A stretch of 64,000 nt of DNA, taken from the NCBI RefSeq assembly GCF_041956535.1, contig NW_027192227.1:63968-127967 (forward strand). The letters are read 5' to 3'. The notes beneath the pieces are model-generated. The model was not told the DNA's origin, did no database searches, and worked only from the letters and a program-made list of their open reading frames with translations. This document shows, piece by piece, positions 1 through 64,000 of this stretch; the stretch's first letter is position 1, and every line of letters begins with the position of its first letter. The DNA comes from Calcarisporiella thermophila CBS 279.70. Taxonomy: Eukaryota; Fungi; Calcarisporiellomycota. The position numbers and the translations under genes are program-made.

Positions 1-1108
1 CTTTCCAGAATTGGATTTTGTAACCTTCTCTGATTATCTTGCGTATCCATAGAGGGGCGGGGATTCCTCGCCACGCGTTTCTGAATTTTCGCAAACGTCC
101 CCCGACCGGTACGCGTGGCTCTACCTGTCGTGGGCTTGCGTCGGAAGCTAAACATTGGACGGGGAGGGCTGTTTTGCCCCGCCCGTCTTTTTCCAGTTTT
201 TTGCTCTGTTCGACGAAGTGACTTGTGGTTGCTGTGCCGGGATTTGTGGTGGCTCCTCCTGGCGCGAGGTTTTTCGCCTCCTCTGTGAGCGATTCCGTTC
301 CTTTTTATGCGCTGCTAAATCTTCGCGCAATTCTCTCTCGTCGATGACGAAACTTCTCCCCAATCTTTCGTGCAGTACAGCAGTAGGAATATCTGCTGCT
401 TTGTATGCCTCATGGTGACGCGTTATTGTGATGTGCGATGCCAGGCTGAAGACTAAATCGCGCGCGTCCGACGCTCTTTGGAGTAGCCGATCGGTTACTT
501 CCTCACCCAGTGCGTTCCTTAGTCGAAGAATATCTCCTAACAGGATATCCAAGGGCCTGGAGATTAACATAACCTCCTTCGAGATTTCCGCCAGGTTCGC
601 GTCGTGTCTTCTGGCGGTGTTGCCCATGAATGGCCAGATCGACGGGTTCATCAGAGGTGCGTCATACTTGAGGTCTGATCGGGGGGGACTGCTGTCCCAT
701 ATTATTTGCCGCTCCTCAGACGTGAGGATGGACTCCGGTGCGAATGGTGTTTTGAGCCCAATCGCGTCCGCTATATCGTCCGCTGGCGTCCACTGATGCC
801 TCTCGCGAATAGGCACTGGAGAGAGTAGTGCCAAGAGAGATCCTTCAGTATTCGCGTGCTGATTTGTTGCTTGCGTGGACGAGGGCTCCATTTCTCAAAC
901 GGAAGTATGCCAGCTCAAAAAACGGCCAAGGAGTTGCACTTGGGAAACGACGGCTTTTTATACTCTTGATTTATTCTCAGATTTTTTCTTTATTTTTCTC
1001 TAAATTTCTTTAATTTTCTATGCAAAATTCTCTGGAAGTAGCTCATTTGTCCAATAAAACGGCCTCATCATCGTGAAGCATGGACTGCTGACGTAGTCCG
1101 CATTCTAT
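1..1108 (-). mobile_element. DIRS1-like tyrosine-recombinase retrotransposon, 5' part (left ITR, gag, start of pol); runs off the window start
   Basis: 1033-1108 matches the terminal repeats of the DIRS element at 19822-22986. The minus strand of 1-150 encodes VGGRLRKFRNAW..W..I.EGYKIQFW, the typical DIRS RT N-terminus. Confidence 0.88.
148..891 (-). CDS. DIRS gag-like ORF1 (247 aa)
   Basis: Open ORF upstream of, and abutting, the pol frame. Homologous to degenerate gag at ~19900-20637 (NLAEISKEVMLISRPLD vs NLAELSKEVILITRPLD; KNWKKTGGA vs KNWKMTGGA). Confidence 0.8.
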   Translation of the reverse strand: MEPSSTQATNQHANTEGSLLALLSPVPIRERHQWTPADDIADAIGLKTPFAPESILTSEERQIIWDSSPPRSDLKYDAPLMNPSIWPFMGNTARRHDANLAEISKEVMLISRPLDILLGDILRLRNALGEEVTDRLLQRASDARDLVFSLASHITITRHHEAYKAADIPTAVLHERLGRSFVIDERELREDLAAHKKERNRSQRRRKTSRQEEPPQIPAQQPQVTSSNRAKNWKKTGGAKQPSPSNV

Positions 1109-1159
1109 TAGATATTAAGAACAATGAATTGCTATTACTCTTTTACTGAAAATTTCTTG

Positions 1160-1311
1160 ATGAAAGATTGTGAGATACCGGAAGCAAGATAAAATTATTT
1201 TTCCTTCATCTTTTGATATCATTTTAAAATACGACTAAAGAATCTACCATGTTGGTTGATTATCCTGGAATTTACTGCGAGCTAGTGAAACAACAGAATT
1301 TCAAATATCAG
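1160..1311 (+). pseudogene. Relic of the last two exons of the ABCB transporter
   Basis: ATGAAAGATTGTGAGATA..GAAGCA and TATCCTGGAATTTACTGCGAGCTAGTGAAACAACAGAAT match the 3' exons of the intact copies (16841-17007). Confidence 0.8.
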
Positions 1312-1852
1312 AGATCTAATATACTGTGGTGAATAACTCACGATTCATTATGATAAGATAGTTTAAATAACAAAAAATAAGCAACCTTCAATAAATTATA
1401 TAGGAAATCTGTCAAAGCTCTTTTTGGCAGACAATATATATAAAATTGACAATGGGCAATAAAACAAACGAGTTATGTAATCAAAGTAAAAGTTAGTAAA
1501 TCAAATACAAATACCATGTCCATCGAACCTGTTAGAAAATACCAAGCTTTCAATGTTCTCGCTAAGAGAGAAATATTGCTTGAGTAGTTCGTTTTGATAC
1601 TTTTTCGTATATTGTAAACACCCCCTAGTATGCTTGTCAATCTTAACCAATTAAAATTTAAAATATATTCTTTCAAATATCATGCTCACATTGCAACTTA
1701 GCAAATATTAAATCCAATAAAGATGATTCTGTTCCCGTAACATTATGGTAATTACTGTAACTCTTGATTTCTATTTTAAATGATCCACAGCTATATTTGG
1801 AAGCGATTTTAAATATCATTGATCCTTCATTTCAACGGCAAACTTTTAAACC

Positions 1853-3658
1853 ATGTATACCCGCCAAATGCAAGCTGCATCAATGAATACCGTATGCTCT
1901 ACTTCTGCAAACAATACTGTAGATGAAACTGAAAACTGTCTGGAGGAGCATGCTAACCTTAGTGATATACACTTGCCTTCGGATGCTTTGTACTTCCAGC
2001 TAAAACTGAATTCATTTACTGATCTACATAATCTTCTCAGCGCTCAGTATCTTATTGATGGCATCTTACTACCAGAAAACATCGCTCACCCTCAGATGTA
2101 CACAGATACTACCAATAGAGAGCATACAGGTTATTGCTCTTACTTCAAGATCCTATCTTTCCCAAAACCAATTGATGACAAAATCATCAAGTGGTCGACA
2201 AGATCTAATATTACTAGAGAGAAGCTGCTCATCGATCGACTTTTTCATGTCTATCTCAGTGCTTGCTGTGTAGGCTCTTTACACCCAGACCGTGAAGCAT
2301 TTCTTGAAAGTTATTTTTGCTGCGAACTCGAGCCTGCACTTGTCCACACTTCCATCGCAAATGCAGCTATTCATTTAATAATTAATCATCCAGAGACACC
2401 AATTAGCAGTAAGCTCCACGTAGCTGTAGGAAGTCTGATTGCGCAGGCAAAACAGTCATTGGCAGACGTATTTGATGCTCCATCTCCACAGATTGTTCTT
2501 GCTTTTATAAATATGAATTATTGTCTGACATACCTATCACTTTATAAGGACGCATACAAATTCTACTCACAGGCCGCACAGATGGCACTCTCTCTCCATA
2601 TGGACAAAAACGGTGCCACAGAGAAGTATTCTGCGCAGTTGGAGTTTCAAAGAAGAATCTGGTAAAAATAGCTATTTTCATTCAATTTATATTTTATTTA
2701 AATTGATTTCAAGTAAATCGAATATTTCTCAGGGCTATCATTTGCACACGTGAACTGGAATATGTATTTGAGTTTGGCATGCCGTCGCTAATAAGCATGG
2801 ATGTTATTAAATCATCTCCCAAGCCGACGGTGACAATGAAAGATAGCGAGCGATTCAAGTTTACAACGGTAATAAAATATATTAATTAATGGTAGTTCAA
2901 CTTATCTATTTAGCTAATTAAATATATCAGATATACCTTCTACTGCAGATTACCACATTTTCTAAACTCTTGGAACTACAGAACATTGATTGGGCACTTC
3001 CCGATGTGATTATCACGCAAAAATTGGCTGGACTTGCTGCATATTTGCAAAATGAGCGAACCGAATTAATTCAATATTGCAGTGAAGGTGACCTAAGAAA
3101 GATCCACTCTTATACAGTAGATTTCGATTTCTGGTTTCGATGGTGTGCTCTTTGGCGACAATTTATCAAGTCAGATGCACCCGCCGGGAGATTGGAGACG
3201 AATTTGATGCAACAATTGCGTGACAAGGCATTCCGCGAGTATGTCAAGGTAATTCATAATAGTATTCTTAGAACTCTAGAAATTCTGCATACTCGTTGAA
3301 TGGCTCTATAACCTTTCTCCACCTCATTATGCAGGGGTTATTCCATTGCATAATGTTCTTTAGGGTGGCGATTAATTCCCAAATTAGATGCAAATCGGAA
3401 ATTCTTTTAGTAGCACATATTATTTGTGAAGATGTTAATTTCATTGCTCAAATGCATCCCAGTGTTCGGATAGGACGCAAATTATTCCAGGAGCTTATTA
3501 AAATACTAAATATCCTGCAATCGCCTGAAATTAGAGGTATTTTACCGCAACTACTCACACATCAATTCATGGATGTATTAGAATTGATGAAGCCAACAGT
3601 GTTTTCAAAGGGGGTTTTAGAACGTACATTCGTAAAACCGTATCGGACTAAAAATTAG
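1853..3658 (+). CDS. Fungal transcription-factor MHR (Fungal_trans-like) protein without Zn cluster, copy 1 (4 exons: 1853-2661, 2733-2868, 2931-3248, 3335-3658)
   Basis: MHR-type motifs H..R..FL, L....A.AA, AAQMALSLHM.KD...EFQRRIW. Three GT-AG introns join into an open frame of ~528 aa. Confidence 0.85.
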
Positions 3659-3974
3659 AGATTGAGAAATGCATATTAGAGTGGTTAGGTTATGTAAATT
3701 ATTACATTGTATTACTTTAAAACGGTGAAAAATGGTTTGGTTTACATTTTAGATTACTGAGAAAATGTATCCTATGAGCTGGGAACTTTTTTACAATACA
3801 ATTAATGAAAAGAGCTCAGAGCTTGTATATGATTTGGCGTCCATTTGATTTTATTCGATAACCTTTTCATATATGCGAACACTGAGTAGATGCTGTACTT
3901 ACGCAAGAAAAAGAGGATGCGTAAAGCGGCGAACTGATCGAGAGAGTTCCATTACCTATGTTAGTTCAAACTTG

Positions 3975-4360
3975 CAGTAATCCTGAAACCTTATTATTGA
4001 AAGAAGCCACCAGTTCAATGGCGTAAGAGGCACTAGATAGCACAATGATGGGGCGTTCGACTCTTGTCATTGCTCATCGATTATCTACCGTGCAAGTTTC
4101 GGATCTTATCAGTGGGCGTTTTCATACTTTCAATGTTGAGTAAATGTCACTAATCCTTATAATATTAGTTGTAAGGAAAGTTGGTGAAATATGGGAAGCA
4201 GAGTAGGATAACTTTATAAAATTACCAAGAGATAGTTAAGCAAATTTACTCTCTTGATTTCAAAATTAAGCTATAATTATTTAGAGAGCATGCCAAAATT
4301 GTTGCATATCCTGGAATAATATATCAGGAACTAACGAAACAACAGAATCACAAATATTAA
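3975..4360 (+). pseudogene. Degraded C-terminal (NBD2) relic of the ABCB transporter
   Basis: Translates as [34 protein letters not shown] with deletions, followed by remnants of the last exons. Confidence 0.85.
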
Positions 4361-4377
4361 AAATCCATTAGCCTGTA

Positions 4378-5993
4378 CAAGTAGGGAAAAATGTGACAGC
4401 GTGTTTTAACAATTTTCCTTTGAATGCTCATATCTCCTGAATGGATGGAATATTATAACAGCGGCTTTATTATTAAACACTGTTGGATCTACACTATGTG
4501 CTGTTCCAACCGCTACCCCGGTTATAAATGCATTTCTGGTAAAACTAGGATATCATTGAATAGCACCCCGAATTTATGGGAAATTGATATCTTTATAAAT
4601 GCCGATGTGTGCCAAAGATACCCAAATACTTTTATATTTTCTCCACCATCCAATCTAAATATTTTTTATTTGCAACGGTGATGCTATTATTTTTTAGCAA
4701 TATCTTACACCTATGAAGCCAACTCGTAAAAAGATTCGAGAACGTGTGCTTGAACTTTCAAGAAAGGGAGAGTCCACACGTAAGGTTGCAGCACGAATAG
4801 GAATAAGCCATGAAACTGCCAGAAAGATCATCAAGGAATGGAGCACCCCGAAATATCCTCCTATGAAGCCAAAATATGGTCGTCCACGTAGTCTAAGTGA
4901 ATCAGGTGAGAAATATATCGCTAAGAAGGCGGCAACCGGAGAGTGTTCTAATCTTGCCGACTTGCAGCAAGTTATCAAAGAAGAGCTCAATAAGAGCGTA
5001 ACAAACAAAACTGTAAAAATGATGCTCAGACGTCACGAAGTAAAGCCTCGATCAAAGCCTAGGAAGCCTTTCCTGCTCCCGCGCCATTTTAAAACTCGAT
5101 TCAAATTCACAGCTCAACTTGTTAGATGGGATTTTCAGACCATTGAAACCATAATATTCTCGGATGAAACCATTGTACCCTTTTTACAGACCACGGGAAA
5201 TGAATACACATACGTAAAGAAAGGGCAGCCTCTGCGTGAGTGCAATATTATTCCAACCACGAAACAGGGAAAAGAGGCAATCATGGTATGGGGCTGCATT
5301 ACTTCGCAAGGAGTTGGACTTCTACTTCGCGTGGAAGGCGGAATAAATGCTAGGATGTATCAGATCATTTTAGATGAGGGTTTTCTTGGAACACTCGAGC
5401 GGTACGGGATAGACAAGGACAAGTTCGTGTTCCAACATGATAACGCCCCCCCTCATATCGCCAAGTCAACTCAAGCGTGACTGCGAGATCGCAATATAAA
5501 GGTCTTAGAATGGCCTGCTCAATCACCAGATTTGAATCCCATAGAAAACGCGTGGGGCCTCTTGAAGAGGAGGCTTCAAGATTATCCTACTCGGCCAAAG
5601 GATAGGGAAGAGCTCTGGGAACGAATCAAATACACGTGGGAGAATATAGAAAAGACTTATATTGATAACCTATACGAGAGTATGTTGAGGAGATTCCGAG
5701 CTGTTTTTAAAGCTAGAGGAGGATATACGAAGTATTACAATATTTTTGTGAAATAACGATAATAAATATGTCTTCAATTTTATCATGAAGGCCATTTTTC
5801 CCGAGCATCTATATTAATACCCATGGTATTTTAGAAAATGCATTTATAACCGGGGTAGCGGTTGGAACAGCACATAGTGTAGATCCAACAGTGTTTAATA
5901 ATAAAGCCGCTGTTATAATCTTCCATCCATTCAGGAGATATGAGCATTCAAAGGAAAATTGTTAAAACACACCGTCACATTTTTCCCTACTTG
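4378..5993 (+). mobile_element. Tc1/mariner (DD34E) DNA transposon with ~160-bp TIRs and TA target duplication
   Basis: TA|CAAGTAGGGAAAAATGTGAC...GTCACATTTTTCCCTACTTG|TA. TIRs ~4378-4535 and ~5836-5993 are nearly identical. Confidence 0.96.
4713..5756 (+). pseudogene. Tc1 transposase with one in-frame nonsense codon (TGA at 5478-5480)
   Basis: HTH, GRPR, FSDE, VWGC, FQHDNAPPH, WPAQSPDLNPIENAW. 34 residues separate the second D and the E. The stop falls at the usual Trp position. Confidence 0.93.
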
Positions 5994-6874
5994 TAGTCAC
6001 CAACCCATACTTCACGATGATATAGTGGCTTAATTACACAAAATGAATGGGCAACTTCCAATATATTATATATGGAATCTGTTAAAGCTCTCTTAGGCAG
6101 ACATTTTATATATAATAAATTGACAATGAACAATAAACCAAGTATAAGAATTATATAGTCAAAAAGAAATTATTAGTATAAGTTGATAATAAATATCATG
6201 CCGGATTTTATATGCTCTCGATTGGAGCAATATGTCTCGAGTAGCTTGTCTCCCTACACCTGTTACCATTAGGTATATTATTATTTACTTGCTGCCAATC
6301 TTATCGTAACTAATCACTCCGTTGGCAAGAAGACAATACAATCATTTAAAAAACTTTTGTTTGATTTTTAATAATAACACAAAAACAACAAAATAAACAG
6401 AGCTTTTTCACCCTAGTAAAACCAGCAGTTCGGAGTGGAATGATATTTGTTGGGTTACATAGGAATAGAATTCAAAACCACTCAAGATGTATGCTTCCAA
6501 AAATCAAACTCATTATGCAACCTATCAAAATATACGGCAGAAAACTGTTTGAAATCTTATACCATGTGATAAGTATAGGATAGTCTTTACGTGACACAAA
6601 GGGGATATTTTTTCTATGATCTATAGTTGCATTTGTTGCTTCTCACCAATAACTTCTACCGCAACCTCAACACAACAACCAGATTGAGCTTGTGTGTAGT
6701 AGTCAATCTTTTATGCAGATATGATATCAGATCCTGATAGTTTTGTTATGGTGAATGTCGGGGTTTTAAATTTAGCGCTCGGCTCTTGGTTTCTACTTCA
6801 ACGAGCCACAACTTCATTCGGAAGCAAATCCAGGTATCCTCGCTTCCTTTATTCCAAGTGCAATGTTTTCTACA

Positions 6875-8882
6875 ATGCATATCCGCCAATTGCTAGATGC
6901 TCCAGTCAATCACGTATACTCTACTTCTTTGAATGACACTGCAGATGAAACAGAGGCCAATTTGAAGAAATGTGCTAATCTTTGTGATATACACTTGNNN
7001 NNNNNNNNNNNNNNNNNNNNNNNNNNNNNNNNNNNNNNNNNNNNNNNNNNNNNNNNNNNNNNNNNNNNNNNNNNNNNNNNNNNNNNNNNNNNNNNNNNNN
7101 NNNNNNNNNNNNNNNNNNNNNNNNNNNNNNNNNNNNNNNNNNNNNNNNNNNNNNNNNNNNNNNNNNNNNNNNNNNNNNNNNNNNNNNNNNNNNNNNNNNN
7201 NNNNNNNNNNNNNNNNNNNNNNNNNNNNNNNNNNNNNNNNNNNNNNNNNNNNNNNNNNNNNNNNNNNNNNNNNNNNNNNNNNNNNNNNNNNNNNNNNNNN
7301 NNNNNNNNNNNNNNNNNNNNNNNNNNNNNNNNNNNNNNNNNNNNNNNNNNNNNNNNNNNNNNNNNNNNNNNNNNNNNNNNNNNNNNNNNNNNNNNNNNNN
7401 NNNNNNNNNNNNNNNNNNNNNNNNNNNNNNNNNNNNNNNNNNNNNNNNNNNNNNNNNNNNNNNNNNNNNNNNNNNNNNNNNNNNNNNNNNNNNNNNNNNN
7501 NNNNNNNAATGTATATTTGAGTGCTTGCTGTTTAGACTCTTTGCACCCAGACCGCGAAGCTTTTCTTGAGAGTTACTATTGCAGCCAACTCGAGCCTGCA
7601 CTCATTCACACTGCCATCGCATGTGCAGCTATCCACTTATTGATATCACATCCAGAGTCACCTATTATGAGCAAGCTTCATATGACTGTAGGGAGTCTGA
7701 TTGCACAGGCAAGACAGTCATTGGCAGACGTATTTGATATTCCATCACCACAGATTGTTCTTGCCTTTTTAAATATGGATACATGTCTGCAATACGTATC
7801 TCATTATAAGGACGCGTACACATTTTACCCTCAGGCCGTACAGATGGCATTTTCTCTCCGGATGTACAAGGACGATGCTACAGAGAAGGATCCTGTACAG
7901 ATAGAATTTCGAAGAAGAATCTGGTAAAAACATGCAATTAATTCCTATCCCTGTTACGCATATTCATTGATATTATGTAACTTGAATGTTCCTAAGGGCT
8001 GATATTTGCGTCCGCGAATTGAACTATGTTTTTGAACGCAACAAACCACTTCTAATAAGCATGAATATTATCAAATCGTCTCCTAAGCCGACGGTGACGG
8101 CGAGGGACAGTGAGTCGTATAAAATTGCAACAGTAATTAGATAAAACTACATTAAATAATTCATTTTATCAAGCTAACTAACTAGGTATTTCAGATATAT
8201 TTCTTACTGAAGATTACCACATTTTCTAGACTTTTAAAGCTACAAGACATTGATTGGACACTTCCCGATGTAATCATCGTGCAAAAGCTGGCTGGCCTTA
8301 CAGCATATTTGCAACATGAATATACCGAGGAAATCCAATACTGCAGCAAAGGCAACTTGCTAAACCTTTTTCCACTTGTGTTAAATTTCAATTTTTGGTC
8401 ATATTGGTGTTCCCTTTGGCGACAATTTATCAAGTCAGACGCACCTGCTGGAAGATTGGAGACAAATATGATGCGGCAGTTGCGAGAAAAGGCATTTGAC
8501 GAGTATGTCAAGGTAATGGTCTTTTTAAATTTCCGTCCATTTGTTGATTGGCATTATGCCATATCTGTACTTTATTAAACAGGGTTTAATCCATTGCATA
8601 AGTTTCTTTAAGTGGGTCATGAACTCTCAGGTCAGATGCAAATACAAAGTTCTCTTAGGAGCAAGTATTGTTTGCGATAATGTTAAATTTATTGCCCGTA
8701 TGCATCCCAAAGTTCGGATTCGACTCAAAATATTCCAGGAGCTTATTAAAATATTAAATATTCTGCAATCTCCGGAAATTAAAGGAATTTTAGCACAATT
8801 GCTCACTCGTCAATTCATGGATATATTAGACGAGATAAAACCAGCGATTTTTTCAAGGGAGGTGCTGGAACATATTGCCTAA
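6875..8882 (+). CDS. Zn-cluster-less MHR protein, copy 2 (exon 1 spans an assembly gap; alternative in-frame ATG at 6863)
   Basis: Paralog of copy 1 with the same three introns; N gap at 6998-7507. Confidence 0.75.
6998..7507. other. Assembly gap
   Basis: Run of N. Confidence 1.
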
Positions 8883-9449
8883 ATGCAAAGCAGAAATATT
8901 TCAGAAATTGGAAAAAGGCAAATTGGAGCGGTTAGATTATACTGTATTTTATTGTATTATTTAAATTTGAATTGGTAATTATGGTTGTGCACTTTATGGA
9001 ATTGTTTACCGGAGCAATGTATTCTACGAACAGAGAATCGATGTTTTCTGATAATTTTGGTGAAAATGGTCCCGAAGATTGTATACTATATACCCTCTTT
9101 AAAAAGATGTCTCAGTAGTAATTTTTACATTAACTCGAAATTTTTTAAAAAACAATTCCAGTATAATCAATCAACATTTGATATATAGCTGCAATAGAGT
9201 AAGCCATTCAATCCATATCTTTCTGAGCGTGAAGGTTGGCTTGTTGGCATTCCGTAACAGTTTCGATCATAATGATATTTATTTTCCCCTATGTCTTAAT
9301 GAATCTGATCATCTGTATTGACTATTTAGTTCTTATGTTATTTAATATATTTTCATTCAATATAAAATAAACAATACAGGCATATTCCTGATCCTTAAAT
9401 ACCGCCTGTTTGTCATTTTTCAACGAACTTTTCATGATGCCTCATTGAT

Positions 9450-12040
9450 TGTGACCCTGGAATTTTCAATGGAATTATCAACACTTAAAAAATACAGACA
9501 ACCTGATTCCTACCCTGGTTTTGGAAACATTGCAGCTCCCGTGTGGTGTTGCTATTAAACCACTACCTCCACCTTTCGGCGTTGTTGCTTCTCTGCAATA
9601 AGCATCCTTGCTGTATACGGAAAATGGGGATTGCACACATCAATTTTTGTCTCTAGCTGCGTATGATTCTAAGTCCCTTGAGTGCTGACACGCTAAAGCA
9701 CGCGGGTACCTAACAGGATATGGAGTGCTGCCCAAGGAGAGCTCAACTTTTGAGCAAGTCGTTCTGCCTCACGATTTACCATGGAGCCTTCAATCTGATT
9801 ATGAATCCAAGATTAAAACCGGAGTTTCAATTCTAGCGCCAGTTTTGGTAAGAATTACGCTGCTTAAACTATCTACTTGCCACTCAAAACCACCAAAAAT
9901 CCCTGTAAAAAAGGCGAGACCTTCTTTTCTTAGGGTGCTTGACCAACACACGTCGAAAATATGGCATCCACCTAGAACCAAACCGTCTAACAGAAGTGCC
10001 GGTCGCTGTACAAGCTGCGCACACTGTCGCCAAGGCCAGAAATTCAGCTGCTTATGTGCCTGTCGGAAATGTTTGCAGGAGCCGAGTTTACCTAAACTGA
10101 ATGGAGTTCTTGCCGTTGCTCACTCATTCCCGCGTTCTGTTGAACTGTTGATTCAGCGTAAAGATATGAGAGCACAGAAGTACTGGGCGAGAAGCGCTAT
10201 AAACCTTTTTGAGGCGATTATCCTCTCTCTTGCCACCCTATTCTTGAAGTAGTATGTCTTGTCTATTCCAAACTCATTGCACTTTATCATCCAGTCTCTG
10301 TCTATGGATAGCCACCCTGGAAGAGAAAACTTGGGTTGTCTCAATGTATAATACTAATCGCTGTAATAGTTATGACAATTTTTCGCCTTTGCAACCTACT
10401 TACCCATTTTTGTAAGAGATTCCGAAAACACTTAGAATCGCTAAGCCGCCAACAATTTGTTCAAAATAACGGTGCAGAGATGAGTAGTAGGTTTACGTTA
10501 TTGATGTTTGGCTCTGTACCTATCCTTGTTCTTCCTGATATCACTCAGCATTCTGTTTTTACTTCGATGCAAGCGCTGTCGGACACAAGGCTGTACTTAC
10601 GTGAGAACGAGAGGATGGGGTAAGTAGAGAGCTGTCAGAGACGATTTTCATCGTCAATACTTATCTGCCGAGTAGATTCTTCAGCAACTAAACTGGAATG
10701 TCTAGTCGAAGTATGATCACCCTTCCATCTTGACGCCAAATCCAAAGCTCCAAGCTCCAGCTTATTGCCGACCACATTGCCCCCGTTGGAACATAGTTTA
10801 TCAAGGACCAAATGCCAAATTTCTTCGTCATCCAGTTCACTTACCACTTTACGGCAATATAATGACTATAATCTCCCTGATAGATCCCATGCCAACGTAG
10901 ATTCATTAAGAGAGGATTTTTTTCCACAGGTAATCGCTGTTTCAACTCGCAACGTCGCACGACAATGTTGGCAAGTACCATGCTAATTACATTCGCGATC
11001 AAAAATTTGCATAGATAATCAGCATTCAAACACTAGAATCAAGGTCCGGAATCCTTATGACGAATCCAAAGCTAATACATTCTTTACGATCGATGGACTT
11101 TTATTCCAGAGGAGTTCAGACGAGAATTGCCAGGATCAATTATGCATCCCTGATCATGCGAATTTTATGCACTCACTACTCCAAGTGAAGCACAACGTTC
11201 CCAGTTCGGTCTACTCTGAATGGAGCAAAGCGTTAGATTTGTTACATCGATAATACTATTGGCCCAAAATGGCAGTTGTTCGGTATCATGTATCTAGTCG
11301 CGCTCCTGGTTAAGGCAATATTTAACATCATCCGGTAACGTTTGAGGTTGGAGGTCTTGTGATGCTTTTTGCCGAGATCCTTAATCACCTGTGCTCATCG
11401 ACAAATCTACAAAGAAATTTTTACCTTTGTGTATTGGGCTGCTTATGGTCCAAAAAAGGGTGAGCTCGCAGCCATGAAACATTTCGAGTTCACACGATGG
11501 AAATCGTTTCTCGATCGAACCCTTTTGAGGATACTCCAATCGAACTCAGGGCATGCGAGCTACATTTTTTTCCCATTTTCTGTGAAAATACTGGAGTCCC
11601 AGGATATGAGGTTGAAGATATACTTCGAATGTACGGGCACAGAAAAAGGAGTACTTGGTCTATTGGTGATGATAGCTTGGGGGAAAAGTGTGAACCACTG
11701 GAACATCTTTGCGATACTACACACGTCTCTCGACTATTCAAAGCCATACCGTCGTCTCAATTGGCAATATATCTGATTTCAAAGTGAGGACGGTGTAGCG
11801 AGACGAGTTATCTCCCTGATATGAGATAACGTTTTTTGTTATCATTTTGTTATATTTTACTATTATTTTTTGTGTGAATTAACTTAAAAGATGTATATTG
11901 AGTTTGTTCTTGGAAAGTACCCACGCTGGGTCATATATCCCAATCATATATAAAGCTACAGCTACTTTATATTATCGCTCCACTCCTATTTATTTTTCCT
12001 ATTAGGTTCGCTCTCTGCCTGCCTGTCGAACCGTTACGCT
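9450..12040 (+). mobile_element. Highly degenerate Ty3/gypsy chromovirus relic with 3' LTR (~11794-12040)
   Basis: RNase H remnants (DASAVG..AVL, ATKLECL, LIADH), integrase zinc region (LCIPDH..YYWPKM), chromodomain (YEVEDIL..EPLEHL), and a purine-rich tract followed by TGTAGCG at 11794. The 5' boundary is approximate. Confidence 0.8.
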
Positions 12041-12623
12041 TTAGCTCCGTGGGGTTCCTTGTATTTAAATGTATTGGCTACCATCATTCTAGTGCCATGT
12101 GAATAATCTTAACGCAAAAATTGACTCTACTCAACGGAGCCTCAGAATAAACTTTTTCGATGATACAAATAATAATTTCTAAAAGTGATTTATTCTTTTT
12201 GTCGCACATCTTATTTTACGCTCTTAGTTGAAAATTTAAACTTTCTAACAAGATGTATTGTATATACCATAATATGGTTACGTATATAGGTTTTTGCCAG
12301 ATGCCTGTAATGTAAACAAAGATACTGCATATTCAATTGTTAATAGAGTGACGGATGCTATGCTTGATGGGAATGAGGTGGCTTTGATATACCACTCTTA
12401 CTGTCAAAGCAATAAAAATGCTAACCTTAAACTCTCTTTGAGCTAGTTACACATTAATTTTGGTTTAGAATAATTTTTGAGTTGTAAGCTAGAGAATATT
12501 TAAAGGACCTTTTCGAGGGCGATACGTGTGCATATAATATTCTAATTTCGAACGTACTTCATTGTGATATTGAAATTCAATAATCCGATCCATATATAAG
12601 AACATCTTATTTAATTAATATAT

Positions 12624-15600
12624 ATGGAGCTCTCCGCGTTAAAAGATGAAAACAATTCTAAATCCGCTCAATGTCCGAGAACAAAAAAGCTTTTAAACAA
12701 TCCATTCAGTAAGCTACGAAAACAAAATGAGGAAGCTCCTAAGATATCCTATTTTCACCTTTATCGATATGCGAGTAAGTTTGATGTACTATTGATTTTG
12801 TAGGTAATCCTATAATTCCAATATGGTCGATTACAGATTTTAAATATATTTTTATAGCCTCGGAATATTGTCTAGTATTACGGCTGGCATTACTAGGTCA
12901 TACACTCTTGTATCATTATGGAAAGCTGTCGCTACTATCACTTCAATAGAAGACTCGGACATTAACAACCAGGATATGATTGGTGTCATTATACCGTTAT
13001 TGGGAATAGTAATTTCAGTCATATTTTCATCGTATTTGTTAAATTGTTTTTGGTCCCTTGCAGGTGAGAACCAGACAAAGGTAAGGAACTATCATCGTTT
13101 GTATGAAATATATTTTGAATGTAATTTATGAATTTTGTACAGAGAATCCGCGAGCTATACTTTCATTCTATTCTCCATCAGGATCAGGGTTGGTTTGATC
13201 TAAATCAGTCGGAGTCGTTCAACACTCGCCTTACGGCTGACACTTTGCTCATTCAAGATGGCCTTTCAGAAAAGGCCGGATTTCTCGTTAAAGACATATC
13301 GTATGCTCTCTGTTGTTTTACGCTAGCATTTTATTATGGATGGAGGCAGTCAATTGTATTACTTGTAATTGTTCCGATAACGATATTTTCGGGAATTGCA
13401 TTTGCATACGTATTAAAAGGGCAGATTGAAAAAATTCAGAATGCTTATTCGAATGCAGGGACCCTAGTAGAACAATGTATTTCCGGAATTCGCACAATTA
13501 CCGCCTTTTCCATGCAGCATCATTTTATTGATCTCTACAATTCTTTTCTCAATGTTGCCTATCGAGCAGGCGTCCAGAATGCTATGAGAACCGGTGAGTC
13601 AAATTAACAGAAATAATTTTGAGAATGGCTATGTTTAATATGAAATCGATTTCAAGGGATTTTTTTGGGATTGGTGGATTTTTTTGAACTTAGTGCCTAT
13701 AGCTTTGGTTTTTGGTATGGAGCTCGCTTAATTTCTCAGGGAGTTATGACAAGAACGGCAGTATTGCAAGCCTTATATTTAATACTTGCAGGGTCAATCG
13801 TATTAGGGTAAATTCACTCAATTCATCACAAATACAATCATTAGAACTCTATCCATCCAAACATTTTTAGTGAAGGAGCACCAAATATCAAAGCTCTCGT
13901 GGAAGCTCAGGTGGCGGCATATAAGATATTTTCAGTCATAGACCGTAAGCCAATTATCACCTCGAGCATTAAATCTCAGAGCGAGAATATAAAATGTAGT
14001 GCTTGCCAAGGAGCGATAACGCTTTGTGATGTCCATTTTAGCTATCCTTCTCGCCCAAAAGTCCCAGTATTGTCAGGAATCGATCTTAGTATTCCAAGTG
14101 GCAAAACGGTCGCACTCGTTGGTGCTTCTGGAGGAGGAAAATCAACCATAACGCATTTGATACAGCGTTTTTATGATCCAACCTCGGGCAAGGTTCTGCT
14201 GGATGGAGTGGAGTTGCGTGAGCTTGATGTAAGTTGGCTGCGGAAGCAAATCGGAGTAGTCGGGCAGGAACCAGTCCTATTCGATGATACTATTCACAAC
14301 AATATTTCCCTTGGAGCACCCGATCGCAACCCGACACAAAAAGAGATCGAAGAAGCTTGCATTATGGCAAATTGTCACGATTTCATCGTTAAACTACCAC
14401 AAGGATATGGTACGAGAGTTGGTGAATTAGGATCTCAGCTATCCGGAGGCCAAAAACAACGTATTGCATTAGCAAGAGCCCTAATTCGTAATCCAGCAAT
14501 TCTGTTGCTAGATGAGGCAACCTCTGCGCTTGATAGCGCATCCGAAAAATTGGTGCAAGAAGCTTTAAATTCAGCTTCTAAAAATCGGACGACTTTAATC
14601 ATTGCACATCGACTCTCTACAATCCGGGAGGCCGATTGGATTGTGGTAGTAGAAAATGGAAAGATAGTTGAGCAGGGCACACATGCACAATTAATGGCAA
14701 ATAAGGGTACTTATATGGCGTATGTGGAGAAACAGCAGCTCAAAGATGATGAGGACAACAACGAAGAGAATTCCGTTGATTCAATCTTCGAGATGACAAG
14801 TAAAGTAGAAGCAGAAAGCAAGACGGTCATAACAAGTGATTCGAAGCATAACAATAATTTGGAGAAGCCAACCGGTGTGAAACTCATCTCAGAAAAACGG
14901 CCATTATACAGAACGGTGCAAATGATGTCCCCGGAATGGAAGTTCATTGGACTAGCTACATTTGGGGGACTTGTAATTGGAGCTGTAAGTTGTTTTCTGC
15001 CTTTATTTAATATTTTAATATGGCCAAATAACTATTTTTTTCCAGGTCTATCCTATTGCTGGTCTGTTAATTGGCCGTATTATTACTGATCTTGGCCTGC
15101 CCGTAGATCAAGTGGAAGAATCTGCCAAATTTTGGTCTCTTTTATTTTGTAAGTAACTCAATTAATATATCAACTAATTTCAGATTAAAATAAATAACTA
15201 CGTCTCAATATAGTCGTGTTAGCTGTCACTGGTTTCTTTGCAGTTATTTTAAGAAGCGGGGTTACTCTTTTTTGTGGTGAACGTTTCGTTCGGCGATTGC
15301 GAGCACAAATATTTAGCAACCTCTTGCGTCAAGAAATTGCATTTTTTGACCACCCAGAACACACTACAAGTGCTCTTACTTACAGATTAGCTAAAGATGC
15401 CACAGAGATATCAGAATTACCAAAATTGATCATCGTTGACGGAGGAAGTGTTTTTTCGGCATTGTTTTTTGGGTTACTAGTAGGTTTTAGTTATGGGTGG
15501 AAATTAACATTGGCACTGCTACCAACAATGCCTCTTGTTATTGGCTCATTGGTAATCCGCTTCAAGTCATTGAATGGGTAATAGTGTTGCAATGTGATTT

Positions 15601-17007
15601 GAAGACAAGGTGCCATAATGCAATTTTAGTTTTTCAGGAAAAGTGGAAAAAGAATATCGACTGGCTGGAATAGTTGCTGGAGAGGCTATTCGTGAAATAA
15701 GGACCATTGCATCACTCGGAGCTGAGCAAGCTTTTGAAAAAAAGTATACAGGTTGGTAATGTGTCTGGCCTTAGCATTCAACAATGTTTGAAGACCGAAT
15801 ATTTATAAAAAGGGTATTGTCAGGTTCCACACAGCTTCGCAATGAAAAAGGCTTTTATTACCTCCATTGGTTTTGGGTTGTCTCAAGGTGTAAATTACCT
15901 CGTCCAAATTTTGGGATTGTATCTCGGAGCACGCTTTATACATTCTGGTGAAATGACATCTCAGCAAGTCGCAGTAGTGTTGTTTACAGTCGTCTGGTCA
16001 TCTCTAGGAGTAAGCCAATTCTCTGGTCAAATGTCCAGATTTGTGAAAGCCAAACAAGCAGCCATCAATTTATTTGAATTGCTTGATAAAAAAACAATGA
16101 TCGATCCAGATGCACCTGGTGAATTTGAAGCAATAGCTCCTGGTACTGCTGAATTGCAAAATATTGCTTTCACCTATCCAATGAGATCCGACACGATTGT
16201 ACTAAGAGATGTGTCAATTCTGATTCGTCGATATCAAAAGATCGCTCTAGTAGGTCCGAGTGGGTGTGGAAAGTCAACCATCATTTCATTGTTACTCCGA
16301 TGGTATGATTGCAACTCGGGTGCAGTATCCGTTGATGGTATAAATGTCAAAGAGTGGCAGCTGGATTCGATGCGACAAAGAATTGCCTATGTTGGTCAAG
16401 AGCCGGTGTTGTTTGATATGACGGTGAGGGAGAATATCTTGCTTGGGCGGCGAAAGGACCAAGAAGTGACACAAGAGGATATCGAAGAGGTGGCAAAGAA
16501 GGCAAACATACACGATTTCATCTGTAGTCTTCCCAATGGATATCATACACGGGTGGGGGATAAAGGAAAGCAGCTGTCAGGAGGTCAAAAGCAAAGAATT
16601 GCTATTGCAAGAGCTCTGCTAAGAAAACCTGAGATCTTGTTGTTGGATGAAGCCACCAGTGCACTGGATTCGGACTCGGAGAAGTTAGTGCAGGAGGCAC
16701 TAGATAGCGCAATGGTGGGACGTACGACACTTGTCATTGCCCATCGATTATCTACGGTGCAAGGTTCAGATTTTATCAGTGGGTGTATCTATATTCTCCA
16801 AAGTTGTATGAATGAATCTAACTTCATATTATTAGTTGTTATGAAAGATGGTGAGATAAAAGAAGCAGGGTAGATTTATATTTTCTTTACTCATTCATCT
16901 CTTGATATCGTATTGACAATGTTACAATTAATAGCGAACATGCCAAGTTGATTGCATATCCTGGAATATATCGCAAGCTACTGAAACAACAGAATCTGAA
17001 TTATTAG
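12624..17007 (+). CDS. Full-size ABCB/MDR (P-glycoprotein-like) exporter, copy A1, 11 exons, apparently intact
   Basis: TMD-NBD-TMD-NBD layout. Walker A GASGGGKS and GPSGCGKS, signature LSGGQKQR twice, Walker [23 protein letters not shown] introns are conserved among copies. Confidence 0.92.
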
Positions 17008-17666
17008 TAATTTAATAGTCCGTGTTCAACAGTCTGTGCCACAGTAGGGTGAGGAGGTTTTATTAAATAGAACGAGCAATTTTCAATGATATCTACGAGA
17101 AATCTCTAAGATCCTCTTTATGGCAGAATCAATATATAAACCCAACGTTAATGAATATAAAAAACAAAGAATTATTTAGTCAAAGATAAGGATGAGTGTA
17201 TATCAGAGATAGACATAAATAGAGTATCATAATATTTGAAAAATAGGAACAGCAATCTAACAAGACTCGAAGTCGGGTGCTTTCTTATATCAAGCTCATA
17301 ATATATCTTATAAGAAATATTTTACCAGAAAATAGTAGAGAATCTTATTACATATCATGTGATAAATAGATGATTCGTCCCACTACACAAGAGAAATACC
17401 TTCGCCATGATCTATTTGTAGTGATATGTTGCTCCTCTCCAACCCTATGCTTATATATTCTAACCTAACCTCGATAGAGCAACTAGATTGAACTAGTGTT
17501 TTTCAACCTTATTTAAAAAATTATTGCAATATGGGATTGGCTGTTCCTAAATCTAGCGGGAATTAAGTTAAGGTGGTTAGTTCTAGATTTCCAATTCCAC
17601 GACAATGTATTTGGAAGCGAATATAGATATCCTGGGTTCCCCATTTCGAGAGTAGCATCTTCTGCC

Positions 17667-19429
17667 ATGTATACCCGCCAATGGCTAGCTGCGCCAATGG
17701 ATACCGCATGCACCACTTATGCTGACGATTCTGTAGATGAAACTGAATACCATCTGCGGGAGAGTCCTAAACTTTGCAATTTACTCATGACTTCAGATGC
17801 TTTGCAATTCCAACTCAAGCTGAATTCATATACCGATCTACATTATCTTCTCAACGCCGAATACCTTTTTAATGGCATCTTATTACCAGAAAAGCTTCTT
17901 CGCCCGCACATATACGCATATACTACCAGCAGAGATCAGATAGGTTATTGCTCTTACTTCAAAATCCCTTCTCTCCCAAAACCAATCGAAGACAAAATCC
18001 TCTGGTGGCCGACAAGATCAAATATTGTCAGAGAGAAACTGCTCAAGGATCAACTTTTTCATGTGTATTTGAGTGCTTGCGGTGTAGATTCTATGCACCC
18101 AGACTGTGAAGCTTTTCTTGAAAGCTACTATAGCTGCGATCTCGAGCCTGCCCTCGTCCACACTGCTGTCGCCAGAGTAGCTATCCACTTATTACTTAAA
18201 CATCCAGAGACTCCTCTTAAAAATAAGCTTCATGCGGTCGTAGGAAGTTGGTTTGAACAAGCAAAACAATCATTGGCGGATGTATTTGATATTCCATCTC
18301 CACTTATTGTACTTGCCTTTATGAATATGGATGCATGTCTGCAGGAGCTTTCACGGTATAATGATGCATACACACTCTACTCGCAGGCTGCCCAAATAGC
18401 ACTTTCTCTACAGATGTATAAGGACGATGCTACAGAGAGAGATCCCGTGAAACTAGAGTTTCGAAGAAGAATCTGGTAATAACAAGCATTTGCTTGCTAC
18501 ATAATTCATATGAATACAATAATACCAAGTAAATCGTATGTTTCCAAGGGCTGATGTTTGCTGGCGAGAGTTATTCTATGTATTTACTTGCGACAAATCC
18601 CCTTTAATAAGCATGGATATCATCAAATCATCTCCTAAACCAATGTTGACAAGGAGGGATAGCGAGACGTATAAGTTGAAAACAGTAATAAGATATAAAA
18701 ATTGCTGATGATTTATTTTATCAAATTAACTAGAAGTTATAGATAACTTTCATAATGAAGGCTGTCACATATTCTAAGCTTTTGGAGTTACAGAACATCG
18801 ATTGGACACTTCCCGATGTTATAATTGTGCAAAACCTTGCTGGCCTTGCTGCATATTTGCTGAACGAACGAATCGAAACGATTCAATACTGCGGTGAAAA
18901 CAGCCTTTTAAAGATTAAGTTGCCTTTTGCAAATTTCAATTTTTGGGAAGATTGGTGTGCACTTTGGCGGCAATTTATTAAATCAGACGCACCTACAGGG
19001 AGATTGGAAACAGATTTAATGCGGCAGTTGCATGTAAAGGCACTCAACGAGTTTGTAAAGGTAAATGTATTTTTGGATTCTGTATACCGGTTGAATGTCG
19101 CATTATACCGTTTACACCCCATTAAGTAGGGTTTAATATATCGCATAAGGTTCATTGCATGGTCGATTAATTCGCAAATCAAATGCATTTTGAGAATCCC
19201 TACGACGATGCATAATATTTGCGAAGATGTTAAATTCATCACTCAAATGCATCCCGGTGTCCGGATACGTCGCAGAATATTCCAGGAGGTTTTCAAAATA
19301 GTAAATAATCTTCCAGCACCGGGAACGAGAGGAATTTTGACACAGCTGCTCACACGTCAATTAATGGATGTATTAGAAGAGATTAAGCCAACAGTATTTT
19401 CAAAGGAGGTGCTGGAAAGAGCAGTCTAA
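17667..19429 (+). CDS. Zn-cluster-less MHR protein, copy 3
   Basis: Four exons splice in frame; EFRRRIW|ADVCWREL. Confidence 0.85.
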
Positions 19430-19607
19430 AATCAAAGCAAAAATATATCAAAAACCGAAAAACAAAAAATACTGGAGTGATTGGATTATACTATATTGTT
19501 ATTTTCATACCATTGTTTAATTTTGAAACAGCAAAAAATAATGTCTTTTGGTATTAATTACTAGAACACTATAATTTTCAACAAAAAATCTCTGATGACC
19601 TAACCTA

Positions 19608-19695
19608 AGCGAAACAATCTTTGAGGGGACGAAAATAGCACTAGAAGAAATTAGTATAAAATTAATACTAAGCCGTAGGATATGCTAGACTCAGT
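19608..19695 (+). repeat. Short DIRS YR/ICR remnant duplicated with the MHR upstream region
   Basis: Matches 27080-27185 (GCGAAACAATCT..GGGGACGAAAATA.CACTAGA...ATACTAAGCCGTAG). Confidence 0.7.
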
Positions 19696-19821
19696 GTTCT
19701 ATGAAAAATTTACAGCATAGTGTGAACTATTGAGACTTGATTCACTGTGGTTCTCAATTTCCAAATCAATAAACCACCACTGAATTTGGAAAGCGAAAAC
19801 AAATATCTTTGATTCTTTCAT

Positions 19822-22800
19822 ATAGACTGCGGACTAGGTCAGCAGTCCACGATGATGAGGCCGTTTTTAAGCTGGCTTACTTCCGTCTAAAAACTGGATC
19901 CAACCTCGCCACACCCCACAAACCGAAAGATCGATAGAGAGCCGCCAGGCGCGTTGCTCTCCCCAATACCATTCCGCGAAAGACAGATGGAATCTATCGG
20001 AAGAACAAGAGGATATGATTAGACACCTTAAATCATACGCTCCAGCCCACACCTTGACCACAAACGAGCGGCAAGATATCTGGGATGACAATCCTCCTCG
20101 GGAGGACTTTAACTACGACCCTCCTTCAATGAACGCAGCAAAGTTGTCGAATATGAGCGCAATGTAGAGAAGACATGACATGAATCTGGCAGAACTTTCA
20201 AAAGAAGTAATACTGATTACGCGTCCTTTGGACATATACTTATGCGATCTATACAAACTGCGCAATGTATTGGGGGAGGAAATATTCCACAGATTTTTCT
20301 ATCGAGGAATTGACGTTCGCAATATGTTATTCATTTGCATCACAGGTCACAGCCGCCAGGCAGCGCGAGTTCCACAAAGCTGCAAACATTCCTGCCAGCG
20401 CTTCTAGTCAAAAAGAAGGAAGGAATCTTGTGTTTGAGGAATGAACTTTGCACGAGAACCTGGCATCGAGAAAAGTCGGAATCCGTCCGCGAAGAAGACG
20501 GATGCAAACCCCCAGGGATGATCCGCAACAGCCACAAGCATACGAACGGTCCTCAAATGCGTCGTAGTCAACCATTCAAACCAAAAAACTGGAAAATGAC
20601 GGGCGGGGCAAATCGGCCCTCCCCGTCCAATGGTTAAGTCACATCGCAAGTCCTCGACAGGTAAAGCCCCGCGTGCCGGTCGGGGGACGGTTGCGAACAT
20701 TCAAAAACGCGTGGTGAGAAATTCCCGCACCAGCTTGGATACACAGAATCGTCAAAGCGGGATACACAATTCAGTTCTGGAAGCAACCAGACCTCAACCA
20801 CCTCTCCCCACCAAAAAGTCTTCCCGCCAATCAAGCAAGCGCAGCAGTCATATCGGTAGAGGTGAGAGCTCTGTTGGAGAAACGGGCGATAGAGGAAGTC
20901 CCGATGAACTCTCCGGGTGTAGTATCCAACATCTTTGTGATCGAGAAACGCTCGGGGAAGTTGCGCCCGGTGGTGGATCTCCGTCGTCTCAATCTATCGG
21001 TGAAGAAGGAGCACTTCAAGATGGAGACGCTCCAGTCAATCCTGCCACTCATACAGAGGCGTGATTGGATGACGTCGATAGACCTCAAGGATGCATTCTT
21101 CCACATCCCGGTTCATACGAAGTCCAGGAGGCTTCTCTAATTTATATGGGCAAGAAATATCATTTCAGAGTTCTCCCCTTCGGACTAACTTCTTCCCTCA
21201 GAATCTTCACCAAAGTCCTTCGCCCCGTCCTTACAGAATGCCGGAAGATGATAATAAGAGTGGCTGCCTACTTGGACGGCCTACTGGTCGCATCTCCGAC
21301 GAAGGAAAAGGCCAGAGAGCACACGCAAACGCTTGTCAATATCCTGGAGAAATATGGCTTCCTAGTGAATCAGGAGAAGTCCGCTCTCATGCCAACGCAA
21401 GTGATCGAGCACTTGGGTTTCAGGATAAATACAGGCAATATGACGCTCAGGCTCCCACGGAAGAAGGTCAGAGACATATCGCGGGTAGCTCTCAAACTCT
21501 CCAAAGTGGGAACAACCACCCCTCGTCAGGTTGCAGCGTTTCTCGGGTCAGCAAACGCGGCATGTCCGGCGATCATGCCAGGAAGACTATTTTCACGCTT
21601 GCTAATGATGGCTCTGACGGCAGCGCTAAATACTGACCCTAACTGGGATTCCACCTTCACGATACCCGAGCAGGGACTGAAGGAACTCGACTGGTGGGCG
21701 CAGGAGTTCAAACGGTGGAACGGGAGGTCATTTCTACCCCCAGCTCCAGCGATATTCGTTACCACAGATGCATCAGGCGATGGCTGGGGGACGCAATTCC
21801 AATCCACGATCATCGGGGGTCCTTGGTCCCAAGAAGAGAGGGAGTTCCATATCAACTGGAAAGAACTCAAAGCCGTGGAACTTTGCCTGGAAGCGTTTCC
21901 GACTCTCAAGGATATAACTATACTAATCCGGATAGAGAATAGCACGGCCCTAGCGTATATCAACAATCACGGGGAGACGCGTTCACCACGTTTCAACGAA
22001 ATTGCTCAAAGGATATTGAAATTCTGCCTAGAATGGCGCATACAATTGGTCGTAGAGCATATTACAGGCAGCCTGAATATGAAAGCAGACGTGGCCTCGC
22101 GGCAAATAAGGGCGAGCTAATCCTGGTACATCGACAGACGCTAGTTCGCCAGAATCGAGAAGACATGGGGACCTCATACGGTTGATTTTTTCGCAGACAG
22201 GTTAATTATTCCAATCCTCCATGGGCATTGATATCCCGCACTTGCGCAAGATAATAATCGATCAGATCGATATGACGTTGGTGACACCCCACTGGTCTTC
22301 AGCTCCGTGGTTCCCATTGCTACAACAACTGAGGCTAGCGGGACCTATCAAATTCCCGCGGAAAGCGATTCGCCTCGCAACCCCGTTGACGAAACATCCT
22401 CTCAAGATCAAGTCGTGACTTTTGACCGCCTGGCGCATCTCAGGGAGGAATTGCGATCAAAGGGTTTGACCTTAGAGGCACAAAGGATCGTTTTACAGCA
22501 CCAGGAAACCTCAGGAAAACACCGTAGCTAACTTTCAGCACAAAAGAAATGGATCTCATAGTGCAATGAAAATGGAGTCACTCCTTTTCTTGTCCCTGCT
22601 TCACGATCCCACCCTTCACTTCTTTTCTTTTTCCATTTTACTTTGTTTATTGTACCATTAATTATTTTCTTTAATTTCTTTTAATTCCCCTTCTTCTTCT
22701 CGGGAAAGGTCAAGGAGTCGTACTTGCAGAACGACAACCTTATATAGTTTTAATCCTCACTTTTTATTATCTAAGTAAATTTCACTGAATTCCATTCTTA

Positions 22801-22986
22801 CTTCAAATTCTCTGATAGATCTAGTCAATCTGTTAATCTGTTAATCTTTTAATTTTTTTCCTTTTTTATTCTTCTGGAAGTAGCTCAAATTTGACCAATA
22901 AACGGCCTCATCATCGTGAAGCATGGACTGCTGATTGCCAATTCCGTTTCGACTAAGCTGTCGCATACGCTAGGCTTAGTATCGAA
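19822..22986 (+). mobile_element. Defective DIRS1-like retrotransposon with inverted termini, inserted in the leader of MHR copy 4
   Basis: Left ITR ..TCAGCAGTCCACGATGATGAGGCCGTTT and right ITR AAACGGCCTCATCATCGTGAAGCATGGACTGCTGA. Contains gag, RT (LRPVVDLRRLN, DLKDAFFH, LPFGL, YLDG), RNase H (TDAS..GWG, HINWKEL) and a methylase remnant. Stops and frameshifts are present and most of the YR is deleted. Confidence 0.92.
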
Positions 22987-22997
22987 TTCAAGAGCAA

Positions 22998-24770
22998 ATG
23001 TCTTCCGCCATTGTCACCCGCCGATTGCTAGCTGTTCCAATGAATACCGTATACCCTACTTCTGCAGACGATTCTATAGATGAAACTGAAAATCATCTGC
23101 GGGAGCATCCTAATCTTTGGGATATACTCAAGAATTCAGATGCTTTGCAATTCCAACTCAAGCTGAATTCATACACCGATCTACATCATCTTCTCAACGC
23201 TCAATTTTTTTTGGATGGCATCTTACTACCGGAAAACCTTTTCAATCCTCAGCTATGTACTACAGTTACCAACAGTCAGTGTATAGAATACTGCTCTTAC
23301 TTCAAATGCCTTTCTCTTCCGAAACGAATTGATGACAAAATCTTCAGATGGCCAACAAGATTTAATATTGCCAAAGAGAAACTGCTCATGGATCAACTTT
23401 TTCATGTATATTTGAGTGCTTGCTGTGTAGACTCTATACATCCAGACCGGGAAGCTTTTCTTAAATGCTATTACTGTTGCGAACTCGAGCCTGCCCTCGT
23501 CCACACCGCCGTCGCATATGCAGCTATCCATTTATTGCTTAAGCATCCAGAAAAACCCCTAAAGAGTAAGCTTCATGCGGCTGTAGTGAGTCTATTTGAA
23601 CAGGCTAAACAGTCATTGGCAGACGTATTTGATGTCCCATCACCACAGATAGTACTTGCCTTTTTAAATATGAATAATTGTCTACAACTGCTTTCTCGTT
23701 ATAAAGATTCATATGCATTGTATTCCCAGCTTGTACAGATGGCCCACTCTCTTCATATGGACAAGGACGATGCTACTGAGAAGGATCCTGTGCAGCTAGA
23801 GTTTCGAAGAAGAATCTGGTAATAGCATGCATTTATTTGCTACATATGTTAAGTGTGTATACATTGTCATTATGTGAATCAAATATTTCAAAGGGCTGAT
23901 GTTTGCATGCGCGAATTGCTCTATGTATTTTATTTCGACATGCCGTCTCTGATAACCATGGATATCATCAAATCATCTCCTAAACCGACGGTGACAGCGA
24001 GAGATAGCGAGTCGTATAAGTGTAAAATGGTAATAGCTGCCATTAAATTATATCATTCCAAATTAGCTAAATAGATAATTCAGGTACAATTTTTATTGGA
24101 TATTATCACTTATTCTAAGCTCATGGCGCTACAGAACATTGATTGGACCCTCCCCGATGTTATAATTGTGCAAAACCTTGCTGGCCTTGCTGCATACTTG
24201 CAAAATGAACAAACAGAAACATTTCAATACTGTGGTGAAAGCGACCTGCAAAAGATTTATTTTCCTATTGCAAATTACAATTTTTGGGAACAGTGGTGTG
24301 CACTTTGGCGACAATTTATCAAGTCAGACGCACCTACAGGGAGATTGGAAACAGATTTAATGCAGCAGTTGCGTGTAAAGGCACTCAACGAGTTTATTAA
24401 GGTAAATGTAATTTTGGATTCTGTATACCGGTTGAATGGCGCATTATACCGTTTACACCCCATTAAGTAGGGTCTAATATATCGCATAAGGTTCATTGCA
24501 TGGTCGATTAATTCGCAAATCAAATGTTTTTTGAGAATCCCTACGACGATGCATAATATTTGCGAAGATGTTAAATTCATCACTCAAATGCATCCCGGTG
24601 TCCGGATACGTCGCAGAATATTCCAGGAGATTTTCAAAATAGTAAATATTCTGCAATCACCGGAAACGAGAGGAATTTTGACACAGCTGCTCACACGTCA
24701 ATTAATGGATGTATTAGAAGAGATTAAGCCAACAGTATTTTCAAAGGAGGTGCTGGAACGAGCAGTCTAA
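22998..24770 (+). CDS. Zn-cluster-less MHR protein, copy 4 (shifted start codon)
   Basis: Four exons in frame. The canonical ATG position reads ATT, and an in-frame ATG lies 4 codons upstream. Confidence 0.82.
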
Positions 24771-25042
24771 TATAGGCAGAAAAATATCAGAAATTGGAAA
24801 AAAAACTATATTGGGGTGGTTGGATTATGTATTTTTATTGCGTAATTTAAATATGAAACGACGAAAATAATGCTTTACTGAATAGACTACTTGAACATTG
24901 TGTCATTTCCAACATTAATGAAAACAGCTAAAAGATTCTATATTATACGGTATCTGTCGAAGGCTGTCTCCCTATTGCAATTTTTACTTTAGCATGATAA
25001 TTTCTTCGCAAATAATTCCTATATTAACAACACTTAGCCCCT

Positions 25043-25350
25043 TGTAATTTTGGCAAAACAAACCACTGGAACCATACTTATCTGAGCCTGCATATTTGAG
25101 TCTCACAATTTGGATGATAACAATTTCTCTATCTTTTTATTTTTTAATTGCTATAATCAAATTCTTGCTTGTTCAAATCTATGGTTTTATTTTATTGTTC
25201 CTCACCGATTAGCTCTCTTTATTAAGTCTATCCTAGTGCACCGTTACAATTGGTGCTTAGCTATTAAATGTTGTTAAGATTGTTTCTTGGCAGCGCTGAT
25301 TTGTTTAGGATATATGGTGACCGAGTGCACTCTTTGCTTTGCAACCAATG
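25043..25350 (+). mobile_element. Gypsy 5' LTR/PBS remnant
   Basis: ..CACCGTTACA|ATTGGTG (LTR end at 25248 plus PBS-like TGG), homologous to ~29470-29790. The start is approximate. Confidence 0.6.
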
Positions 25351-25559
25351 CTTTCACGATATATTTACAGCAATGAAGTAGCTCTTGTAAAATGGAGAAT
25401 AAAAAGGGAGAAATACAACATTTCACAGCATATCAAATATATTCCATTTGCTTTCAAACATTATTATTATTTTTGCTAATATCGTCAACCTAACAAAGGC
25501 AGAAATAAAGATGACAGTTTATTTAGACGACCTATTGATCCGGTGTCGTCATTGAAGTT

Positions 25560-27185
25560 GTCCAGGATCCATACTCAAATGTTGATCAAACTATTGGTGA
25601 AGTTCGGCTTCGTCGCCAACCTTTAGAAGTCAACACTTACGCCTTCTCAAGAAATCGAGCATTTTGGATTCAAGGTTCTCACCCGGGAAATGTCTCTCAG
25701 ACTTCCAAGGAAGAAAATCAGAGATATATACAGGAGAGCGCTCAGCTTCTCCCCGACAACAAGCGGCATTTCTGGGAACTACGAATGTAGCCTGCATGAG
25801 TTCATGCTGGGAAAGCTATTCGCTCTTTCACTAATGGTATCCTTATCCTCAACCTTGACATTCCCAACTGGAATATCCCCTTTCCCACCTTTGGTCCCAG
25901 TAAAAAGCGCTACAATCGACGTGTCAGAAGAAGACTACCTAACAATACCAGTCGACAGCTAACAGCGGTCACCAGAGGAGAAAGTTTTCTACATCAAGTG
26001 GAAGAAACTCAAAGTCGTGGAGTTGTGTCTGGATCTTTTCCCTCTCACAGGGGAACAACCCTACTGATTCGGATAGACAATATTACGACCTTAGTGTATC
26101 TCAAATCTGAGGAGCCTACTCCTCTCGACTCTGCGAGATTGCCCGGAAGATCTGGACAACTTGCTTGGAATGTCGCATTCATCTGGTTGCAGAGCATATC
26201 CACGGCCATCTGATCACCAAGACGGATGCGGAGTCCCAGGAGATCAGGGTGAACCAAGCATGGTTCATCAATCGTCGCCCATTCAACAAGATCGAAAAAG
26301 CATGGGGACCACATATAATGGTCCTATTCGTGGACACACTCACAAATCGGCTCCCTTTATATTTCTCAAGATACCCTGGGCAAGGGAGAGCAGCAGTAGA
26401 TGCCCTAATGCAGAATTGGGTCAAGAATTATTAGAATTATAAGAATTCATATGCCAACCCTCTGTGGGCATTTACAGTATATCTCGGGTTGTATGCAAGA
26501 TAATACTGGAGAAGGATTAGATGACGCTGGTTACTCCATATTGGCCATCAGCTTCCTGCTTCCCCATTTTTCCAACAGCTGAAAATTGCTAAGCCAATCA
26601 AAATTCCGAGGAAACCGATCCGACTAGCCACTCCCTTAGCGAAACGCTTTCTATAAATCAAGTCAGTTTTTGACAGTATAGCGCCTCTCAGGGAAGAAAT
26701 GGATCACATGGTGCAAAGAAAATGACCTCCCTCCTTTCCTCACCCCGACCTAATTTCCTGGCGAGCCAATACACACAAGGGGTATCAGCAGATTCCTGAT
26801 GCTTATATCGCACAGCTACCGAGGAACTACCATCAAACCATCAATCCCAATTCGAAGTTATTGTCGTTAGATTTCACATAGCGGTAGATATATAGGTTTC
26901 CCCAATGAATCTGGTAGAAGACCTTATCGATATCATTCCAATTTTGGAATACTTCAGAGAAACGCAGCAATATACTTTCCCTAAGCAATCTCATTTACAA
27001 ATTGGCATGGCACCTATCAGTATTCACTTTTTCTAGAGTATCCGAACTACACACATGGAATTCCAGTTGAACTCGGTCGGCGAAACAATCTTGAAGGGGA
27101 CGAAAATATCACTAGAGAAAACAAAAAGAAATCGGCATCTAGAGTATAAATTTAATACTAAGCCGTAGCATACGCTAGACTTATT
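25560..27185 (+). mobile_element. Degenerate DIRS relic (RT, RNase H, methylase-like domain, tyrosine recombinase fragment, ICR)
   Basis: KSTLTPSQEIEHFGF..MSLRLPRKKIRDI; LLIRIDNITTL; WGPH...F...NRLPLYFS..P....VDALMQNW; YR box AWHLSVFTFSRVSEL. Confidence 0.85.
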
Positions 27186-27380
27186 TTTATTTTGTACGAA
27201 AATTTACAGCATTGTAAGATGGTTGATTCCGAATCAATCGAGTCTTGAATTACAGCTGTTAGCTCTCGATTTTAAATATGGTGGCTAATTCTAGATTTCT
27301 ATACCAATTTTCTACCACTGAATTTGGAAGCGAATATAGATATCCTGGATTCCCCCATTTCGAGAGCAGTGTCTTCAGCC

Positions 27381-29146
27381 ATGTATATCCGCCAATTGCT
27401 AACTGCGCCAATGGACACCGTATGCACCACTTCTGCGGACGATTCTGTAGATAAAACTGAAAACAATCAACTTGAGAGTCATAATCTTTGCGACTTACTC
27501 ATGACTTCAGATGCTTTGCACTTCCAACTCAAGCTGAATTCGTATACCGATCTACATCATCTTCTCAACGCTCAATATCTTTTTGATGGCATCTTACTTC
27601 CGGAAAACCTTTTCTGCCCTCAGATATATACTACAGTTACCAATAGTAAGCATCCAGATTACTGCACATACTTCAAATTCCCTTCTCTCCCGAGACCTAT
27701 CGAAGATATAATCCTCAAGTGGCCAACAAGATCTAACGTTGCCAGAGAGAAGCAGCTCATTGACCAACTTTTTCATGTGTATTTGAGTGCTTGCGGCGTA
27801 GACTCTATGCACCCAGATCGTGAAGGATTTCTTAAAAGCTATTATAATTGCGAACTCGAGCCTGCTCTCGTCTACACCGCCGTCTCAAGTACAGCAATCC
27901 ACTTATTGCTTAAACATCCAGAAGCTCTACTTAGCAGTAAGCTTCATGTAGCCATAGGGGGTCTGTTTACGCAGGCGAAACAGGCATTGGAAGATGTATT
28001 TGATGTTATATCTCCACAGATTGTACTTGCTTTTTTAAATATGGAAGCATGTCTGCATTATCTCTCTCGTTATAAGGACTCATACACATTCTATTCACAG
28101 GCCGTACAGATGGCGCTCTCTCTCCAGATGGACAAGGACGATGCTACAGTGATGGATCCTGTGCAGCTAGAGTTTCGAAAAAGAATCTGGTAATAGCAAG
28201 CATTTGCCTGCAACATATGTTTGATATATATATTGATATCATATAAATCGAATGTTTCTAAGGGCTGAAGTTTGCTGGCGAGAGTTGTTCTATGTATTTT
28301 ATTTCGATAAGCCGTTTCTGATTAGTATGGATATTATCAAATCATCTCCCAAACCGACGGTGACAGCGAGAGATAGCGAATCGTATAAATGTAAAACGGT
28401 AATGGGACGTAATAGCCGCTAGAAACCCATTTTATTCAAAGTTAGCTAAAGAGATATATCAGGTTCAATTATTATTGGATATAGTCACTTATTCTAAGCT
28501 TATGGTGCTACGCAACATTGATTGGACACTCAGCGACGTTAAAATTGTGCAAAACCTGGCTGGCCTTGCTGCATATTTGCAAAATGAACGAACTCAATTA
28601 ATTTCACACTTTATTGAAAGCGACATGCAAAAAATTTATTTTTCTTTTGCAAATTACAATTTTTGGGAACAATGGTGTGCACTTTGGCGACAGTTTATAA
28701 AATCAGACGCACCTATCGGGAGATTGGAAGCAAATTCGATGCAGCAATTGCGAAATAAGGCATTCGACGAGTTTGTCAAGGTAACAGCATTTTATATTCT
28801 ACATACAGGTTGAACGGCATTATACCATCTACACCCCATTATGCAGGGTTTAATCTATCGCATAAGGTTCTTTCAATGGGCAATTAATTCCCAAATCAAG
28901 TGCATTTTGAGATTTCATACATCGACTCATAATGTTTGCGAAGATGTTAGATTCATCACTCAAAGGCATCCCAGTGTTCGAATACGACGAAAGATTTTCC
29001 AGGAGATCATTAAAGTAGTAAATATTCTGCAATCAGCAGAAACTAGAGGAATTTTGAGACAGCTGCTCACACGTCAGTTCATGGATGTGTTAGAAGAGAT
29101 GAAATCAACAGTATTTTCAGAGGATGTGCTGAATCGTAAAGCTTAA
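27381..29146 (+). CDS. Zn-cluster-less MHR protein, copy 5
   Basis: ATG at 27381 is at the paralog-conserved position; four exons in frame. Confidence 0.85.
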
Positions 29147-29469
29147 AAAAAAAAACCAAAAATGTATCAAAAACTAGAATTATATGCACTGTATATGTTG
29201 GAGTGATTGGATCATTCTATACTAATACATTAATATCATAGTTTAAATTTGAAACGGCGAAAAATATTATTTTTTCAGTGTAGATTATTCGATAAAATAT
29301 GATGCACTGATCATCATATTTTATCGAAATTCACTGCTATTTAAAACTTCGTAAATTCTATAATATAAAGTGGTCATCTATTTTATCACTATACAGTAGC
29401 AATTGTTATTTTAGCTTGATGACTTCTTCACAAATACTTCCCATTTAAACTACAAAGCTTGCACTTAAT

Positions 29470-32400
29470 AACTGCGGCAAAACAAACTACTCGAACCTCA
29501 CCTCTCTGAGTATTTGAATGACAGAATCTCATGATTTCGATGATAAAGATATTTCTATCCTTCCATCTCTTAATTAGTACGATCAACATCAATAATTATT
29601 TAAACCCATTGTTTTGTTTTATTGTTCCTCACTGATTTACTCTTATTATTAAGTCTACCACAGAGCACCGCTACAATTGGTGTTTAGCTGTTACACTTTG
29701 TCAAGCTAGTTTCTTGGCAGCGATGCTATTCTCAAATTAAATGGAGACCCAGTGCAATCAAGACTCTTGTCTCGAATTTCCACTGAGTAACTATGTTGTT
29801 GATATTCACTAATGAACGGGCTGACCCCAGACTTGTTGTGAATGCCCTGCAGTTTCTGGGTAGTGTTGAAATATGGTTTAAGACAAGCTGATGCCACCGC
29901 ATGTTACCGCTGTTGCTTCCCATTATCTTCCCGGCAATATTTACTGGGCTGCGCTTGGGAAATGGGATTGGACACATCAACTCTCAGCCTAAGTCGCGTA
30001 CTAGTTGCCGATACGCCAAGCCTTTCAAGTGCCCGGTCGGATTTAGGAGCGCCGCCCAGGGCATGCATGAATTTTAATGAAGCCGCTCTGCCTTGCTGTT
30101 TACCGTGAGGATTTTGGGATATATCCCACGGAATCCCATTATTACAAGCCTCACCCAACCATCCTCATGTCTGAATTCAGGAGAATCGTCGGACTTTTAA
30201 TCTTGATTCAGGATATGGAAAGAATTCATATTTCTCAAAATAGTATGTTTCCTACTCAGATCGACAATTATCTAAAAGGAGAACTTACGGCACAAGGAGA
30301 AGCTGAAGAGCCCATTTCCCTTTAGGCAGTACCAGCCATCCTTGTCCCAAAAAAGGCTGTACGGCTACGATTTTGCATCGATTTTCTACGATTGAATACA
30401 GTAACCTCGCTGACCGGTATCCATAGCCGAGGATCGCCATCATATTGCCCCATTACTCCGAAAAGACACGGGCTACGACGTTAGATGCCAAAGAGAGTTC
30501 CGCTGTTTATTCACCTCAGAGGAGGTTCAATTAGTGGCTACATTTCGAACCTACATGGGTATACACCTATATGCTCGAATGACGCTCAGAGTAACGAATG
30601 GACCCCGCGTTTCTTAGAAACTAATGGGTCATTTCTTTGGAATATTCTATAAAGGAGTTTTCGGTAGTCTATATTGGTGAGTGATTTCGACCAAGGCCTT
30701 TGAAGAATATCTTTTGTACTGCTCGGCGAAGCTCTCTCTCACACATGGAAGTAGCCACACCTCTTCTCCCCAAAACTCACCGTGCGCGATCGTTCAGTCT
30801 CTGGACAAATGATTGCGACTCTGGAAGAAGAAACGCAGGTCGTCTCGCAATGTGTAAAATCAATCGCCGTAATTTTTCAGCCTTTAAATGCACTGTCATT
30901 TTATACGAGGTTAAAAATATGCCCCTAAGCCACCAACTGTTCGATCAAAAATAACGCAGACTCAGGAAGGAAGTGGAGAAGTACCCCTCTTTCTTGTTAC
31001 TGAAAGAGACTGCTCTGCACCAATTCCAGCTCATCCTGACTTTATTCGACCATTCCACCTTTACAACGATGCTAGCGCTGTTGGACTCTGTGTCCTACTT
31101 ACACGAAAACATGAAGATGCAGAACGTGATGAGAGATCCTAGAGCGTCATCTGGTACCTTTCCTTTAGCTCAAGCCTGCAGAGCAGTATTATTTGGCAGC
31201 CGAGATGGAGTGTCTGGGTGTAATATGGTCATTCACCAAACTTAGCCTATCTTGCCAGCTCCAAGTTTCGGATACCGACCATATTGTGCTCCGATGGATT
31301 ATGGATTTCGATGACCAAATATGCTGGATTTCTTCTCTGAACAATTCACGTAGAACCTCACCACAATATAATGGCTATAAATCACAACCCTGGTTGATCT
31401 CATGCCAGCATAGATTCAATATCTAGGAAGTCTTTTTCAGAAGTAAAAGCGCCGCTCCCACTCTTCCTTTTTCTCAGATCTTCAATGATGAGAGATTTGC
31501 CTGTTACGATCGCGACTAAAAGTTCTCCTGGGTAATCAGCATTCTAACACTAGACCCCAAGGGCAGAAGAACTTAAGTGTAGGCTTTCTTTACGAAGTAT
31601 GGGGTTTTATTCCTGCAAAGTTTAGGCAATAATGATCAAGATCGCTTCATCATTCTTGATCATGCAAATTTCAGGTACTCACTAATACAAAAGGTGCATG
31701 GCCAGCTCGACCTACTCAGAAAGAAACAGGTCGTTAGAATTGCTTCAGCGATAATAATATCGGCTCGAAATGGCTTTGATACTCGAAATATCGTATCTAG
31801 TTACGCTCCCAGCTAACAGGATAAGTAATCATTTCACAAGACGTCCGACCTTCTCACACTATAGCATATACCAAGGCAAATGTGTCAAGTTTCCATGGGC
31901 TTGCTTACAAATTTCTCGCGATCACTGGATGGCTATGACGTGACACGGAGTTAGTAGATCGATTGACTAAATATGCGCATATTTTTTCCAAAACAACGCG
32001 ACCATCACCGCTGTTCAACTCTCCCAACTTACTCGACTTTATTAGAACATGCTGTTTCCGGTACACGGAATATCCAAGCGTAACAAAGCAGGCGGAGATA
32101 CCAAATTCACATCAGCATTCTGGAACGAACCCCATTCGACACTATGGGCATGATTGTCACTGAGTACGGCTCAGCACACTCAGACAGACGGGACAACTTA
32201 ACGACGCAATCAGACACTAGTGGAAATGCTTTGTCTCTTCCTTAGTTTATACCATGGCGCCTGGGATCATTACCTTGCATTCGTAGAATTGCCTATAGTA
32301 AACCTTTTCAATCAACAAGTGAGGTATTGCCATATTTTCTAAACTTAGGATACCATCTGTTCATACCCGTCGCTCTGTTGATGCTACACACTGAATCACT

Positions 32401-33190
32401 TAGAGTAAAATAAATAAAAATCTTTCTTCAACGCCACTCTACTTTACTGCTTATGGCTCGAAGCGAAATGACATCGTCCGGTTGAATTTGAGGTTAGGAA
32501 CACTGTGAGGTTTATTGCAGAGAAACTACAACAGCCTGTGGACGTTGATGAGAATACAAAGAAGTTCATACCTCAGTATTTTGGACCGCTTTTCATGAAA
32601 AAAAAGTGAATCAGCGTGCCTCCACACTTATCGTGCATTTTTTGAATTCATCAGATGCTAATCATGTTTCAACTGAAACCCTTTGCATATACTCCAAACG
32701 AGCTCAGGGCACACGAGCTATACCTTCCTTCCATTATCCAAAACTATTCTAAATCCTCAGAGAATGGGGAGGAAGATATCCTTCGACTACACGGTCACAG
32801 AAAAAGAAGATTTGTTCAAATGGCGACTATATCACGATGAAAAATCATGTGTGAGCCACTTAAACATCTTTATAATGCTCCAGGTGTCATTTGACGAATT
32901 AAAGTCGCTGTATCGTCTCAATCGGCGCGATGTCTAACCTCGAAGGAGGGACAATGTAGCGACTTAACTACCCTTATCTCTTAGTAAGGGATATGGTTTT
33001 TGTTGTCATTTGGTTATTTGTTTTTGGTGCACAACCTTTTAAAAGAATTTTGAGTTTGGTCTTGAAAAGCACCCACACTGTATCATTTATCCTAATCCTA
33101 TATAAACAAACCTACATTAATTTTATTGCACTCTACCTACTTTCTATTTTTATTAGGATCAGATTGGCTACCTACTGAAACGAACCAATA
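29470..33190 (+). mobile_element. Degenerate Ty3/gypsy chromovirus with LTR remnants (5' LTR ends 29675; 3' LTR starts 32955)
   Basis: RT AVPAILVPKKAVRLRFCIDFLRLNTVT (~30325-30410), RNase H AAEMECLGVIWS and TDH, integrase VDRLTKYAH and QTDG, chromodomain remnant, PPT GAAGGAGGGACAA|TGTAGCG. Confidence 0.87.
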
Positions 33191-33764
33191 TAGTGCCAAG
33201 GAACTTCACTTTGTGATTCAAGGTGTTGGCCGCCGTTATTCCGGTACCATGTGAATAATCTTAACGTAAAACTTGACTCCGTTCAATATCCTGAGAATAA
33301 ATGCTTTTTTGATGACACTAATATTTTCTAAAATCGATTGAAGCTTTTCGCCCCACATTCTATATCACGCTCTTAATTGAAATTGTAACATTTAATAAGA
33401 TAATTGCAATATACTTAAAACTCGATTCACTATAGGTTTATGCCAGATGTTGTGAAGTTAATAAAGAAACTAAGCATTCAATATTTAACACAATGATGGG
33501 GGCTATTAGATGCCAATTAAATGGCTTAGATATACCATCATTCACACCAAGGCAATACAAAAGCTAACCTTAAACACTCTAAAATCCTTTGGATTTGTTA
33601 CACAACAACTTTTATGTATGTTTTTGAGTATTAAATTAGAAAATATATAAAGAATTTTCGAGGTCGGTATATATGTGTAAATTTTTCTTGGAACGTATTT
33701 TTATTGCATTATTGACGTTCAAGTAATCCTATCCAAGTATAGGAGCACCATTTTTACGTCATCG

Positions 33765-36700
33765 ATGGAGCTTTCCGACTCAAATGGTGCTAGTAATGCC
33801 AAATCTACCTCACAGTTGAAGAGAAGAAAATTTTTAGCACCTTATTTCTCAAGCTGCGAAAACATAATGAGAAAACCTCCAAGATATATTACTTTCGCCT
33901 TTATCGATATGCTAGCCAATTTGATGTGCTCTTGATTTTGTAGATATTGATTTGAAATCTAGGTCGATTCCAAAATCTTATCATATATTTCCTATAGCCT
34001 CGGAATATTATCTAGTGTTACGGCAGGCGTTTCTAGGTCGTTTGCTATTGTATTGCTTTGGAAAGCTGTCGCTACCATCAGTTCGATAGGAGACTCTAAT
34101 ACTAACAGCCAGGAAATAATCAGTGATATTGTGCCGTTTTTGGGAATAGTTATTTCAGTCATGCTTTCATCGTATTTGTTAAATTGTTTTTGGTCCCTTG
34201 CAGGTGAGAACCAGACAAAGGTAGATAATTGATTCATAAATTCCATGATATGGATTTTGAATGCATTCCGTGACATTTGCATAGCGTATCCGCGAGCTCT
34301 ACTTCCATTCAATTCTCCACCAAGATCAGAGCTGGTTTGATCTTAATCAGTCGGAGTCACTCAACACTCGTCTTTCATCGGATACCCTGCTTATCCAAGA
34401 TGGCCTTTCAGAGAAAGTTGGGTTCCTCCTGAAGGACATATTTTTTGCCATAGCTTGCTTTACCCTAGCATTTTATTATGGGTGGAGGTTGTCAGTTGTA
34501 TTGCTTGCGATTGTACCGATGCTTATATTTTCAGGCTATGCATTCGCACAAGTATTAAAAGATCAGACCGAAAAAGTGCAGAATGCCGGAACCTTGATAG
34601 AACAATGTGTTTCCGGAATTCGCACCATTATCGCCTTTTCCATGCAACCTCATTTTGTCCATCTCCTTAATTCATATCTCAATATTGCCTATCAAGCTGG
34701 CGTTCGGAAAGCTTGGAAAACTGGTGAGGCAATTAACGGTAATACTTAATATGTGAATGTGTATTTTTAACATTGATTTTGAAGGCATTTGCATGGGACT
34801 GGTTATGTTCATTGATTTTAGTGCCTATAGCTTAGCATTTTGGTATGGAGCACGCCTAATTTCTCAAGGATTTATCTCAAGAACGGCTTCATTGCAAGCC
34901 TTTTTTCTAATAGTTGCAGGATCCTATACAATAGGGTAATTTTTTTCTATTCTTTGCAAGCTTCTGAATGATAACTAAATCCATCCAAATTTTTAGCGAA
35001 ATAGCACCCAATTACAAGGCACTTGTGGAAGCTCAGGTAGCAGCGCATAAAATATTTCCAGTCATTGACCGTAAGCCAGCTATTACATCGAGTATAAAAT
35101 TTCAGAGCAAGGGTATAAAGCGTAGTGCTTGCCAGGGTGATCTCACATTTCATGATGTTCATTTCAGCTATCCTTCTCGACCCAGTATCCAAGTCTTGTC
35201 TGGAATCGACCTTAGAATTCCTAGTGGAAAAACAGTTGCAATCGTTGGTGCTTCTGGAGGAGGAAAATCAACCATTACTCATTTGATACAACGCTTTTAT
35301 GATCTAATCTCGGGAAAGATTCTGCTGGATGGAGTGGATTTGCGTGAGCTTGATGTAAGTTGGCTGCGGAAACAAATAGGAGTAGTAGGGCAAGAACCAT
35401 TCCTATTCGATGACTCTATTCGCAACAACATCGCTCTTGGTGCTTCCAATCGCAATCCGACACAAAAGGAGATCGAGGAAGCATGTATTATGGCAAATTG
35501 TCACGATTTCATCAGCAGTTTGCCTCATAGTATGACACAAGGGTTGGTGAACTGGGCTCTCAACTATCCGGAGGCCAAAAGCAGCGCATTGCACTGGCGA
35601 GAGCCTTAATTCGTAATCCAGCAATACTGTTGCTGGATGAAGCGACGTCCGCTCTGGATACCACATCTGAAAAGCTGATGCAAGACGCTCTGAAATCTGC
35701 ATCCAAAAATCGGACGACTCTAATCATTGCACATCGACTTTCAACGATTCGTGAGACCGATTGGATTGTAGTGATAGAAAATGGAAAGGTAGTTGAGCAG
35801 GGCACACATGCAGAATTAATGGCAATTGAGGGCACTTATATGGCCTACGTGCAAAAGCAACAGCTAAAAGATGACGAGGATAACAAGGAAGAAAGTTCTA
35901 TTGATTCAAACTTTAAGGTTGCGAGTAAAATAGAGCACAAAAACAAGACTAGTTTAACAATTGATTCGAATTGTACCAACAAATTGGTAAATTCAGTTGG
36001 AGTGGATATCACTTCTGAAAAACGACCAATATATAGGGCGTTGCGATCGATGTCCCCAGAATGGAAGTGGATTGGATTAGCCGCATTTGGTGGTCTTGTT
36101 TATGGAGCTGTGAGTTGCTTTTTAGTTTTTTCTAATCAGATATAATTGCTAAATGATTATTTTTCCAGGTTGATCCTATTAGCGGTCTGTTAATTGGTTG
36201 TATGGTGGAAGTGCTTGGTCTACCAGTAGATCAAGTGGAGGAGGCTGCCAAATTTTGGTCGCTCATATACCGTAAGAAACTCGGGTTTTACTCAATTCTG
36301 TTCGGACTAAAATTTACGTATAATACCCTCTTGCATTATAGTTGTGTTGGCCCTTATAAGTTTCTTTGCGACTATTCTCAGAGACGGGATTACTATGTTT
36401 TGTGGTGAGCGATTTGTTCGACGATTGCGAGCGCAAACGTTCAGTAATCTCTTGCAGCAAGCAACAGCATATTTCGACCATCCTGAACACACTACAAGTG
36501 CTCTTACGTATAGATTATCCAAAGACGCTACAGAGATAACAGAATTGCCGAAAATGATCATTATTGATGGAGGAAGTGCTCTCTCGGCAGCTGTTTTCGG
36601 ATTATTCATAGCTTTTAGATATGGATGGAAATTGACCTTGATGCTACTACCGACCGTGCCTCTTATAATAGGTTCATTGTTTTTCCGCTATAAGTCACTG

Positions 36701-38133
36701 GGAGGGTAATCATGGTGGTTGCATAATTCAACTAGTAGTAGCTAAAATATAATTTTAGATTTTCAGGGAAGATGGAAAAAGAATATCGGCTAGCTGGAGC
36801 AGTTGCTGGAGAGGCAATTCGCGAAATAAGAACCATCACATCACTTGGAGTTGAGGATGTTTTCGAAATGAAATATGCAGGTCGGTGATGCGGTTAACCG
36901 TTTCCAGCTTTATTTGACGAGTATAGGTTTATAAATAGGGTATTGTCAGGTACCTCATAGCTTTGCAATGAAAAAAGCATTTTTACCTCTATCGGATTTG
37001 GGTTATCGAGCGGATTACATAATCTAATCTATATCTTGGGGTTGTATCTTGAAACACGTCTCATACACTCTGGCGAAATGAGCTCTCAGCAAGTCGCAGT
37101 AGTGCTGTTTACATTTGTATGGTCCTCTGCAGCAATAAGCCAACTCTCCGGTCAGTTGCCAAGATTTGTAAAAGCAAAACAAGCGGCCATCAATATATTT
37201 GCATTGCTGGATAAAAAACCGATTATCGATCCAGATGCACTGGGTAAATGCGAAGCGATAATTCCTGGGACTGCAGAATTACAAAATGCCACTTTCACCT
37301 ATCCAATGAGATCCGACGCAATTATACTAAGCGATATATCAATGTCAATTCGGCGATATTTTAAGGTCGCCCTAGTAGATCCGAGTGGGTGTGGAAAGTC
37401 AACATCATTTCTCTGTTGCTCCGATGGTACGATTGCAATTCTGGTGAGGTATCTGTTGATGGTATAAATGTCAAAGAGTGGCAGCTGGATTCGATGCGAC
37501 AAAGAATTGCGTACGTTGGCCAAGAGCCGGTGTTGTTTGATATGACGGTGAAGGAGAATATCCTACTTGGGCGGCGAAAAGAACAAGAAGTGACGCAAGA
37601 GGATATCGAAGAGGTGGCAAAGAAGGCAAACATACACGACTTCATCTGCAGTCTTCCCAATGGATATCATACACGGGTGGGTGATAAGGGGAAGCAGATT
37701 TCTGGAGGTCAAAAGCAAAGAATTGCTATTGCAAGAGCTCTGTTGAGAAAACCTGAGATCTTGTTGTTGGATGAAGCTACCAGTGCACTTGATTCGGACT
37801 CGGAGAGGTTGGTACAGGAGGCATTAGATAGTGCAATGGTAGGGCGTACGACACTTGTCATTGCCCATCGATTATCTACCGTGCAAGATTCGGATGTTAT
37901 CAGTGAGTAATTGCATATACTTAAAGTTATATCGATGCACCTAATTCCATAATAATAGTTGTAATGAAAGATGGTGAGATACAGGAAGCAGGGTAAGATT
38001 ATTTTTTCTTTAATGGTCCATTTCTTGATATCGATATGGCAATTTGGTTCTAATTAATAGCGACCATGCCAAGTTGATTGCTTATCCTGGGATATACCGC
38101 GAGCTAGTGAGGCAACAGAATCTCAAATATTAG
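33765..38133 (+). pseudogene. Full-length ABCB/MDR pseudogene, copy A2
   Basis: Same 11-exon layout. Frameshifts near 35530, 36990 and 37402; NBD2 Walker A altered (DPSGCGKS); small deletion near 34583. Confidence 0.9.
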
Positions 38134-38860
38134 TGATCCAACAGTATATGACCATTACTCACTAGTGGAATTCACGAAGATGGGACAATATTATTAGACA
38201 GAATGAGCAACTTTAAACGAATTGTATTTGAAATCTAAAGGAGTCCACTGTGCTGACTTAATAGATAAAGCAAGTTGACTTTTATCAATAGCGAAATAAT
38301 TATGTAAATAATTACTATGCATCCTCGCCTTATTTAAAAAAACAAATAAGCAAGAGATAATATAACAATATAAAAGAATCATCTCAACAAAAGAGCAAAT
38401 GTAAAGCTTAGGAGATTTCAAACCTGGCAGGATCCAGCGAAATTTCCAGGTTACAGGTCTCTCCCAATCATCCCAGGGTCTGAATCGTCGGATTTCCAAC
38501 CCTAGATTTGGAGAGGATTTATATACCGAAGTTTAAAACAAGGTGGCTGATTTCCCTGTCAAAATCACCCAATATCACTTTGAAAACTCCAGTTCCAATT
38601 TCAACGATGCCTTAGCAGTCCCGATTTGGCATATTATATATTAGGTACGCTACCGTGGAACATTCCACCTTCGTCGCGGGGAGAACAAATTGGCTCGGTC
38701 ACCTTCGGGTCTTTAGTTTCCCTCTGCCAAGTCATTCGTCCCGGATATCAGATTTTGAAATCTGTGCGCTTAACCGACATACATCGAATTCCGATATCCT
38801 CTTAGAGCCAAGCAGTCTGAGAAGGACCGATCACTAATGCTAGCAAGGAGCCGATTGCAC

Positions 38861-41373
38861 TTCGAAATCCAGCAATCCTATTGTTAGATGAAGCGACATC
38901 CGCCCTGGATACTGCATCTGAAAAGTTAGTACAAGAAGCTCTGAAATCAGCCTCCAAAAATCGAACGACTATAATCATTGCACATCGACTTTCTACGGTT
39001 CGTGAGGCCGATTGGATTGTAGTGATGGAAAATGGAAAGTTAGCCGAGCAGGGAACACATGCAGAATTAATGTCAAAAGAGGGCATTTATATGGCATATG
39101 TACATAGGCAACAACTCAAAATTGATGAGGACAACAAGGAAAAGAGCATCATCGATTCATCCTTCAAGAGTGCGAGTGAAATAGAGCTAGTTAGCAAGAC
39201 TAGTGTAACATTGAAGCATAACAACAAATTGGGAGAGTCAATCAGCGTAAAAATCATAGCAGAGAAACGACCACTATATAGGACATTGCGATTGATGTCC
39301 CCTGAATGGAAGTTGATTGGATTAGCCACATTTGGTGGCCTTGTTATTGGAGCTGTGGGTTGCTTTTCGGCCTTTCTATAATTGCAATAATCTAATCAAT
39401 TATTTTTAATTCAGAGCTACCCTATAGGAGGTCTGTTAATTGGTCGTATGATTGATGTTCTTGGACTTCCCGTTGAACAAGTAGAGGGGACTGCCAGATT
39501 TTGGTCTCTCATATACGGTATGGAAACTCAAGTATTTAATCAAATATTTCTGGATATGACGAATAACAGCACTTTGAAATATAGTCGTGTTGGCAATCAC
39601 AGGGTTTTTTGCAGCTTTTCTAAGAAATGGGGTTGCTCTTTTTTGTGGCGAACGTTCTATTCGACGATTGCGAGCGCAAACATTCAGCAGCCTCTTACGC
39701 CAAGAAATTGCTTTTTTCGACCACCCTGAACACACTACTAGTTCTCTTACTTACAGAATAGCTAAAGACGCCACAGAGATATCAGAATTACCAAAAATGA
39801 TTATTGTTGATGGAGGGAGCGCTTTTTCTGCAGTTTTATTTGGGTTACTCATAGCCTTTAACTATGGGTGGAAATTAACATTAGCACTTCTACCGACAAT
39901 GCCTCTTGTTATAGGTTCATTGTTATTACGTTATAAATCACTGAATGGGTAATAATATTGATTGTGTAATTTGATGAAAAATAACTAAAGTATAATGTTA
40001 GGTTTTCAAGGAAAGTGGAAAAAGAATATCGGATTACTGGAACCGTTGCCGGAGAAGCAATTCGTGAAATAAGGACCATTGCGTCACTAGGCATCGAGGA
40101 AATTTTTGAAGGATGCAGGTTAGTGCTGCATCCGGTCCTAAATTTCATTTATATTGATGACTGAATATTTTAAAACAGAACATTGCCAAGTGCCCCATAG
40201 TTTCGCAATGAAAAAGGCTTTTTTTACGTCTATCGGATTTGGATTATCTCAAGGTTTACATAGTCTTGTTAATATATTGGGATTATATCTCGGAGCACGT
40301 TTCATACATTCTGGTGAAATGACCTCTCAGCAAGTCGCAGTAGTGTTGTTTACTGTCGTCTGGTCATCTCTAGGACTAAGTCACTTCTCTGGTCAAATGC
40401 CCAGATTTGTAAAAGCTAAACAAGCGGCCATCAATTTATTTGAATTGCTGGATAAAAAAACGATGATCGATCCAGATGCACCGGGTAAATGTGAAGCAGT
40501 AACTCCTGGAACTGCAGAATTGCGAAATGTCACTTTCTCATATCCGATGAGATCCGGCGCAATTATACTAAGAGACATATCAATGCTGATTCGTCGATAC
40601 AATAAGATCGCCCTAGTAGGTCCGAGTGGATGTGGAAAATCGACCATCATTTCTCTGTTGCTCCGATGGTACGATTGCAATTCTGGTGAGGTATCTGTTG
40701 ATGGTATAAATGTCAAAGAGTGGCAGCTGGATTCTATGCGACAAAGAATTGCGTACGTTGGCCAAGAGCCGGTGTTGTTTGATATGACGGTGAAGGAGAA
40801 TATCCTACTTGGGCGGCGAAAAGAACAAGAAGTGACGCAAGAGGATATCGAAGAGGTGGCAAAGAAGGCAAACATACACGACTTCATCTGCAGTCTTCCC
40901 AATGGATATCATACACGGGTGGGTGATAAGGGGAAGCAGATTTCTGGAGGCCAAAAGCAAAGAATTGCTATTGCAAGAGCTCTGCTAAGAAAACCTGAGA
41001 TCTTGTTGTTGGATGAAGCCACCAGTGCACTGGATTCGGACTCGGAGAGGTTGGTGCAGGAGGCATTAGATAGTGCAATGATAGGGCGTACGACACTTGT
41101 CATTGCCCATCGATTATCTACCGTGCAAGATTCGGACCTTATCAGTAAGTGTTTTTATACACCAAAATTGTATGAGTGATTCTAACCCTATAATCCCATA
41201 ATATTAGTTGTAATGAAAGATGGCGAAATAAAAGAGGCTGGGTAAGTTTTTTTAACACATTCATTTCTTGATATTGATTTGACAATTTCATAAATAATAG
41301 CGAGCATGCTAAGCTGGTTGCGTATGCTGGAATATACCGCGAGCTAGTAAAACAACAGAACCTTAGTTATTAG
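38861..41373 (+). pseudogene. 5'-truncated ABCB/MDR copy A3 (end of NBD1 plus TMD2-NBD2)
   Basis: Begins abruptly at [13 protein letters not shown]. An apparent 5-nt deletion near 40110 shifts the frame of exon 8. Confidence 0.85.
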
Positions 41374-42026
41374 TGATCTAATAGATTGTGGTCGGCAGCC
41401 CAGTCTTGACTATGATAAGGTAGTATTATTACACAAAATGAACTATTTCCAATGAGTTATATAAGAACTTTGTAATATTCTATTTTGGCACCCTTAAAAT
41501 ATTTAGCAATATGAACTTTAATATAAACTGATGATTGGTTTTTGACAACTTAACGAAATAGACAGATATCTTTGCCCTATTAAATCCGGAAGTTCGGTGA
41601 GGTACATTAAATAAGATAGATGGGTTACATTAACTTCAAAAAAGATTTAAAGCAGGTGCTTTTAAAGATCAGACTCGTTGTGTGCATTATAATAATCCAT
41701 CCAACAAAATATCATAAATCCTATTTCGTATCATGTGATAGAAGAGGTGAGTTGTCTAGCTACACAATATGAATCGTTTTCCTCTTTATTCATTTGTTGT
41801 AGTTTGTTGCAATTCACCAATCAACTCTACTTATAATTTATACCATACACTCGATTCAGTGGCCGGGTTGAGCTTGTGTTTTATCCAACCTTTATCTGAA
41901 AAATACTATATTAAACAGATACGATTTTACTGTATCTATCGGGTTTTTAAAATTGTTATTCATCAACTTTCTTGGAAAGTACTTTATACCCATGATTCCT
42001 TCATTTCAATTGAAATATTTTCCACA

Positions 42027-43792
42027 ATGTGTACACGCCAATTGTTGACTGCGCCAATTAATCTCGTATGCTCCACCTCTGAGAACGATACTACTGTTAC
42101 GGAAATCCATCTGCAGAAGTGTCCTAATCTTTGGGATTTACCCTCAGTTTCAGCCTTGTGCTTCCAAGTCCAACTGAATTCATATACTGATCTACATCAT
42201 CTCCTCAGCGCTCAGTATCTAATTGATGGAGTTTTACTACCAGAAAGTCTTTTTCGCCCTCGGATAAATGCAACATCTACCAAGAAACAGAACACAAGAC
42301 ATACAAGTTACTGCACTTATTTCAAGATCCATACTTTCCCGAAACAAATTGAAGACAAAATTCTCAGATGGCCCACAAGAACTAACATTGCCAAAGAGAA
42401 GCTACTCATCGATCAACTTTTTCATGTATATTTGAGTACTTGCTGTGTAGACTCTATTCATCCAGATCGTGAAGGATTTCTTAAAAGCTACTATTGTTGC
42501 GAACTCGAGCCTGCCCTCGTTCACACTGCCGTCGCAAGAGCGGCTATCCATTTATTACTCAAACATCCGGAGTCGCCTCTTAAGAATAGGCTCCATATGG
42601 CTGTATGGAGTCTGCTAGAGCAGGCAAATCAATCATTGGCAGACGTATTTGATATTCCATCTCCACAAATTGTTCTTGCCTTTACAAATATGGATTCGTG
42701 TCTGAAAATGCTTTCTCGATATAAGGATGCATACACATACTTCTCGCAGGCCGTACCGATGGCACTGTCTCTCCATATGGACAAGGACAATGCTACAGAG
42801 AAGAATTTTATGCAGATAGAGTTTCGAAGAAGAATCTGGTAAAAGCGGCCATTTAATTGCTATATATTATATATATTGATGCCTTATAAATCGAATATAT
42901 CTAAGGGCTGATGTTTGCATGCGTGAATTGCTCTATGTATTTGATTTTGATAAGCCGTCTCTAATAAGCATGGATATTATCAAATCATCTCCCAAACCTA
43001 CGGTAACAACGAAAGATAGCAAATCGTATAAGTTTGCAACTGTAATGGGATATAACAGCTTTCGATGATTCATTTCATCATGTTAACTTTCTAATATTCA
43101 GATACGTTTTTTGGTGGGAATTTCCGTGTTTTCCGGTCTCTTAGAGCTACAGAACATTGATTGGGCACTTCCCGATGATATAATCGTTCAAAAATTGGCT
43201 GGTCTTGCTGCATATTTGCAAAATGAACGAACTGAATTAATTCGTTTCTGCAGTGAAGGTGATCTACGAGAGATCCACTCTCCTATTGTAAATTTCGATT
43301 TTTGGTTTCACTGGTGTGCACTTTGGCGACAATTTATCAAGTCAGACGCACCTACCGGTAGATTAGACACAAATTTGATGCAGCAATTGCATAAAAGGGC
43401 ATTCGATGAGTATGTCAAGGTAACAGTATTTTTGGATTTCTGCCTGCTTGTTGATTGGCATTATAATATAATTATATTTATTTAAGTAGGGCTTATTATT
43501 CCATTGTATCAAGTTTTTTAAGTGGGCGGTTATATCCCAAATCAGATGCAAATCCAAAGTGCTTCTAGTGGCACACATTATTTGTGAAGATGTTAAATTT
43601 ATCGCTCAAATGCATCCCAATATTCGAATGCGGCGCAAGATATTCCAAGAGCTTATTAATGTATTAAATATTCTGCAAACACCAGAAATTAGAGGAATTT
43701 TATCAAAGCTACTCGCTTGTCAATTCATGGATGTATTAGAAGTGATGAAACCAACGGTATTTTCAAAGGAAGTGCTGAAGCGAGCAGCCTAA
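42027..43792 (+). CDS. Zn-cluster-less MHR protein, copy 6
   Basis: Conserved ATG at 42027 (MCTRQLL); four exons in frame. Confidence 0.85.
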
Positions 43793-43909
43793 TATAAGCA
43801 GAACAATACCAGAAATTGAGAAAAGGTATATTGGAATGGTTGGATTATACAGTATTTTTATTGCGTCGTTTTAAATCGAATCGGCGAAAAATATTGTATT
43901 ATTCCCTTT

Positions 43910-44205
43910 GGGCTCTTGCCCAAAGGAAACGAAGCTGGATGGTATCAGCTCCTTCGGAGCAAAAATCGTGCTTTATTCATAGTTATAGAAATCATTAATA
44001 AAATATAAAAAAGTATAAAAGGTAGATATTGATCAAAGTATTCAAACTGCTGTGTTTAGAGATAATTGTAAAATGTAATAATACAAAGATGGTATCTGCT
44101 ATTCTCATTCTCTAGCTTTGAGAGGTCCTTTGAGTCTGTGCTGTTTCTTAGGGTTGTACAGGTGGGTATCCAGCCTCGTTATCCTTGGCCCAAAAGGAGT
44201 TGCCC
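43910..44205. mobile_element. Possible MITE (~300 bp, imperfect ~30-bp TIRs starting GGGC)
   Basis: GGGCTCTTGCCCAAAGGAAACGAAGCTGGAT ... ATCCAGCCTCGTTATCCTTGGCCCAAAAGGAGTTGCCC. Absent from paralogous flanks; no clear TSD. Confidence 0.45.
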
Positions 44206-44359
44206 GAAAATTATTGTAAAATGGGATGACTTATTCTTGAATATATCGAGACTTTAATTAGTGTTTAGTTCTCGATTTCTTTTTTCGATGAACCCCGCCG
44301 GGTTTGGAAGCGAATATAGATATCCTCGATTCCCCCTTTCAAGAACGGTGTTTTTCGCT

Positions 44360-46124
44360 ATGTATACACACCATTTGCAAGTTGCGCCAATAAATACCAT
44401 ATGCTCTACGTCTACGAACAATGCAGCAGATGAAGCAGAAACCCATCTGCAGGCGAGTACTTATCTTTGGGATTTACTCTTGACTTCAGATGCCTTGAGC
44501 TTTCAAATCAGACTGAATTCATATACTGATCTACATCATCTTTTCAGCGCTCAATACCTCATTGATGGAATCATACTGCCAGAAAATCTTTTTTGCCCTC
44601 AGAAATATACAACAATTACCAACAGAAAGCCTACAGATTACTGCTCTTACTTCAAGGTCAATTTCCCTAAGTCAATTGAAGATAAAATCTTAAGATGGCC
44701 AACAAGATCTAACATTGCCAAAGAGAAACTGCTCATCGATCAGCTATTTCATGTCTATCTGAGCACATGTTGTGTAGACTCTCTTCACCCAGATCGTGAA
44801 GCTTTTCTTAAAAGCTATTATTTTTGTGAACTCGAGCCTGCGCTCGTCCACACCGCTGTTGTGAGAGCAGCTATCCACTTATTGCTTAAGCATCCAGAAA
44901 CTCCTCTTATGAGTAAACTTCGTGTGAGCGTTGGGAGTCTCTTTGCAGAGGCAAAAGAATCGCTAGCGGCCGTATTTGATGTTCCATCTCCTCAGATTGT
45001 ACTTGCCTTTGCAAATATGGATACATGTATGCAAGAGATATCTCGCTATAAAGATGCATATGTGTTCTACGCGCAGGCCGCACAGATGGCGCTCACTCTC
45101 CAGATGGATAAGAACGACGTAACTGAAAAGGACCCTATGCAGCTTGAATTTCGAAGAAGAGTCTGGTATTATCAGCCATTATGCTTGCTAACTATTTTAA
45201 ATCTATACATTGATACCATATAAATCGAATATTACTAAGGGCTGATGTTTGCATGCGAGAATTGCTCTATGTATTTGATTTTGACAAGCCGCCTCTAATA
45301 AGCATGGACACTATCAAATCTTCTCCCAAACCGACGGTGACGGCGAGAGATAGCGAGTCTTACAAGTTTGCGACGGTAGTAAGAGATTAAACCTGCTGAT
45401 ATTTATTTCTATCAAGTTAATTAACTAGTTATTTTAGATATATTTCATAATGAAAATCATAACATTTTCTAAACTCTTGGAGCTGCAAAACATTGATTGG
45501 GCGCTTCCTGATGTTATAATCGTGCAAAAACTGGCTGGCCTTGCTGCATATTTGCAAAATGAACAAACCGAATTAATTCCATACTGCAGTGAAGGCGACC
45601 TGCGAGAGATCCATCCTCATATTATAAACTTTGATTTTTGGACACAATGGTGTGCACTTTGGCGACAATTTATCAAATCAAATGCTCCTACAGGGAGATT
45701 GAAAACGAATTTGATGCAGCAATTGCGTGAAAAGGCATTCGATGAGTATGTCAAGGTAACGGTATTTTTAGATTTCTGTCTGTTTGTTGATTAGTGATAT
45801 ATCATAGCTAACTTCATTAAAAAGGGACTAATCCATTGCATAAGATTCTTCAAGAGAGCGTTTAATTCCCATGTCAGGTGCAAACCGAGATTTCATTTAG
45901 TGACCAATATGGTTTGCGAGGATGTTAAATTCATTTCTCGAATGCATCCCAATCTTCGAGTACGGCGTAAGATATACCAAGAGATTATAAAAATATTAAA
46001 TATTTTGCAAACACCGGAAATTAGAGGAACATTATCGCAACTGCTCGCTTGTCAATTCCTGGATGCGTTAGAAGAAATTAAACCGACAGTATTTTCAAAG
46101 GAAGTTCTGGAACGAACGGTCTAA
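44360..46124 (+). CDS. Zn-cluster-less MHR protein, copy 7
   Basis: Conserved ATG at 44360; four exons in frame. Confidence 0.85.
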
Positions 46125-46205
46125 ATTAAGCAGAACATTATCAGAAATCGGAAATAAAGTATATCGTAGTAGTTTATTCCTGTATCTATTGAGACCTAAA
46201 TTAGT

Positions 46206-46245
46206 ATTGAGAACTAAATACTAAAATTAGTATTTAGTTCTCAAT
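46206..46245. repeat. Perfect 19-bp inverted repeat with 2-nt spacer
   Basis: ATTGAGAACTAAATACTAA-AA-TTAGTATTTAGTTCTCAAT. Confidence 0.9.
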
Positions 46246-46328
46246 TTTCTTATCAATGAACTCCGCTGGGTTTGGAAGCGAATATAGATATTCTCGGGTC
46301 CCTCATTTCAAGAACGGTGTTTTCCGCT

Positions 46329-48088
46329 ATGTATACCCGCCAACTGCTATCTGCGCCAATGGATACCGTATTCACCACTTCTGCGAACGATTCTGTAGAT
46401 GAAACTGATATCCATCTTCGAGAGCGTCCTAATCTTTTGGATAAATTTATGACTTCAGATGCTTTGCACTTCCAATTCAAGCTTAATTCATATACTGATC
46501 TACATCATCTTCTCAGCGCTCAATATTTTTTTGATGGCATCTTATTGCCGGAAAACCTTCTTCGCCCTCAGTTAGACACCACATTTACCAACAGTAAGCA
46601 TACAGTGTACTGCTCTTACTTCAAATACCCATTCCCGAAACCAATCGAAGATAAAATCTTCAGGTGGCCGACAAGATCTAACATTGCCAAAGAGAAACTG
46701 CTCATCGATCAACTTTTTCATGTATATTTGAGTGCTTGCTGTGTAGACTCTATTCATCCAGATCGTGAAGGATTTCTTAAAAGCTACTATTGCTGCGAAC
46801 TCGAGCCTGCACTCGTCCACACAGCTGTCGCGAGAGCAGCTATCCACTTGCTGCTATTACATCCAGAGACACCACTTAGGAGTAAGCTTTGCATGAGTGT
46901 AGAAAATCTAATTGCGCAGGCAAAACAATCATTGGCGGATGTATTTGATACTCCAGCTCCACAGATTGTTCTTGCCTTTACAAATATGGATACATGTCTG
47001 CAAGAGTTATCACGGTATAACGATGCATACACATTCTATTCGCAGGCTGCTCAGATGGCACTCTCTCTACAGATGTACAAGGACGATGTTGCAGAAAATG
47101 ATCCTGTGCAGGTTGAGTTTAGAAGAAGGATTTGGTAATAGCAATCGTTTTCTTGCCTCAAAGGTTATCTATTGATATTATATAAATCATATATTTCAAA
47201 GGGCTAACGTTTGCTGGCGAGAATTGTTCTATGTATTTAATTGCGACAAGTCGCCTTTAATAAGCATGGACATTATCAAATCATCTCCCAAACCGACGGT
47301 TACAACGATGGATAGCGAGTCATATAAGTTTAAAACTGTAATAAGACATTATAACTACTGATGATTTATTTTATCAAATTAGCTTATTCTATATTTTAAG
47401 ATATTTTTCATATCCAAGATTATCGCATATTCTAGGCCCTTGGAGCTACAGAACATTGATTGGGCGCTTTCTGATGTTATAATCGTGCAAAAACTAGTTG
47501 GCCTTGCTTCGCATTTGCAAAATAAACAAACCGAAGTGATTCAATACTGTGTTGAAGGCGATCTGCAAAAGGTACATCCTCCTATAATAAATCACGATTT
47601 TTGGGAAGATTGGTGTGCTCTTTGGCGACAATTTATCAAATCAGATGCACCTACTGGGAGATTGGAAACAAATTTGATGCAGCAATTGCGAGAAAAGGCA
47701 TTCGGCGAGTATGTCAAGGTAAATGTATTTTTGGATTCTGCACACTTGCTGATTGGTATGCCTATACAATTTACCCCCCATTATGCAGGGTTTAAACTAT
47801 CGCATAGTTTTCTTTAGGTGTGCAATTAATTCCAAAATTAAATGCAATTTGAGGTTTCATACAGTCACACGTAATTTTTGCGAAGATGTAAAATTCATAT
47901 CTCAAACGCATCCCAGTGTTCGGATACGACGCAAGATTTTCCGGGAGCATATTATGACACTAAATATTCTCCAATCATCGGAATATAGGGGAACTATGAC
48001 GCAGCTGCTCACACATCAATTCCTGGATGTATTAGAAGTGATGAAACCAACAATATTTTCAAAGGAGTTGCTGGAGTGTACAGCCTAA
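46329..48088 (+). CDS. Zn-cluster-less MHR protein, copy 8
   Basis: Conserved ATG at 46329; four exons in frame. Confidence 0.85.
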
Positions 48089-48249
48089 ATCAAGTCAGAA
48101 ATAAATTAAAAATTAAATAAAAAATATTGAACTGATTGCAATATAGTTTACTTTTTCTTTCATTTGATCACTTAAATTGAAACTGAAAAGAATATCATTT
48201 CTGAATAGGCTACTGAAACACTATCAGTTCCCACATAAAATCCTTACCT

Positions 48250-49190
48250 CGTTAATACCATAATACATTTGATCAATATCTTGCATTTGTGGAATTGCTC
48301 ATTACAATCCTGCTCATGCAACAACTGAAGGATTGCAATAACCTATTAGATTTAGACTACTATCTGTTCATACTCTCTGCTCTATTGGTACCATTCATTT
48401 GAATTCTTTTGAGTACATTAAGTGAAAGGTTACTTTTAACCTCAATCTAGCTTTTTGCGTTCGACTCAAGGCACTTTAATGGAAGCCATTTATGTCAATT
48501 ATTTACATTGTCATGTAGTATTTGAAGGCGGAGACCTTGTGATACTTGTCTGCAGATATACTTAACCTACAAGTGGATATCGACTTGACTACAAGAAGCT
48601 CTCACCCTAATGTATTAGTTTGTTTTCTATGATCAAGAAAAGGAGTTCACATGCTAATACATAGGCAATACGATATCCCACGATGAACCTTCCTCTATCG
48701 AAACTCCTCATTGATACATCAAATAATCTCAAAGCCCCGAGCTACATCCCCCTCCCTTTTTTCATGACGATATTAGAGCCTCAGCGAGTGATATATAAGA
48801 TATTCGAGTACACGGTCGCAATAATATAAGGGCTATTTGGACAAAAGGCGACTACATCTCAAGGAATAAAACACATGTGAAACACTAGAACATCTTTGCA
48901 ATGCCACAGACGACTTCCGACAATTCGAAGCCACAATGTCATATCAATCTAAGCAATACCTACTTTCGCTGTGGGTCCACTTATCTTTCCTATCTCTCTT
49001 AAATAAGATAATGCTCTTTGTTGTAATTAAGTTATTATTTTGCTGTTTTACTTGATGAACTAACTTTTAAAGGATACATTTTGGTCATGGGAAACATCTA
49101 CATTGATTCAACTTTTTAATACTATATACAGTAAATATATTTACTTTTATTTTACCGTTCCTCACCTATCTACTAATTTTATTAAGTTTA
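48250..49190 (+). mobile_element. Third, most degraded relic of the same gypsy chromovirus (integrase C-terminus/chromodomain and 3' LTR)
   Basis: Colinear similarity to 11340-12010 and 32330-33160 (TTTGAAGGCGGAGACCTTGTG, GATATTCGAGTACACGGTC, GAAACACTAGAACATCTTTGC, LTR TTATCT..AATAAGATAATG). Confidence 0.7.
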
Positions 49191-49191
49191 T

Positions 49192-51789
49192 AAGGGATAT
49201 AACACAAGGGTTGGAGAATTAGGCTCACAACTATCTGGAGGCCAAAAGCAACGTATTGCCTTAGCGAGAGCCTTAATTCGTAATCCAGCAATCCTGCTGT
49301 TAGATGAGGCGACTTCTGCACTGGACACTACATCTGAAAAGCTGGTGCAAGAAGCACTGAAATCTGCATCCAAAAATCGGACGACCCTAATTATTGCACA
49401 TCGACTCTCTACGGTTCGTGACGCAGATTGGATAGTAGTGGTAGAAAAAGGTAGAATAATTGAGCAGGGCTCGCATGCACAATTAATGGCAAACGAGGGT
49501 ACTTATATGGCATACGTACAAATGCAGCGGCTCAAAGATGATGAGGCCAACAAGGAAGATAACCTTAATGATATATCCTCAAATATAACCAGTAAAATAG
49601 AGCATGATAGCAAGACGATCGTAATACATGACTCCAAACGTGACAATAAATTGAATGAGGCGATCGGGATAGATATCTCAGCTGAAAAACGACCAATATA
49701 CAGAACATTAAAAATGATGTCCCCTGAATGGAAGTTGATCGTATTAGCCACATTTGGCGGCCTTATTATTGGAGCTGTAAGATGTTTTTTCAGACTTGTT
49801 TAGATTTATATAATAACTAACTGATCATATTTCCAGAGTTTTCCTATTTCAGGTCTGTTAATGGGTCGTTTGATCGAAGTATATGGTCTGCCACTTGATC
49901 AAGTGGAGGAAGCTGCCAAATATGTGTCTCTCTTCTTTTGTAAGGAAATCAAATCTAACAACCATTTTCATACTAAAATATATGACAACATCTTGTAATA
50001 TAGTCGTATTGGCTATCATTTGTTCCATTGCAGGTTTTCTAAGAAACGGGGTATCTATGTTTTGTGGTGAACGTTTCGTTCGACGATTGCGAGCGAAAAC
50101 ATTTAGCAACCTCTTACATCAAGAAATAGCTTTTTTCGACCATCCTGAACAAACTTCAAGCGCTCTCACGTACAGATTAGCTAAAGACGCCACAGAGATA
50201 TCAGAATTGCCAAGCTTGATTATTGTCGATGGAGGAAGTGTTTTTTCGGCGGTTTTATTTGGGTTGCTCATAGCATTCAGTTATGGGTGGAAGTTAACTT
50301 TGGTACTTCTTCCAACAATGCCTCTTGTTATTGGTTCATTAATAATCCGCTATAAGTCACTGAATGGGTAATTGCATTCTTATATAGTTTGAAGAGAATT
50401 TACTGAAATATAATTTAGTTTTTCAGGAAAGGTAGAAAAAGAATACAGGAGAGCTGGAACGGTTGCAGGAGAGGCTATTCGCGAAATAAGAACTATCGCA
50501 TCACTTGGCGCTGAGAATGTTTTCGAGAAGAAGTATGCAGGTTGGTGATCCATCTGACTTTAATTTTCAGCTAAAATTGACAAATGTTATTATATAAACA
50601 GATCATTGCCAAGTGCCCCATAGTTTTGCAATGAAAAAGGCTTTTATTACTTCCATCGGATATGGTTTATCTCAGGGTGTAAATAACCTCGTCTATGTAT
50701 TGGGATTGTATCTCGGAACGCGATTCATACATTTAGGCGAAATGACCTATCATCAAGTTGCAGTAGTATTGTTTACAGTCGTATGGTCATCTATAGGAAT
50801 AAGCCAATTCTCTGGTCAAATGCCCAGATTTGTTAAAGCTAGACAAGCCGCCATCAATTTATTTGAGCTTCTGGATAAAAAAACAATGATCGATCCAGAT
50901 GCACCGGGTATATGCGAAGCAATAGCCCCTGGTACTGCTGAACTGCAAAATGTTGCTTTCACCTATCCAATGAGATCCGACGCGATTATATTAAGAGACA
51001 TATCGATGAAAATTCAACGATATCAAAAGATCGCCCTAGTAGGTCCGAGTGGATGTGGAAAATCGACCATCATTTCTCTGCTTCTCCGATGGTACGATTG
51101 CGATTCGGGTGCAGTACTCGTTGATGGAATGAATGTTAAAGACTGGCAGCTGGATTCGATACGACAAAGAATTACTTATGTTGGTCAAGAGCCGGTGTTG
51201 TTTGATATGACGGTGAAGGAGAATATCTTGCTTGGGCGGCGAAAGAACCAAGAAGTGACGCAAGAGGATATCGAAGAGGTGGCAAAGAAGGCAAATATAC
51301 ACGACTTCATCTGCAGTCTTCCCAATGGATATCATACACGGGTGGGTGATAAGGGGAAGCAGATTTCTGGAGGTCAAAAGCAAAGAATTGCTATTGCAAG
51401 AGCTCTGTTGAGAAAACCCGAAATCCTATTGTTGGATGAAGCCACCAGTGCACTTGATTCGGACTCGGAGAAGTTGGTACAAGAGGCACTAGATAGCGCC
51501 ATGGTGGATCGTACGACACTTGTCATTGCCCATCGATTATCTACCGTGCAAGATTCGGATCTTATCAGTGAGTGCTTTCATATTCTCAAAGCTGTATGAA
51601 TAATCCTAACCTCATACTATTAGTTGTAATGAAGGATGGTGAGGTAAAGGAAGCAGGGTGAGTTTCATTTTTATTAACTAAACCATTTCTTTGATATTTG
51701 ACAAATCTACAATTAATAGCGAGCATACCAAACTAGTTACATATCCTGGAATATACTGCGAGCTTGTGAGACAACAGAATCTGGATTAA
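49192..51789 (+). pseudogene. 5'-truncated ABCB/MDR copy A4; remaining linker-TMD2-NBD2 exons are in frame
   Basis: Starts at [17 protein letters not shown] directly after the LTR relic. Downstream exons splice without stops to TAA at 51787-51789. Confidence 0.8.
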
Positions 51790-52059
51790 TAATCTGTTGT
51801 CAGCAGTCCACGTCCAAGCAGTTTATAATAGAATAAGCAACTTCTAATGCGTTGAATAAGAAATCTTTAAGAATCCATATTGGTAGAATTAATATAATTA
51901 TCAAACTTACAAGGGACGATAATGATAACATAAAAGGCATTGTGTAGCTAAAGATATTGATATGGTTTTATCAAAACTATATATAGATACTGTAACATTT
52001 AAATTTTCGGAAATATCGACCTGTTAATATTCTCATTTAATGTGATTCGGCTCGAATAG

Positions 52060-52296
52060 TGTAACAGGACGGCTCGTTTTCATCTTTTCTCATGCTATGA
52101 GATGACATCATTATTATTAAATTATATGGATTAGCTATTACTTTGTTATTTTTCATGGTAATATTTATGGGAAGGTATATTCATCGGAGGTATCATATTC
52201 TTTTCTTATTTAACAACCACTTGTTGTTTCTATTGCTCCTCACCGATCCCTATCTTTTAATAAGATCACCTGTCTACCATTCGAGCCCCTGTTACA
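52060..52296 (+). mobile_element. Solo LTR (237 bp) with 5-bp TSD
   Basis: AATAG|TGTAACAGG...CCTGTTACA|AATAG. The empty site is visible in the paralogous spacer near 63225-63250. Confidence 0.92.
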
Positions 52297-52936
52297 AATA
52301 GTTCGTGTCACCTGTCATTGCTACTACTATATGTGCTGTTTTTCGCCCCCTGTTATGCACTCCCAATTTGATGGTTTGGAGGTAGATAATATGAAATATT
52401 ATAATTGATGACCAGTGCTTTATCGACTATATAATAATGACAAAAATACCTCACTCCACTAAATCCATAGGACCAATAGGTGCTCGTATATCAAAAGATA
52501 TCAAAGTCTCAAAGGTTAGATTAGTAGGGTGCTTTCATATATCAAACTCAGAATACATCTTATTAGGAATATTTCACATAAAGACAGTATACTGTAGAAT
52601 CTTACTTCATGTCATGTGATATATTGGTGAGTTGTTCCGCTACACAAAGGGAGATATCCAAGAATCGTTTGTTGCGGTATGTTCCTTTAAACCAATTAGC
52701 AATACTTACAAATTTTACCATAATCACGTCAGGGTAGCCAGCTTGGACTTGTGAGTGCTTTTCAACATTACTTGAAAAACTATAGCAAATTAGTATAGTT
52801 TATTCTTGAACCTATCAAGCCTTAAATTAGAGTGATTAACTCTCGATTCTCGATTTCCATATCAATGACCCCCAGTAGATAAGGAAGTGAATACAGATAT
52901 CCTTGATCCCCACATTTCAAGACCAACATTTCAGCC

Positions 52937-54675
52937 ATGTATACCCATCAATTAATAGCTGCACCATTGGATTCCGTATGCACCACTTCTGCGAACGATT
53001 CTGTAGATGAAACTGATAACCATCTGCAAGAGAATGCTAATCTTCGTGAATTACTCTCAACTTCAGATACTTTACACTTCCATTTCAATCTGAATTCATA
53101 TACTGATCTACATCATCTTCTAAGCGCAAAATATCTTTTTGATGGCGTCTTACTACCGGAATGCCTTCTTCGCCCTCATGCATATACATATACAACTAAC
53201 AGAGAGCAGACAGGTTATTGCTCTTACTTCAAACTCCCTTCTTTTCCGAGGCCAATCGAAGACAATATCATAAGATGGCCGACAAGATCTAACATTGCCA
53301 AAAAGAAGCTGCTCATTGATCAGCTTTTTCATGTCTATTTGAGTGCTTGTTGTGTAGATTCAATTCATCCAGACCGTAAAGCTTTCCTTGAGAGCTACTA
53401 TTGCTGCGAACTTGTGCCAGCTCTCGTCCACACCGCTGTCGCGAGAGCAGCTATCCATATATTTCTCAAATATCCAGAGTCATCACTTATGTGTAAGCTT
53501 CGTACGTGTGTAGGGAGCCTGATTGCAGAAGCAAAGCAATCATTGTCGGAGGTGTTTGATACTCCATCTCCACAGATTGTGCTTGCTTATTCAAATATGG
53601 ATACATGCCNNNNNNNNNNNNNNNNNNNNNNNNNNNNNNNNNNNNNNNNNNNNNNNNNNNNNNNNNNNNNNNNNNNNNNNNNNNNNNNNNNNNNNNNNNN
53701 NNNNNNNNNNNNNNNNNNNNNNNNNNNNNNNNNNNNNNNNNNNNNNNNNNNNNNNNNNNNNNNNNNNNNNNNNNNNNNNNNNNNNNNNNNNNNNNNNNNN
53801 NNNNNNNNNNNNNNNNNNNNNNNNNNNNNNNNNNNNNNNNNNNNNNNNNNNNNNNNNNNNNNNNNNNNNNNNNNNNNNNNNNNNNNNNNNNNNNNNNNNN
53901 NNNNNNNNNNNNNNNNNNNNNNNNNNNNNNNNNNNNNNNNNNNNNCTGATAGTTCAAATTTTCAAGTTATCTAACTAGATATTTAAGATACATATCCTAA
54001 TGACGATTATCACGTATTCTAAGCTCATGGAGTTACAAAACATTGATTGGACACTTCCCGATGTTGTAATTGTGCAAAAACTGGCTGGCCTTGCAGCCTA
54101 TTTGCAAAATGAGCAAACCGAATTAAATCAATATTGTTGTGAAGGCAAGCTGCGAAAGATGTACCCCCCTATATTTAATACCGATTTTTGGTCATTTTGG
54201 TGTTCTCTTTGGCGACAATTTATCAAATCGGATGCACCTACCGGGAGACTGGAAACGAATTTGATGCAGCAATTGCGTGAGAAAGCATTCGACGAGTATG
54301 TCAAGGTAAAAGTATTTTTGGATTTATGCATACTCACTGGTTAGTGCTATACTTTCTCTACTCTCCACTAAGCAGAGTTTGATCTATCGCATAAGGTTCT
54401 TTGAATGGGCAATTGGTTCCCGAACCAAATGCAAACTGAGATTTGATGTAGCGATGCAGTTTGTTTGCGAAGATGTTAAATTTATCTCTCAAACACATCC
54501 CAGTGTTCAAATACGGCGCAAGCTATTCTTGGAGCTTATGAAATTATTAAATATATTGCATTCTCCGGAACCCAGAGGAATCTTGACGCAAATACTCATA
54601 CGTCAATTTATGGATGTATTAGAGGAGTTGAAACCAACCGTATTTTCAAAGGAGGTATTGGAACGAGCAGTCTAA
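52937..54675 (+). CDS. Zn-cluster-less MHR protein, copy 9 (gap covers the end of exon 1 and exon 2)
   Basis: Paralog with open frames on both sides of the N gap at 53610-53945. Confidence 0.78.
53610..53945. other. Assembly gap
   Basis: Run of N. Confidence 1.
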
Positions 54676-55089
54676 TGTTGGTAGAACAATATCAGAAATT
54701 AGAAAATGGTATATTGGAGTGTTTGGATTTTACTGTATTTTTATTGCTTCGTTTGAAACGGCGAAAAATATTGTGTTATACAGAATAGATTACTGGAACA
54801 CTGTACCTTCAATAAATCTCTGATATTCAAAAGTTTATGATGGATAGGCTTGAAGATTTTATTTTATATAACGTCCGTCAAAAGCTATCATGCTATTAGG
54901 GTTATTCACCTCTGATTGTTTTGATACTCGATTATTGTGATTAAAAATAATCCTACCAATCACGTATAGATAGTTCCTTACTCCTTTATCGGGTCGTTCA
55001 AGTTTAATTTTTTCGCTTTTTTGCAGTTTGATTTTCACATTCAATGTATAATATCCAAATCATATATTTTTATGCTTTAATCAACATTC

Positions 55090-56265
55090 ATGCCTGCACT
55101 CTCTGAAAGCGAACTATTAGAAATTTATATTTATTTGATTTTATATTTACTTGAAGATCTGGAAGATGACGATCTTAAATTTAACACTTTAATTATACTC
55201 TACACACTTTACAACACTCAATATTTGCGCCCAGGGATATTGGATCTTAAATCCTCTCATTTTCGTGACAACGTTTTGTTTCGCCTGGATGATGGACGAT
55301 TTCGAAAACAATTTCGCATGTGCAAACAAGCATTTAATGCTTTGGTGCTAATACTTGAGCAAGATCCACTGCTTCACACATCCGGCCCTAATCAACAATT
55401 GCCGACATGGGTACAACTACATATATTTCTTCGTCACCTTTCCAATGGGGACGATGTATTTGATTTGGTTTCAAAATTTTCGATTTCAGAAGGGAAAATC
55501 CTAAAGATCGTGAAGCGAATCACCCTTGCGATCCAGCGCCTTCATTCTAAATACATTACTTGGCCTAATATAAGGAGAAAAGATGAAATTAAGAGCAAGT
55601 TCCTCGAGATGACCGGCTTTCCTTCTGTAGTAGGCGTGGTAGATGGCACGCATTTTCGTCTAAATCACGCACCCAACAAGGATCCTGAGACTTATTGGAC
55701 ACGAAAGAAAGAGTATGCGATTCACGCACAACTTATAGTAGATTCCGATTTTCGGTTTATCCACTTCGAAATTGGTTGGCCAGGGTCCGTCCATGATGCT
55801 AGAGTATATATGAACTCACAATTTTATCGGCGCCGTGAAGAGCTACTGCATCCACCCGAATATATTATCGGCGACTCGGCCTATCCTCTTTCACCTTTTT
55901 GCATCACACCTTTTCAAACTCCTCGGTGCCGTCAAGAGATAACGTTCAACACGATATTGTCAAGAAAAGTACGAAATATTGTTGAAAGGACCATCAACCG
56001 TCTTAAAAAGCGTTTCCCAGCTTTCAATTCTTTGCGACTTAGGGAAATGGAGACTAATGTTAGACTGATATCTTGTGGGATTATCTTGCACAATTTCATT
56101 GTATCATTTGGAGATGAATGGGAAGATGATAGAGTGGGTATAACGGAGGATTCAATTAACGGGGAATCGAATATTTCGGAATATGACAGAATTGAGCGTA
56201 TTTTGGGCAAAGAAAAGCGAGATGCCTTATTGACTGAGGTGCTCTCGAGAAATGGGTGCGCTTAA
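55090..56265 (+). CDS. PIF/Harbinger (DDE_Tnp_4, HARBI1-like) transposase, intact 391 aa
   Basis: FRM...F..L, VVGVVDGTH, GWPGSVHDARV, IIGDSAYPL, RNIVERTINRLKKRF, C.ILHNF. Confidence 0.92.
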   Translation: MPALSESELLEIYIYLILYLLEDLEDDDLKFNTLIILYTLYNTQYLRPGILDLKSSHFRDNVLFRLDDGRFRKQFRMCKQAFNALVLILEQDPLLHTSGPNQQLPTWVQLHIFLRHLSNGDDVFDLVSKFSISEGKILKIVKRITLAIQRLHSKYITWPNIRRKDEIKSKFLEMTGFPSVVGVVDGTHFRLNHAPNKDPETYWTRKKEYAIHAQLIVDSDFRFIHFEIGWPGSVHDARVYMNSQFYRRREELLHPPEYIIGDSAYPLSPFCITPFQTPRCRQEITFNTILSRKVRNIVERTINRLKKRFPAFNSLRLREMETNVRLISCGIILHNFIVSFGDEWEDDRVGITEDSINGESNISEYDRIERILGKEKRDALLTEVLSRNGCA

Positions 56266-56335
56266 TGACACGAATAACTTTTGAATTGATTTTGGATCTT
56301 TATCTATTTCAGCCCAAATGCAGGAAAAAAGATTT

Positions 56336-56640
56336 TTAGCTGTCATTTTTTTGCAATGATACTCCCTTTAGTATCTGCACTTCAAATTCGTACATCCCGT
56401 CCCTTGCTTTGATCTCTTCTAACATTAATCTCTCTATCTCCAGCTTTTGTAGCTGGATCTTACGATTATTGTCAAATTCATCTTTGCCTAAGCGTGGCTC
56501 TTCTTCCCTTGTTTCATGAACTAAACGGTATTGATTCTCAATACTATTTATCTCTTCGTCTTCCTTCTGTCGCGTTGAATCCCTTTGTTCAGCCAAAACC
56601 TTTACTAGCTCCATAAGCGAATCGCCAAATTCCCTGATGT
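56336..56640 (-). pseudogene. Probable C-terminal coiled-coil remnant of the Harbinger accessory (Myb/SANT-type) ORF
   Basis: Convergent with the transposase as in PIF/Harbinger elements; E/K/R-rich helix (KIQLQKLEIERLMLEEIK). No Myb domain is visible. Confidence 0.5.
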
Positions 56641-56644
56641 ACAC

Positions 56645-57600
56645 CTGCGGCTTGATTTGGTATTTGAAGGGCTGTTTCAATCGCCATTAGACATTGATAG
56701 AGATGCCAAGTGTTAACCTAACTATTTTAGGGTTTCGGGTTGTGCTAGAAGTAAAACTACATAGAAAAGAATTTTATTAAGAATAAAATAAGAGTGTAAT
56801 AGAGCAGAGATGCCAATATTTACATAATACGGGCTGAATATTCACCTGTATCTAATACTTTTGGCTTGCACATTTCATTGCATCTCCATTTACAATTATC
56901 AATAAGATAATTCACATTCTTGGCAGATGACAATATAGTGGAGCCTAGTATATTGTCAAGGATGAAAACGTAGCATCGATTGGGAACATATACTCTGCAG
57001 GTCTTTAAGGCAGCGAGGATCCTGATGACCTTCTAAATGGATCGTGTTATGACTATTCTAACTTTTAATCCATAAATAATCTCTTGTCGCCGCTAAAAAT
57101 GCGCAAGCATATTGGCCCCTGCATCCAGGTCCATGATTGATTTTGTCACCTCCTTCAATTGCGATGCTGTCAGGTGACAGCTGAACTTGCGCTTCAAATC
57201 CGTAGTGAAGACATACATAGCAATTGAGCTCAGAAGATATAAAGTATAAAGTATAGGATACCTGGTAGCATCGTAATCCTTTTCATCATTCCCAACATAA
57301 CGCAAGTATTGATGACATCATCGCATCGAATATATTGTCGCAGAACAATATTCCAAAAGGTTTGCAAAAAATTTAACACCATCACATTAAAACTCTTACA
57401 ACAAGTCAGAATTTGATCAAACTGAAATTCAAGCTTGAGTTCCAGTTTTTTTTTGCCCGATCATTCTGTTTAGGTCGGTCAAGTTCATCATTAAAACTCC
57501 ATGTATGCCATTCCTCCAAATGTTGACTCTTTCGATGGTGGAAACTCAAAACTCTCAGGTTCACATATTTAGCCCAAGGTCGGAGCTTCAACTGCTAGAA
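56645..57600 (-). pseudogene. Degraded NRPS fragment (condensation-adenylation junction, A-domain motifs A1-A3) with a spliceosomal intron
   Basis: Across frameshifts: CLHYGFEAQVQLSPDSIAIEGGDK..DLDAGANMLAHF (A1 region), IVITRS..VIRILAALKTCRVYVP(ID) (A2), ARII|FTSSTTRNPKIV (A3, split by a GT..AG intron at ~56757-56823). Confidence 0.8.
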
Positions 57601-58560
57601 GTGAATAGAATAGAATAGAAATCTTATCCTAATCCCAACTCGAACACGTGTTATAATAGGGTATACAATTGAGAGGTCTAACACTGCTATATGCTCTAAT
57701 TAAAGCAATCTTGGTGATTGTAAAAGTTATTATCCGCATTTAGATAACTTTAGACATAAATTATACCAATTATCTTGCTAATACATGTAAAGCTACACAA
57801 TACCTCGGAGCTCCAACAGGTACATTGGGACCAAATTGTAATCCTTGCCGGGATTATTGGAACAACCCTCGCAATTCTAACCAGATGGGTCGAATAAGAA
57901 TATTAGGAGGTCATAGGAATAAAGGTTACATGAGTACGAAGTCGACGAGAGCTAGATGGATAGGCGACCCAAATTTACCACTCTTAATTATGCGATTTCT
58001 GTCATCGTGCCATGTGAATAAGCTTAACTAAGCGAAAAAAAAATAAAAGGCTTAAATCGACAACTTTAATCACCAGCCTGAGAACGGTTGCTTTTACAAT
58101 TCCACGAATAAAATTCATTTAGCCAAAATTATTCATTTCACCGTACAAACCATTTTAAGCTCTAAGATGAAATTGAAAAGTCTCCTACAAAGGTACATTA
58201 TATCTGCAAATATAATCAACAACAGGTTTTATACAAGAAAAGTTTGAGCAGTAAAAACAGTAGCTATACATATTCCATTTGTATTACAATAGTGATGGCT
58301 ACGCTTGATGGGAATATAGGTTGTAATACAGCTCTTTTATAACAAAAAAAAATACTAATGATAACCTTAGATTCGCTAACATGATTTGTGCTAGGTTACA
58401 TGTTAACTTAGAAGTGGGCTTTTGAGGTTTATACTCCAGAGTATAAAATGGGCTTGATTGAAGGTTATATGCGTAGGTGAAATTTTCCTGAATGTTTTTT
58501 TGTTACTATATTGTATTAAATAATTCAATCCAAAACTAAAAGCACCTAGTTTTCTCATCT

Positions 58561-61500
58561 ATGGAGCTCTCCACATTGAATGGTCCTAGCGATACCAAAT
58601 CTATCCGATTGCCGAAAAGAAAAAAAATACTGAAAAATCCATTCCTTAAGCAGTCAAACCAAAGCAAGAATGACGAAGTTTCCAAGATATCCTATTTACA
58701 GCTCTATCGATATGCGAGTAAGTTTGATATGTTTTTGATTTTGTAAGTGTTTACTTAGGATATGATCGATTCCATGCTCTTATTAAACATTTCTTACAGC
58801 CTCGGGATAGTATCTAGTATTACGGCAGGCATTTCAAAATCGTTTGTTATTGTGTTTCTATGGAAAGCAGTTGCTATCATCAGATCGATAGATGCTCTAA
58901 ATTCTGACAACCAGGATATGAATGATGCCATTATACCACTTTTAGGATTAGTTATTTCAGTCATACTTTCATCTTATTTATTAAATTGTTTTTGGTCTCT
59001 TGTGGGTGAGAACCAGACAAAGGTAAATGAAATATCCAATTTTCTATGGCATATATCTTATATCCAGTCTGTAAAATTGGATAGCGCATCCGCGAACTTT
59101 ACTTCCATTCGATTCTCCACCAAGATCAGAGCTGGTTTGATCTAAACCAGTCGGAGTCACTCAACACTCGCCTTTCATCAGACACTGTGCTTATCCAAGA
59201 GGGTCTTTCAGAAAAAGTTGGGTTCATCATTATGGACACATCGTATGCGATTTGTAATTTTACGCTTGCGTTTTATTTTGGATGGAGGCTGTCGGTTGTT
59301 TTGCTCGTGATTGTGCCAATGTTTGGATTTTCAGGCTATGCATTTGGACATGTATTAAGGAATCAGACACAAAAAGTGCAGAAGGCTTATTCGAATGCTG
59401 GGATGCTAGTAGAGCAATGCATTTCTGGAATTCGCACAATTGCCTCCTTTTCCATGCAGCAGCAATTTATCGATCACTTCAGTGCATTTCTCAATATTGC
59501 CTATCAAGCTGGCGTACGTAAAGCTACGAGAGCAGGTATGTAAATCAACAGATATGCTTTATTTGAGAAGGACTATATTAATATTGAAATTGAATTGAAG
59601 GAATCTTTATGGGACTGTTTGAGCTTATTGATTTTAGCGCCTATAGTTTTGCTTTTTGGTATGGGGCACACTTAATTTCTCAAGGAGTTACAACTAGAAC
59701 GGTGGCATTACAAGCATTTTTTTTAATAGCTTCAGGATCGGCGGTAATTGGGTAATTTCTTTCTCTTCTTTACAAATACAATCACGAGAACTATATTCAT
59801 TCAAACATGGATAGTCAAATAGCACCCAATTACAAAGCGCTTGTGGAAGCTCAGGTAGCAGCGTATAAAATATTTGCAGTCATTGATCATAAGCCAGCTA
59901 TCACATCAAGTATTAAGCCCCAGAGCAAAAGTATCAAACATAGCACTTGCCAAGGCGAGATCACGTTTTGTAACGTTCATTTCAGCTATCCCTCTCGCCC
60001 AGGTATCTCAGCGCTGTCAGGAATCGAACTCAGTATTCCTAGTGGCAGAACCGTCGCACTCGTTGGTGCCTCTGGAGGAGGGAAATCAACCATTACACAT
60101 TTGATACAGCGTTTTTATGATCCAACCTCAGGCAATATTCTGCTGGACGGAGTAGATTTGCGTGAGCTTGATGTAACCTGGTTGAGAAGGCAAATAGGAG
60201 TAGTTGGACAGGAGCCAGTTCTATTCGATGACACTATTCGCAACAACATCGCTCTTGGTGTACCTAATTACAACCCGACACAAAAGGAGATCGAGGAGGC
60301 ATGTATCATGGCAAATTGTCACGATTTCATTAGCAGCCTGCCTCATGGATATGACACAAGGGTCGGTGAACTGGGCTCTCAACTATCCGGAGGCCAAAAG
60401 CAGCGCATTGCACTGGCGAGAGCCTTAATTCGTAATCCAGCAATCCTGCTGTTAGATGAGGCGACTTCTGCACTGGATACTGCATCCGAAAAGCTGGTGC
60501 AAGAAGCACTGAAATCTGCATCCAAAAATCGAACGACTCTAATCATTGCACATCGACTCTCTACGGTTCGTGAGGCCGACTGGATTGTGGTGGTAGAGAA
60601 TGGAAAGATAGTTGAGCAAGGCACACATGCACAATTAATTGCGAATGAGGGTACTTATATGGCATACGTGCGGAAGCAACAGCTCAAAGATGAAAGGGAC
60701 AACAAAGATGAGAGCTGCATTGAATCCTCCTATAATATGGAGAGTAAAGTAGAGTGGGATAGCAAACCGAGCGTAATACATGATTTGAAGCATAACAATA
60801 AATTGGCCGAAACAATCGGGGGAGATGTCATAGTAGAAAAACGACCAATATATAGGACAATGCGAATGATGTCCCCTGAATGGAAGTTGATTGGGTTAGC
60901 CATAATTGGTGGTCTTGTTATTGGATCTGTGAGTAGCTTTTGTGCTTTTTTTTACTTTTATATATCAACTAACCAATTATTTTTTCCAGGTCTATCCTAT
61001 TCACGGTCTATTCATTGGTCGTATAGTTGACGTTTTCGGACTACCCGCTGATCAAGTGGAAGAAGCTACCAGATTTTGGTCTCTCCTATATGGTAAACAC
61101 CTCGAATTTTAATCAATCACTATCAGTCTCTAAAATATCACCCTATTTTGTAATATAGTCGCGTTGGCTATCATTAGCTTCATTGCATCTCTTCTAAGAG
61201 ACGGGGTGACTCTTTTTTGTGGTGAACGCTTCGTTCGGCGATTGCGAGCGCAAACGTTCCGCAATCTCTTACGTCAAGAAATAGCCTTTTTCGACCACCC
61301 TGAACACACTACAAGTACCCTTACTTACAGATTAGCTAAAGACGCTACGGAGATATCAGAATTGCCAAAATTGGTCATTGTTGATGGAGGAAGTGCTATT
61401 TCGGCACTATTTTTTGGGTTACTCATAGCCTTTAGTTATGGGTGGAAATTAACATTGACGCTGCTACCGGCAATGCCCCTTATTATAGGCTCGTTGCTTT

Positions 61501-62953
61501 TCCGCCTTAAGTCACTAAATGGGTAACAATGTTGCTGCATTATTTGGAGAGGAGTTTCTAAAGTATAAATTTAGGTTCTCAGGAAAGGTGGAAAAGGAAT
61601 ACCGGCTAGCTGGAAGGATTGCCGGAGAGGCTATTCGCGAAATAAGAACCATCGCGTCACTCGCAGCTGAGAATGTTTTCGAAAAGAAGTATGCAGGTTG
61701 GTGATACTTGCGTCTAGCATTTATTTTCAGCTATGTCTGATGAATGTAATTTTATATACAGAATATTGCCAAGTACCCCATAGTTTCGCAATGAAAAAGG
61801 CTTTTATTACCTCCATTGGATATGGTTTATCTGAAGGATTATATCATCTCGCTCATATCTTGGGATTATACCTCGGAGCACGTTTCATACATTCTGGTGA
61901 AATGACCTCTCAGCAAGTTACAGTAGTGCTATTTACAGTAGTATGGTCATCTCGGGGACTTAGTCAATTCTCCAATCAGATGCCCAGGTTTGTAAAGGCT
62001 AAACAAGCTGCCATCAATTTATTTGAGTTGCTGGATAAAAAAACGACGATCGATCCAGATGCAACGGGTAGATGTGAAGCTATAGCTCCTGGAACCGCAG
62101 AATTGCAAAATACTGCTTTCTCATATCCGATGAGATCCGACACAATTATATTAAGAGATATATCGATGCTAATTCAACGATATCAAAAGATCGCCCTAGT
62201 AGGTCCGAGTGGGTGTGGAAAATCGACCATCATTTCTTTGCTTCTCCGATGGTATGATTGCGATTCGGGTGCAGTATCCGTTGATGGAATGAATGTCAAA
62301 GAATGGCAGCTGGATTCGATGCGACAAAGAATTGCCTATGTTGGTCAAGAGCCAGTGCTTTTCGATATGACGGTGAAGGAGAATATCTTACTAGGGCGGC
62401 GAAAGGACCAAGAAGTGACGCAAGAGGATATCGAAGAGGTGGCAAAGAAGGCAAATATACATGATTTCATCTGCAGTCTTCCCAATGGATATCATACACG
62501 AGTGGGTGATAAGGGAAAGCAGCTGTCAGGAGGTCAAAAGCAAAGAATCGCAATCGCAAGGGCTCTGTTGAGAAAACCCGAAATCCTATTGTTGGATGAA
62601 GCCACCAGTGCACTTGATTCAGACTCGGAGAAGCTGGTGCAAGAAGCACTAGATAGTGCCATGGTAGGGCGTACAACGCTTGTCATTGCCCATCGGTTAT
62701 CTACCGTGCAAGATTCGGATCTTATCAGTGAGTGCTTTCATATTCTCAAAGTTGAATAAGTGTCACTAATCCCTATATTATTAGTCGTAATGAAAGATGG
62801 TGAGATAAAGGAAGCAGGGTAAGATTATTTTTACTTAATTCATCCATCGCTTGCTATTGATTTGACAATGTTACAATTAACAGTGATCATACCAAATTGG
62901 TCGCGTATCCTGGGATATACCGGGAGCTAGTGAAACAACAGAAACTGAGCTAA
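58561..62953 (+). CDS. Full-size ABCB/MDR exporter, copy A5, 11 exons, apparently intact
   Basis: Same exon structure as A1; both NBDs have complete Walker A/B and LSGGQ; no lesion seen. Confidence 0.92.
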
Positions 62954-63915
62954 CAGTGATATAATAGTCTGTAATCTGCGCCCATGCTTCACGATAGTAA
63001 GGTGGTATTATTACACAATACGGGCAATTCCCAATGAATTATATAAGAAATCTTACAGATTTCTTTTGGTGGGCTTGCCATATGTCAAACTGTCGAAGAA
63101 CGATATAAACAATAAAACGAAGAATTATGTAGTTAATGATAATGATAGGAGTATATCAAGGATAAACTTATAGTAATACTTGAAACTTTTGAAAAATATC
63201 GAACCATCAGTGTTCTCACATAGAGATTTGGCTGGAATGGTTCACCTCACTACATGTTGTTATTACTATATGTATTATTATCCACCCCTTGCAGGTCACT
63301 CTAATTATATTTGGAGGGTAGTTAATATGATTTTAATAATATAAATTGAAGATTAGTTTTAAAAATAAAAAGGCGTTATGACAATTTTGCGGGTAATCCT
63401 TTTCTTGACTACACAATAATAACAAAGTTATTTCGCCCTATTAAATCCAGAGGTCGGCAAAGATAACAAGTTTTTATTTAGTAACTGATATCAAAAAAGA
63501 CTCAAAATTGTGTACTTGCTATCCTAAAGCACACAATACATCAAAAAAGAAATATAATGCCAAATAATTGTGTAGAATCTAATTTCATGTCATGTGATAT
63601 ATTAATGAGTCGCCTTGCTGCACAAAGCGTACTGTATTCTTCATGGTCCATTTGTTACAGTATGTTGCTTCTCTCCTATCAACAATACTGTATCTACAAA
63701 TTCTACTATATTCACGTCACAGCAACCAGATTAAGCTTGTACTATATTGAAATTACCTGAAAACTTATTGCAAAATGGAATGGGCTATTCGAATCTATCG
63801 GAATTTTAAATATGGTGGTAAGCTCTCGATTTCCATATCAAAGATCCACCACTGGATTTGGGAGAGAAAATAGATAATCCTGATTCATTTCATTTCAAGA
63901 GCAGCTTTTACCGCC

Positions 63916-64000
63916 ATGTATACTCGCCAATTGTTAACTGCGCCAATGGATACCGTGTGCATCACTTCTGCGAACGATTCTGTAGATGGAACAGAAAGCC
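63916..64000 (+). CDS. Start of Zn-cluster-less MHR protein, copy 10 (runs off the window end)
   Basis: GCC ATG TAT ACT CGC CAA TTG (MYTRQLLTAPMDTVCITSANDSVD) after the conserved leader. Confidence 0.85.
   Translation, partial: MYTRQLLTAPMDTVCITSANDSVDGTES

Follow-up and report, generated by a model that had tools for sequence, protein, structure and literature searches.

The array of ABCB pump and MHR genes on a 168-kb contig of Calcarisporiella thermophila (C37) is best explained as an old tandem amplification out of an NRPS cluster, in which the adjacency of pump and MHR gene stems from one event and is not itself proof of a functional pair; we give this reading a probability of roughly 60%. 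The window, the 64,000-nucleotide part of C37 analysed here, held a section of an array larger than the original prediction had described. C37 carried 12 ABCB copies of the full-size, P-glycoprotein type, remnants included, spread over about 150 kb, and 14-15 copies of a four-exon MHR gene of ~520 amino acids each, and at 10 junctions an ABCB 3' end was followed by an MHR gene across a homologous spacer of ~660 bp. The direct repeats in the window fell into two families, a unit of about 2 kb present nine times and an ABC unit present five times. The array copies differed from one another by 12-30% at the DNA level, which indicated that they are real paralogues; an origin as assembly duplicates was ruled out by the same difference. 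Ten assembly gaps on C37 covered parts of several units. Among the pumps in the window, two looked intact, one was frame-broken, two were truncated, and two were relics, and seven MHR genes were complete, the other three being interrupted solely by assembly gaps or by the edge of the window.

Pfam analysis of the long + strand ORFs detected ABC_tran and ABC_membrane domains, and both Pfam and the exon pieces, which were collinear in A1, A5, and further copies, gave the order TMD-NBD-TMD-NBD in one gene. The best solved relatives were ABCB1/P-glycoprotein, ABCB4, BSEP, and Ste6 (E = 1e-186 for the NBD1-containing exon piece against ABCB1). The full-size genes share the one-gene domain order with these transporters but differ from them in standing in a tandem array, in which the membrane domains have diverged and several copies are truncated or frame-broken:
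1160..1440, + strand: relic-1, ABCB 3' end remnant upstream of M1 (67% DNA identity to A1 16841-17138)
4027..4359, + strand: relic-2, ABCB 3' end remnant (72% identity to A1 16694-17006; tblastn match to NBD2 residues 273-353)
12624..17007, + strand: A1, full-size ABCB (TMD-NBD-TMD-NBD), no defect seen (Pfam ABC_tran x2 and ABC_membrane; exon pieces; ABCB1 the best solved relative)
33760..38145 (start approximate), + strand: A2, ABCB copy with frame breaks in NBD1 and NBD2 (exon-piece check)
38830..41490, + strand: A3, 5'-truncated ABCB whose sequence starts near residue 199 of the NBD1 exon piece (exon pieces)
49192..51791, + strand: A4, 5'-truncated ABCB whose sequence starts near residue 186 of the NBD1 exon piece (exon pieces)
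58561..63170, + strand: A5, full-size ABCB, no defect seen; its 5' flank is a copy of the NRPS/ABCB-a intergenic region
With its two frame breaks A2 is probably a pseudogene; it shares an identical 300-nt tract with A3.

The MHR-only genes of the window were located as follows:
1853..3658, + strand: M1, four exons, no defect seen (tblastn exon matches without stops; ATG and stop positions)
6863..8882, + strand: M2, broken by the assembly gap 6998-7507 (promoter and first ~135 nt of CDS on the left, codon ~122 onward on the right)
17667..19429, + strand: M3, no defect seen
22998..24770, + strand: M4, no defect seen; conserved ATG lost and an upstream ATG used
27381..29146, + strand: M5 (database model P0006 maps exactly)
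42027..43792, + strand: M6, no defect seen (weak PF04082 match with exon 1 alone)
44360..46124, + strand: M7, no defect seen
46329..48088, + strand: M8, no defect seen
52937..54675, + strand: M9, broken by the assembly gap 53610-53945
63916..64000, + strand: M10, start of a gene that extends past the window as far as C37:129884 and includes an assembly gap

Database model P0001 has the same initial residues as M4. The exons of M5/P0006 lay at 27411-28190, 28264-28401, 28466-28780, and 28847-29143, separated by GT-AG introns of 73, 64, and 66 nt. The flanks of each gap in the window matched a single gene, in order and in the same orientation. The left flank of the first (6655-6997) consisted of the MHR promoter and the beginning of the M2 CDS, and ~270 nt were missing relative to intact M3, as against 510 N written. 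The second lay between exon 1 codon 214 and exon 3 of M9, where ~410 nt were expected and 385 nt were present, 336 of them N. M2 and M9 were not counted as intact but scored as 'no defect seen', the gap length and frame resting on unread N. The MHR identity proposed in the original prediction was borne out by profile search and by comparison with the fold of Cep3. Seven of the 10 database models scanned matched PF04082 with 24.5-34.9 bits (curated cut-off, 23), including P0006 with 27.8 bits, whereas single MHR exons alone fell below the cut-off; overall, 27 of 32 family members matched this profile, and the MHR-only proteins showed the Cep3-like all-helical MHD fold.

Using the A1-to-M3 spacer (window 16400-17700) as the query, we found all six ABCB-MHR junctions named beforehand to be real, with matches at each of the others and a further four junctions on C37 outside the window:
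17008..17666, + strand: A1-to-M3 spacer, homologous at all junctions; a promoter-like block conserved among the MHR copies occupies its final ~200 bp (15 upstream regions aligned)
1160-1440 and 1794-1885, + strand: relic-1 to M1 junction match
4027-4359, + strand: relic-2 to M2 junction match
40766-41490 and 41717-41904, + strand: A3 to M6 junction match
51189-51791 and 52523-52970, + strand: A4 to M9 junction match
62349-63170 and 63479-63949, + strand: A5 to M10 junction match
The ABCB 3'-end blocks matched with E-values of 1e-18 to 0, and the short blocks just 5' of the MHR starts matched more weakly, at about 3e-8. Because the same spacer occurred at every junction, the linkage of pump and MHR gene represents one amplified evolutionary event. 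The synonymous distances were the same in the two families (dS, 0.59-0.79 for MHR and 0.61-0.74 for ABCB), indicating that both were amplified together long ago. Both families are under purifying selection, with dN/dS values of 0.21-0.34 (MHR) and 0.13-0.19 (ABCB). The MHR and ABCB trees were both star-like and do not resolve whether each pump duplicated with its own neighbour.

The source of the amplification was indicated by a multi-module NRPS gene on the - strand of C37 (13.0-24.3 kb; C-A-T modules with Condensation, AMP-binding, and PP-binding domains), which was divergent from ABCB-a and had an intergenic region in common with it. A copy of the NRPS 5' end together with this intergenic region precedes A5 in the window:
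57147..57976, - strand: relic of the NRPS 5' end, divergent from A5 (75-80% DNA identity to C37:22890-24288; tblastn 74% over 54 amino acids)
All genes had been predicted to be co-oriented; this was correct for the ABCB and MHR copies, every one of which lay on the + strand in the window, but not for this relic. The closest ABCB out-paralogue, at the end of contig C5, also adjoined a paralogous NRPS gene, so that an NRPS backbone beside a transporter gene was found on C37, as a relic in the window, and as a pair at the C5 end. Since the array arose from an NRPS gene cluster, its pumps are most likely peptide exporters, an assignment that, like their proposed link to the NRPS product, is made from genomic position only. 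The placement of transporter genes within NRPS biosynthetic clusters is a general principle described in bacteria (PMC7849407). The present locus resembles such clusters in combining a multi-module NRPS and an ABC exporter across a divergent intergenic region, twice in this genome (C37 and the C5 end), but differs in that the exporter exists in 12 copies over about 150 kb and was amplified with an unrelated neighbour gene.

The P-glycoprotein-type ABCB gene that stands divergently beside the multi-module NRPS on C37 was amplified together with a neighbouring member of a large species-specific MHR-only family, an MHR gene that would have come downstream of a pump once only. A unit of ~8.5 kb, consisting of ABCB, the 0.66-kb spacer, the MHR gene, and 1.5-2 kb with the promoter of the next pump, was copied head-to-tail, each copy then diverging under purifying selection. 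Partial duplications of the MHR gene alone, pump truncation by recombination inside NBD1, and transposon insertions followed. Three mobile elements were found in the window:
4376..5995, + strand: Tc1/mariner element in the relic-2 to M2 spacer (HTH_Tnp_Tc3_2; 160-bp inverted ends, 98% identical)
21065..22120, + strand: retroelement reverse-transcriptase ORF between M3 and M4 (RVT_1 domain)
55090..56265, + strand: transposase ORF (DDE_Tnp_4 domain), from this domain presumably of the Harbinger/PIF type
A second copy of the Tc1/mariner element was present on C9. The pumps may serve to export the NRPS peptide or compounds related to it, or to give protection from them, their membrane domains having diversified. 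The MHR-only proteins would be Cep3/Gal4-type helical scaffolds that lost the zinc cluster and may act by contacting other proteins, canonical Zn2Cys6-MHR factors being possible partners, and not by DNA binding of their own.

The original prediction had gone further, proposing that the MHR-only proteins sense small molecules and control or act on the adjacent pump (via a partner transcription factor, by sequestration, or by direct action), the two genes being co-amplified as a functional module. The 10 retained junctions with their conserved spacer, the selection and equal dS of both genes, and the confirmed MHR fold are consistent with this proposal, and purifying selection on both neighbours with a conserved spacer is equally expected of a functional pair. 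In yeast, moreover, the xenobiotic-binding region of Pdr1/Pdr3 lies in their MHR-containing part. However, the linkage has a single origin, and duplication and decay of the two genes were decoupled: M4, M5, M7, and M8 were duplicated without a pump, A2 to A3 without an MHR gene, and MHR genes multiplied and stayed intact where the pumps were absent, truncated, or relics. No k-mer conserved in both pump and MHR promoters was found, which is a weak test of co-regulation. The conserved blocks of the pump promoter contained an E-box-like CCATGTGAATAA and a TATA box, with no paired CGG-type site evident. Nor was any ABCB-MHR pair found at the loci examined elsewhere in the genome, where searches scored the best candidates only, so that ABCB or MHR neighbours could be missed. 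There was no ABCB gene near the MHR loci on C32, C3, C9, C23, and C2 in the sequence fetched, the nearest ABC_membrane match to another MHR locus, among those listed, being ~21 kb away on C2, and no MHR gene beside the ABCB out-paralogues on C7, at the C23 start, and on C2 in the flank examined. The C5 ABCB gene lay ~0.5 kb from the contig end and is therefore outside this comparison. Taken together, these results make a linked sensor/pump module unlikely.

Known regulators differ from this arrangement. Pdr1 and Pdr3 contact DNA with a zinc cluster, do not lie beside their pump genes, and control ABCG-type pumps. The Pdr1/Pdr3-Pdr5 system and the present locus both combine an MHR-containing protein with an ABC efflux pump, and a functional relation is possible; here, however, the pump is of the ABCB type, the two genes are physically adjacent through a single origin, and the MHR protein lacks a DNA-binding domain; neither a zinc cluster nor a paired CGG-type site in the conserved blocks of the pump promoter was seen. 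TamA of Aspergillus nidulans and Dal81 of yeast are zinc-cluster proteins whose DNA-binding motif is dispensable. They provide a precedent for an MHR-type co-regulator that works by protein contacts and not DNA binding, although their zinc cluster is still encoded and they are single-copy genes.

Another explanation is that the MHR-only family functions outside transcription and independently of the pumps, for example as fast-turnover, array-forming helical scaffolds for recognition or signalling, and that its members are passengers in the array. The family occupied about 50 loci in the C. thermophila genome, among them a tandem run of 11 copies (12 with one partial) on C23 with no ABCB match in the 40-kb stretch fetched; several copies lay within 20 kb of contig ends, and one paralogue was fused to an NB-ARC/STAND NTPase. 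Almost no relatives were found outside the species: a search of 1.84 billion representatives gave 42 matches, nine of the 10 looked up being from C. thermophila, as was every named match in a further search. Cep3 is a precedent for the MHR fold as a non-transcriptional scaffold. Against a passenger role, the MHR gene showed no positive selection in any 30-codon window (highest dN/dS, 0.66), and fold and sequence were closest to Zn2Cys6-type regulators; we regard it as rather improbable. It is similarly doubtful that the ~50 selected MHD-only proteins work without a DNA-binding domain with one clade serving as the sensing or regulatory partner of the NRPS-linked ABCB exporters, in pairs diverged per compound.

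That the MHR genes carry no Zn2Cys6 domain, as originally predicted, was confirmed at several levels. PF00172 had no match anywhere on C37, as against 75 elsewhere in the genome, and no zinc-cluster match was obtained among the database models of the family scanned. Neither the CX2CX6C...CX2CX6-8C motif, searched in six frames, nor a genuine C2H2 motif, in any frame, was present on C37 or at the C23, C32, C3, C9, and C2 MHR loci (~26 gene copies together). The space upstream of the MHR genes was only ~660 bp, with the pump stop codon as its boundary; homology among the copies stopped ~200 bp upstream of the conserved ATG (15 upstream regions aligned), and in-frame stops occurred 6-153 nt 5' of this ATG in the nine window copies checked. 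A conserved helix ahead of the MHR aligned with its counterpart in two canonical Zn2Cys6-MHR proteins, consistent with a loss of the zinc cluster. The idea that these are ordinary Zn2Cys6 factors whose DNA-binding exon was missed by prediction or hidden in a gap has a strong prior in a survey that found >90% of 'MHD-only' database entries to be such annotation errors (PMC10141177), and agrees with the 10 gaps on C37 and with several truncated or chimeric database gene models of the family, but it is very improbable and already largely refuted by these sequence data.

The MHR-only genes also differ from the CeGAL factors (Zn2Cys6-MHD proteins such as Gal4 and Cep3; PMC10141177), whose membership requires that the gene also encode an N-terminal DNA-binding domain of the Zn2Cys6 (or C2H2) type, in having neither in any frame and in numbering about 50 paralogues, in tandem arrays, in one species. 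A literature spot-check found no published architecture of an ABCB pump with an MHR gene devoid of a DNA-binding domain; sensor-pump coupling would be new if true, its present basis being one ancestral adjacency. The NRPS-associated ABCB exporter, at 12 copies, offers a candidate case of diversified export or self-protection. The survey treated MHD-only proteins as exceptional and left open whether the MHD acts without a DNA-binding domain (PMC10141177). With dozens of intact MHD-only paralogues under purifying selection and no zinc cluster in any frame, this family of an early-diverging fungus offers a clean natural setting in which to examine that question.

Direct repeats in the window revealed two gene families, and the window gene products matched C. 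thermophila database proteins (identical or near-identical; locus tags VTP21DRAFT_81xx). In long plus-strand ORFs, Pfam detected two ABC_tran domains and ABC_membrane, and the exon piece containing the first nucleotide-binding domain (NBD1) matched ABCB1/P-glycoprotein with E = 1e-186, followed by ABCB4, BSEP, and Ste6. The window was mapped by tblastn with the exon pieces of pump copy A1 and with the database model P0006, which mapped exactly to M5, a copy of the small MHR gene, as four exons separated by three GT-AG introns of 73, 64, and 66 nt. The contig carrying the window (C37:63968–127967, plus strand) was 167,686 bp long with ten assembly gaps, and its sequence was identical to the window where the two overlapped.

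Gene order on C37 (A, ABCB pump; M, MHR-only gene; relic, remnant ABCB 3' end)
Window, first part: relic-1, then M1; relic-2, then a Tc1/mariner insertion, then M2
Window, second part: A1, then M3, M4, and M5; A2, then A3, M6, M7, and M8
Window, third part: A4, then M9; a DDE transposase and an NRPS relic; A5, then M10
Outside the window, pumps: ABCB-0 on the minus strand; ABCB copies a, b, c, d, e, and f
Outside the window, MHR genes: four further copies and one broken copy

The original prediction had named six window junctions at which an ABCB 3' end is followed by an MHR gene across a homologous spacer. A query consisting of the A1-to-M3 spacer matched all six, together with four others on C37; the E-values were 1e-18 to 0 for the blocks at the ABCB 3' ends and weaker for the short blocks preceding the MHR starts. 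The spacer between relic-2 and M2 contained the Tc1/mariner element (window 4376–5995), whose 160-bp terminal inverted repeats were 98% identical to each other, and an 87% identical copy of this element was found directly 3' of an MHR gene on contig C9. Seven of the ten window MHR copies were complete, and the only interruptions in the other three were assembly gaps or, for M10, the end of the window. Gap 1 was inside M2: to its left were the promoter and the first ~135 coding nt, and to its right the gene continued from codon ~122 (~270 nt expected missing versus 510 N written). Gap 2 was inside M9 (~410 nt expected versus 385 nt present, 336 of them N). Each was collinear with a single gene, the frame and length across the N being provisional. 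In the sister copies M9 and M10, the gaps (window 53610–53945 and C37:128556–129158) both started from codon 214 of exon 1, where a hard-to-assemble feature may be present in both genes.

Among the window pumps, A1 and A5 were apparently intact, A2 had two frame breaks, A3 and A4 were cut within NBD1 at approximately residues 186–199 of the NBD1 exon piece, and two others survived as 3' relics only. The break or start positions in A2 (window 35528–35531), A3 (38830), and A4 (49192) all fell at approximately these residues, and the sequence right after the break in A2 and A4 was as similar to the second nucleotide-binding domain as to NBD1. This pattern suggests that the breaks arose when the two nucleotide-binding domains repeatedly underwent unequal recombination with each other. 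A 300-nt tract was 100% identical between A2 (37403–37702) and A3 (40645–40944) in a region with an overall identity of 87%.

Pairwise Nei-Gojobori analysis of copies of the C37 clade gave a dS of 0.59–0.79 and a dN/dS of 0.21–0.34 for the four exons of the MHR gene, and a dS of 0.61–0.74 and a dN/dS of 0.13–0.19 for four exon pieces of the ABCB gene. These ranges indicated an equal period of divergence for the two families, with constraint on both. The MHR gene was most variable at its N-terminal tail and in alignment columns 341–380 and 411–450, and none of its sliding windows showed positive selection, the maximum dN/dS being 0.66. The MHR and ABCB trees were both star-like, with end branches of ~0.07–0.19; this shape indicates an old burst of duplication, and it also means that duplication of each pump with its own MHR neighbor is not resolvable by co-phylogeny. 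The array is a genuine structure of old origin that is under selection.

The pump promoters had in common the block CCATGTGAATAA several hundred bp 5' of the ATG, the block GCCTGAGAA, and a TATA box. Upstream of the ABCB start codons (in A1, window ~12000–12020), almost every one of the nine pump promoters aligned contained an E-box-like block, (C)CATGTGAATAA, followed by the GCCTGAGAA block and the TATA box; it read CACGTG in one copy and was retained even in two promoters with unrelated sequence farther upstream, and is a candidate regulatory site. The MHR promoters had their own conserved blocks, different from those of the pumps, and no 7- or 8-mer was conserved in both promoter sets.

The lack of a common promoter word was one of several results that went against the original prediction of a linked sensor/pump module. 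One spacer was common to all ABCB-MHR junctions, and pumps had decayed beside intact MHR genes. At MHR loci on C32, C3, C9, C23, and C2, the sequence examined contained no ABCB gene, and among the other MHR loci listed, the nearest ABC_membrane match was ~21 kb away, on C2. Conversely, three ABCB out-paralogues (on C7, on C2, and at the start of C23) had no MHR gene in the flanks examined, nor was one present in the visible sequence at an NRPS-ABCB pair on C5 (with a ~3-kb gap and the contig end ~0.5 kb past the pump). The MHR copies on C32 and C3 grouped inside the C37 clade, indicating that they had left the array without a pump, and the C32 copy retained just ~90 bp of upstream sequence. 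Within the array, M4, M5, M7, and M8 were MHR genes duplicated alone, and the pump pairs A2-A3 and a-b were adjacent with no intervening MHR gene. A functional sensor-pump link is possible, with inherited adjacency as its sole basis; judged from the sequences, the ABCB-MHR adjacency has one origin.

A multi-module non-ribosomal peptide synthetase (NRPS) with condensation, AMP-binding (adenylation), and PP-binding (carrier) domains was located at C37:13000–24300 on the minus strand, divergent from pump copy ABCB-a and with ABCB-0 on its opposite side. By DNA and tblastn comparison with this NRPS, window 57147–57976 showed 75–80% identity to its 5' end (Pfam gave a Condensation domain at E = 0.22 only), and window 57996–58799 matched the NRPS/ABCB-a intergenic region. 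The A5 unit is therefore a copy of the NRPS/ABCB-a junction. At the end of C5, the closest ABCB out-paralogue also adjoined a paralogous NRPS (pair at C5:1321–1338 kb; NRPS amino-acid identity, 45–63%), so that NRPS-ABCB adjacency was seen twice, versus the single origin of ABCB-MHR adjacency. The array is most readily interpreted as an NRPS-linked region of putative exporters that underwent amplification and took up a single member of an MHR-only family that was itself expanding independently. Condensation-domain matches in the genome numbered 99, a seemingly high count for a species of Mucoromycota.

The MHR family comprised ~50 loci in a genome search, 14–15 of them on C37. A tandem head-to-tail run on the minus strand of C23 (C23:205000–238000) contained 11 copies, or 12 with a partial one, which were 40–60% identical to the window copies and stop-free in exon 1 in all except one; no ABCB match was found in the 40-kb C23 stretch fetched. 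Other copies were scattered, several of them <20 kb from contig ends (C9, C3, C14, C8, C25, C1, and C49). In the protein libraries searched, the family had almost no homologues outside C. thermophila: every named match of a first protein search was from this species, and HMMER, run exhaustively against 1.84 billion representative proteins, gave 42 matches only, of which ten were looked up (nine from C. thermophila and one from Cunninghamella). The zinc cluster was found only in the two most distant family matches. One MHR-only paralogue on another contig, P0034 (VTP21DRAFT_239), was fused to an NB-ARC/STAND NTPase (Fungal_trans, residues 249–342; NB-ARC, 606–787); Fungal_trans is uncommon as the N-terminal domain of NLR-type proteins in fungi. 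On the minus strand of C36 (C36:57000–81500), seven Zn_clus matches were spaced ~3–5 kb apart, six of them with a same-strand Fungal_trans match ~1 kb away; this stretch resembles a set of canonical Zn2Cys6-MHR genes arranged in tandem.

Searches were performed with single exons or database gene models, exon alignments being joined solely for dN/dS. Ten database models were scanned with PF04082, the MHR (or MHD) profile with a cut-off of 23 bits, and seven scored 24.5–34.9 bits; the profile also matched 27 of 32 wider family members. Pfam scans of single exons were mostly blank or under the cut-off, and a sequence-profile search of solved structures gave nothing useful. According to a published survey, >90% of MHD-only entries are mis-annotated, with the zinc cluster usually within 1 kb upstream (PMC10141177). 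We applied the survey's own test to the MHR genes. PF00172, the Zn2Cys6 zinc cluster domain, had no match on C37 versus 75 in the genome, and none of the six frames of C37, or of the loci on C23, C32, C3, C9, and C2, contained the survey's cysteine motif. Matches to the C2H2 pattern were few and were rejected as off-frame and inside the ABCB TMD1 exon. The space 5' of the MHR gene was ~660 bp, limited by the pump 3' end; homology between 15 MHR copies ended ~200 bp 5' of the conserved ATG, and in-frame stops were present 6–153 nt 5' of this ATG in all nine window copies checked. M4 (window 22977–23040) had lost the family's conserved ATG and used one 42 nt before the start position in the alignment; its database protein, P0001, started with the same residues, and a retroelement was immediately upstream. 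A conserved helix preceding the MHR aligned with the equivalent segment of the canonical Zn2Cys6-MHR proteins P0048 and P0049, which fits a possible origin of the MHR-only gene from an ordinary ancestor by loss of the zinc cluster. The proposal that the MHR gene lacks a zinc cluster was borne out by the absence of PF00172 and of the cysteine motif and by the upstream in-frame stops. That the small gene is truly MHR-only is a more unusual result than the structure of the array.
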